Shown in pieces: positions 1 to 64,000 of a stretch of 64,000 nt of DNA (positions are counted from its first letter, which is position 1; every line of letters starts with the position of its first letter). The position numbers and the translations under genes are program-made. The stretch comes from Octopus vulgaris (Eukaryota). The DNA lies in NCBI GenBank assembly GCA_951406725.2, contig OX597814.1:209374001-209438000 (forward strand). The letters are read 5' to 3'. Under the pieces are notes generated by a model that saw nothing but the letters and a program-made list of their open reading frames with translations, had not been told where the DNA came from and did no database searches.

Positions 1-671
1 AACTGGTCTAAAAGGGCCAGAGCCCCACCTAAACCAGGTCTTCTATTTGCTCTATATATAGTATAGCCTATAAAGCGAAGATTGCCGTGGATGGTCCTGC
101 CTGGAACGGCGCATGTCTGCGATTGCCCGACAAGTCCATCGACGACCCGCGTCAACCTTTTCGCTAATACTTTGGCCAAAATCTTCAACTCTACATTTAG
201 TAGAGAGATGGGCCTAAAATTATCTAACATTTCCCCCTTGCTTGGGTCGTTTCTAACCAACACTACCACGCTCCGGCTCACAGAACTGGGTATACGACTA
301 TTCTGCTGTCAGTAGGTGAAAATGCTCGCTATCAGGTGCCCAAACAAGCCTGGCATCGTTGTGTACAACTTGTAGTATAGACCATCTCTTCCCAGCGATT
401 TTTCATTTCTACAGTCGACCAAGACGTCCTCCACCTCTGCGGCTGAGATCGGCCCTTCACAACGCTCCGCTTTCCTCCCCGAGAATCGCGGCACACCGGT
501 GAGGAAGTCCGAAAGGTTCCTCCTACGATCCAGTGTGCCGCTTCCACCAAAGAGCTGGGCGAAGTGCTGGTGAAGAACCTCAAACATTTCATTGGGTTCG
601 TCCACCAACCGCTCGTGTTGATCCGTCAAAGACCCAATTGTGGCAGCATTGTCACGCTGAGTCTCTACCAC
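1..671 (-). mobile_element. Tx1/L1-clade LINE ORF2 fragment (RT N-terminal part), degenerate, runs off window start
   Basis: Minus-strand translation reads ...KSLGRDGLYYKLY...FGHLIASIFTY*...VVVLVRNDPSKGEMLDNFRPISLLNVELKILAKVLAKRL...QTCAVPGRTIHGN, the early RT motifs of L1/Tx1. It has stops, and no endonuclease domain is visible between it and ORF1. Confidence 0.85.
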
Positions 672-2280
672 AGAGGCCCATCCGGTGACGTTGATTCATT
701 CAGTGTAAAATACTGAGATTTCTTCATCAAATAGATCTGCGCAACGCGCGCAAGTTTTTGTTGATGAGGGTTGGGGTGTAGAGTGGGACGTTGCGCGCGG
801 GGTGGATGATATGGATTGCGTCGAAGAGCCAGGGTTTCTTCCGGCAAGGGATGGGGTGTGGGAAAGGGGAGTTTTTGGGGGAGGGACAAGGGGTGGACGA
901 TGGAGTGGCGTGTGGTATCTCGGTAGGGTGGGTTTTATCCGATGTGCAATTGGGTAAATCTTTTTCCCTTTTTTAGAAGAGATTTCTGTCCACTGCATTT
1001 TTTCTGGGACGCCAGTTCCTTCCGTTGCTGCTGTTTCTGCTACTGCAGCTGCTGCTGATGTCTTCGCTACTGCTAACTGCTTGTTAGCTGTTACTACTGA
1101 TAACTGATGCTGATGTTTTGGTGACGGCTAATGCCGACTGCTTGCTAGCTGCTGTTTTGGTTGCGGTCGCCATCGAAGTCTTGCTTACTACTATGTCTGT
1201 TGTTGAAGGTTTGCTTACCGCTGCTGCTGTTGGTTTGGTTGTAGCTGTGGCTGCGGTAGGAAGAGGTTAGTTGTAGGAAGTTGGCAGAAAGCCCTAATGT
1301 GGCCTTTACGGCCACATTTAAAACAACTCGGTTTCCTTCCTTCCAGCATCACCTTCATGCTAACCCCTTCGTTGATTATAATCTGATTTGGAATCTCTTT
1401 GAGTCTTCTGGTTTAGCATGAATCAATACTTCAAGAGGTTTTCCTTTCCAGTTCTGAGTAGGGAACTTCTTTGCCTGTAAAATGTTAATTTTTTCCTCTT
1501 GCATGAAGATGAAGGCCGCTATCACCCAATTTACATTTACCTCTGGTGGAATTTCTTCCACTCTCACTTTCGATATCTGTTTTCCAGATAGGTGAGGAGG
1601 AGAGCAATTTGTGATGACTTTAACGGCTCTGTTGAGGGCTTTTTAGCAATTTCTTCGCTGGGAAACTGTACCTGCACGGTAGCATACTTTTTGCCTTCAA
1701 CGACGTCTGACGTTTTTCTTTATATCGGCTGTAAACATTACACAACTTCCATTTTAGATGCCGACATAATTCATTTTTCCTTTACGTTAAAAATTTCATA
1801 AATAATGGTTCTCTGCTTAGCTGTGTGTAAAACATCGGTAGGCAGAGTTAGAACGACATTATTCCCGGCTTTCTTGCAGAGGCTTTGATACTTTACTAAT
1901 CCAGAACTATCTACGTCAACTGCCTTGGAACTAGCTGCTGTAACTTGGGCGAAATTAATAGTTTTTTTGTTCCTCCGCTTTCTCATTTTTTGAATTAACA
2001 AGCAGCGCTGGGAACTCTTCACTTGAAAATTCAGAATCGTTCGACGGTTCTGACACGTCCGTCATTATATCTAACAATATTTGTTCCATAATAAAAAAAT
2101 TTTAAACAATATATATTTTAAAAATAATCATTTTCGCCCCTTAAAAGTGGGGACACACACAATTATTCACTCCTAAATAGGGAAAATATAACAGCAAAGA
2201 TTCAACAAGTTCAACAATAATAATTCTAATAGCAAAATAAACTTACTTTAAATCACAGCGAAGTGAACAGGACGACGCCC
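672..2280 (-). mobile_element. Tx1/L1-clade LINE 5' UTR + ORF1 (gag-like, CCHC knuckle), degenerate
   Basis: Start MTDVSEPSNDSEFSSEEFPALL at ~2067. Motifs KYATVQVQFPSEEIAK and KVRVEEIPPEV, zinc knuckle CFKCGRKGHIRAFC at ~1285-1327, then an Ala/Thr/Ser-rich low-complexity tract. Same strand as and upstream of the RT fragment. Confidence 0.75.
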
Positions 2281-2282
2281 CA

Positions 2283-2529
2283 AAAAAGTGAATGTCTATG
2301 TGTTGAAAAAAATCATGAATTTACTTGGAACTGAATGTATGGAGGAATTTAGTTTATGAGATACACCCATAATGTAAACGGAACAGGCAAACGATCGAAC
2401 GAGACAAACAATGAAAGAAACTTACCCAAAAGTTTTTTCGGAAGGTTTGAGCTGTTGCACAAAGACAAAAGCTAGGATTGTTATCAGAGAAAATTCAACA
2501 CTTATTTTCAGGCCCAAACGGATCGTGTC

Positions 2530-2530
<1 letters not shown>
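2283..2530 (+). mobile_element. Ty3/Gypsy pol fragment (protease-RT linker)
   Basis: Translates KVNVYVLKKIMNLLGTECMEEFSL*DTPI...MKETYPKVFSEGLSCCTKTKARIVIRENSTLIFRPKRIV. This matches the Gypsy pattern NLxGxDW...VFSxGLGxCTK...PVFRPKRxVP. Confidence 0.7.
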
Positions 2531-2899
<369 letters not shown>

Positions 2900-3188
2900 A
2901 TTTCCTGATGCAGTACCAGGCAATGGCTAGCATTGCTTCTGATCTCAACTGATTGGAAGTGTTATCATGTACATTGTTTTGCCTTGCTATAAAAGATGGG
3001 CTACAGCAAATATTCAGCTCAATACCACAGATTTGCTTGTCAGTTGCTTGACCTCAACCAGTTGAGCATGTCCCTTAGTGGCTGACGATATGTTGTACCC
3101 TTATCAGACCGGTAGTCCTGATGGGTATACTGGGCTTCGTATATTTTACCCTGGTGTCACTTTGATGGCATGCACTGCTCTCTCACTC
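2900..3188 (+). mobile_element. Non-coding interspersed element embedded in (TAA)n (internally deleted copy)
   Basis: Closely matches 14610-14800 and 15095-15146. Its 3' end GCACTGCTCTCTCACTC+(AAT)n is identical to that of 8087-8172. Flanked by (TAA)n on both sides. Confidence 0.85.
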
Positions 3189-3251
<63 letters not shown>

Positions 3252-3261
3252 TAATAATTTC

Positions 3262-3550
3262 ATTTTTGTATTTGATTTCTAAGATTCTATATGTGAATTC
3301 GTGTGTCGAAGCGTATGTTATTGCGTTTGGGGAGAGTCATACTGTTTTAGTGCCTTATTAATTAACACTCTCACCGGTTCGGTTTTCACTCATTTGTTTA
3401 TTTCTAAAATTTTCGTTTCTTCTTGCAACCTCTTTAATAGTTAACGAGAGGTTTAGAAGAAAATAAGTAAGTAAATGAGTGGAAATCGAACCGGTGAGTG
3501 TGTTAATTGATAAGACATTAAAAGGGAAATTTTCTCCCCAGACACAATAT
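3262..3550. mobile_element. Foldback/MITE-like palindromic element
   Basis: ~3320-3417 is an imperfect reverse complement of ~3443-3548 (TAATTAACAC-CTCACCGGTTCG-TTT-CACTCATTT versus AAATGAGTGGAAATCGAACCGGTGAGTGTGTTAATT). The left part resembles 15215-15300. Confidence 0.75.
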
Positions 3551-3562
3551 AATAATAATAAT

Positions 3563-3771
3563 ATTTTCTACTATACGTACAAGACCAGTAGTATTTGGAG
3601 AAGAGAGGAAGTCGATTACATTGACCTGAATTCTTGATTGATACTTTATTTTATCGACCTCGGAAAAATGAAAGTCAACGTTAAACTTCGCGGGATCTGA
3701 ACTCAGAACGTAAGGAGCTGGAAGTAATCCTCCTAAGTCCGATGCTCTTACGATTCTACCAGCTAGCCACG
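3563..3771 (-). mobile_element. SINE family B, degenerate
   Basis: Similar to 15366-15600 (TTTATCGACC...TGAAAG-CAA...TGAACTCAGAACGTAA...CCAGCT-GCC). Confidence 0.7.
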
Positions 3772-3772
3772 T

Positions 3773-3790
3773 TAATAATAATGATGATGA

Positions 3791-3865
<75 letters not shown>

Positions 3866-3913
3866 TGATGATGATAATAATATTCATAATAATAATAATA
3901 ATAATAATAATAA
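3773..3913. repeat. (AAT/GAT)n microsatellite
   Basis: Directly visible. Confidence 0.97.
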
Positions 3914-4530
3914 GTCGGCATTACAATATCAAAACTGCCGACAAGTGGTATAATCACCACCCTGAAGCTCTAACTGAAGGAGAAAATGTAACGATTCTGT
4001 GGGACTTTCCAGTACATACAGACCGAACCATCAAATCCAATAAACCGGATATTGTTGTGGAAGACCAAAACAATAAAGTTTGCTTATTGATCGACATGAG
4101 CATCCCCTGTGATCATAATATCTCGGCGAAAGAGTTTGGCAAGCTCAGAAAACATAAAGACCTGCTCATTGAAATTGAGAAAATGTGGCATCTCAAGGCG
4201 GTTACAATACCAATGATCGTAGGAGCACTAGGAATGATCAAGAAGGGAACCGAAAATTATATGAGAATGATCCCTGGCTTACCATCCCTGCAAGAAGTGC
4301 AAAAGATTGTCTTAACTGGTACATCACACGTATTGAGAAGAGCATTGTCGATGTGAGAACTATTACTACCATGTATTTTAATTTAACTTTATTTCTATTA
4401 AAAAAAATGAACGAACTAGTGAGTTTAGTTTAATGGCCTACCAATGTATACTATGAGTTTCTTTGCCCTAGGAGTCGGGAAGACACTCGGCAAGAAATGG
4501 AAGCAAATTTGAAAGAAGAAGAAAAAAAGA
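3914..4530 (+). mobile_element. 5'-truncated R4/Dong-type LINE (RLE domain + 3' UTR) inserted in (TAA)n
   Basis: Open frame KWYNHHPE...ILWDFPVHTDRTIKSNKPDIVV...LLIDMSIP...EIEKMWHLKAVTIPMIVGALG (PD..D RLE motif) to a stop at 4356. The 3' UTR is homologous to 14490-14580. (TAA)n on both sides. Confidence 0.92.
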
Positions 4531-4609
4531 TAATAATAATAACAATAATAATAACAATAATAATAATAATAATAATAATCATAATAATAATAATAATAAC
4601 AACAGTCCA

Positions 4610-4798
4610 TTTTACTATATGCACAGGGTTTGAAATTTGGTGGGAAGTGTCTCGTCGATTGCATAGACCCCAGTGCTTGACTAGTACTTAATTTATTGGA
4701 CCCGAAAGGATGAGAGGCAAATTCGACATCGGCGGAATTTGAAATCAGAGTGTAAAGCCGGACGAAATGCCGAGAACAACGCAACCAGCTTGTCGCCT
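4610..4798 (-). mobile_element. SINE family B copy
   Basis: GACCCCAGTG...GTACTTAATTTATT-GACCCGAAAGGATGA...GGCGGAATTTGAA...GCCAGCTTGTCGCCTT matches 15366-15600. A further fragment lies at ~5000-5125. Confidence 0.75.
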
Positions 4799-4998
4799 TA
4801 CTACTACTACTACTAATAATAATACTAATAATACTACTACTACTAGTAATAATAATAATAATAATAATAATAATGGCGATAATAATGATGATGATGATGG
4901 TGATGATGAAGATGCAGCTGCTGCTTGTGATGATGATGATGATGATGATGATGACTACGATGACAACGACGACGACAACGACAACGACGACAATGATG
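4799..4998. repeat. Mixed trinucleotide tract (ACT/AAT/GAT/GAC)n
   Basis: Directly visible. Confidence 0.95.
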
Positions 4999-5332
4999 GA
5001 TTTTTTCTAACGTTTGCCACAAAGCTAACAGTTTTGATGGGAGGCGTAAGTCAATTGCATTCACCCCAGTACCTGATTGGTACTATTTTATCGACTCCGA
5101 AAGGATGAAAGACAGAATTGACAAATTCTTCTGCCAACTGGATGCATGCGCTCGCTGCTACATGAAAAAGCAAAAAAAAAAGCAAAAAGAAAAAAAGAAA
5201 AAAAGAAAAAGAAAAAAACCTTTCAAAATAAATATTTATTTACTTTATATATAAAAGTATTCTGTACTTTGACTTGTACACCACGACTAGAATTGCACAG
5301 TGAAATGTATAATTCTTTCTCATCTGAAGCTA

Positions 5333-5345
5333 GACACACACACAC

Positions 5346-5379
<34 letters not shown>

Positions 5380-5762
5380 GCATGCATGCACACACACAGA
5401 CACACACACGCACACACACACATTCACTCACACACGCACGCACACTCACACACACACACACATAGACACACACAGACACACACACGCACACACACACACA
5501 TACACACGCACACACACACTCACACACACACGTACACACACATTCACTCACACACGCACGCACACACACAAATACACAAACGCACACAAACACACACACA
5601 CAAATACACAAACGCACACAAACACACACACACACACAAACACACACGCACACACACATAGACACACGCACGCACACACACATACACACACTCACGCACA
5701 CACACACACTCACACACACACACGCGCACACACACGCACAGACACTCACACACGCACGCACA

Positions 5763-5823
<61 letters not shown>

Positions 5824-5871
5824 GCACACACACACACACGCACAGACACACACACACGCACACACACGCAC

Positions 5872-5957
<86 letters not shown>
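5333..5957. repeat. Long imperfect (CA)n microsatellite, ~625 bp
   Basis: Directly visible; it explains the His/Thr and Cys/Val ORFs. Confidence 0.99.
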
Positions 5958-5960
<3 letters not shown>

Positions 5961-6718
5961 TGAACTACTACGAGTTTAGCTAGCGGCAACGAGATAAAGA
6001 AGACGGACGAAAGGAAAGAATTTTTAACGCTGTCAGAAACTACTTTCAGACGGTGACAAATGCTTTTGCGTTGTACATCAATGTATCGATACCTTAGAGA
6101 AATATACAGACATAAAAAATTGCACTGCATTGCCGAGAATAAAATCAACCCACCCCATACCCCCCATACTAAAGGAGATAGCAACGGAGGTAATTGACTA
6201 ATCTAGAAAATGACACTCTGAAGAGTGAGTGTAAAATTTTCTGTAGCGGAATCGGAGACAGAAGAAATAGTGGAAGTGGTATTCTTATTATTACGCCAGT
6301 GAATGCTAATTTTATTTTCATGTTTGGTGACAAGTCTCCTCGAATACCAAAAATCTCCTTTAGTTTTCTTTGTGCAGAATACAGGACGCTCCGACTGGGA
6401 GGAGGTGGTCATAGCTCTTCAAGCACCCGGAAGCTTTCTTGGGAACGTTCTGCTGTTCAGTGTTGGTGGATGACTGGAATACTAGCTTGGATGCACGTCT
6501 GGATTGTGTCGGTGTAACTTACAGAAGAGGGGTTGTAAAAGCCTTCCAAACCTGTTCAGCCGTTTATAACAAGATGACAGGTGACGACTGGATATTTCGA
6601 ACGCGGCAGTGTGAATATAGACAAACTGTATCATGTCATTCAGATCATACATAAAGTATTCTGTAGACCAGCAGATAAACCACACAAACCACAGATTTAT
6701 GATCAGTACAATCAATTC

Positions 6719-7298
<580 letters not shown>

Positions 7299-7424
7299 TA
7301 ATTACTAATCTTCAGCATCATCATTATATTTCCTTTATTAACCACAAAGTCTCAAGAATAAAGGAAAATATTAAGCAACACGAAACGGTTCTTACAAAGA
7401 CACGGGTGGAACGGGTAAGTTATA

Positions 7425-7730
7425 AAGAAGCGAAATCAATGCCGCTAAGTATTTTTTCTGGTGTGCAAACGATTCTGCCGGCTCACCGCCTTAATAACAA
7501 CAATGATTCTTTCCCAATTTGGCACAAGGTCAACAATTTCGAAGGGAGGGGCCGGTCGATTCCATCGATCTTTGTACTTTACCAGTACTTTATTTCATGA
7601 CCCCGAATAGGTGAAAGGCAAAGTTGACCTTGGTGAGATTTGAACGCAAGACATAAAGACATAAAGAGTCGGAAGAAACACCGCTAAGTGTTTTGTACGA
7701 GATGATAACGACTCTGCCGGCTCACCACCC
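7425..7730 (-). mobile_element. SINE family B, two degenerate tandem pieces
   Basis: Two heads (CTGCCGGCTCACCGCC at ~7475 and CTGCCGGCTCACCACC at ~7714) and body ACCCCGAA-AGG-TGAAAGGCAAAGTTGACCT. Confidence 0.7.
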
Positions 7731-7954
7731 TAATAATAATAACAATAATATACAATAGCTCGAATAGAACTATCTTCACACACAACATACATCCTACATA
7801 TACCCTATACAGCTAGCATCTAATAATCTAAAACAGCATAACTCACCCAACATATACCACACATTATTAAGGCCCAGTAAAATAACAGGAATCATATTAT
7901 ATTCATCTCAGGAACACGGTAGTGTACCAAATCGCATGAAACTACAAATGGAAA

Positions 7955-7957
<3 letters not shown>

Positions 7958-8041
<84 letters not shown>

Positions 8042-8053
8042 ATGATGATGATG

Positions 8054-8086
<33 letters not shown>

Positions 8087-8172
8087 GTCAGACGGGTAGT
8101 CATGATGAGTATACTGGGCTTCGTATATTTTACCCTAGTGTCACTTTGATGGCATGCACTGCTCTCTCACTC

Positions 8173-8230
<58 letters not shown>

Positions 8231-8243
8231 GTAATAATAATAA
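7958..8243. repeat. (AAT/GAT)n tract interrupted by an 86-bp insertion
   Basis: Directly visible. Confidence 0.95.
8087..8172 (+). mobile_element. 5'-truncated copy of the (TAA)n-embedded non-coding element
   Basis: TCAGAC-GGTAGTC-TGATG-GTATACTGGGCTTCGTATATTTTACCCT-GTGTCACTTTGATGGCATGCACTGCTCTCTCACTC matches 3104-3188. Confidence 0.88.
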
Positions 8244-8499
8244 CCATAATACTTTTTTAATTTTGACACAAGTCCAGCAATTTTGAGAGGAAGGGTTAAG
8301 TCGATTACAACGACTCCGTACTTGATTGAATAATGTAGAAGTAATTTCCGCTCGAATAAAGAAAGTGTATGGAATTTTATTGTGCTAAAAATACAATGAT
8401 ATAATAAAGTAATAAAGAAAAGTCTAAAAATGTTGAATAGCAAAAACGTCTTCTGAAACCTTCTAAATAAAAACTTGAATTCTATTTTCTCTATTTTTT

Positions 8500-10030
8500 C
8501 TTTTCATGTGAAAGCAAAAGAGACTAGAATCTGTTTTGCCTCGGTCGCCCACATATAACAATACGAGTGAGAGAAAACTGGGTGAATAGAATAAAGACGT
8601 AGCGAGCGATACAGTATAGAAAATGCTACGTATAGCAACAAAATATCAACAAAACCAATTCCATTTGACCCAAAGCTGTAAATGACAAACGTAGTTTGAA
8701 TCTAATAGAATGAAGCAGCTATACCTAAAAACCAACTCACAAACAAAAGCAACAAACGAGCCAGTGGTCATAGAAAACAAATGTGCTCTCACGGAACGTC
8801 CAGCCTCTGACACTTCTGGCGATCAAAAGAAACAGAAAGCGATAAGAGATCGAAAGGCCAAACCAAAATGCTTCCTATGTAGGCAAATTATATTTAACTA
8901 GTGTCAGCTGGATTATGCAGTTATTCAAAAATGTGAAAAGTAAATACCCTCATGGGTGAGAAAATTTATATCAAAATTAAACTATACACCGACATGTTCT
9001 TAATTCAAGTAAAATAGCCGAAATAAAAATATAGTATATAATCCAAGATAATATCTGAAAACTTTATGCTAACGCATGCAACACATACAAAACTTGAATA
9101 CATGCATCAGAAGTCAATAAACACTAAAACTTTTCAAATTATAGAAATGGGGAGAAATATCGGCTCTAACAACATTTCGGCTATTTTTCTGCCAAGAATA
9201 ACATGAAGGACGATAGACAACAATTCAATATATAAAAAGCTTCGTTCGAAAACCAAGCTTAAACAGATCTCTAGAAACCTTAACTAATTACATGAGAGCA
9301 CTAAGGGAAATCGTAGAAAGAGAGAAGTAATACCAACTTTGAAGTAGCGAATAAATAAATTTACTCATTTACTGATATGATATCCATAGAGTACGGATAT
9401 ATTCTAGAGAGATCAGATGAAGCCTTTCACGAAAACAGAAGAAAGGAAGGACGAAAGACACAGAAAATTTATCCTTCAATAATAAGTAGAACTAACAGAG
9501 AAAATAGAAATCTCTGAGAAAGAAACAGATTAAACTATTTCTTGGAGAAATAACATCAAGAGATACGTTGAAGCCATATAAATAAGTGTGAGATTAAAAT
9601 GAAAACCCCCGGCAAAGGAACATCGCATCAAGCAATTTGAAGATGTGAGTGGTTCTTTAAAAGTAAAGTGCCTTCTGGAAGTAACTCCTGAGTATTCTCT
9701 GGGAGAATTAATTTGTCGAAAACAGACAAATGAATTACCAACGAAACTAAAATGTAAAAGTCAGAGTGTACCATAGAAGACAGAAATCTTCTACTTGTGG
9801 TAACAATAAAAGTAGCACATATTGCAATGAAGATACAATAACAGTCGAAACAAAAAAAAAAAAAACAAAAGAGGAAAAATATATCAATGGAAGAAGTAAA
9901 ATTAGCTTTAAAAAGAAAAATTTAGCCACCTGGAAACCGTGAAAATGCTAATATGTTAAACATTTATTTACTGAAATATCTTACAAGTACACAAAATACT
10001 CTTGTGAGACCTTTCAACAATTTGGAAGGC
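8500..10030 (+). mobile_element. Highly degenerate LINE 5' region, probably R4/Dong-like
   Basis: A-rich coding-like strand with remnants such as EVKLALKRK..PPG...LLKYLTSTQNTLVRPFN (compare WKxPGxD..WLKxLTS.H..L...FN before the RT). Many stops and frameshifts. Confidence 0.45.
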
Positions 10031-10149
10031 TGACAGCCAACTGCAAGCAAATGATAGAAAAGTAAGAAATGTTCCATCTCTCACATTTGAAACATTGTGG
10101 AGTGTTTAGGTGTAAGGGCAAACTCCTGATTCGAAAAGAGAATGCTAGT

Positions 10150-10700
10150 AGATAATAAACTGACTGAGGCCTGGCCTTATGCCCTTTTCGCTCCTGGAAG
10201 TATATCCTTCGTCGCTTTTCTAGTTTTGAGTACTCTCCCCTATTATATCCCTCAATCTTCTCCCTGAGTGCTGCGATTATGACACCGAGGGCTTAATTGT
10301 GACGCCATGTATATCTGTCTAGTCTTAGCTCGCATGTCTCACCGTCGCTTTCTCTTCGCATCTACATTCATCAGTTGTTTGTATGTTCCACCGGACTGAA
10401 TTCGCCGGTTAAGGTAAAACGTTGAAAGTAGACTTCATCAGGAAGGATGTGCTTGCTTGTTCTAAAACTCAGAGTTCCTTCCATGAGATTCTGCGACTGA
10501 CCACATATTCCTCTCATCTCAGGCATTATAATAATTTCCCTTCTCGGATTCACACACTTATTACAGCAATCTTTCAGCTTTTCTAAGCCCTGTAAAATAA
10601 CTCAGAAGGTCGGGTCTCCAGCCAGGCCTTTCGCGATACCTTTAAAGCCAGGAACTTTCCATCACTCCCTCTTCATGAAGAGGGGTACAGGTGAACGTGG
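10150..10700 (-). mobile_element. Hero-clade-like RLE LINE fragment
   Basis: Minus frame LEQASTSFLMKSTFNVLP*PANSVRWNIQTTDECRCEEKATVRH...LDRYTWRHN*ALGVI matches the SFLxxSxYDVLPSPxNL..W...C..C...RYTWRHNxVL pattern. Confidence 0.7.
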
Positions 10701-10774
10701 GCTGATTAGAATACAGGTGTGCATCAACAGTGAAAGAAGAAACATGGCAGAATGATTGCTATTTACAAAATAGA

Positions 10775-11146
10775 GTGCCTAATAATTGACGTGGCAGAGC
10801 CAGGAGATCAACATATCATCATGAAAGAAAGAGAAAAAGGTTGATAAATATGGAGACCTGAGAATTGAGATTGCTAAGATGAGGCAGCTACGAGAGTCAA
10901 ACATAAAGGTTATCCCTATTGTCATCGGAGCATTGGGTTCAATAGCACCTAATCTCAAATAACATCTGAGAACTTTTAGAAATACCCTACAATCTAGGTG
11001 TATTGAAAACGTCGACATTACTTAAAACTGTAAGCAATTTGCGTAAAGTACTGTCTGTGTTGTGACTTGACAAACAGTACAAACCCCCGGTAGGCACAAT
11101 ATCTTCAATAAACAACCTCACGATATTGTACACTGTGCGACGTCTG

Positions 11147-11150
<4 letters not shown>
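10775..11150 (+). mobile_element. Divergent R4/Dong-like RLE C-terminal fragment ending at (TAA)/(TGA)n
   Basis: CLIIDVAEPGDQHIIMKEREKVDKYGDLRIEIAKMRQLRESNIKVIPIVIGALGSI. Confidence 0.8.
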
Positions 11151-11273
<123 letters not shown>

Positions 11274-12029
11274 GAGAGGAGCGCCAGCCTTGACAGCGGC
11301 TGGACATGTTTCTCGCTGCTCTGACAATTCTGTAGCCGAAAGCCATAGAAACACTAATATGACCCAGTTTAGCAACGGAGAAAAATAACTCCCAAATAAC
11401 TCCCAAAGACTGGAATATCTACAATATCCTGTGAGTATTTAAAATTCTCTTCAAAATAAGTAAAGAAATTTACAAATTTACATATCTACAGTTTTCAAAC
11501 ACACAATCGATCAGCTTTAAAAACTTTAATACCTACAATTGCCTCTGTAAACATCCCTTTTTTTCCCTCTTTCTAAAAACATCACGCTTTTCTTTGTGTG
11601 CACTTACAAAAGACTATCTTTGGTGAACCTTAAAATTTTCTATGAAAATCTGACTTTTCTTTGCTTCCTCCCTGAATATTCAAATATAAATGTAAACATA
11701 TACTTTTTATTGCAAAAACACACCTTTCTTCTAACTGGACATACAAACATCTCTAGAAAAGTCCACTTCAATCTCTAAAATATTACCTTACCCGAAATAT
11801 GCAAACACTTTTTATTGCAATAACACAAAAGCACATGGAAAAAATAATGATACTAATTATAGATTCTCTCTGGTCGAACACAATTTCTCTATTCATAAAT
11901 AATACAGAACAGAGTAACTCGGCCCTTCCTTAATTTTTCTTAAGGTTAAGGTCACTGTTCGCTGCTAGTAGTAGTAGACATTTGAACTTTTTTTGACTGA
12001 TAGGACCCCATCCCACCTAAAAAAAAACT

Positions 12030-14580
12030 CATCTGGAGTGATGAGAAACCATACAATGAAAATGCAGGGTGGATCAAACGCACCCAAGATGACTACAAAA
12101 ATCTACAAGAACAGGTATGGGAAGACATCTCAATCGCCGACCTAAGGAAGGCACTAACGAAGGCTCATAAATGAAAATCCCCTGGTATTGATAGAGTACC
12201 AAATTTCTGACTCTCATCACTCTCGTCCGCACACAAAATGTTGGTAATACTATTTAATAGTATTATGAAAGACCCGGAAAAAACACCACATTGGATGGCA
12301 AATGGTATTACTTACCTCCTCCCCAAAAATAACAAAACGAAAGACCCAAAAAACTATCGGCCTATAACATGTTTATCTACTACCTATAAGATTTTGACAT
12401 CTATTCTAGTAGAGAAAACATATACGTTTATGGAAGAGAATAACCTCTTTCCCACTGAACAAAAAGGATGCAGACGAGGCTCATACGGATGCAAAGATCA
12501 GCTCCTAATTAATCGCGTGATCCTTGAGAACTGCCATAACAAGCGCAGAAATCTCAGCTCTTCATGGATTGATTATAAAAAAGCCTTTGACAGCATACCA
12601 AATTGCTGGACATTTTCAAAATTTCTCCTGTGATTTCAGATTTTTTAAAGTATATGTTACTATGGAACACGACGCTCCAATTATATCATTCTAATGGAGT
12701 ATTGCACTCAAACAACATTAGCATAAACTGTGGAATTTTCCAAGGTGACTCACTTTCACCACTAATTTTCTGCATAGCACTGATACCACTCTCAAGTGAA
12801 CTGAATAGAACAGGATATGGCTACAAAATTGACAACAGGAAAATAAGCCATCTATTTTATATGGATGACTTAAAGCTATATGGTAAAGATGATGAAGAGC
12901 TTGAAGGATTATTACATACAGTGAAAGGATTCAGTGATGATATCTGGATGGATTTTGGCCTTGAAAAGTGTGCCAAAGCCACTTTTAAGAAAGGGAAATT
13001 GGTAAAGTCTAGTTCAATCGAATTAGATGTCGAAATAGTAATAAAGGAATTTGAGCAGGAACAAACCTATAAATACCTAGGAATAATTGAAGGCTCTGGT
13101 ATCCAGCATGCAAGCATGAAAGAGAAGGTTAGGAAAGAATGTTATAGAAAAGTTCGAGTAGTCCTGAAGTCTGAGCTGAATGCATATAATAAGGTTTTAG
13201 CCATAAATTCCTTAGCAGTACCAGTTGTTCTTTATAGCTTCAATGTGCTTAACTGGAATACCAGTGAAATAATGAAAATTGACAGAAAAATCCGCAAGCT
13301 ACTGACTTGTAATAAGATGCACCATCCAAAGGCAGACGTGGATCGCCTTTACCTTCCCAGAGCTCAGAGGGGTCGAGGTTTGATCCAGCTTGAACTTGCA
13401 TACAAAGCCACCACAATCGGACTGGCCAAATACCTTGAAGCAACCAACGATTGGATGCTAAAACTTGTTGAAAAAGATGAAAGACCTAAAAAAACTTCAC
13501 TTTATTCTCAAAGAGAGCAAAAATTCGCTGCTGATCTCTTAGATACCCACCAGATTGAGCAGGCTGCAGGAAATGCGCCAACTGCAGCTGCAAAGAAAAT
13601 AAAATTAATTGCAAAGACAAAAGCACATGAAAATTTAGCTAGCAGATGGGAACAGAAACCTCTCCATGGCAAGTATGTGGCCCGTAGCAAACAAGCTGAT
13701 GTCGACCAGAAACACACGCACCAATGGTTACGAAGCTCAGGGCTAAAAGCAGAGAGTGAAGGTTTCATATTAGCTGCTCAAGACCAAAGCTTATTAACCC
13801 GGAACTACCAAGCCAATGTGATGAAAAATGGAGCTGACCCAAAATGCCGATTCTGTAACGATGAGAATGAAACAATAGACCACCTAATCTCAGGGTGTAG
13901 AGTTTTAGCACCTGCAGAATATAAAGCAAGACATGACAGAGTCGGCCAGTATTTACATTGGACAATACGTCGGCATTATAAAATCAAAACCGCTGACAAA
14001 TGGTATAAACATCATCCTGAAGCTGTGACTGAGGGAGAAAATGTGTCGATTCTATGGGACTTCCCCGTGCAGACCGACAGGACTATAAAAGCTAATAAAC
14101 CGGATATTATTATAAAAGATCAGACAAAAAGGATGTGTTTATTAATTGACATGAGTATTCCCTGTGATCACAATATAGCGGCGAAAGAATTTGACAAGAT
14201 TAGTAAATATAAAGACCTGCTAATAGAAATTGAAAAAAGGTGGCATCTCAAGGCGACTACAGTACCAGTGATTGTAGGATCTCTAGAATGATAAAAAAAG
14301 GTACTGAAACCTATTTGAAAATGATTCCAGGCTTACTATCCCTACAGGAAGTGCAAAAAATCGTATTAACTGGAACGGCTCATGTACTGATAAGAGCATT
14401 ATCGCTGTGAAAATAACATCCATCCATAAATTTATTTATTTATTAATTTTTAAATACATATTTTATCTGTGAATTTGCGCGTGTAATCTGGGAATGCATA
14501 CAATGAGCTTCTCTGCCCTAGGTGTATGGAAAACACTCGGCGAGAAACGGAAGAAAATTTGAAGAAAGAAGGAAAAAACA
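12030..14580 (+). mobile_element. R4/Dong-clade non-LTR retrotransposon, 5'-truncated: RT + CCHC + restriction-like endonuclease + 3' UTR
   Basis: KSPGIDRVPNF, NYRPITCL, EQKGCRRGSYGCKDQL, WIDYKKAFDS, GIFQGDSLSP, HLFYMDDLKLY, YKYLG, CRFC...ETIDHLISGC, RHD, KPDII..LLIDMSIP. Disrupted by stops near 12172 and 12208 and frameshifts near 12600 and 14290. Ends in (TAA)n. Confidence 0.95.
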
Positions 14581-14608
14581 TAATAATAATAATGATAATA
14601 ATAATAAA

Positions 14609-15147
14609 TTCCCTGATGCAGTACCAGGCAATGGCTAGAATTGCTTCTGATCTTAACTGCTTGGAAGTGTTATCATGTACATTGTTTTGTCTTGGTATAA
14701 AAGATGGGCTACAGCAAATATTCTGCTCAATACCACAGATTTGCTTGTCAGTTAGTTGACCATAACCAGTTGAGCATGTTCCTTAGTGGCTGACGATATG
14801 TGCAACTCTGATCAGGTGTAGAAGTAATGTGGCGGAGGCGGGGTCATAGAAGCCATGTGTTGAGAGGAATTCTTGGAGGTTTGGATAATTCTCCTTCGGA
14901 AACATGTGTTTTGTTCATCATCCTTAAAACAACTGTTATTCAGCGACCTTTTTGTGCGGTATGGGCTACTCTAAAATTCGAAATAGGCCCCCATCTGCAA
15001 GGTCATGTGCTGTTTATCTTGATATGCTATCTCTATGTCGCGCACATATGGTTGTGATGCATGTACCTGTTGTCCACTTATCAGACTGTTGGTCCAGATG
15101 GGTATATTGGGCTTTGTATATTTTACCCCAGTGTCACTTTGATGGCA
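14609..15147 (+). mobile_element. Longer copy of the (TAA)n-embedded non-coding element
   Basis: Same 5' start as the 2900 copy (TAAATT-CCTGATGCAGTACCAGGCAATGGCTAG). It carries ~270 bp of extra internal sequence, and the last ~20 bp of the 3' end is missing. Confidence 0.85.
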
Positions 15148-15365
15148 AAAACTTGTAGATCTCAGCGGTCCAGCATGGCGAATGATTAAAAAAAAAGTTT
15201 ATATATATGTTATGTCTATGAATTTGTTTTGCAAGATTCCCGATGTGAAATTATGTGTTGAAATATATATTGTTATATTTCGGGATGGCCATTTTGTTTC
15301 CTTCACAAAAAAAACAACAAAAAACAAAAAAACAAAAACAAAAAAGAAAACACACGCACTATATA

Positions 15366-15600
15366 AATTTCTTTACTACCCACAAGGGGCTAAACACAGA
15401 GGGGACAAACAAGGACAGACAAAGCGATTAAGTCGATTACATCAACCCCAGTGTGTAACTGGTACTTAATTTATCGACCCCGAAAGGATGAAAGGCAAAG
15501 TTGACCTCGGTGGAATATGAACTCAGAACGTAACGACAGACGAAATACGCCTACGCATTTCGCCCGGCGTGCTAACGGTTCTGCCAGCTCACCGCCTTCG
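15366..15600 (-). mobile_element. SINE family B, full length with 13-bp TSD
   Basis: tRNA-like head GGCGGTGAGCTGGCAGAA...GAGTTCATATTCC and central GCCTTTCATCCTTTCGGGGTCGATAAA domain. TSD CACGCACTATATA at 15353-15365 and 15601-15613. Confidence 0.92.
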
Positions 15601-16328
15601 CACGCACTATATAGTCGTTCTTCTCTTCAGATTTATTATTGTTTATAATTTATTGTCCACTGTCTGTGTTTGTTTGGCAAGAAAAGAAATGACCGTCCCA
15701 AAATGTAACCATGTATATTTATATATATGGTAGGAAAATTCATAAAATTTTACCCCAAGGGTTGCATTTCTCATTTGGAAAATTGAAGCTGTGAATCTTG
15801 CTGTAAAGGTTAGTGAATCTTGCAGATAATAATTAATATGATAAAACGCTATTCTTTTTCTTCTCGTACGTGCAATTATTTGTGCTTTAGTGTAAAGCGA
15901 CTTACATGCACTAGTAGACACAGATATAAGGCAGACAAGATACGTAATATATGAATAAAGAAGAAATTCAAAATGCTATGTGAATTAGATTAGTATTTGG
16001 AAGAGAATCAAACGGAAAATAAACACAGCAATTAGTGTAAACACAGTAGCTCTACTGACGACTAAGTGCAGTTTAAATATAATATATTTAAAATTAAGTG
16101 TCCAAAAATGATAATTCATGATGGGGTATATTTACGAATCATACACACAGACTGGGTTGGAGAGAGAGCTAATACAAATAGTGATGTGTTATACAATATC
16201 ATTGCAAACATATTTTAGGGAAAATATTTATTAGAGAAGGTAGATTTTATATAGACTAAGTACCAATTAGGCATAATAAGGAGATTCGAAATATATGAGC
16301 AGCTAAAGACAACAGGAAAATCGAATAC

Positions 16329-16541
16329 ACTCCTTTACTCTCTTTTACTTGTTTCAGTCATTTGACTGTGGCCATGCTGGAGCACCGCCTTTAGTCGAGC
16401 AAATCGACCCCCAGGACTTATTCTTTGTAAGCCTAGTACTTATTCTATCGGTCTCTTTTGCTGAACCGCTAAGTTACGAGGACATAAACACACCACCATT
16501 GGTTGTCAAGCGATGTTAGAGGAACAAACACAAACACACAA

Positions 16542-16607
<66 letters not shown>

Positions 16608-16785
16608 TACATATATACGACGGGCTTCTTTTAGTTTCCGTCTACCAAATCCACTCACAAGGCTTTGGTCGGCCCGAGGCTATAGTAGTAGAAGACACTT
16701 GCCCAAGGTGTCACGCAGTGGGAATGGACCCGGAACCATGTGGTTGGTAAGCAAGCTACTTACCACTCAGCCACTCCTGCATCTA
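16329..16785 (-). mobile_element. SINE family A (tRNA-derived, internal (CA)/(TA) microsatellite)
   Basis: Near-identical to the copies at 22094, 22894, 30085 and 31016. A/B-box-like head and (GTAAAAGA)-type tail. Confidence 0.92.
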
Positions 16786-16909
16786 TAGTTGATGTAAACA
16801 ATAGAATAACTAAGGGAACACAGGCTGGACGATTTGAATAAAAAGAAGCAAATCTCTGTATGGTTAGATTTTGTTATTGTTCTCCTCTCCTGCTTTTTCA
16901 TATACTATG

Positions 16910-18200
16910 TGTACGGGCATCGGTAATCGTGGACTTTCACCTCCATCTCTCTACTCACAACATAGCACATACTTTATTGGCCCAGTCTATCTGTAACCAG
17001 CTGGTAAGGCCATCAATCTTCTTTGTTCCTGTCTCACTGTTTTTCACAGTGCTTCCCGTTTAGTTTCCCAGTTGTAAGCGAGTGCTCAAGGCTTTTTCTT
17101 CTCATAGTGTCTCCTTATATTCGTTATTTCTTTGTCTCCTTGTGTTGGTCTTGACTAGTATAAAGCAAATTCAATCAATACTTAAGTTTCCCTAGAGTAT
17201 CATAAACATTCATCTAAGTAACTACCTATCTAGAAAATTGATAAGCTTTTGAATTTGTGACTGATCAAGATTACACGATGATATGTGAGGAAGGGTTTTA
17301 TGCATGCCTCTAGGAAACTTTTCCTGACTCTCATTCATATCCCTTTATTTGACAATATATGCTTAATTTCTCTAAAACAAACCTTGTTGATATTTTGCTC
17401 TATTATCTGTATCTGGTAGATGTTTAGTTGGACGTATAATTATACTTCACTGTATAATGAAAAGAACTCTGGTGGTAACACCCCGCCCAGTCATAGTTTC
17501 TCTTGATCTACTCATACAGTCCTATTTCATTTCCAATTTTCATTGCTGCTTCTTGTTGTCAATATATGCTTTTGATTATTCGTATGTCCTTCCACCTAGA
17601 CATATACTTTTTAATATTTCAATGGTTCCTCCATGGCTTCCTGTATCAAATGCTTTTGAAATATAGATAGAGATCTTGTACTTCGATTGCTTTTCCAATT
17701 CTGTTTCTCAGAATGCACGTAGGATTAACTGTATTTTTTCCTCAATAAATCCAAATTATACTTCTGATATTTTAGGCTTGTTTATACTTTTGGATCTAAG
17801 CTTCGGGATACACAAGTTTTATGTACTGTATATCATAATGTTGACGGTTCTGTGCAGCCCACATGTTAATACCCTAGCTATAAAGTTTGTTTAGAGCAGT
17901 TCTTTAGGAATCTATCTATCTTGTTCTGTAAGTGTTACTGAGAGGTCTTTTTCTTTTATTATTTTCAAATTTCTGTAAGCATATTACTTATATCTAAAGA
18001 TTGAGTAAGTTGGATTGCATTCTGCGAGGTGTTAAGATTCAATTCTCTTTGGTGTTCAGGAGAGATTTTATAAGTTAGCTTCATCTTATGAACGAGCTGC
18101 GTATTATTTATAGGGTTAACCTACTGTGCTTTTGCCTTTAGGTTAAAAAGAAAACAATTTGATCAAAGGATATCATGTTCTTGAAGTCAATCAGAAATTT
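16910..18200 (-). mobile_element. Degenerate RTE-clade LINE (RT and 3' end)
   Basis: Remnants GKDIRIIKSIY*QQEAAMKIGNEIG, LEHSLTTGKLNGK, KIDGLTSWLQ and KSTITDART. Confidence 0.7.
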
Positions 18201-18315
18201 CTAAAATCTAGACGTACCTTTACAGAGAATACAACCCTCTGGACATTCGACGGAGGCAGGATAGCAGTACAACAAAAGGAAAACATGGATATACATAATT
18301 TTAATTTAATTAATA

Positions 18316-19307
18316 CTTCTATCCTTCAAGAAGTTTCTCAAATTTTGTATCATAGTTTGAAGAATCAGTAGGTTTATATGTTCTATTTTTCTCTATATTT
18401 AGTCCATTTGTAACAGATAACTTCAAACAGAACAGACCCGGAATTCTCTTTGTGAGAGAAACTGAAGCAATTTACCTCAGCAATGGAAGTTTTATTCCCC
18501 TATGGATATCAATACATTTCAAAATTGAAATGTATAAATTATTCTCTTATGGTATTCAGATCGCAATTTAATTTTATAAGTACTAATAAAGAATAAAAAA
18601 AATATAAATGCGCCCTTTTAAAGCCTAGCTTGGCTCATGGACCCAGTTTTCCGGTTTCAATAGCGTATGTGTACCCCAGCTGTGTGGGACGCCAGTCCAT
18701 CGCAACGTTACCCATTTTTGCCAGCTGAGTAGACTGGAGCAACGTGAAATGAAGTGTTTTGCACAAGTACACAACGAGTCGGCCGGTCCAGGAATCGAAA
18801 CCACAATCTTACGATCATGATGTTGACACCATAACCACTGAGCCACGTGCCTCAACATAAGTACTAATAGGTGTCATTAAATGAGTTTGAGTAAGGTAAC
18901 AAAGAAAATCGTGTAATATTCTTATGAATCTGCCCAGTAACAGTACCTTGATTTCTATTCCTAGTTAGTAAAGAAAAAATGTTATATTATGATAATTGTA
19001 GTATGGCACGTAATGTTGGTTGATAAATGTATTTTCGTAGATGCCATATTTATTGAGTAGACATAGGAGTGTTGCATATAAAAAATTTAACTGTTTAAAT
19101 CTCAGTTTTAGAAAAAAAAAAGCATTTAATAGTTGAATTATTATTACTATAGAGGTAGATATATTAAAGAGTGATCTACAGCACATTATCGTTTTATGGT
19201 GGTATCATAAATATAGAGAGAAATATATAAAGAGATATAGAACATATAAACTTACCGATGCTTCAAACTATGATACAAAATTTGAGAAACTTCTTGAAAG
19301 ATAGAAG
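18316..19307. repeat. ~85-bp inverted repeat pair (18316-18401 / 19209-19307)
   Basis: TTCAAGAAGTTTCTCAAATTTTGTATCATAGTTTGAAG is exactly reverse-complemented in the right arm. Confidence 0.9.
18589..18856 (-). mobile_element. SINE family C (tRNA head, CORE-like and V-like domains) with 13-bp TSD
   Basis: Head GTGGCTCAGTGGTTA...GGTTTCGATTCC, then GCAAAACACTTCATTTCAC (CORE-like) and GCGATGGACTGGCGTCC (V-domain-like). TSD ATAAGTACTAATA at 18576-18588 and 18857-18869. Confidence 0.88.
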
Positions 19308-20210
19308 ATTGATGCGAGTAGTCTTATTTCTTTTGTAACCTGGGAAATTACTGCACTATATTGCTTCAGTGTCTAGCGGCACTACTACTGCAACATGTCC
19401 TAATTCTATTGCCCTTTAGTGGGAAAATAAGACGAATCATATACTCTTCAAACCCGTACACATTTATCACTCATTCAGACAACCCTATTTAGCGTTGTTG
19501 CTATGCAACAGCGTGGGAGTTCTAAGGCACATATTTGTGAAAGTCAACATTTTCATACATTTCTCTGGGATATGCTTTAAATTATCACTCTATTTAGCGA
19601 AACTTTGACAAGGTTTTGTATAAACATAGTTGCAGTTTATTCTATTTTCTCTATGTCTGCCGGCGGTTTATATTCAGTAAATACAGATGATTGCAACTCT
19701 GTTATTTGCCTTGTTAATATATGTAATTTTTGGTCGTTTTCTTGGTATTGACAGTTTGATTGCGACTGTTGTTGTGTTTTTTTTTATTTCTTCTTTTAAC
19801 AAAATAACAGAAAATGTTGCCTTTTGCCGTTAGTCATATTAATATTTTTCTTTTTTTATTTACCTTCTATTATTGACGCTATTATTATAGAAGATAGGTG
19901 TAGTGACATTCGCCTGTTTTGTTACTAGTGTCTTTGCTGGCATCGACGTTGTCGTTCAAAGTCACTTATAACTGCTGCTGAATATTCGGAAGCATTTGTA
20001 ACTTCATTGCTCCTGTTTTTCCAAATGAGGATATTAGTAATTTTCTTGACGCCTGTCAATATATCCAGGAGCAAACGAATTCTAAATTCTGTCTTTCATT
20101 TATGTTTATTTGTTTGGTGACTCTATGAAATCCATTCTTCTCCCATCAGTTGGTGGTCAGCAGCTAGTTCTATAATAATCTATATATCAACGAAAGTATC
20201 TCTTCTCGCC

Positions 20211-20262
20211 AATACTATTTTGTCATCTAAAAAACTGAGTAATACTATTTTGTCATCTAAAA
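20211..20262. repeat. 22-bp direct repeat AATACTATTTTGTCATCTAAAA x2
   Basis: Directly visible at 20211 and 20241. Confidence 0.9.
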
Positions 20263-20906
20263 CACACGGAATAAAGAAGAAAATTTTTAATAAAGGTTGT
20301 AAAAAAACGAAACGATAAACAAAAGATAACAAACACTGTTAAAAATTTCTAAAACATGTTCTACTCAAACTTTTGTTATGCAAACATTTAACAAAGATTT
20401 ACAACTTCTGTAGAAATAAACTTACTTTGTTATATTATTTTAGCAATTTGGTTTTAAAATATGGCGGAGAATATTGACTTAAGATATTAAAATAATTTAC
20501 AAATGTATATCGATTACCAACAACAGAAGTAGAGATAATTTCATATTTAGAATAAAAAATAGATAGAATGCTAAACATGCGTAATTTTCATTGATATATT
20601 GTATATCTGTCTGTTTGTCTGTCTGCACCCTCTGCATGTCCTTATTTCAATATACATATACAACATAAGTACATATATACATAAACACACGCACTTATAC
20701 ACACACACACACATACACACATACAAGTTTCAAAAATTGAAAAGAGGCACGATAAAGGAACAAACGGAAATTTAACACACGAGATATGGACATACTATTT
20801 CCTCGTCGGTTAGCGTCCATTAATCATTACAATTTCACACCCTTAATGATAATAATGTTCATTTTTGGTGGCGTCAATAGTAAGAAGCTGCTGCGAATAA
20901 TGAATG

Positions 20907-20996
<90 letters not shown>

Positions 20997-21038
20997 TTAT
21001 CTATCTGTCTGTCTATCTATCTATCTATCTATCTATCA

Positions 21039-21100
<62 letters not shown>

Positions 21101-21190
21101 ATATCTCTCTCTCTCTCTATATATATATATCTGCAGATATACATACATACGTACATATATGCATGCACACACACACACACACACACACCA
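20907..21190. repeat. (TCTA)n followed by (TC)/(TA)/(CA) tracts
   Basis: Directly visible. Confidence 0.98.
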
Positions 21191-21254
21191 ACGTGTGTAT
21201 CGTTGGCGATTTTCTTCCTCCGTCTTCCCTTCCTTGAACCTTTCCTTTTTCTAT

Positions 21255-21289
21255 ATTTCTGATGAAGATCTCCGCTCGAAACGTTAAAT
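21255..21289 (+). ncRNA. Minimal type-I hammerhead ribozyme motif in a Penelope-like terminal repeat (~21200-21390)
   Basis: ATTT-CTGATGA-A-GATC TCC GCTC-GAAACGTT-AAAT. Both core boxes present, stem I ATTT/AAAT, palindromic stem III AACGTT, one mismatch in stem II. Confidence 0.7.
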
Positions 21290-21531
21290 CCTCTTTCTTT
21301 TTTTCGTTTCCTGAGCATCCAATAACACTATACTTGTTCCACGTTCTCGCGTTGTTGTGTTTTCTCTTTGTTCTTGTTAGATTAACTATATATATATATA
21401 TATACAAATGCATATACATACTTGAGTAATAGCACGAAGCAGTAATATAAAAATAAAGTTTCGGTTAGTTCAAACATGTTTAGGACATATTTCAACTTCT
21501 GAAGACAAATAATTCACTACATAAAACCCCA

Positions 21532-21532
<1 letters not shown>

Positions 21533-21595
<63 letters not shown>

Positions 21596-21625
21596 GCACA
21601 TACAAACACGCACACATATACATAC
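21533..21625. repeat. (CA)n microsatellite
   Basis: Directly visible. Confidence 0.97.
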
Positions 21626-21786
21626 AAAATAAAGCACAGAAATACATAAATTTAGCAGAAAACAATTAGTCTACCTATCTATCTACGTTTCTAGTTCAGA
21701 CGACGGTTTTAGCTGCTCGCGTAATTGCTGCTTCTTATACAAATAGCTTACATCAATTTTATGCGTATGTAGACATACACATTACA

Positions 21787-21835
21787 ACTTCTGATGAACA
21801 CTTACTCCAAAAAAGAAAAAAAAACAGTTGTAAAG
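21787..21835 (+). ncRNA. Degenerate hammerhead motif
   Basis: CTT-CTGATGA...(A-run)-ACAGTTGT-A-AAG. Stem I CTT/AAG and a near-palindromic stem III remain, but stem II and GAAA are eroded into poly-A. Confidence 0.4.
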
Positions 21836-22093
21836 AAGTGCCTCTACTTTCTGTCACATGTGATACCATGGATTTTACTTATCTTTCTATGTTCAATCGA
21901 GACGAAGGACTAATCGAATTCTCCTGTATCTCATCAACAACATAACTGAATGAATTCCTTGGCTTTGTATCTGTCTCTATCGAATCTCTATGAACTTTCA
22001 CCATTCGTTGTTTTTTTTCTAGATTCATGTATTTTTGTACTTTTTTCTTTTTTCTGTGAATATGACATAAACGACCTCGTGTTTTACAACTAC

Positions 22094-22593
22094 CTCTTTT
22101 ACTCTTTTACTGGTTTCAGTCATTTGGAACATGTGGCCATGCTGGAGCACCGCCTTTAGCCGATCAAATCGACCCCAGGACTTATTCTTCGTAAGCCTAG
22201 TACTTATTCTATCGGTCTCTTTTGCCGAACCGCTAAGTTACGGGCACTTAAACACACCAGCATCGGTTGTCAAGCGATGTTAGGGGGACAAACACAAACA
22301 CATAAACATACACACACACACACACACACACGTATATATATACATATATATATACATATATACGACAGGCTTCCAGACACATAAACACACACACGTATAT
22401 ATATATATACATATATATATACATATATACGACAGGCTTCTTTCAGTTTCCGCCTACCAAATCCACTCACAAGGTTTTGGTCGGCCCGAGGCTATAGTAG
22501 AAGACTCTTGCCCAACGTGCCATGCAGCGGGACTGAACCCAGAACCATGTGGTTGGTAACCAAGCTACTTACCCTACAGCCACTCCTAGGCCT
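22094..22593 (-). mobile_element. SINE family A with internal ~68-bp duplication
   Basis: Family A sequence. ACACACACGTATATA...TACGACAGGCTTC occurs twice (~22320-22373 and ~22385-22440). Confidence 0.92.
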
Positions 22594-22893
22594 GTTCATA
22601 TTTTATTCTATAACACCTGTACACTGCTTATAGTCAACTCTTATTCCAACGGATCTCATATCCCTCCCCTTAGTGTAGGCTGAGTGTAGGCAATGGCTCT
22701 TGCCTGGGCACTTATTGTGCGTACCTAATATATTGTCTTTTTCTTACCTATAGCTTATACATACATACATACATACATATATACAGCCATACATACCTAT
22801 ACACAGATAAATACGTACACGCGTATACATATATTATATATATACGTGTGTGTGTGTGTGTGTGGTTGTGTGCGCGCAGTTGTGTATATGTAT

Positions 22894-23113
22894 ACTCTTT
22901 TACTCTTTTACTTGTTTCAGTCATTTGACTGCGGCCATGCTGGAGCACCGCCTTTAATCGAGCAACTCGACCCCGGGACTTATTCTTTTGTAAGCCCAGT
23001 ACTTATTCTATCGGTCTCTTTTGCCGAACCGCTAAGTAACGGGGACATAAACACACCAGCATTGGTTGTCAAGCAATGCTAGGGGGACAAACACAGACAT
23101 ACAAACACACACA

Positions 23114-23183
<70 letters not shown>

Positions 23184-23335
23184 TACGACGGGCTTCTTTT
23201 AGTTTCCATATACCAAATCCAAATAGTGTCTTCTATAGTAGAAGACACTTGCCGAAGGTGCCATGCAGTGGGACTGAATCCGGAACCATGTGGTTGGTAA
23301 ACAAGCTACTTACCACACAGCCACTCCTGCGCCTA
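22894..23335 (-). mobile_element. SINE family A
   Basis: Family A sequence with an internal replacement at ~23221-23232. Confidence 0.92.
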
Positions 23336-26300
23336 TATGCAAACTTTTTAAAAACGTCTAACGGATATTTAAATATTGCAGTCATTTTCATCGACCAATT
23401 ATATTTGGATGGATTAAAATCGGTGGAAAAAACATCCTGTAAGTTTAACTGGATCATCTAAAATAGTCAATCAGAAATGCATAATCAGACCCTACCCTTC
23501 TAAACAATAGACCTTGGGTTTGACAAACAGAAACACGAAACTTCTAAGTAACATGATGTGATGCTTCGGCGTCTCAACAAAACCAGTTAACACACACACA
23601 CACTCACATAAGCAGGCACGCAGGCACGCACACACACACACACACACATGCAGGCACGCACTCACAATCAACAAATTCAATATGGATTTCCATTCTTATA
23701 TATAAATGTTCTCACCAATGCCTTTTGGAAAAAGCACGTTGTAACCCGCTTTTCCCTATCTTGCTTTGAAATAATACTGATCACCCTTTAATGGATATCC
23801 TTTGTCACTATATGTCAACCGGTGGGTCTATTTATTGCACTCACGAGAAGAATGAATAACCGTTTATTCTTACAGTTTCATCGATTCTGTACAGAATGCT
23901 TGTGTATGTATTAAAATCATTTTACTTCGGCTGTGCCACATAGTAGATCGATAATAAGTCTATAGTTTAGAAATCAAAATTCTCGTCTTGTAAAAACACA
24001 AAGAGTAACACTATACATATCAAATACAGAATATAGATGAAAGAGACAATTTCGGGAATTTATTTTGTCGAACCTGTTTATTATGTCTATCTGAAGTTGA
24101 TATTAAAATTATATCAGGTATTGTGTATCTTTTTCATAGAAATACAAACAAACCGAAATTACAAGAGTGTTTTCTATAACAACAAAGTAATTTATTTTTC
24201 CAAAAGGCTTTCTTTTATCTCCGCAACTAGAAATGAATGATAAAAAGAAGAAATATCATTAGATAGGGATTTATGTTTTATAGTTTTACTATAAGTTGGT
24301 GTTTATAGCCAATGATGTCAAAATTATATTCAGTATTTTAGGATCCAAATATCAATATCAGTAAGGTTCTTCATTGCGTCGGCACAGAAATTATATATGT
24401 GTATATGTAATTATGTATGTATACAGGCATTGGTTCTGTGTTTGTGCTTGCGTACTTACATACGTGCGCATATACGTGTACACACACATACACACACAGA
24501 AACACACACACGTATACTGTACGTAGCGGTCACGTTATCAGTGTGTATTTTTAGTAAGTGATCATGTGATTAGAGAAATGCAGAATTACCATCTGGACAT
24601 TCTGGGAACTTGCAAGATGCGTTGCATCGCTCAAATCCATATTAAATCAGATGGATTTTTGGTCCTGTATTCTGGCATGGAGGACCATCATATGTATGGA
24701 ACTGACATTATTTCGCACAACGAGGCTGCTGCAGCATTGGTAGGCTGGAAACCAAAATATGAGTAGATTTTAACACGGTTTCAAACCAGACACAGGAAAG
24801 TTACCGCGGTTCAGGTTACCGACGTAAACTGAAGCTGCAAGAGACGATTAGCAAGAACAATTCTATGACCACCTCCAGGATGTGTTTGACGAAATGCTGA
24901 GTTACAGCTTCAAGCATGTTATTGGCGATTGCAATGCACAATTGGATTCGAATAAGCGGAATAAGTCGTATGTGGTAGGATCCCATGGCAATGCGAATGA
25001 GACCAGCATCAACGGAGAGTGTATGCTGTCACTGTTGGGCACCACAACACTCAATGTGGGGAACACCATCTTTCAACACATACGCACAAAAAAGAAAAAA
25101 TCAACAGCATAACCTGAACGGCCCCGGATGCAAATCCAAAAGACGAGATTATATTTGCATTAGTGGACGATGGTGATCATCGCTGCTATGTTGGATCTGA
25201 TCGCAATTTTATTGTCGGAAAAGTTACATTCAAGTTGAAAAAAAATGAAAGAAGCCAAGAAGCTGTTTGAGGTAGCGAAGCTTAAAGTCTTGTAAACATA
25301 GCGACGCTGTCTCGTCGAAGTCAAAAGCAGATTTGTAGCACTGCGTCGTACTAACGACATTGAGGAGCAGTGGAAGCTGTTTCAGCAGGCTGTAACAGAA
25401 AATTCAAGTGTCACCTTAGGCAGGTCAAGAGATTCCTCGCTGATGATACATCGAAGAGGCCAGGGAACAGAAGAAAGAAGACATGCACCCAACACCAGAG
25501 TTGAAGACACCTCCGAAAGGGGGGGGGGGCGCCATGACAAAACGGTAGAGGAGTAGGGGCCGAAACCGGACGTGGTTCCTCCTGATGATGTCTTGAGCTA
25601 ACTGGATCCTATAAAGGAGCTGTTGTGGTAGCAGACCACCAAACACGGTTGTAATTCCAGAGATGTGGACTTGTATCGATGAAAGGATGCAGACCAAAGC
25701 AAAACGTGAAAGGTCTGCAATGAAGACTATCGGAGAACAGATCGTGATATGAAGAAAATGTGCAGAAGAAGCGATCAGCGGTGGATAGAAAAGAACAGTA
25801 TGGAAGCTCAAGAATCTGCGGACAGAAACGACTCGCAAACTCTTTATAAGATCGTGTGCGAGTTAATAAGTGCGAAGAGTAAACTCCAGTGTGCTGATCA
25901 AAGCTAGGAATGGTAAAATGCTTACCACGGAAGAGGAAGAAGTATTGCACTGGAAAGAACATTTTCAGGAAGCTTTCAATCAATCGATTCCAGCTACTAC
26001 ATTTGAAATGAGTAACAGAAAGTCCATGAATGAACTGAGCATCAACATACTGATATAATAGCAGAAGTGGACAAGACAATACGCAGTTCAGTGAACAGCA
26101 TTCATCAATTGGCATGAATAAGATACCTGCTGAAGAAGACGGGGAAGCAGTTATACAATATCTGAGACATTTGTTCAGCTTTGTTTGACAGCGGGAAGAT
26201 GTATCAGATGATTGGACCCATGGAATAGTTGTTGCACTACTTAAAAATGGTTATCTGGTGGACTGTAACAGCTGGTGTGACGTACCATTGTTATGTGTGC

Positions 26301-26414
26301 CTGGAAAAGTTCTTTGCTGTATCATACTGAATGACCTCAAGGAGATTGATGCTGTATTGAGAGAATCAGGTCTTTTATGGAACAGATCTTCGTGTTGTAA
26401 AACATAATCTAGAA

Positions 26415-26712
26415 CAGGGGTTTCCAGCCTTATTTTGCTTGTGGACCCCATTAGGAGCTATCTTATCATCTGTGGACCCCATATATACACATATAAATTT
26501 TTGAAATAAAATATTTGTTTGTAGATTAGTAAAAACTAACACTGAAACAATTTTGTTATATTCATAACATAAATTCCAAATACAAATCTTGAAAATTTCA
26601 ATAAATACAGGTATCTCTCCTAGTAAACAAAATTTATATATGGACCCACAAATTGCAATATTTTACGCGTGGACCCCGTAAAGCTTCTGTGGATCCCGGT
26701 TGGGAACCCCTG
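26415..26712. mobile_element. hAT (Charlie/Buster-type) MITE
   Basis: TIRs CAGGGGTTTCCAGCC / GGTTGGGAACCCCTG and repeated subterminal (G)TGGACCC motifs. 8-bp TSD ATCTAGAA (26407-26414) / ATCTACAA (26713-26720) fits the NTCTAGAN preference. Confidence 0.9.
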
Positions 26713-27272
26713 ATCTACAAAGTCAGAGAATATAGAGTGCAGCTGCTTATCAAGGTCTTTAACTCTCTGTATAAGAATATGCAGTGCTGCGTGAAGACGA
26801 GCAGCGAAAACACCGATGTGCTCGAAATTGTTATTAGAGTGAGGCAGGTTTGCATCTTGTCGTCATTTCTGCTCCTAGTTGATTTCATTAAGCGGAAAAA
26901 GATGGCAAGCGTAAGTCTTGGAATAACATGGAGACCGAGCAAACTGACGGATTTGGATTTCGCAGATGACTTACTAAGCTCCGACAGAGGTATGCTGCAG
27001 GCCATGACAGATAGCCTATACAGCTTGGGGGCGAAATTAGGTCGGCAGATTAGCGTTGACAAGGCCAAAGTTATGTCAATTGGTGGAATGCAAGCACAAC
27101 TTGTCAATCTCGGACATGTCGTAAACCAGTACGTCCATAACATTACATATCTTCAACTGGGGAGATGCAGAAATTGAAGTCATGATCAGGATGGGTAAAG
27201 CAACGTCAGTATTCCTAACTTTTTTCCAATTAGGAAATTGAAGGCCATCAGTAAGAAGATAGAGTAGCAGCT

Positions 27273-27664
27273 TGTGGAGGCGCAATGGCCCAGTGGTTAG
27301 GGCGGCGGACTCGCGGTCATAGGATCGCGGTTTCAATTCCCAGACCGGGCGTTGTGAGTGTTTATTGAGCGAAAACACCTAAAAGCTCCACGAGGCTCCG
27401 GCAGGGGATGGTGGTGATCCCTGCTGTACTCTTTCACCACAACTTTCTCTCACTCTTACTTCCTGTTTCTGTTGTACCTGTATTTCAAGGGGCCGGCCTT
27501 GTCACTCTCTGTGTCACGCTAAATATCCCCGAGAACTACGTTAAGGGTGCACGTGTCTGTGGAGTGCTCAGCCACTTACACGTTAATTTCACGAGCAGGC
27601 TGTTCCGTTGATTCGGATCAACCGGAACCCTCATCGTCGTAACCGACGGAGTGCTTCCTCTCTC
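27273..27664 (+). mobile_element. SINE family D, full length with 13-bp TSD
   Basis: A box TGGCCCAGTGG and B box GGTTTCAATTCC. TSD TAGAGTAGCAGCT at 27260-27272 and 27665-27677. Confidence 0.92.
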
Positions 27665-28126
27665 TAGAGTAGCAGCTATATTCATCCATTGTTATACCAG
27701 TAGTCATCTACGCCTGCGAAGCCTGGACGGAGACAGCAAATACCACACATTTGCTGGACGTGTTTCATCGACTTGACCTACGTTCTATCCTGGGCATATC
27801 TCACCGGCATAGAGCGAGGGATAAAGAGGTATTGAGAAAAGGTTGCATGGGAAGCAAGCAGGACGTGGTGACTTAACGGCAGATACGGATTTACTAGCCA
27901 TGCGCTTCGCTTTCTGCAAGATAGACATGCTAGCATCGTGATGGAGTAGAAGTCGGAAGGAAGAAAAAGGCCGGGCGGAAGACCAAAGGAAGGCGTGGAG
28001 CAGTACATTCAGGACGACATGAGAGCGAGAGCGTCAGCTCAATTGGGGCTAAAAGAAAAATGAATAATCAGGGTGTTTGTAGATAGATCGTTGCCCGTTC
28101 TGCTGACAGCACTGGAGGATGTAGGA

Positions 28127-28128
<2 letters not shown>

Positions 28129-28195
<67 letters not shown>

Positions 28196-28260
28196 TAGAT
28201 AGATAAATAGATAGATAGATAGATTGAGTGAGATATATATAAATATATATATAATAATAA
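28129..28260. repeat. (GA)n, (GATA)n, (TA)n tracts
   Basis: Directly visible. Confidence 0.95.
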
Positions 28261-28672
28261 ATATTAGGGAATAAATCCAAATTTACAGGGAAAAATCAGA
28301 TTTAGGATTGAATCCAATTTTATAGTAAAATATAATATAATATTAATTAGAGACAAAACCACTATTATGCAAATCAAACAAAGAAAGACTTAATCCAATA
28401 CGTAAAACAGTTCTTGATTATATATAGATTATATATATATTTTTTCATTGTAATTTTATATTATTTATATATTTTAGTCATTTCAAATTTATATCTTAAA
28501 ACATTGATTATTTTTAGGTCTTGAAACCACCTGATGAATGTCCTTAGAAGTGACTGAAAACAATTGTAGTGGATAACTTAATTTTATTTAATTTATATAA
28601 ATTTTTTAATGTATTGGATTAAGTCTTTCTTTGTTTGATTTGCATAATAGTGGTTTTGTCTCTAATTAATAT

Positions 28673-28680
<8 letters not shown>
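28255..28680. mobile_element. Penelope-like terminal-repeat remnant with inverted arms
   Basis: 28339-28401 is the exact reverse complement of 28612-28674 and encloses a hammerhead motif. Its start resembles 58632-58675. Confidence 0.7.
28527..28572 (+). ncRNA. Type-I hammerhead ribozyme motif
   Basis: CCAC-CTGATGA-AT-GTC..GAC-T-GAAA-ACAATTGT-A-GTGG. Stem I CCAC/GTGG, stem II GTC/GAC, palindromic stem III, GUA triplet, one extra A in the GAAA box. Confidence 0.75.
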
Positions 28681-28713
<33 letters not shown>

Positions 28714-28756
28714 AGACGGAGAGTTTTAGCGAATATTTTCATACTTTGCCGTTAGG

Positions 28757-29745
28757 AAGAGGGGTCTTAATTCATGAGAACCATGATCCAGTACACAAGG
28801 CCTTGCTTACAATGGCTACTGTGTATGGCTATGGCTTTGAACTCGTTGATCAGCCTCCCAATTCTCCTTTCATCAGTTTACCTGGGTGTTTAGTCTTGAC
28901 AGCTTTTAGTAACTACCTCAGCAAGTTGGTGGCATAGTACTCTCCATTGATTGTGTAGCCCTTTTGAAGATAAAAACAAAGCTTTTTGCAATCCCCAAAA
29001 TTAAGGACATCGCATTCCCTGCAGATGCAACGACCTTGGCCTTTTTGGAGCAAGTGATGAGGAGTGTTTCCATTATGTGGATTGTTTCTTTGTCTCTGGC
29101 TCAATATGATGAACCTAACACTCATTCTGGTTTAGGAGAGTTTCAAGGAAACCAGCCTACCTCGAACAATGTGAGACTTGTTTCCCGTGATGTGATCAGC
29201 TTAGCGCTTTTTTGATCAGATGACGGAATACAACCGAGCAGAAACTTTTGGCATGCCAAATTCATTGTGCTGAATATTCTCAGTTCTTTCATGGGATATG
29301 CTAATAGCATTGGCTATTTGATTTACAGTCAATCGCCTTCATCCATCATCGTGTTATGAACACAATCAATGTTTTCCTCGGGGATGGAAGTTGTAGGATG
29401 TTCAGACATTGGGTCTCCTTCAAGGCTTTTCATTCTTCTACTTAATTCAGCCTCTCAATTTTGCGTAATTGATAAAGCGGAAGCATCTTCTAATGTAGCA
29501 ACCATGTCAGCATGTATGTCCTAGGAGGATAAACACTTTTTCTGACGGTAATTGACAACACGACGATTTCAAGAGAAATCGCTACGAGTTACTTTTGAAG
29601 TCTTCTTTGAACAGTCAGATTTCAGTTTACCTGGAAAGAAATAATGCAGTTATTCATAAAAAGAGGTGAAATTAATGCACGCAACATTTCAGAGTTGTAG
29701 CATTAATCCATCACGATCAGCCTATGAGCTGGCATATGAGGATTT
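28757..29745 (-). mobile_element. Degenerate mariner transposon
   Basis: DIHADMVATL..., EENIDCVH, RLTVNQIA, KVSARLY, YLQKGYTINGEYYA.NLLR.L.KAVKTKHPGKL. The next segment (GVLIH..PVHK...FELVDQPPNSP) lies inverted at ~28757-28868. Confidence 0.85.
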
Positions 29746-29760
29746 TTGACTCTAAATGGA

Positions 29761-29765
<5 letters not shown>

Positions 29766-29823
<58 letters not shown>
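29766..29823. repeat. (CA)n microsatellite
   Basis: Directly visible. Confidence 0.98.
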
Positions 29824-29824
<1 letters not shown>

Positions 29825-30084
29825 AATTACACATATAACATGTAATCCTAGCTTCAATAAAATACTGTGGTGTGGCGAACTGGATCAACACAACTGATGG
29901 CTCAGATGGAAAGCATTTAGAAATGAAAAACCGACCTTTCTTAACCATTCAATCCCACTTTTAGGGAGTAAATATTAAGCCAGGTTTTACCTATTAATTT
30001 CGTCTTGAGAAAGGGATTGTATATCTAATCCTTGTAGGTCCCTGAGATTGGTAATATCGATGTAGTTAAAAATTCCTCTTCAAC

Positions 30085-30501
30085 AGGCGCAGGAGTGGCT
30101 GTGTGGTAAGTAGCTTGCTTGCCAACCACATGGTTCCGGGTTCTGTCCCACTGCGTGGCACCTTCTGCAAGTGTCTTCTACTATAGCCTCGGGCCGACCA
30201 GAGCCTTGTGAGTGGATTTGGTAGACGGAAACTGAAAGAAGCCCGTCGTATATATGTATATGTATATATATGTGTGCGTGTATGTTTGTGTGCGTGTTTG
30301 TCCCCTTAGCATTGCTTGACAACCGATGCTGGTGTGTTTATGTCCCCGTCACTTAGCGGTTCAGCAAAATAGACCGATAGAATAAGTACTGGGCTTACAA
30401 AGAATAAGTCCCGGGGTCGAGTTGCTCGACTAAAGGCGGTGCTCCAGTATGGCTGCAGTCAAATGACTGAAACAAGTAAAAGAGTAAAAGAATAAAAGAG
30501 T
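30085..30501 (+). mobile_element. SINE family A, full length
   Basis: Head AGGCGCAGGAGTGGCTGTGTGGTAAG...GGGTTCTGTCCC and tail AAGTAAAAGAGTAAAAGAATAAAAGAGT. Confidence 0.93.
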
Positions 30502-30669
30502 AACGACTTCGTGTAAAACATGAACAGGGAGTGTATTTCAGATACGTGACCTCAAGAGAAAGGAATGAGCGTTGTGTTTAGTGAAGGCACTTAAAGTGGA
30601 GGAGGTGGATACAACCATATATTTTAATCGAGATATCTTTTACCAGTCAAACAAATCGCCCTCAACACT

Positions 30670-31015
30670 TTTTCAACGTCTGGTACTTAGTTTATCTGTC
30701 TCTTTTGACAAACCACCAAATTACGGGGACGCAAAGAGAGCAATTCCAGTTGTTAAGCGGGTGGGTTGAACACAGAAACACAAAGACTCTCTCTCTCTCA
30801 CTCTCTCTCACTCACTCTCTCTCTCTCTCTCTCTCTCACATACACAAACACAGAAGCATCTACATACCTATATGTATGTATGGCAGTCTTGTACTTTAGT
30901 TTCCCCTGAACCAAATTTACACAAAAGGCATTCGCCAGTCCGGGGCCATAATAGAACCCGAAAGCTCGTGAGTGCAAAGCGAGCTTCTTAACCACACATC
31001 CATGCATACGCCTAT
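30670..31015 (-). mobile_element. Old degenerate SINE family A copy
   Basis: GGTACTTA-TTTATC-GTCTCTTTTGAC-AACC-C-AA-TTACGGGGACG and the ACCACACA..CGCCTA head remnant. Confidence 0.7.
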
Positions 31016-31425
31016 ACTCTCTTTTTACTTGTTTCAGTCATTTGACTGCGGCCATGCTGGAGCACCGCCTTTAGTCGAGCAAATCGACCCCGGGACTTAT
31101 TCTTTGTAAGCCCAGTACTTATTCTATCGGTCTCTTTTGCCGAACCGCTAAGTGACGGGGACGTAAACACACCAGCATCGGTTGTCAAGCAATGCTAGGG
31201 GAACAAACACAGACACACAAACACACACATGCATATATATACATATATATACATATATACGACAGGCTTCTTTCAGTTTCCGTCTACCAAATCCACTCAC
31301 AAGGCATTGGTCGGCCCGAGGCTATAGCAGAAGACACTTGCCCAGGATGCCACGCAGTGGGACTGAACCCGGAACCATGTGGTTGGTTAGCAAGCTACTT
31401 ACCACACATCCATGCATACGCCTAT
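31016..31425 (-). mobile_element. Young SINE family A copy
   Basis: Near-consensus family A sequence with a 25-bp direct repeat at 30991-31015 / 31401-31425. Confidence 0.93.
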
Positions 31426-31893
31426 GTATAGAAGCTTTTAGGAAAGACACGTTAAGTATATATTCAACGTCACGACTTTTTCCAGTTGATGGGGTACTGG
31501 CTTCTATCAGAAAGCTGAAATATGCAACGACGTAAATTAAAGCATTTGATCCTAAAACTCAACGAAGAGGGTCCAGCATATTTGAATTATTCTTGACGTG
31601 AGTCGATAACCTAATAACTTATTCACTCGCCCGTTTCATTTCCTTGGAACAGATATATGAAACTGAATATATCCAACATCAGACTTTCCTCCTGTCATTT
31701 TTATAATCAGATTCTAATAGATGTCTTATTTTTTTTATGCGTAAATTCCTATACTTTGCCAAGATTGTTGCAACATTTTATTTACAAAATATACAAACCT
31801 ACATATATCTACTTCTACGTCTATTTATATACATAAATATAAGTATAAACAAGCATATAAGTATATATGTACATATATATGTAAATATATTCA

Positions 31894-31933
<40 letters not shown>

Positions 31934-33736
31934 ACATCCTAGATATATATTTTCTTGTTTATCTTAAAAAAATACTTCCGACAATTTAAAAAAACAGTGG
32001 GTATATATTGGCACAATTCAAATATTATGTCTATAATTTTGATATATTTCTCAAGCAACTACTTTAAGCATATAACACAACTACTGTTACAGCAACAACA
32101 ACAATGATGATGATTATGATGCTGATGTTAGCGCTGGTGGTGATGATGATAATTATAATAATAACAACAATAATAATAAATAAATTGATACATAAATAAA
32201 TAATCCAATAACAGTAGACATTTTCTGCTGGGAAGGTTTCCTGTATAATTGGAAGAGAAAAGAAAGTTAATAGATAGATTGAAAATATACGGAAATACGA
32301 TACCACTTATGAACAAAAATAGTAATGTTCCGAATCGAATTACTTTATACTGTCTTAGTTATTATATAGAGTTTGAGCTGAACTTTGCCAATTAATTGCA
32401 AATATGATGTAGCTGTACGCTGTCAAGCCAAGCGAGACTAATTATGACGTGCAAATGTCTCTCGAATTTTGGCTAATTCGTATTACCATTATTATTACTA
32501 TTATGATTATCATTGTTATTTATACACATTCGATCATAGAACATATTGAAACATTCGACAGGTATTGATTCTCTAACTGGAGGCAACCCAAGTTAAACAT
32601 TTTCCTAATTTTCGCTTTCCAACTGTTCAATTATATTGATTTTTGTTGTACAAATGCTGTTGTTGATGCTGTTACTTAAGCAGTAATGAGCGATATCATG
32701 GTAACAACTGGATGTCACACAAATGATGAATTTCTAGAAATAATCAAAATTATATTCGGTCTGACTATAATCTGAATAAGTTTTATGTAAGGTACAATTT
32801 TCTTATGGGCCTTCCAAGCTCCAGTGCATAGTAGTACGTTTTTAGTGTCATGTAATTAGAGTTCTGCTCTGTAGGAACTGGAATGTTGCAATTACATATT
32901 AAGTCTATCATACTGTAAACGAAATATGCAGCGTATATTTTCATTGTGTATCTACGTATGTCAGCAAAAGTTTCATATTTTGAATATTTTGCTATAGACA
33001 AATGAATATGTATTTGCGGTAAGTATCAAATGTTATGAATGACATGTCCGTGATATATGAGATAAATGAAGTATCGGAGGAAAAGTTGTTATGAGGAAGG
33101 AAAATAAAATAAATAGAAAAAAATAAGCACTGTTTCTGGAAAATATCTCACGAAGACAATGATTGTAATTTGCATTTCGTTTTGTCTTTTATGCATATCC
33201 TGCCCAGATATATGTCGAAAACAATTTCTTATATTGAAACAATGCCAGCATTTTATAGGGGAGTCATATAATAGATTCAATCAGCTGCAGTATAAAACTG
33301 ATACATTTTATTGTCCCTAGAGAGAAGAAAGTCAAAATTCGTGGTTACTGTCGATTAGATTGAGGCCATAACTAAATTTTTTTACAGTGTATATTTAGGC
33401 ACTCTTTCAATTCTGCCATTTGAAGAACTTTGGGAAAATGGAAATCCAGAATTAAGAGTTAAATACACTTAATGTATTAAGTAAAAATTGAATTTCGAAT
33501 TTTGAAAAATCCTGTTCACAATAACATTGTAATCCTTTGGAAATATGTTAATCATTTTGAAAATTACTTGGAGTTTACATGTGAGGAAATATTACATATC
33601 TTACAGTATTATTTATTAATCTAAGTTCTTATAAGTTTCAACTCTTCTGTAAGGATTAAGTTTACTTTTCACATCGGGTTGTTAAAGTGAAAAAGGGCAT
33701 CAGTAATATATCGTGATCTAATTAATCACAAGTCGT

Positions 33737-33925
33737 AAGGCGGCGAGCTGGCAGAATCGTTAACACAACAGGCAGAAATCTTTGTGTGGCATTTCGATCG
33801 TCTTTACGTTCTGAGTTCAAATTCTGCTGAGGTCGAGTTTGTCTTTTTCCTTTCGGGGTCGATAAAACAAGTACCAGTTGAACACTAGGGTCGATGTAAA
33901 TTTCTGGCCTTGTGCCAAAATTTGC
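33737..33925 (+). mobile_element. SINE family B
   Basis: AAGGCGGCGAGCTGGCAGAATCGTTA...GAGTTCAAATTC...CCTTTCGGGGTCGATAAA. Confidence 0.85.
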
Positions 33926-34058
33926 AATGAAATTAATTACAAGCGGTCTTGTGTCTAATCAACAGACGATGTGTATCAGTCAGCATAAGGTGCTGGTCAA
34001 TCAGACAAGTGGAGAGAAAGTTCATATGTCATTTCTGCTACACAGTGAAGTACTCAAT

Positions 34059-34101
<43 letters not shown>

Positions 34102-34225
34102 AAGGTCAAACGTGATATCCAACTAACTATGTACTTGTCATACATGAGCTCGAGCAGGTATCACAATGTATACCATGAACGACAGAAACAAAATTTCATT
34201 TCTATACAATAAATAATAATCAATA

Positions 34226-34533
34226 TCTATAAAGCTGGAATGCGAAAAAGTTGTTTGATTTCTTGGTTATTTGTCTCATTTTGGGAAAAATGAACAGTTT
34301 AAAGGGCGGTAGATGGGGTGGGATTGGCATCAAAATTTACACTGGGGGTAAAATGGGGTGGGCAATGGTGTGAGGAGGGTTGCAAGTCGCTCGAAGCTAC
34401 CGTTTGGTTGCCATGGTGAGGAATATGGGAAAGGCAAAGAAGACGAACAAAAGAAGATAGGGAAAAGGAGACAACTCGCACGAAACAACAACACCACCAA
34501 AACCCGAGCGAAGCACGGGTCAAAATAGCTAGT
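34226..34533 (+). mobile_element. Non-autonomous Helitron
   Basis: 5' A^TCTATAAAG (could start at TC 34201). 3' hairpin CCCGAGC-GAA-GCACGGG followed ~9 nt later by CTAGT^T. Confidence 0.75.
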
Positions 34534-35018
34534 TACTATGTAAAATGCATTTAGCGATGGAATCAGGTATAGCCTTTAAATTACTAGTTTAAATTTCCCC
34601 AAGCTTTTTATTAATCTTTTTTGAAATCAATAAAATATTAAAAAGGTTGTGTATTTGTTGTGCTCGTATCAAATTAAGCAATTTTGTTCTTTTCTACTCA
34701 ATAGTGTTTTGGGTCTAAAACAAGGGATTTAGTGCTGAAGAGATAAGGTAACCATACGTGTAAATTTCGTGTTTCTGTTTTAGTTTCAAAACATTTTGAA
34801 TTCACTTCTAAATGGAGACACATTTCATTTTACTGTTTCAAGTTATTTACTTAAAATATTTTGGACTGAAGTGAATAATCAACCATCTTTCTGTTTAGGT
34901 CTTATTCAATTTTGGCTAATTTTGATCTGGCAAAAAAATACAATACCGGAGACGTCTGAAAGAAAAATCTGACGTTGCAATGTTATTGTTTTCCCCGATG
35001 CTATTAGTAGTGAAATCC

Positions 35019-35096
35019 GTTAATTTCACGAGCAGGCTGTTCCGTTGATTCGGATCAACCGGAACCCTCATCGTCGTAACCGACGGAGTGCTTCCC
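35019..35096 (+). mobile_element. 78-bp 5'-truncated SINE family D tail with 13-bp TSD
   Basis: Identical to 27582-27658. TSD AGTAGTGAAATCC at 35006-35018 and 35097-35109. Confidence 0.93.
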
Positions 35097-36529
35097 AGTA
35101 GTGAAATCCCTTCAGATGTGAAACGAAACTTGGTCACGATCCTTGTTGAGTGAAATATGAATTTTAGTTAAAGCACTTTCTCTCTTTAAATTTATAGATT
35201 TATAAAATGTATTTGACTTAAAGAAAGACCTCATATTTGAAGAGTGAGTAGGGAAATGGAAAATTATATTGCCCATGTCTTTTCCAAGACTGCTAAAATT
35301 TAAGAGAAATGTTTTTATCAGAGAACCGTAACCATACGGCAGACAACTCACTTGAAATTTACTCCTGGCCACAAGCGCTTGACATTTATTTCATTAAAAT
35401 TAGAAAAAGGAAAGAATTATCAGAATGTTTTTGTGTGATGTTTTGGAAAATTGGGAAAGGTTTTTCTATTTATTTCTATCTTTTAATCCTTTCAATATGC
35501 ACAGAATGACAACTTTATAAATGCATAACACTTTATGAAGCTGAAGACATCATTGCCTGTTACACAGGTAAGGAAAAAGGGAATAGAATAAAGAGAGGGA
35601 AAAAAAAGGGAGAGAGAGAAAGAGAGAGAGAGAGTGTGCGTGTGTGTGTGTATGAGAGAGAGAGAGAGTGAGTGAGAGATCCTATATGATAAATGATTCC
35701 TTCAGAGAAAACGACGAAAGAATTAGTGAAAAGAGAAGAAAAAATGTTTGCTCTGTATAATGATAAAATTAGCTTTAAAAATTCTCTAAGATAGAAACAA
35801 GCAGGAAATAATGAAATTTATCAATTTTAAAAGGAAGATTATGATCAAGAAAATAATGAAGAAAACGAACTAATAATAAATTAATGTGTAATCAAATCAA
35901 ATATTTGATTAATGATGATTTATAAGGATATAACGCTGCAATAGAGTTAGTTTGTTTAGAGGGGCAAACTAAGGAGTGATTACGTAACAGCATGTATCAT
36001 AAAACAAAAGCAACATATTTATGAATTAAATTTTGAGAAAGAATAGTAATGGTGCTTAACAAGCCTGCGTTTTATATAGCAAGACTGAAGTTGAAGTGGA
36101 TTAAAGTATTAAAAAAAAAATGTTTGATGGTTTCAATAAAAAATATGAAAATTGGACGCGTATGCCTAGAAATAAAAACTTTTGGGACAGGAACCGTGTA
36201 GTGTTGAAACATTTATGCCTTTTTCAAGCGTATTAACGTTCTAAGTCAACTGATAGGATTTTCCATTAAAATTTAAAGCATGTGCTGGAGTCGACTGTGG
36301 GGGGAAATGTCACCCTTCTAGAGCACTGTTGCTCTTCATTTGATTATGCAAAATATTAAACCCATTTTATAAAACAAATGCTCAACATTTGTAACGGCGA
36401 AATTATAATTAATTTTTAAACACATGCCCGACTTTTTTAATTGAAAAATTATAGCTGATTAATTAATTAATACTTAAGGATTTCAAGAGAATAATTCTAA
36501 TGTAATCTCTCTGTTTTGTTTCCCCCTTA

Positions 36530-36846
36530 TGTTTGTTTCCTTCATTAGAATGTGGCTATGCTGAAACACCGCTTTGAAGGATTTAAAGAAATCAAAAATA
36601 GTACTCAATGTTTTGAAGTCTGGTACGCGTTCTACCGTTTTCTTTTGCTGAACTGTTACTTTACGTTGGCGAATATTGGTTGTCAAGTGGTGGAAGGGAC
36701 AATTACAAAGAGATACCCACACAACAAACACACACACAATCAAACACATGCACACGTGCACCCACACATACACACTCATGTGTTCCACAGGTTTCCACCA
36801 AATTTTGCCTTCCAAATTCATTGACAAAGCAACGGTACTATAGTCT
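36530..36846 (-). mobile_element. Old degenerate SINE family A copy, interrupted by RTE
   Basis: TGTGGCTATGCTG-AACACCGC, GGTTGTCAAG-GG, CCAAATTCA-T-ACAA-GC. Confidence 0.65.
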
Positions 36847-37341
36847 GTAATGACATGCATAAGATCTGGTCATCAAATCTAAGTAGAGACTTCAAACTTG
36901 AAATATTCAAAGCCACAGTCGAACCAATCCTACTATATGGCTCAGAAACCTGGACGTTATCAAAGAAGCTTGAGAGGCGGTTGGATGGAACCTACACTCG
37001 CCTCCTTATGAGAGCTCAAAATCTCTCGTGGAGGCGCCATCCAACTAAAATGCAAATATATGGGAAATTACCACATGTGTCATCTCTTGTGAAAAGTAGG
37101 AGAGTCCAGTTTGCTGGACATTGTTGTAGAGCTGAAAAAGAAGTAATTTCTACTCTTCTCCTCTAGAAGCCATCTACTCGCAACACCAGAGGGCGCACAC
37201 TCTCCTACCCTGATGTAATCTCCAGGGATACAGGCATCCAGCAACAGGACCTCCGTAATGCTATGATGGACCGTGAAGTCTGGCGCAACATGGTAAATTC
37301 CATTGTCTCGACCACGGTCGAACAATGATGAAATGATGATG
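36847..37341 (+). mobile_element. 5'-truncated RTE-type LINE 3' end with (TGA)n tail and 10-bp TSD
   Basis: KIWSSNLSRDFKLEIFKATVEPILLYGSETWTL...RRVQFAGHC...DREVWRNMV. TSD ACTATAGTCT at 36837-36846 and 37342-37351. Confidence 0.92.
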
Positions 37342-37584
37342 ACTATAGTCTCCCTCATGTTTCATTCAGTGTTTCTGATCTTCCGATACATTTCTCATTT
37401 GCTCTTTATTTCCAATTCAACATACTTATAACTATTTGATGTGTAAATGTTATGAAGTAAAAGTGCTTCCCTGATAAAGTGTTGTGGTTCAACATCCAAT
37501 TGCATTTGGAGTATCCACATCAGAAAACATAAAAAATAAAACACAAGGCAGAAACTACGAAGGAATCAAATGATATAAACCAGC

Positions 37585-38000
37585 ATTCCCCTGCTCCCGC
37601 CCACGCTGCCGCACTTGCCCTTACCTCTCCAACACCGCCCTCCTCACCGGCACCCATCATCGACCCTATCGCATCATCGACTCCTTCACCTGCACCTCCA
37701 GCAACATCATCTATTGCATCTCCTGCTCTCTCTGCCATTCCCTGTACATCGGACAAACGGGACGCCGCTTGGCTGACCGGTTCGCAGAACACCTCCGAGA
37801 CATCCGCCTCGCCAATGACACTCCAGTCGCACGCCATTTCCGCTCCACCGGTCACTCCTTGCAACACCTGTCTGTGTTCGGATTGTCCTTGCACGGAGGC
37901 CATCCGGACTCCCGCTTGCGCAGTGAACAGGGATTAATCTTCTCTCTTCGCTCTTTTACGCCATTTGGGCTCAACTCTCCCCCCCCCCTTTTCATCTAAC
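37585..38000 (+). mobile_element. Penelope-like element GIY-YIG endonuclease fragment
   Basis: Open frame YRIIDSFTCTSSNIIYCISCSLCHSLYIGQTGRRLADRFAEHLRDI....PVARHF..GH...SEQGLIFSLRSFTPFGLN. Confidence 0.92.
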
Positions 38001-38099
38001 CCAAGATCCTAAAATGATATTTATTCATTACTCTGACATCAAGATTATAAGACACTGGATCTTTAGATTTCATTCACTTTTCTATTTTTCAATAAAACA

Positions 38100-39141
38100 G
38101 CTTTTGAAGAACAAGGCATTACGTATAAGCATACACAGAACTTGATTTTTCATCAAAACCAGAACGTTAATTTAAAATTTTACTAAAAAATTAGTAATAA
38201 TCTTAAAATTTCCACAGGCAAATTACATCGTTGTTTATAACTAATTTTCCGTGGATTTGTACTTGAGTGATTTTCTTGGTTGTTGAGCCTCAGCAAGATC
38301 ATGAGCCAAGTTCCAACAATAGTCCACCATCATTTATAAGTTCCTTGTTACCTTTGTACTGATGGAAACGTTCTTGTTCGTCACTTATGTCATCATGATT
38401 TTCAAGGAATTTACCAACGTCACTGTAGAGACAGTGTAGCTTTTTGCTCATATTTGCCCCAAACTTTTGAAAGTTTTCCAGCATGTTGTCAACTATTTCA
38501 ACATAGCCGACCGTTTTCTTGTTCCTCAGAAAGTAATTTACAATTATTACAAATGGATTTCACGCTGCTGCTGCTGCTGCTTCAGTGGATTTCATTGAAT
38601 TTACAAAGTTCCTATCTTTCATCTATTTTCTGATTTGAGAGACCCATCAAATAATCCAACTTTTATCTTTTCAATGCTCAGAATGGGAAATGTTCTGTAG
38701 ATATAGTGAAAGCATGACTCATCTTTATCCAGAGCTTTAACAAATTGCTTCATGATGCTAAGGTTGATATGGGGAGGAGGTACGATGATTTTTCCTGGTG
38801 GAACTAAAGGCTCTCCAATCAAAATATTCTGGAACTAATGCTCGCTGCGGCCATTCTTTGGTCACCCAATGTTTTTCTCTGCTTCTGCTGTCCCTTATTC
38901 ATAAAAAGCTTTGATTTTTTGTGTATCCACTGTGTTGGATATACCAAGTATCCAGGAGAAAATTGACCTTATCAAAGTCTACGAAGGTTATCCGCTAATG
39001 ATTGGGAAATGTAAGAAAATTCGGATATCTTGAAATCTACACTTAATGGTAAAAATGGGTTCCACCTTTGGATTTAGCTTACCAAAAAACCCCTAAAAAT
39101 CAAATAAAAGATGTCCGACAATAAAATATGTGTTGGTTGTG
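38100..39141 (-). mobile_element. Internally deleted DNA transposon, Chapaev3/CMC-like transposase relic
   Basis: KIIVPPPHINLSIMKQFVKALDK...FPILSIEKIKVGLFDG and GANMSKKLHCLYS...FLENHDDISDEQERFHQ match the PPLHIKLGLMKQFVKAL / SDEQGERFHQD signature. The family assignment is from memory. Confidence 0.7.
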
Positions 39142-39249
39142 TAATTTATATACTATTTTAAGTGTCATTGATTTGTTGAGAATCGTGTCTCTTATATGGA
39201 ACTACTTATATATTATTGTAAGATGCCTTTATTAGTATTGCCGATTCTG

Positions 39250-39455
39250 AGGGAGGTGGACTGGCAGAATTGCTGGAGAATCAGACAAAATTCTTCAGTG
39301 TTTTTTTCTAGCTCTTTGGATCCTGAGTTCAAATCCTCTCGAAGTCATCTTCGCTGTTTATGCTACCAGGAACGATAAAATAAAGTACTAGTTCTACCCT
39401 AGGACTAACTCACTGTTCACAAATTCCTCTCCATGTGCGCAATTTAGAATCAGTT
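39250..39455 (+). mobile_element. SINE family B, degenerate
   Basis: GGAGGTGGACTGGCAGAAT...CTGAGTTCAAATCC...CGATAAAATAAAGTAC. Confidence 0.6.
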
Positions 39456-39812
39456 GTTATTGTTGATCCTATGTTTATACAAAGACGCTCAATCCCATCT
39501 CTCTAACTATTTCTGTTTGTGTATATTTCTCTAAAATTCATAGAACAATTCTTAATGCAATTAAGTATTGTATTTAACGTGTAATATACATGTAACATAT
39601 TTGTTAGAACATCGTTCTTTTATTGTTTTCCTTTTCGCTGGACAGACATTAGCAGCTGAAATTTCTTCGTTACATATGTTACTATGCTTTTTTATTGTCC
39701 TTGTGACTTGCCGAATTGTCGAAATAAACTTCCACGTTATTTATGAAATTTCATTTCAACAACAATCCATTTGTTGTTCTTTGTAATATTAAACATTATA
39801 AATTTATTAGTA

Positions 39813-40330
39813 ACTAGCAGTATCGCCCGGCGTTGCTCGGATTTGTAAGGGAAATAACTATATAAGCATTTTTAAAGAGTTACTTCCCTTATAGATGCCA
39901 ATTCGGGCTTCCTTAGCCATTTCTGTTTTGGTGTCTTCAAGCCATGAAGTCGTTGTTCTAAAAGAACGCTGGTCTCCTTGACAACGCTTTACGACGTTGA
40001 TTTCCTTACACTCCCTTCCCCACAGCTTCACGAGGGAGGGAAGAAGGGGGAGAAGCAAACACAGGTGCAGGTGTTTGAGCGTGGACGCCAACTCCGCCGC
40101 CATCGACACACGAAAAATTATGCATTAAAATGGAATAAAAAATGATGTTAAATTATTTTAAAAATCGTAGACTCATCGTAGACGCGCGCTAATACTTAGA
40201 CGGGCTCGATATGAATCACGACAATAAGATAGCCGAATTTGGTTAAACTGCACCGCAAAATGTGGGAGGAGTTAGGAATCTAAATCGAAGGGGACAGACA
40301 CTCACACAACTACAGTTTTATATATATAGA
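39813..40330 (-). mobile_element. Non-autonomous Helitron
   Basis: Minus strand: A^TCTATATATATAAAACTGTAGTTGTGTGAGTGTCTGTC...CCGAGC-AAC-GCCGGG-CGATACTG-CTAGT^T. A|T target, no TSD. Confidence 0.88.
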
Positions 40331-40466
40331 TTACACGGACAGTTTAACTAATAAGTTACCGAACACCTGAAACGTCTCTGATTTTCTATCCTGTTACTGC
40401 TATAATTTTGTACTCAAGACTATAGCACTTAGCGACCAAAGTCTAAAATCTACCTCAGTAATAGTA

Positions 40467-40875
40467 GGAGGTGGCATCAAGAAGCTCCAGGACTAGTTAT
40501 GTTTAATAAAAAATAACTTATTTACTTAAGTTTTAGCATAATCTCCTTCGAAATAGTCATCTTGCGCAGCTGTAGACCGATCCCAGCGTTCTTGCCACAT
40601 TTGGAATCCGGTCTGGAAGTCGTTTTCCATAAACCTTCTGCGATTCGCTCTGGATCTCGACAACGGTGTGAAAACGGCGACCTTTCGGCTTCATTTTCAT
40701 TTTGGGGAAAGAGATGGAAATCTGCAGGTGCTAAATCTGGCGAATAGGGCGGTTGCAGAAGTGATACCATGTTGCTTTTGGCAAGAAACTCACGAGTGAA
40801 GAGAGCTCGATGACACGATGCATTGTCATCGTGAAAAATCCAGTTCTTCGCGCTCCACAGATCCGGTCTCATTTT
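40467..40875 (-). mobile_element. Mariner transposase 3' fragment with terminal repeat
   Basis: WIFHDDNASCHRA...PPYSPDLAPADFHLFP. The end ..CTTCTTGATGCCACCTCC is followed by TA (40465-40466). Confidence 0.9.
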
Positions 40876-41022
40876 TCTAGCTCTTAACAAAAAATTGGTA
40901 TTTTACATATCATATGAATGCCCTAGTACATACATAGGTCCGGGTTTAGCATTTTTCTAGCCCCCAACAAAAAACTGGTATTTTACATATTGTATGAATG
41001 CTCTATTAGTAAATACATTGGA
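40870..41022. repeat. Two imperfect 80-bp tandem units
   Basis: CATTTTTCTAGC...TGGTATTTTACATAT..ATGAATGC at 40870 and 40950. Confidence 0.85.
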
Positions 41023-41319
41023 TTCTCATGTTCTGCTTATCAGTATCATTCGAAAACCGGTAACAATAAACTAGGAGTAATAATTCGTTAATAAATGAAC
41101 CTCTACTGCATATAATACAAATAAGTTGAGTGGTCTTGTTAACAGTGCTTGTTTTTATATGCATATATCTATCCCTCCTTCATCAAGAGTAGCGCAGTGT
41201 GTACAAACTGATAAATAATAGATGAATATGGAATAGTAACAGTTGAAGTTCTCTGCCAATATTATCTCTCTTTCACCAGAAAACATGAAAATACATTTCA
41301 TAAAAAGATTAACATGACA

Positions 41320-42260
41320 AGTTTGTTTTTATATATAACAGAACACTGGACAACGTTAAACATATTTGGATTTAGAACAAGGAATATCTACCATCTACGA
41401 AAGAAAGAAGCCCATTTGAAACGAAGCTTTTTTAATGCCGTGGAGAGTAAGACTTCAGAAAACCTACAACTTGCAATACACTTAAAAAAAACTACTTCCT
41501 GCTTTTGAGTAATTCTAATCAAATACACGATAAAAAAGGTAATAAAGTCTTTATAGTGAATTCTTAATAACCGTCTTTTATCCAGTAATATCAGTAGCAA
41601 ATTTAAAACATACTGAGCCATATTGGACGATCATCACAAAACTTAACAGAAAGGAGTTGATGACATAGGGGAAAAATTTAACTGTATTTGCAACATATAT
41701 TATGCTTAAGGACCACAAGCAAAACTTCAGTGGTAACCCTAAATACATGTTAAATCAGTAAAACCGAAATTAAGAATATTTGACAAACAAAAATTAGTGA
41801 CGAATATACTTCGTGTAAATTATCCCTTTAAAATATACAAAAAAATATTAGACTGGTTTCTTAAAGGTATTTGAGATTCGTGAGTTAGTTTATCATTACT
41901 AATTTTTATCATCGATGGTTAAGACTCTTCACAATGCTTTGGCTTTCACAAGTAATATCATACCTATTAGCAAGTCTAGTATTTATTTGGTCATTCACAG
42001 AGGAAAATCGCTCATTTGTTTTTTCTCAAAAAATTCCTCTTAGATTAAGAGAAATACTGAGTTGAATTTTTAATGTACCTCTAGGCATATATGATGGCAA
42101 CCAGTTATGCGATTTTATAGAATTTGTATGTCAGAGCTTCTGCGTAAAAAGTTTCTACGATAAGTCAAGGCATTTATAGAGTCAGTGGACGCTTAATATC
42201 GAGAATTATAACCACACATTAAATCGACTTAGATAGGACTTATTAACTATAATAAAATAC
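41320..42260 (+). mobile_element. Degenerate Penelope-like RT
   Basis: YIMLKDHKQNFSGNPK, ILDWF, FNVPLGIYDGNQLCDFI and GIYR..G are remnants of the ITLKDHK..F..NP / FDVxMGSYDGAEVCELVG / GLYRDDG motifs. Confidence 0.65.
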
Positions 42261-44034
42261 ATGTACATACATGAACAAACACTTTACTATAGATGCTAGA
42301 ATTCCAAGAAAGCTGGACTATATACCCTGCAGTACACAGTTGTTTTAGTTTGCATGATGAAGTGAGATCCTACTAAGGTGGGTTTTACTTGTTCCTTTGG
42401 TGGCGATAAAGTAATTACCGGTCAAAATGTGATGTAATTTATATCAACTATATCTTTTTTCTCATAATATTTAGGTTTGTGCCTTTGTCCGAAATCATAC
42501 TAACAACCTTTATTAAAAGCGCATATATAATATATTTCTATGAACACTAGATTTGTAACTGTATTCAGTATATTTCAATAAAAGTTCCTTTCAACTTTGG
42601 TAGTAATTATCTCTTACTTGCAATCAGATTGTTCTAGTATAATCCCTAATATATTGCGCAAAAGCACTCATTGAATTGGAAAATCTCCGCAGCGCTTCAG
42701 AAATGTTAACAATACTATCTAACGTTGAATCTCTATACCTTGCTACTTCTGCTTTATCATCAATATATTTCGCAGTCAGTGCTTCCAACTCTTGATAACA
42801 GTCATTGCTACAATACTTGCGTAGCTGATGGCATCAAACAAGTCCAGATGCTATCTACGAACACTAGTTGAACCAATTATATAACTATTCCTGCATGCCA
42901 ATATTGAATTATCTTCATTCTGAAACTGTCAAAATCAGCAAGAACGCTATCAAGCTTGATTCTAATATTGATGCCCTGGTATACGTATATGTAGAACTGC
43001 AAACATTTTGCTCAATTAAGTTTTACAAAGTTAACGAGAGATCGGTAGATATAAATAAGCAAAACATCCTTGTTATTAATTCTCATCGAGATTAAAAAGT
43101 AGCTACTTAAAGTGTATTTCGTCATTGGCTTCTATTTAAACAATTGTTTATTGTGTTAGACCCCCAAAAGATTAACTTGAGTTGAATGGTTTTCCAGACC
43201 TATAACGGCACAGCTAATTTGAACTGTTTTGTGCCATTCAGTGAGACAAGATCTCATGATTATTTTTCCGTTAACACTAAGTGTATTGCTGAGTGACATT
43301 TATTTTCGTTTAAACTGCACTTTCAACAATAAATTTCAAATAACAAATATTAGTTTAGTGAAATCTTCATTTTGTTCCGATGGACATTATTTCTAATATA
43401 TTACTCGGTATCTACAAAATCGACTAACGATCAATGACTGAATTATGTCAAATAAATGAGGAAGCTTGCGAAGTTATTTCAACTGCACGACTGTAAAACG
43501 ATTACGCAATATCAACGATTTTTGGATAAAGCAAACACTTCAGAGTAGATTTAATTAACGTTGGATGTTGTTGGCTATACAATATTTGAATTGCATAGTA
43601 CATAGAAAAATATCGATGAATGATAATATTTAAAGTTTCTGTTCAGAGTATACAGGTCGGAACTGCTAAAGTTTATTTCAAATGAAATCTTTTTAAAACC
43701 ACACATTCCTTTAATCGAAATTTGCACACCATGTCTCTTTGCATACATAAATACATCACGTAAATTAATCATAGCAATAGAATAGGAACAAATTGGTACA
43801 TTCCTATCTGTACACCCACAACTCAATTCAAAACACGAATTCTTCTTCCCTTTCGACACCGAACGGTTATTATTTGCTCAATATTATGATTCCGATAAAA
43901 ATTGTTTAACCTTCATTTACATATTCTATTGCATATTAAACTAACAGATTTGCTCGTGTCAGTTATATCCATAATCAATAACAGTTATTCAAATTATTAT
44001 GAAATACACCACATAATAAAATATTGATTTTTAA

Positions 44035-44400
44035 CATTGACACAACCCGTCACATTTTGATGAGTGAGGGAAGCAATCGATTAAAACGATCCCGGCATTT
44101 GGCTGGTTATTATTCTATAGACCCCGGATGGATTAACGACAGAATTGATCTCAACTAGATTTGAACTCCGAATGTAAAGAAGTGTCATACAATATTGATT
44201 TCTAACACTGATTTGCACAAGGCCTTGAATTTGGATGACGGCTGCTGTCAAGTCTATTGATGTCAGTACTTGACTGGTACTTCATTTTATCTAATGCAAA
44301 AAGATAGAAAACAAAGCTGACGAAGCTAGTAATTGAACTCAGTAAGAAAAGATGTAACTGAATATTGCAAGATATTTTGTCTGTCGATTTTTTCCAACCG
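44035..44400 (-). mobile_element. Two very degenerate SINE family B copies
   Basis: GACCCCGGA-GGAT-AA-GACAGAATTGA..GATTTGAACTC and ACTTGACTGGTACTTCATTTTATC..TTGAACTCAG. Confidence 0.55.
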
Positions 44401-44827
44401 CAAAATACAACGTTGAAACAATTTTAGATATTGCCCTTCGATATGTTTCCTTCATATTGGAACATTAAAACTCAAGAACTATAACACTCAAATAATCGTC
44501 CAATGATTTCAGCTGTCTTTGTTAGGCATAAAAACTTAATATTGTTATTATCTTTTCCTTTTCTGCATAAAATATCACCGACACTTTATCAGCTCTTGCG
44601 TCAAACGGTAGAGTGGAGAAATCTAGTGTAATCCCAGTTAACCGATAATATTACATTTGTTCATCTGTCAGCTGTTTATTTGTATTTTGTATCAAAACTA
44701 TCAGCAAAGTGAGCATCATTGAATCAATAATTTAAATCTGATGGCACTTGAAACTAGTATCCGATTTTGTGCCTCTTTAGAAGGAATACAAAATTTTATT
44801 TGTCCATTTTAAAAATTTTGTTGAATG

Positions 44828-45046
44828 AAGGCGGTGAGCTGGCAGAATCGTTAACTCGCTGTACAAATTGCTTAGAAGCATTTTGCACGTCTTTACATCT
44901 TGAGTTCAAATTTTGCTCAGGTAGGACTTTGATTTTCATCCTTTCGGGTACGACGAAATAAGTAGCGGTTGAACACTGTGTTTGATGTACTCTTCTAGTC
45001 TCTTTTCACAAACTTTCAGGCCCTGTGCTTGTAGTAGAAACGATTA
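44828..45046 (+). mobile_element. SINE family B
   Basis: AAGGCGGTGAGCTGGCAGAATCGTTA...GAGTTCAAATT...TTTCATCCTTTCGGG. Confidence 0.8.
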
Positions 45047-45933
45047 TTCAGAGGGATGAAGGGAAATCAGCGCTCGCGATCTTCCTTCTAGGCTCTTTAA
45101 GACTGGTGCAATCGATGTAGTTCGTGTTCAGACTAAATATTAAAAAGTTGCTACCTGTTAAACGATCAAATCTTAGATGAGATTCCATGGATTTGCAATT
45201 ATAGATTGTAAATATTCAGTGAAATATTTCGTAAAGGATTTCAATTATGTGATACACAGTACCAAGAGAAGAGAAGAAACTGGTACATCAAATGCCCTTC
45301 GACAGAAATGGTATGCAACATGTAAAGAAAGTACATGAGTTTTAATGAAAGTGGCAAAGTCACAAATCCATTCATGCAAATACACACACACACACTTGTC
45401 TGTCTGTCTATATTTTATCTCTCTGCCTATATATGTATATCAGTTAATGAATGCCGTAGTGATAGTTTCCTGCTCCAATAGTGCATTAATCGAACGCTCT
45501 TGTGTGGCGTACCGTGCAGATTCAGCAATCGTTCATTGATTGAATGACTGCAGGATCGTGAAGTACCTGAGATATAATTACTGAATTCACTAAATGATAT
45601 CTATCTTTAAATACATAAAAAGTTAAAGACTTCCTTGGGTCATAAATAACCATGGGATTCGCACCTAGAAAGTTCCCCTCGAAGGCACAAATTCGGGCAA
45701 GGTTGTTGATGGAAGATCAGTAGTCACTGAAGCATACCAGCCAGCCCTCTCCATACCACCAATGTTATCCAACTAAGTATAATGATTATACTAAGTTGTA
45801 CTTCACTCACATCCTCATGTTTGTTCTTATTCTTACTCCTATACTTTTTCCATCCTTTTTAAAAAAAAAGACAAACACACTGTACCTATTGCTAACTGTT
45901 TCCTATATGTATTAGCCCTCCCAACCACTTAGA

Positions 45934-46058
45934 CCCTCTGAAGAAGCCTAGAAGCACATTCATCATCCAAACTTTATTTGCCCACCCCTACAGAACACTG
46001 AAGAAATGGAGATGGTATGGAGGATTTCGTTACCTCTTGGTAGAAACGGCCGTAAGGA
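45934..46058 (+). ncRNA. Hammerhead ribozyme motif with ~98-nt stem II region
   Basis: CCT-CTGAAGA(45938-45944)-A-GCC-AGA...TCT-TGGT-A-GAAA(46043)-CGGCCGT-A-AGG. Perfect palindrome ACGGCCGT, GUA triplet, stem I CCT/AGG. Confidence 0.7.
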
Positions 46059-46082
46059 ACTAGCATCTACTGACAATATGAT

Positions 46083-46119
46083 CTTTTGCTCTTTTGCTCT
46101 TTTGCTCTTTTGCTCTTTT
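46083..46119. repeat. (CTTTTGCT) x4 tandem repeat
   Basis: Directly visible. Confidence 0.95.
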
Positions 46120-47514
46120 CTATAATATTAGTACATGTGTAATACATGGTTAATACATGTGTATGTATTCATCTAATACATTCTAATACATTGGAATAAC
46201 TAGACATACTACAATGTCTACCGGCTGATGTATGTCGTTTTTATATCATCTCCATTTTCCTTTTTGCCGTATCTATCTATTTCTGATTATCTCCCTTGAA
46301 AGCACGCTCATGGTTTCCAAGAAAGTTATAGCAGCGGTGCTGTTTCCAAAGTTTTATTTTCGTTTCTCTATTATTAATTTTACTCGCATCTCTATCTTAG
46401 TAGAAACTGATGGATAAAGAAATCAAACTACATAAACAAACGGCAGCAAAACCGTTCAGAAATTAAATAATATTAACAAATTCAGTAACAATAATAAATT
46501 TAATTTATCCTCGACAATTTTTAGTTTTACCAATTTTGAATGTATGGATCCTGTTTAAAACCACTTACCTACTTGGCAATCGCATTTCTAGCTCTGCCTT
46601 GAAGTAAGCTTTACTTCTTAGTCTCACGTTTTTGTGCGCAGCGATATTGTTAATCCTCCGTTAACAGCACCGTATGCAGGTCCTTTCTCTTTTCTTTCAC
46701 GCACGTATAAATGTTTCTCTATAGACCTTAATGATCGTAAAGACATTATATCAGTGGATAGACTAAAAAGGCCTTCATAGAGAAAACTGTCTCTGTTCCC
46801 ACTGCAGACGACACGCACCCAGCATTACAAGCACGGTCCGCACACCCACCTTCACATTTCATGACTACCATTGGGATCAATAAGGTACCGGACAAAGATT
46901 CTGGATTATTTTTCCGGTTTTGTTAATTAATTTTTAAGAGCGATTGGGTTCATTTTTAATATTCTCGTTTGTGACAGCAGTCGAGTTTATTTCAGGTATT
47001 CTCATTTAAAAAATCATCTCCGGCTAATCGTTGAGAGGACGTTCGTGTTGCCTTTTATTATTATTTTTTATTATTTATATTTTTGCCTGTATAAGTTTTC
47101 TTTTCTTTTTTTAGAAAAAGGCACTTACTTTTATTCACCATAAAAGGCGAATACAATAAATCCGAAAGAAGAAGCACATTCTAAGATGTAGAGCAGTATA
47201 TATTAAAATTGGGGAGGGCCGATTTGTGGGATTACCTTGGGTTTCCTGTCTATAAATGGTTTATGGACTTAAAACCTGGGGTGGTCCCGCGGGCTGGCCT
47301 TCCCCATTTTTAATATATGTATATATATATATTGTCTGCGGATAGGATAGTTTCTCTCAAGCCAGCCTTAATAAATAAACTTGTCTTGAAATAAATGCCC
47401 CAGAATGAAAAGTATTGTAGCCATGACTATCCTGTCAAATTTATCCAGTTTTATGTTATTCAAAATGTCTTTCAGTTTGAAGGACTGTAAAGTGTGAATT
47501 GAGAAATGTGACAG

Positions 47515-48147
47515 CAGTCAAGTAGAAACTCCCTCGTTGGTTTGTTCTTAATACTCACTGGCAACTATTTTGCCTATTAATTATTCACTAATTGCTGAAG
47601 AACAAGAAGATATGAATAAAAGAGTAGGAAGATATTTTCTGGCTTGAGCGCATAGTTCTCATTAAGTGTACGACCTGTGACAACAGGATTGTGGGTTGCT
47701 CTTGGAAGTGTGACACATCCATTTGAAACTGCAGGATTTGTTCAGTTCTGATGTCACATCACCTGACACTGCCAGTCTTTCTGAATCAAAAACACCAGCC
47801 GTAGCTGTCATTCCTTGATAAAACATACCGAAAATAATGATTATTGCCGAAATAAGACTAAGTCAATTCATGAAGAAGGAGGCGGGGAAGATGACAGAAA
47901 TTACAATGATGATGCTGAAGAAGTCGAAGAAGACAAACAGTCGATAAATATGAAGAGTCAAATCAAGAATGATGAAGAAACATGTAAAAGATCTAGACAA
48001 AGGCAGCCTATGGCATCTTCACATTCTCAACCATCATTTCAATCTAAGTCCAGTAAGAAAACAAATGATATTGTCAGTATAACGGAACTAGAGAAGTTAT
48101 CAGGCCATTTGGAATTATTCATCCCAGGAAAAGCTGGATGTCAATGA
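47515..48147 (+). pseudogene. Possible decayed coding sequence / processed pseudogene of unknown identity
   Basis: Coding-like frame LIAEEQEDMNKRVGRYFLA*...YDL*QQDCGLLLEV*HIHLKLQDLFSSDVTSPDTASLSESKTP, then a 110-aa acidic ORF and a T-rich 3'UTR-like tract. No recognised domain. Confidence 0.3.
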
Positions 48148-48699
48148 TGTATAAATCATAATTCAAAGTCAGCATTATTTTTGTTTATTTGTTTCTTTAT
48201 TCTTTTTTGTTACTTTTATCTTTTTTTTTTTTAATTTCATCTTTAAGAACTGACGTTAACTTGTTTTATATTCTTCCCTTCTGAAGATGCAGCATTCTAA
48301 ATACTGAACAATTTCATTATATTTGCTTCAGTTTATATTCTTTATTTGTCTATTTATTTATTTACTGTTTGTTATGTGACAAAATTTAATATTCCAACTG
48401 AAGATTTTCATTTGGCAGAAAATAAAAGAAATCTTAAAAGAAAAATGAAAGGCAATAGCCCAGACAGGACAATACAGGACAGACAGAACATGGGGCTCAA
48501 AATAGAGTATGGATAACGAAAGAGTGGAAGTGAGGAAAATGGAGTGATGAGACCCCACAAACCACGCATTATCACTGATCTTTTTTTAGAATCACTGGTA
48601 CTTACGTTCAAGTCACCTCACACACATAACAAGGCATACAATCTTCATTCACAAATCAGGACAGACAAAATGGGTTGGAGCAACTTATTAGACAACATG

Positions 48700-50465
48700 T
48701 AACACTTGATGAAAAAGAATGTCGCATTGTCTTTTGGCCTTCTTTTAGGATCACTGGTATTGTCTTTTGAGTTCGCTGGTGTTCAGCGCGGAGGTGATAA
48801 TTATGGGGTAACATGAATTTCTGTATGTATGTTTAGCTAGGGTGGTTTATTTTCTTCCATTCTTGCGGGCGGTGATATGTCTTGTATAAATCAATTATAT
48901 GTGGCTTTGTTTGGGGAAAATGAGTAGTATGTTTGTGTTTTATATATGTATGGTGTGAATGTGGGGTTTTGGTTGTCTTTGCTTTTGATTGGTTCTTTGT
49001 TTGGGGTAACTGCGTAGGATGTTTGTGGTTTGTGTGTGTATGTTGTGGATGTGGGTTTTTGGTTGTCTTTGGCGGTCTTTTTTATGGGTGTGAGATGAGG
49101 TACTTTTTACTTTCGTCTCTTTTTGACCATTGTCCATCCGTCGTCACTCTCCTCGAACAAGGTTGGCGGAGTCCCACTTGGGGTTCTCCGTTTCCCTCTG
49201 TGGCATCTTTGATATAGGCAGCTTTATCGTGGTGTAGGTAGACTTCTTTTTTTCTTTCGGGTTGACAGTCTGTGGCGAGTTGGTGGGTTGTTCCATTGTG
49301 ATGCTGATTGACTTCCTTCTGTCTTTCTTCGGGTCGTCAGTTTGTGGTTGGTTGATAGGTTGTTTCATCGCGGTGCTGGTTGGCACCCCCATGCTTTCCT
49401 TCGGGTCGTCAGACTGTGGTGGGTTGCTAGGTGTAAGGGGTGTTTCTGGTTGTAGGACCGGTGGGCATGTGGTTTTTATGTGGCCCTTTTGCCCACGCTT
49501 AGATTTCTTACGACGACTCTTTTTTGCTCTGGTATTTCTTCCAAGTCCCTGTGGGTGACCTGGATTATTAGCTCCAGACCTTGGCCCCTCCAGTTCTGCT
49601 GGTGTAGCCTGGTGGTCTGAAGGATAGTGGCTCTAACCTCCAGGTTCAATAGTACCACTGCCTCCAGTCACAACGCCTCGATTTCTGGTAGGACCTCCTC
49701 TATCCTTATTTTCGAGTTCACCTTCCAAGGTAAGTCGGCAGTAACACCAAACGTAGAGTGTTCCTTTGCCTTCGCTTTGGAATCGAATCTCACCTCTACT
49801 GTGCCGAAGCGCCTTCCTCTATTTACGTATTTCATGTCGCGCCAGATGGGTAGTAGGCACTTTTCGATGGCATCCTTAGATGCCAACTCTCTCCTTTTTG
49901 TTGTCAGGGACAGCGTAATGTAAACTATTGTTTTGTGTTTTGTGTTGTATATCACTTCTTCTGGGGGAGTCAACTTCATGTTCGCTCCTTTCCTCTATAA
50001 TAAGATTTTATATTTTTCGAGCTCACCCGGGTCGACTTGGACTGTTTCGCTAGTGACACAGGCCATAGACGCGTAGTTAATTTTTCCATTCCCATTCCGT
50101 GTTTCAATTCGGAGGTCGGTTTCACCATTCTCTGGTATGTTTTTCTCTTGCTTTGTTTGGTAAAATGGGAGGGAGAGTAAGATTTTTCGCACAGATCCTC
50201 CAAAAACTAGTCTGGAATTACATATTTGGAGACGTCAACTTCCATGTTGTACTGATTGAGTAAATCATTTTCCACAAAGGAAAACAATTCGGCTATAAAC
50301 AGGGAAAATTCACACAAAAAATGAACCTGCTAAAACAAGCAATGTGTCCAGAAGATACAGAAAACAGCAAAACTTATATAACAGTTCAAAAAACAACGGT
50401 AATCCCCAAACGGAAAATCTACTATTAAACGAAAGCAGTAGAAAAACACGTCTGTTCAGTAAACG
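48700..50465 (-). mobile_element. Tx1/L1-clade LINE 5' UTR + ORF1, degenerate, ORF2 absent
   Basis: IEKCLLPIWRDMKYVNRGRRFGTVEVRFDS...KIRIEEVLPEI and knuckle remnant KRGQKGHIKTTC, homologous to the ORF1 at 672-2067. ~72-bp coding tandem repeats at 49240-49430. Confidence 0.75.
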
Positions 50466-50545
50466 TATTCCTTATCTTTGTCTGAATATTATTATCCTTA
50501 TTTTTATTAATATTCTTTATTTGATTTTATTTATTTTTATATTTT

Positions 50546-51300
50546 ATATAATCGACTTAATCCCTTTGTCTGTCCTTGTTTGTCACCTCTATGTTTAGCC
50601 CCTTGTGGGCAATAAAGAAATAAGAAACGTTAGCAAGTACCAGTTACGCACTGGGGTCGATGTAATCAACTTAATCCGTTTGTCTGTCCTTGTTCGTCCC
50701 CTCTGTGTTTAGCCCCTTGTGGGTAATAAAGAAATAGGTATTTCGTCTGCCGTTACGTTCTGAGTTCAAATTCCGCCGAGGTCGACTTTGCCTTTCATCC
50801 TTTCGGGGTCAATTAAATAAGTACCAGTTACACACTGGGGTTGATATAATCGACTTAATCCCTTTGTCCTTGTTTGTCCTCTCTGTGTTTAGCCCCTTGT
50901 GGGTAGTAACGAAATAGGTATTTCGTCTGCTGTTAAGTTGTGAGTTCAAATTCCGCCGAGGTCGACTTTGCCTTTTATCCTTTCGGGGTCGATAAATTAA
51001 GTACCATAATTCGTACTGGGGTTGATATAATCGACTTAATCCCTTTGTCTGTCCTTCTTTATCTCTTCTATGTCTATCCCCTTGCGGGCAGTAAAAAGAT
51101 AAGAAACGTTAGCACGCCGGGCGAAATGCTTAGCAGTATTTCGTCTCCTGTTACGTTGTGAGTTCGAATTCCGCCGTGGTCGACTTTGCCTTTCATCCTT
51201 TCGGGGTCGATAAATTAGTACCAGAATTCGTACTGGGGTAGATCTAATCGACTGATCCCCTCCCCAAAACATTTCGGGCCTTAATGCCTAGAATAGAAAA
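50546..51300 (+). mobile_element. Head-to-tail multimer of SINE family B bodies
   Basis: Tail block TAATC-ACTTAATCC-TTTGTC...CCCCTTG-GGG-A-TAA occurs four times (~50546, 50660, 50844, 51026). Body block GTATTTCGTCT...CCTTTCGGGGTC occurs three times (~50737, 50917, 51137). Confidence 0.9.
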
Positions 51301-51723
51301 GATTACTGTTTATGTTTTCTCTACATGTATACATAATCAATGTTCCTAAAGCTTTTTAATCTCTGCTGTTTCCGTACTCCTTCTGAGATTGTTTACTGTA
51401 TTCATATATTCTTCCGTCTTTCTACATAACTGTCTGTGTCTCACCTTCTCTTCTTCACACGTATTATATATTTATTTCTCTATCTCACCCACCACTCTCT
51501 TTCTCTCTCTCTCTCCCTCTCTTTCATTCTCGGTAATGCATTTTCTGCCGTTCAGTGCTTCTACTGATTTTTCTTTCTAAAACTGTCGATAAGTTTGTCA
51601 CGCTATATCACACACAATTGAAGTACATCCAGGCCAAACTCACCACCTACAAATGCAACAATTATTTCTCGATCTGTTTTGTTTGAAAATACTTGAACCA
51701 TGACGAAACCTTTGGTTACTGCA

Positions 51724-51739
51724 ACACACAAACACACAC

Positions 51740-51799
<60 letters not shown>

Positions 51800-51963
51800 G
51801 TATATATGTATATATATATATATATATACACACATATAAGTATGTATATAAATGTGTTTGAGTTTTTATATACCTATGTAAATATATGTGCATATGTATA
51901 CACACACACACATATATATATGTATATATTTAAGTGTGTGTGTGTGTATGTGTGTGTGTGTGT
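51724..51963. repeat. (TA)n/(TG)n/(CA)n mixed tract
   Basis: Directly visible. Confidence 0.95.
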
Positions 51964-52058
51964 TTTAAAACTATTGTATGGTTATCGGCTATTAGATGCT
52001 GCCATAGAGTAGGGAGTCTTCTTTTCTGGATATACAAGTGGGAGTCCGTAAATATCCG

Positions 52059-52177
52059 TACCTGAAGACGTGCAGATAAACAGTAGTTATTGGATCATAC
52101 TAATACAATAATATGCATACCATGTGTAACACTCAGCAATTACTAGCTGAACCTGATGCGCAGAAACAATCGTAGTG
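52059..52177 (+). ncRNA. Hammerhead ribozyme motif with ~94-nt stem II region
   Basis: TAC-CTGAAGA(52062-52068)-CGTGCAG...CTGATGCG-CA-GAAA(52163)-CAATCGT-A-GTG. Stem III ACAATCGT is one change from a palindrome. GUA triplet; AATAAA ~10 nt downstream. Confidence 0.6.
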
Positions 52178-52329
52178 AGTTGGAATAAAGACTCTTCATT
52201 CTATCTTCTTCTGTTAGTTTAAAGTTACAATGTAAGGATTAGAAATTAATGCCTAAGACATTTACTCGTTGCTTTATCCACCACTCTTTGACAATCTTCT
52301 TCCCTTATCTAATAATGACATTAATAAAC

Positions 52330-52520
52330 GCCTCTAATTTAGGCACTAGGCGAGCAATTTTGAGAGGTGAGCTTAATCGATACTGTCAACCAGTTTCTTT
52401 ATCGATACTTTATCAGTATCAGAGAATGAAAGGGAAAGTTGATGCCGACAGATGTGAACTCAGAATGTAGAGAGTCGGAACAAGTACCGCAATATACGAT
52501 ACAACTAACCAACCCGCCAC
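52330..52520 (-). mobile_element. SINE family B, degenerate
   Basis: TACTTTATC...ATGAAAGG-AAAGTTGA...TGAACTCAGAATGTA. Confidence 0.6.
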
Positions 52521-52702
52521 CCAACAACTAAACAACCACCCAACCAACCAATCATCATTTGCCAATCTTATGTCGTTATCTAATAATAATAATAATAATA
52601 ATGATAATAATAATAATAACTATAAGTTAATATTTGAGAGATGTTTTTGTATTGTGCAAGTATTAACGCGTATAAAACGAAGCCATTTTGTTGTGATGTT
52701 TT

Positions 52703-52704
<2 letters not shown>

Positions 52705-52758
<54 letters not shown>

Positions 52759-52780
52759 TAATAATAATAATAATAATAAT
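52705..52780. repeat. (AAT)n microsatellite
   Basis: Directly visible. Confidence 0.97.
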
Positions 52781-53485
52781 GTATCAAAAATATTTCTTTT
52801 ATGAATTTTATCTCCTTTCATCGATAGAACGTTGCTGTTTTGATTCTTTACTTCAGATGAAATTGTAAAAAATAAATAAAAAATAAATGAACGAAACGTT
52901 TTTTTTTCTGATTTCAATACCTTTTTCGTCCCGTATTTTGTTTTTCGGTATTTATATAGAAATGTTATTTGTTTATTTTATTGATCAGACATTTCACTAT
53001 AATTTCCCCTCTACTCTAGTTCATTTTTTTTTCATCTCTATTTCTTTACTTTTCTTCTTTTTCATTATCTTGCTATGAAAACTACTTTAAGCTTTCATTC
53101 ATTGAATTGCTTTTTTCTCTGTCACTCTCTCACTTTTTTCTCTTTCTCTCATCCCCACCCCCGTGTCTCCCTTCATATCATTCAGTATCATTCTCTTACA
53201 CTGTCCTCCCACCTCAACTTTTAGTAGCACCATCATTTGTCCTATGCCATCTTTGTATGACACAGTAGCAATCCATCTCAGAAGGTTTCTTCTCTTCTTA
53301 ACTCTATTAAGATGGCTTTCACAACATGATCTCCAATTCTTTCCACACAGCCTATCCCTTTTCTCTTTCTTGCTCTATCTCTATCGTTATGTCTTTCATT
53401 TTGTACCCAACATCGTTTCCCTTCCTATCAAACACGTTTAATTTTTTTCACTCAGTTTCACTTTTTTTCTTTGATTTGTTTACCG

Positions 53486-53574
<89 letters not shown>

Positions 53575-53619
53575 CATTATTATTATTATTATTATTATTA
53601 CTATTACTATTACTATTAC

Positions 53620-53665
<46 letters not shown>

Positions 53666-53697
53666 GTTGTTGTTGCTGTTGTTGCTGTTGCTGTTTT
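53486..53697. repeat. (ATT)n with (ACTATT)/(GTT/GCT) variants
   Basis: Directly visible. Confidence 0.98.
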
Positions 53698-54287
53698 TGT
53701 CATTGTTATGTTTTTGCGATTCGATTATTTTTGCAACCAAGGTGACATTATCCTTTCGATGTTACGTGCCTATTCAGTATTTAATAAATGAGAGCAAACG
53801 CGTAGCCTTTCCGCTTGACAGCAATGTAATCAATCGCTCATAATTTAATATTAGAATTGAATTTTCCCACCACCTTCTATACAACTTCTCTCTCCTTACA
53901 AAAATGTCCTTGTCATTCATTTTGGGCTGACTGAATTCTCATTAACCATGTTAATATTTTTCTCTGCAGTATCTCGAGATTTTTCTCCTTTCCAATTGCA
54001 AGTAAAAAAAAATAATTGTACAAGAAACTATCCAGTTTTTGCTTCTTTCTACATTTTTTCTAATCTTTTTTTTATTGCTTTAATACCGATAAGATGTAGA
54101 ACCGTTCGGTTTTGCAAGTTATTATTTATCATTTCTTTTATTTGTTGATCTTATTTTCCCTACTAATTTACAAGTAGAAAAAAAAAGAGGTTTTTCAGGC
54201 TTTACACCTCAGAATATTCATACTTTTTCCCTCTTTATTTTCGTATCAAACTGATGCATGAATACACTAACAAGAAAAACGGTGATG

Positions 54288-54365
54288 CATATATGCATAC
54301 ATACATACATGCATACATACATACATACATGCATGCATGCATACATACATACATACATACATACA

Positions 54366-54396
<31 letters not shown>

Positions 54397-54401
54397 GCAT
54401 A
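54288..54401. repeat. (CATA)n microsatellite
   Basis: Directly visible. Confidence 0.97.
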
Positions 54402-57286
54402 CGAAGAACCGCAATAAAAAAAGTTTGTTTTATTGATAAATTTAATGTAAGGAAAGGAAGAGAGCATCAGGTTATTCATAATAGATTAACAGCATTATCT
54501 GATCAGTTCTGTTTAATCACAGCTATTGATTTAATATAACCCCTAAACGGAATTAAAGTATTTTCATTAAATCAAATCACAATGGATTTTAAGAACCGAA
54601 TCTAACATAAAATCTTTTTTCATACTTTAACACATAACCCGCAATGAAAGTGATTAGACGGGTCCTTAAGCGATTTTAAATCAGTTATGTCAAAATCAGC
54701 CCATTCGGAAGGAAGCAAGCATAATCTATAGTCTGTTTTCGTACTGGGAATTAATCACAATCGCATGGATTGTATGAAACGATGTTAAGAGATTTTGTTT
54801 TCGTAAGGTTGATGGGAATAGGCATTATTATTTTTTATGGGTATTAACATAAAGAGAAGTGAAGTATCTCTATGTAGAAGTCGAAAGCTAGTGGCCACCT
54901 TAGTTCGGCAAGTACATACCAGTGAATTAAACCAATTTCCACTGTTTTCGAGCTAAGAATCTCTCGTAGAGGACAGTAGTTCCACTTGTGGTAGTGAATG
55001 TCTGTGAATGAGTAGATTAATGTAAAATTAACTGTCGAGCACACGTTTGCCATCGATAGAAAATTTTGATACGAAACAGATTTGGAATCCAATGGCGGTC
55101 AGGAAACAAAAGGAACTAAATGAATGTATTTGAATCAAATACTGTAACTGACCGTTACAATATTTAAAGAAGAGTTGAACTGAAGACTAAGTTAATACAT
55201 TACATCCGTTTTACGGTCGATACCCAAGGCCCATTCCGGATAAAAGCATCTAGTTCACAAATTCAATAAAATGCTGATAACAGGATACAGACAACGATCT
55301 CTTGACCTGTTGTCTGATATCCTCCTTTTTTCACCACCCACTTTCTCACCTCGTTTATAAAAGAAAATAAAAACAGAAACAAAATGATTTAATTTCTTTA
55401 AAAGATTTCGCCTTTTCCAAATAATCCAGACACATCTTCTATGTGCATAAAAGGTTAAATGGAAGTCGTTGGTTGTTCCAGTCGGCATTAAAATTATCGT
55501 TCTTATTTTAGATCAAATCCCGCCATGGTTATCTTTGCTCAACATCCTCTTTAAGTCGATGACATTACGTATCTGTCAAGTACTGACTGTAGTCGTTAAT
55601 TTAGCCTTGATTGAATAACATTTACTGGAGTGGATACTATAGTTCCGTAATCGTTCGTTTTAGGAAGGGCGCAAGTTAAATTTATCCGGTAGGATTCGAT
55701 TTCAGCTGTATCTTTTAGGTTAAAAATCATGCTTAGGTTAATATTTACTGATCCGAGGGTCAAGAAAATATACATCAGTAATATTCTGTTGTTATGCAGG
55801 AGATTCAGTCGGCTTTATGTCTTTCTCCTAAAATGTCGGATCTTATCCAAATGAGTAAACTGTTGTAAGGCTAAATGACTGGTAGAAACAATACAGCAAC
55901 AGACGACATACAGTGTAGCATATAGCGAGGTCCTTTGCATCTAAGTTCAAATCACGCTAAAGTTAAAACTGTATTACGTATTAAATCAACTCTAAACCTC
56001 GTTTAAAAAAGTCTGTACTTTATGTGAAACTTAGTAGTATTAATTCATTTCATAGACTCCACGGTCTATAAACACACGTTGTTTAAACTTGTATGTACGA
56101 TATACATTTGAGAATATGGTATAGTTTTTCGTATCGTAAAGAGGAGTTTAGTGTGGGAATTCGTATACCCACACAGCAACATGTCTCAGGAGATATGTAT
56201 TTAATATGTGAATATAATGTACAAATACGAATTTTTTTCATGTAATGCGAAGTCATATGCTCCGGGCTGAATAGTTTCCAGTAATTAGCTCTATTTCTTG
56301 GTTTTGTCGATTATGATTCTGAATTCCCGTGGGGCAAACTTTGCTCTTTATCCATCGGAGTTGATAAAATAAGTACCAGTAATTTGCTGAAAATTTAACG
56401 TAGTTATGTATAATCCTCATAGGTAAAATGTGTGTGTGTGTGTGTGTGTGTGTATCTTAAAAATAAGTCAATATTTACTTCTCACAAAATAATTCACTTC
56501 ACAAACACTGAAACTTTCATCAAATATTTTCTGCTGCGAAGCTTTCGTAAAAATTGTTGTAACGTTTTATCACTTGAAAGCCGCATCGTGTTAAGAACAC
56601 TCCGATGAGAGAGTATTTAAACCATTTTAAGTCCATTTAATAGCATCAATTTAGCGATGAAAAGGTAAACAATTTTATTTTCATTTTTACAACATTAAAT
56701 GTACTCAGGTGTTAGATAATGTTGTTATGAAGACCAGTGTGTTTGTAGCCTTCGGGTAAACATTTATTGCCACTTAAATGGAAAGCTTCTTTACAGTTAA
56801 ATGTGTTCATTATGATAAAATTGCAAGCACTGGGAGTCTATGAGATTTTTTCCTTGCCAAAAATTACAGATAGTCGAATAGAAAGCAACTGATAAGAATT
56901 TTTGCAATATATATCTTTCGTTTGGAAATGTTTGGTTTGGTTTGATTTTGAAGATGTTTCTATACGTCTCTCTGAAATTCCAATTCTTTCTTTGGTTGCA
57001 GTATTTTAGAGTGTACATTGTTGCCGAGATAAAAAAAAAGACGAAAGAGAGAAAGAGAAAGAGAGAGAGAGAGAGAGAGAGAAGGAGACACATATACTGA
57101 CTTGCGAAAGCATCTCATAGGATACAAACATTTCCAAAACAGTTATTTGTAAGATATCGTATACTTGTCTTAATGTTTGTATTCGGCGCTCCCATCAAAA
57201 CAACACGTTTGCTTTCTTCTTACATAGGTGACCGATGTTCAATAAAAGCGACGCCATTGACAGAAATAGTCTACCAAAGGCATATG

Positions 57287-57287
<1 letters not shown>

Positions 57288-57373
<86 letters not shown>

Positions 57374-57392
57374 GTCTCTCTCTCTATATATA
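57288..57392. repeat. (TC)n(TA)n microsatellite
   Basis: Directly visible. Confidence 0.97.
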
Positions 57393-58575
57393 TTAAAAAG
57401 GGATGTATTGCATGGAGCTTTGCCTATTTCTACATAAAGGAAAATAAAACAAAATAAATAAATATATAAATATATAAATAACTAAATCGTTCAAATTGAT
57501 AACATTTCATGAAAAGGTACGACTTATAATTCTATACATACATTTCTTTCTCTCAATAATCTCACTTTCATATTCGCATTGGAACTCCGTTGAGATTTGT
57601 TCTACTGAGTGGTAGACTGGTAATTATGAATCGAATTATAGACGTAACGGTATAAGTCATGTCTGATCTAATATGTAATAGTAGTCATAGCAAAACTAGT
57701 ATGAAATATGCAAAAGTGAAATGACCAACTAAAGAGGACATAGAAGTTTCCACTTTATTCAAATTTAACAACATAAATAATGTACTGGCATTTACCTTGC
57801 GAATTCACAGGTAAATAGTATTAGATGATATGGCGTATTGTAGTCTGTGACACATATATATAGTATATAGTATTGCATATATGTTAACAGAGCTACCTAG
57901 AATATTTATTTTGCCTAGAAAGATATGACTTTAACTAATAAAATAACAGTTAGTCTAGTCCATTATACATTCGACCATTTCAACTCTAGTAAAAAGCATT
58001 ACAAGCAAGCAACAACGACAACAAAATAACTGATATGTTTTCATTCCAACTAATAATTTTCTCTGACATTAGTAACATGACATATTTTGGGGGAAATTAA
58101 ATTAACCCAAATAATTGAAAAGAACTTATTTCCATCACGTCTAATGAATGAAAAACGAAGTTAACTTCGGAACTATATGCCAGAAGTTTATTGTTTTAAC
58201 ACTTACACTGTCTATTAATTTTGACATAGCAACAACACTGATATTGATAATTTTCCATATGGACCACAAGGGTTCAGGCACAAATACAAAACATGCCATA
58301 CAATACAGGTTATAAGATAGCTGGAATACACATCTATTCGCATACACACAAAGGCAAACATGCACACATATAAGAAGAATGATTAAAAAGTTCCCTTTAC
58401 TACTAATATAAACTGGTTAACAACTGAATTTAGTTGAGGACAGTCTCATCTCACTTCTCTTACTCTCCCTGTCTCTCTCACCTGACACCACCTGAACCCA
58501 TCTTCATACATTTCCCTTTCCCGCTGCATTCATTAAATATTCTGAATACTCGTTCTTTTCCACAAGTAAAGATGT

Positions 58576-58624
<49 letters not shown>

Positions 58625-58860
58625 TATTATTTGAGGGAATAAAATCCAAACTTACAAGGAAAAAGAATTCAATTTAGAAATACAAAATCAAATTCCACGC
58701 AATATGATATATATATATCAAATATTAGAAAAAACCCACCTTTTATCAATTCAAAATGTATAATTAAATTACACCATCTAGAAAATTACATATAATAGAA
58801 AAGTTAAAATTAAAATAACAATTAAAAAATAAAGATTAAGTAAATTACAAAAATAATATA
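58625..58860. mobile_element. AT-rich repeat related to 28255-28400, between (TA)n tracts
   Basis: GGGAATAAAATCCAAACTTACAAGGAAAAA versus GGGAATAAATCCAAATTTACAGGGAAAAA; ATTAGA-A-AAA-CCAC is shared. Confidence 0.55.
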
Positions 58861-59142
58861 ATGTATATAATAATGTATATATATATATATATATATATAT
58901 TATATTTTACTTCTTATGATAAATGCTTTATATGGAGTGTATATCACTGAATTACTTATTATGTAGAAAGAATGCTTCTTAAACTTCTTTTACTTATATT
59001 TTAAAATAACCGTTCGCCGTATCGATTTTAGTTTATACGCATCTAGACTCAACAACAACATCTTAGCATGTGCTTATCTTTCATAAAGATAATATGTATA
59101 TACGAATATGTCATGTGACACTTACTCCATCAAGTCTTCTGT

Positions 59143-59788
<646 letters not shown>

Positions 59789-60151
59789 TTTTCTTGACGT
59801 ATTCTTTATTCGCGCTGAGGAAAATAGTAATATGTAATTAATTTGATTATAATTAAGCTAATTTCTAATTTTTCTACCATGTTATTTACATGTTAAAATT
59901 GCTGTCTGAAACGATCGTATGCATGGAGTAAATTATTTTCAAACTTTCAACATTTTCTCTTCTCCTCTCCATCTTCAACGGCTTGTTGAGTTTCTATAGG
60001 ATGTTTGTTCTATAAATTCTCATAACACACCTTGTAGCAATTTCATATTCGCAAAATTCTTACAACAGTAAGCTACCAATGGTATATGAAGAATCTTTAT
60101 TAGAAATCGACCTTTGGACCTCTCTAAACTAAAAGATGAAATAAACTCAAA

Positions 60152-60208
<57 letters not shown>

Positions 60209-60239
60209 CACAGGCACACAGACACACACGAACATATAT

Positions 60240-60410
60240 ACGCAGGAGTGGCTGTGTGGTAAGAAGCATGCTTTCCAACCACATGGTTCCAGGTTCAGGT
60301 CCACTGCGTAGCACCTTCGGCAAGTGTCTTCTACTATAGCCTCGAGCTGATCAAAGCCTTTGTGAATGGATTTGGTAGACGGAAACCTGAAAGAAGCCTG
60401 TCGCATGTAT
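60240..60410 (+). mobile_element. SINE family A 5' half (3' half at ~61160-61377)
   Basis: CGCAGGAGTGGCTGTGTGGTAAG...GAAAGAAGCCTGTCG. The matching 3' half CGCTTGAC-AC-GATG-TGGTGT...GAAACAAGTA is displaced ~750 bp by insertions into the internal (TA)n. Confidence 0.85.
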
Positions 60411-60539
60411 ATATATATATATATATAACTTTAAATAATAAGGGTAAAAAATTGAAGTGTCTTCTACTATAGCCTCGAGCTGATCAAAGCCTTTGTGAAT
60501 GGATTTGGTAGACGGAAACTGAAAGAAGCCTGTCGCATG

Positions 60540-60588
<49 letters not shown>

Positions 60589-60616
60589 CTTTAAATAATA
60601 AGGGTAAAAAATTGAA
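60322..60616. repeat. Tandem duplication of ~135-160 bp spanning SINE + flank
   Basis: AAGTGTCTTCTACTATAGCCTCGAGCTGATC...(TA)n-ACTTTAAATAATAAGGGTAAAAAATTGAA occurs twice. Confidence 0.9.
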
Positions 60617-60694
60617 TATTAATTTGATTAATATCAATTTGAACTAGTGGCCTAGCATATTGAAAAAAATCTGAAGATTCAGAAAAATTATATT

Positions 60695-60922
60695 ACATAT
60701 ATATAAGAGGAATGGCCACTAAGAAAAGAATGCTCTCAAGAAAATTCAGCAAACGCCAGATCGTAAACGAGCAAGACAAATGAAAAGATACAAAATATAA
60801 CGATTAGTCGTATACCAGCTTTCATTGCTACCACTTACATAATTACATACGTAAATGTGTAAGTTTGCTGAATTTTTTTGAGAACAATCTTTTCCTAGTG
60901 GTCACTCCTATTATATATATGT
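60695..60922. repeat. Imperfect ~60-bp inverted repeat
   Basis: ACATATATATAA-AGGA-TG-CCACTA-GAAAAGA-TG-TCTCAA-AAAATTCAGCAAAC (60695-60754) versus its reverse complement at 60863-60922. Confidence 0.85.
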
Positions 60923-60929
60923 CACCGTC

Positions 60930-61133
60930 ACCGTGACATCACTGGTCACATTGTTTTAGCCTTCAAATGACGCCACCCCACTGGCTAAGCGAGCAGGCCA
61001 ACAAAAGAAAGACTGAGAGAAAGTTGTGGCAAAAGAGTACAGCAGGGATCGCCACCAGCCACTGCTGGGAATCGAAACAGCGATCCTACAACCGCGAGTC
61101 CGCTGCCCTAACCACTTGGCCATTGCACCTGCA
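60930..61133 (-). mobile_element. SINE family D variant (same head, internal deletion, different tail)
   Basis: GCAATGGCCAAGTGGTTAGGGCAGCGGACTCGCGGT...TTTCGATTCCCAG and GATCCCTGCTGTACTCTTT-CCACAACTTTCTCTCA are shared with 27273-27455. Confidence 0.85.
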
Positions 61134-61159
61134 CAATATATATATATACTCATATATAC

Positions 61160-61374
61160 ATGTATATATTTGTATGTGTCTGTGTTTGCTCTGCCTCTTC
61201 CATCGCTTGACGACAGATGATGGTGTATTTATGTCCCTGTAATATAACGGTTCAGCAAAAGTGACCGTTAGAATAAGTACTAGGCTTACAAAGAATAAGT
61301 CCTGGGGTTGATTTGTTCGACTAAAAAGATGGTGCTCGAGCATGGCAGTAGTAAAATGAATGAAACAAGTATAA

Positions 61375-61377
<3 letters not shown>
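61160..61377 (+). mobile_element. SINE family A 3' half
   Basis: AGAATAAGTACTAGGCTTACAAAGAATAAGTCCTGGGGT...GGTGCTC-AGCATGGC. Confidence 0.85.
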
Positions 61378-61417
<40 letters not shown>

Positions 61418-61639
61418 TACCTCCCTCGTCAGTCATTAAGATAAGTGCTTCTCGTGACTATGAGTTGTTTTGACTCTTATTTCTAGCGATACTGGTGGTA
61501 ACTAGTGCCCTTAGTCAACATATATATGTGTGTGTGTGTGTGGGGGGTATATTGATACAAGCTAGTAATTTTAGGGAGCGGGTAACTCGATTACATTCAC
61601 CAAAATGTTTTGCGTGGTAACAATTCTATTAGCTTGTCT

Positions 61640-61677
61640 TAATAATAATAATAATAATAATGATAATAATAATAATA

Positions 61678-61712
<35 letters not shown>

Positions 61713-61745
61713 TAATAATAAATAATGATAAGAATAATGATACTA

Positions 61746-61826
<81 letters not shown>
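61640..61826. repeat. (AAT)n microsatellite
   Basis: Directly visible. Confidence 0.97.
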
Positions 61827-61827
<1 letters not shown>

Positions 61828-62572
61828 TATCAAAGTTTGGTATAAGGCCAGTAATCTTAGGGGAAAGGGAACGTTTCCAAATTTACAGTTAGAGTAGAAA
61901 AGTGTTTTGGTGATCATTCATTATTCATTCACACCAGATGCACAACACACTTTTCTACTGGTGATCTGTGATTCATTTGTTAGACAGTCAGGTCTTTGGA
62001 CTGTTCGGCGCCTAGTGTTGGTACTTTTCATACTGCCACCAGCATACAGTCAAGGCGGCGCTGCATTCCGCCACGTTCGGATGGTGCTTTTTACGTGCTG
62101 AAAGGAAGCAACAGAAACTGTAACAAACACGTTTGATAAAACCTCATTTAGTTCGAATAGTGACGTCACGATCCGCCTCCATACAAACATTTTCCAATTA
62201 TACAAATTGCCAAATTTCCATAGAAGCTTTTTGTATTAATGAATGGATTGTAATGTCTAAGTATCCATCACTTTACAAATTATTCAGAAGATATAAGAAT
62301 ATTTTGACAACTTCAAATCTGGCGCCATTCACAATGATTTTTGGCTCAATGTTGCACTGGAATGAATATTACTGAGAACCGACTCGTTATTACTTGTACG
62401 TCTTTCTCAACGTTAGCAACACTATCAGCAGTTCTCGGTTCAATATTTCGAACCGCTCAGACTTGCTGTTAAATATTTCATCATTCGGTACTTGCAGCTC
62501 GAATTTTCCCAACAACTAGTTTGTAACAAAATGTCACATTCGGGACTATAATAATAGATTACAAATAACTAA

Positions 62573-62575
<3 letters not shown>

Positions 62576-62621
<46 letters not shown>

Positions 62622-62626
62622 TAATA
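62576..62626. repeat. (AAT)n microsatellite
   Basis: Directly visible. Confidence 0.95.
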
Positions 62627-64000
62627 CCAATTATAATAATTTTAATTATATATAATTTAGGCCTAAGTTTAATCCCTTTAACATGTTATATCTTGGGTGG
62701 AAGTTGTTATAGACAGCTTGACTGAAATGCGGGCAGAGTTGAGTAATAATAAACCATACATGCGATTCCATTCCCTGAGTAACCAAACACACAACGGGTT
62801 TCCTGTTGCATTCCAACTCTTGCATTAAAAGCAGCAAGAATTATCATCTTTCCGTGCTTTGGGGGTGACAAAATGGCGGTACGAAGAGATTTGTAGAATT
62901 ATATAATAGAATCATTGCTAGTTATGGAGGTTGAAAGATAAATGCAGAAAAAATACATAAGGTCCACATAAGAATGAAAATTGGAAATTCATAATGCCAT
63001 CAGCTATACTGCATGGATGCTCTATTTGATGAAATAAAGTTGTTTGGATTGTAAAAGGAACACTGTTGTTTCTCCTTTTGCTCATTTGTGTTCGACTCAA
63101 AATAATAAGAAATCAAAACATACATCACTGAGTTAATTCTTATCTGAAAGTTTCATTTGAAAGGGTATTACTGTGTCTAACAGGCGACTTTTGTCGCACA
63201 TTCTTCTTTAGCATCCTCCCAACAAACGTTGTGAACAATGCTTACGTGCTAAACAAGACTGTTTAGATGCAAGAATCGTCACTGAAAATCTGTTTTTGTT
63301 TATGAAAAAATGTTATGTGAAGAATCCTTTCACCTTTTCGCAGTTTCATGACTAAGTGCTTCTAACTAGTTAAGCCTGAACACGTCGCCACAGCATCACC
63401 ACAACACACTGGATAGAAACCAAAGTATGTAGTGATGAGAGATATGTACAAAATATCTGAAGCTGTTTCAACTGCAAGATTTATGCATCAGTGGACCTTG
63501 TCTTAGACGTTTCTACGAAAATAATACTAACAGGTCAGTAGATGTCTGGTTTTGGAGTTTTTCATCTCCAAGTGGCTCTACTGTGCGTCAAGACACGAAT
63601 CTGAATATTTCTACGTACCTGTGCTAACATTTATACGTACAAACATATAAAACTATATTACAACAATACAAAGGCATACGTTATGCTTTCTGATAGTAAT
63701 CAAATTCGAATGCTTACCTTCTTCGTCTTAGAAACGAAGTCATATATTGGATATATTCTTGTATTCTTAATTATGATTGCACTCTAATTCATACACTGAC
63801 AATTACAAAGCCATATAAACAACAAGCAGTATTTTTATATGTCTATGTCGTTGTGGATGTACGTTTTAGACACGTTATTACAGGTTAGACTGGGAGATAT
63901 TTTCATGATTTTCATCAAAACGTGTCTGTCTTGATTCGTTGCTAAATTTCATTTACATACAATAGAAATTTAGTTCAAAGTTTTATTCTTCATTCATTAA

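What the first reader, a model, noticed from the sequence alone, without database searches (positions are those of the whole stretch)
21255..52177. Four or five unrelated minimal hammerhead ribozymes in 31 kb, each with a different palindromic stem III
Seen: CTGAnGA and GAAA boxes with pairing stem I arms at 21255, 28527, 45934 and 52059, plus an eroded one at 21787. Stem III is AACGTT, ACAATTGT, ACGGCCGT, ACAATCGT and ACAGTTGT, i.e. perfect or one-off palindromes. The triplet is GUA in four cases and GUU at 21255. The flanks are not homologous to each other, and all motifs are on the + strand. Known: minimal type-I hammerheads with palindromic stem III occur in Penelope-like element repeats and retrozymes and are thought to cleave as dimers. 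Inference: several independent non-autonomous ribozyme-bearing retroelement families exist here, and the palindrome could act as a family-specific dimerisation code. Penelope RT (41320) and GIY-YIG (37585) relics nearby are candidate mobilisers.
Basis: partly seen in the sequence, partly recalled or inferred. Interest (0 to 1): 0.8.

Follow-up and report, generated by a model that had tools for sequence, protein, structure and literature searches.

The report
Decayed hammerhead ribozymes of Penelope retroelements
The motifs are worn copies of a known self-cutting RNA fold, likely left behind by several Penelope-like jumping genes; their palindromes are shared between families rather than being family barcodes, three carry an unusually long side arm, and cutting is untested.

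Summary
Four of the five motifs hold up as decayed type-I hammerheads; 21787 is at best a wreck. I found a sixth at 59812. The set exceeds chance (5 loci against 0.49 in shuffles). 21255 matches the hammerheads behind Neptune-type endonuclease genes (E 3e-4). 28527 sits in an inverted-arm insertion in (TA)n, a Penelope hallmark. 52059 belongs to an old dispersed family in two species. The 'dimerisation code' is not supported: most copies of the 52059 family read ACAATTGT, the same as 28527; 21787 pairs as well with 28527 as 28527 does with itself; 34 of 36 hammerheads in Neptune-type relatives share ACGT. Several families per genome and 8-10 nt palindromes are published. The GIY-YIG relic is real; the RT relic at 41320 was not confirmed. 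What remains unusual: 45935, 52059 and 59812 carry 86-98 nt inserts in stem II, which I did not find in the papers read. The scan noted long-stem-II hammerheads elsewhere in this genome before. Cleavage is untested.

The parts
21255..21289 (+). Minimal type-I hammerhead, Neptune-type layout: stem I ATTT/AAAT, CTGATGA, extra A, stem II 3 of 4 pairs, GAA, ACGT, U17
   Evidence: best hit of model R1 built from Neptune-type relatives, 22.3 bits, E 3.2e-4
21192..21387 (+). Approximate host fragment, between a (CA)n run and a (TA)n run
   Evidence: Sequence; boundaries inferred, no copies obtained
21787..21836 (+). Possible eroded hammerhead: 3-bp stem I, CTGATGA, no stem II, G plus A-run, ACAGTTGT, A17
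   Evidence: passes only the descriptor that allows 6 extra As
28227..28401 (-). Inverted 3' copy of the element with a tail that the forward copy lacks; ends in TA-rich sequence
   Evidence: 28338-28401 is a 64/64 inverted match to 28611-28674; 111 further nt to my chosen boundary
28402..28674 (+). Forward pLTR-like copy ending at (TA)17
28527..28572 (+). Decayed type-I hammerhead: stem I CCAC/GTGG, stem II GTC/GAC, one extra A, ACAATTGT, A17
   Evidence: 1 observed against 0.037 expected with one extra A allowed
37574..37996 (+). GIY-YIG endonuclease relic with Cys-rich linker, Neptune-like; no RT and no tail attached
   Evidence: Pfam GIY-YIG E 0.0012, below cut-off; 11 of 13 hits at E below 1e-20, several joined to RT or thumb regions
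45935..46057 (+). Long-stem-II hammerhead: 3-bp stem I, CTGAAGA, 98-nt insert closed by GCC/GGT, ACGGCCGT, A17
   Evidence: closing helix in the free fold, seen in 3.2% of shuffles; no copies obtained
52059..52179 (+). Long-stem-II hammerhead: 94-nt insert closed by a 5-bp stem, ACAATCGT (family majority ACAATTGT), A17
52056..52217 (+). Extent of the dispersed repeat family seen at 80% identity or more
   Evidence: Depth bins and contig pieces in runs X1, X16, X24
59812..59922 (+).
   Evidence: an 8-bp closing helix in 1 of 500 shuffles, and stem II was not part of the descriptor that found it

Best explanation
These motifs are solo, mutated type-I hammerhead folds that were likely left by at least four unrelated families of Penelope-like elements or their non-coding derivatives, and they are predicted to be inactive where they now sit. 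In the active parent, a transcript through a tandem terminal repeat would carry two copies of the motif; the palindromic stem III strands of the two copies would pair into a double hammerhead and cut after GUH (inferred from Cervera and De la Pena 2014). The element's RT and GIY-YIG protein would then insert 5'-truncated, sometimes inverted, copies at TA-rich targets. The palindrome follows from the need to pair with an identical copy on the same RNA, so it need not tell families apart. Three families add an 86-98 nt, probably branched, extension to stem II.
For: Enrichment over shuffles. 36 of 80 loci with relatives of the window's GIY-YIG carry a hammerhead within 700 nt downstream, 0 of 80 on the opposite strand; stems I and II covary (85.7% paired against 67.7% shuffled); a model from 21 of them ranks 21252-21292 first in the window. 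Inverted arm, tail and (TA)n target at 28227-28674 match the arrangement in Craig et al. 2021 (passages). The 52059 family is dispersed in two species, and copy letters repair the fold: 52160 G>A turns U-G into U-A, 52171 C>T completes the palindrome; with 13 copy letters applied, stem II pairing probability rises from about 0.3 to 0.87-1.0. The three long inserts close on themselves in the free fold; the chance-like hit 14790 does not.
Against: No cleavage or RNA-end evidence. No Rfam hammerhead match. Copies were obtained for one motif of six. A Penelope link for 45935, 52059 and 59812 rests on fold type and context only; no coding sequence was tied to them. In the 52059 family the 3' core is not demonstrably more conserved than the insert (1 of 12 against 16 of 62 listed positions vary), the 5' box is covered by few contigs, and 52158 G>A breaks a stem II pair in 1 contig per run. 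Two of the 13 applied letters (52089, 52113) and 52160 are minorities in X1. For 45935 and 52059 the descriptor already asked for 2 bp of stem II, so one search is independent only for 59812. R1's second hit (39277, E 0.007) lacks GAAA, so its E-values are rough. In an Anolis element the hammerhead cut only with protein and was not needed for insertion in vitro (PMC11167929, passages).
Confidence: 0.75

Rival explanations
1. The stem III palindrome is a family-specific code that lets each family dimerise and cut only with itself.
For: ACGGCCGU and ACGAUCGU self-pair far better (-14.1, -10.0 kcal/mol) than they cross-pair (-4.4 at best). Three or four sequence classes exist in the window.
Against: Unrelated 28527 and 52059 families share ACAATTGT. 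21787 cross-pairs fully with 28527. ACGT is shared by 34 of 36 Neptune-type hammerheads and by 29 of 56 rows, counted by eye, of Cervera and De la Pena Fig. S3. Any two different palindromes cross-pair poorly, so this is a by-product and not evidence of selection.
Confidence: 0.12
2. The long-insert motifs are solo monomers of non-coding retrozymes that replicate through circular RNA and borrow Penelope enzymes. This is compatible with the best explanation.
For: An 8-nt palindrome is the canonical metazoan helix III (1-2 bp plus palindromic loop; PMC4209133). Li et al. 2026 (bioRxiv, parts 1-2 of 5) report many solo monomers. Earlier scan notes describe long-stem-II tandem repeats in this genome (unchecked).
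Against: No tandem unit around any motif. The 52059 family signal spans only about 160 nt. Look-ups of these stretches in the scan's notes found no look-alikes.
Confidence: 0.3
3. The long inserts are spliceosomal introns or later insertions, so the working ribozyme is short.
For: Penelope elements keep introns in their terminal repeats. The 52059 insert has CTRAY and YAG words.
Against: No GT..AG pair removes a plausible intron and leaves stem II intact. The insert is shared by the family's copies and folds better with copy letters (z -3.1 against -1.6). No joint within the insert in any of 4 runs (contigs drop rare forms). Three unrelated elements have similar insert lengths.
Confidence: 0.08
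4. Some or all motifs are chance combinations of short words in AT-rich repeat DNA.
For: 34 CTGAnGA boxes against 27.7 expected. 14790 and 38529 pass the strict descriptor and look accidental. 21787 needs six extra As. Stems I are only 3-4 bp.
Against: Full descriptors exceed all 300 shuffles. Independent support exists for 21255, 28527, 52059 and 59812. Chance remains likely for 21787 (about even) and possible for 45935.
Confidence: 0.07

Closest known systems
Minimal hammerheads of metazoan Penelope-like elements (Cervera and De la Pena 2014, PMC4209133; read parts 1-2 of 4 of the main text and parts 1-2 of 3 of supplementary file 2; file 1 not searched)
   Same: Type-I order, short helix I, extra base between A9 and 10.1, palindromic helix III, many families per genome, mostly solo copies. 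Palindromes up to 10 nt occur (Aedes, Saccoglossus).
   Different: Loop II in the 56 listed motifs is under about 10 nt; three motifs here have 86-98 nt between the boxes, and two have an extra A before GAAA.
Neptune-clade elements; hammerheads of Hydra and PLE-X elements (Craig et al. 2021, PMC8557442; passages, supplement parts 1-2 of 59 and two word searches; the archive is cut)
   Same: Inverted 5' copy with tail, (TA)n targets, Cys-rich linker before GIY-YIG; File S2 lists 9-10 nt palindromic stems III, an Octopus Hydra element, and a C...A flank around stem II (PLE-X1_cBra).
   Different: Longest loop II in File S2 is about 35 nt. No sequence of this window was matched to those consensi.
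Animal non-LTR retrozymes (Cervera and De la Pena 2020, PMC7229834, passages; Li, Clavereau and Pollet 2026, bioRxiv 10.64898/2026.07.22.740005, parts 1-2 of 5)
   Same: Non-coding repeats with type-I hammerheads, 2-bp helix III with tetraloop, proposed Penelope origin.
   Different: Retrozymes are tandem units with loop I-loop II contacts; here all copies are solo and no tandem unit was found.
Dimer-cleaving hammerhead variants of Penelope-like elements (Lunse, Weinberg and Breaker 2017; paper not held, seen only as title and as summarised in PMC6765202 and PMC6466107, passages)
   Same: Palindromic stem III and cleavage as dimers.
   Different: I could not check whether it reports long stem II forms or heterodimer tests.

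Membership tests
Type-I hammerhead ribozyme | Core CUGANGA ... GAAA, A15.1-U16.1, NUH triplet | tested here: met
   Exact at 21255, 45935, 52059, 59812; one extra A at 28527; six extra As at 21787
Type-I hammerhead ribozyme | Stems I and II can form | tested here: inconclusive
   Stem I 3-4 bp in all six; stem II present in five, absent at 21787; copy-level repair shown only for 52059
Type-I hammerhead ribozyme | Self-cleavage after H17 | not testable with these tools
   Only contigs were laid; they cannot show RNA ends
Minimal hammerhead (Cervera and De la Pena 2014) | Helix III reduced to positions 15.1-16.1 and 15.2-16.2, no loop | tested here: met
   Met for 21255 only (ACGT); the other five have 8-nt palindromes and so are not minimal
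Penelope-like element | Inverted truncated copy, tail and microsatellite target | tested here: met
   Met at 28227-28674; microsatellite flanks only at 21255 and 59812; not seen at 45935, 52059, 21787
Penelope-like element | RT plus GIY-YIG reading frame upstream of the hammerhead | tested here: not met
   No PLE coding match next to any motif; expected for truncated ends, and only Neptune-type queries were available
Neptune clade (relic at 37574) | Cys-rich linker before GIY-YIG, and CCHH residues | tested here: met
   C7, C12, C15, C51, C54, H73, H88 conserved in alignment A1; clade name from Craig et al. passages, no tree built
Penelope RT (relic at 41320) | Detectable similarity to PLE reverse transcriptase | tested here: inconclusive
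   No hit by tblastn, profile, Pfam read-through or phmmer; frame-broken YLDL, TIYERKK and VNYP words resemble recalled RT-thumb motifs
Non-LTR retrozyme | Head-to-tail tandem units each with a hammerhead | tested here: not met
   None in the window; genome not held
Non-LTR retrozyme | Circular RNA | not testable with these tools
   No raw RNA reads listed

The most novel reading that the evidence does not exclude
Several unrelated retroelement families in this genome have converged on a hammerhead with a 90-nt branched domain grafted onto stem II plus an 8-nt palindromic stem III. The strong GC-rich palindromes (ACGGCCGU, ACGAUCGU) insulate these families from the common ACGU class and from each other, giving real partner selectivity in dimer cleavage, and the grafted domain is the handle for the element's protein. 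Standard descriptors and Rfam miss this class.
Probability: 0.12. Interest if true: 0.65.

Novelty: new variant of a known kind. Interest (0 to 1): 0.33.

Why it matters
Mostly it does not: one hammerhead relic per 10 kb from several families is what published surveys of metazoan Penelope-like elements lead one to expect. The useful result is negative: the palindrome is not a family barcode. The part worth keeping is the long-stem-II form, seen three times in unrelated sequence. If it cuts, hammerhead counts in animal genomes are underestimates, and the insert is a candidate binding site for the retroelement protein, which in one tested element is needed for cleavage (PMC11167929).

Tried and rejected
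Rfam scan: no hammerhead family matched; hits were microsatellite artefacts. No genome held. Exact pattern scan for the 21255 motif in metagenome contigs: 0 matches. Protein search with a translation across 21192-21386: no candidate. No RNA holder listed for 42300-50600; not evidence either way. RNA-labelled contigs at about 85% identity cover part of the 52059 family, but RNA status is a guess and they are other copies. RT relic at 41320: nothing by five methods; the one phmmer hit P0015 is a repetitive artefact. Descriptor hit 14790 rejected: its first half is duplicated at 3082 without the second half and its insert does not close. Hit 38529(-) rejected as weak (6-nt palindrome with a mismatch, 2-bp stem II). 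The second CTGAAGA at 45998 has no stem I partner. No long-insert hammerhead in the 80 Neptune-type loci, 225 kb. A recalled Penelope N-terminal motif downstream of 59812 got no support. Scan-note look-ups by sequence and by place found nothing. Literature searches for a long stem II or heterodimer selectivity in Penelope hammerheads listed no such paper; Lunse 2017 was not held, and bioRxiv supplements and cut parts of the Craig archive were not seen. Permuted strand orders were not examined.
Full report
Setting. The window is 36% G+C, rich in AAT, TA and CA microsatellites and retroelement debris. It looks cephalopod: the repeats resemble octopus repeats I recall, and a UniRef Octopus protein is the closest match to the GIY-YIG relic at 72% over half the query. 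No whole genome is held.

Observation. They are not five of a kind. 21255 is a true minimal hammerhead with ACGT. 28527 has an extra A and a slipped stem II. 21787 has six extra As and no stem II. 45935 and 52059 have 98 and 94 nt between the boxes. A looser, after-the-fact descriptor finds 6 against 0.19 and adds a motif at 59812 with a perfect ACGATCGT. Rfam finds no hammerhead.

21255. The relic at 37574-37996 is a GIY-YIG endonuclease with the Cys-rich linker of Neptune-type elements. With its alignment I fetched the best 80 of 164 related metagenome loci. In 36 of the 80 (73 have tails of 150 nt or more) a hammerhead lies downstream of the endonuclease, all but one within 230 nt, and none on the other strand. 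34 of the 36 have ACGT. A set of 39 such motifs falls into 12 families by flank identity (that set was picked by an A[CT]GT pattern). In 21 chosen motifs stems I and II covary while stem III stays fixed. A model built from them ranks 21252-21292 first in the window, E 3.2e-4, and finds none of the other motifs as full matches. So 21255 is likely the tail of a Neptune-type element. Whether it is the same family as the relic 16 kb away is not shown.

28527. The motif lies in a forward copy, 28402-28674, whose last 64 nt recur exactly, inverted, at 28338-28401; the inverted arm runs on into a tail that the forward copy lacks, and both ends meet TA-rich sequence. Craig et al. 2021 describe this arrangement as typical of Penelope-like insertions (passages).

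52059. Contigs of four runs were laid on 51966-52480 at 80% likeness. Depth rises over 52056-52217 in two species, with about 9 to 13 diverged contigs at the 3' core, so this is an old dispersed family. One X1 contig spans the whole stretch without differences and may be the source DNA. Copy letters repair the fold: 52171 C>T completes ACAATTGT and 52160 G>A makes a U-A pair in stem II. Applying 13 listed letters lifts stem II pairing probability from about 0.3 to 0.87-1.0. Limits: the 5' box is thinly covered, three applied letters are minorities in X1, and core conservation over insert conservation is not significant (1 of 12 against 16 of 62 positions).

Long inserts. In 45935, 52059 and 59812 the insert's ends pair in the unconstrained fold (3, 5 and 8 bp), which shuffles do in 3.2, 1.8 and 0.2% of cases; the chance-like hit 14790 does not. 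Only 59812 is a fully independent test. The 52059 and 59812 inserts fold into internal hairpins; 45935 folds as one long imperfect stem. An intron reading is not supported. No copies were obtained for 45935 or 59812, and no coding sequence is tied to any of the three.

The code idea. It fails on three counts. Two unrelated families share ACAATTGT. 21787 pairs 8 of 8 with 28527 at the same energy as the homoduplex. ACGT is the shared default in Neptune-type relatives and in 29 of 56 published motifs by my count. ACGGCCGU and ACGAUCGU do prefer themselves, but any two different palindromes would. Pairing with an identical copy on the same tandem transcript explains a palindrome without any code (inference).

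Mechanism. Shown: the folds, the enrichment, the inverted-arm insertion, the dispersed family, the shared palindromes. From the literature: dimer cleavage of such motifs, weak in vitro (PMC4209133), and protein-dependent cleavage in an Anolis element (PMC11167929). Inferred: that the parents cut as double hammerheads on tandem transcripts, were inserted by Penelope RT and GIY-YIG proteins at TA-rich targets, and that these solo, mutated copies are dead. The local GIY-YIG piece has no RT or tail and cannot be a mobiliser itself. The RT relic at 41320 was not confirmed.

Novelty. Several families per genome, solo copies and 8-10 nt palindromes are published. An 86-98 nt stem II insert was not in what I read, where the longest loop II is about 35 nt, but Lunse 2017 and some supplements were out of reach. 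Earlier scan notes describe long-stem-II hammerheads in tandem repeats elsewhere in this genome; I did not check them, and they made me look harder at the inserts. Verdict: real but largely known, with one variant worth a bench test. Interest 0.33.

Unexplained. All six motifs and the GIY-YIG relic are on the + strand. For six motifs that is about P 0.03, two-sided and after the fact. Purging of sense-strand ribozymes from a host intron on the - strand would explain it, but no host gene was identified.

Noticed in passing
window 59812-59922 (+): Sixth hammerhead-like motif with 86-nt insert, 8-bp stem II base and perfect ACGATCGT palindrome; stem I may extend past a bulge (TTTATTC with GGAGTAAA).
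   Followed up: partly
window 59920-60155 (+): Frame-broken words (AKFLQ, KLP, IRNR) resemble a recalled Penelope N-terminal motif; no tool support.
   Followed up: partly
window 58622-58880: Second, older piece related to the tail of the 28227 element (83% over 64 nt), also between (TA)n runs; no hammerhead box in it.
   Followed up: partly
window 21255-59922: All six hammerhead-like motifs and the GIY-YIG relic lie on the + strand.
   Followed up: no
window 12211-14291 (+): Long non-LTR retrotransposon relic with RT and zf-RVT matches; related C-terminal pieces at 3685-4356 and 6849-7301.
   Followed up: no
window 50635-51290: Head-to-tail run of a 180-nt SINE-like unit, 2.3 copies by TRF and further partial copies.
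   Followed up: no
window 40522-40902 (-): DDE transposase fragment, mariner-like (Pfam DDE_3 E 0.0008).
   Followed up: no
L025, - strand, position 1937 of the reversed locus: Short hammerhead with a 6-nt ATATAT palindrome in a Neptune-type locus.
   Followed up: no
PMC8557442 supplement, record before Chlamys-1_pPol: A hammerhead-like motif whose stem II loop seems to hold a GT..AG stretch, suggesting an intron inside a ribozyme; it prompted the intron test here.
   Followed up: no
window 45770-45798: 29-nt near-perfect palindrome about 140 nt upstream of the 45935 motif.
   Followed up: no
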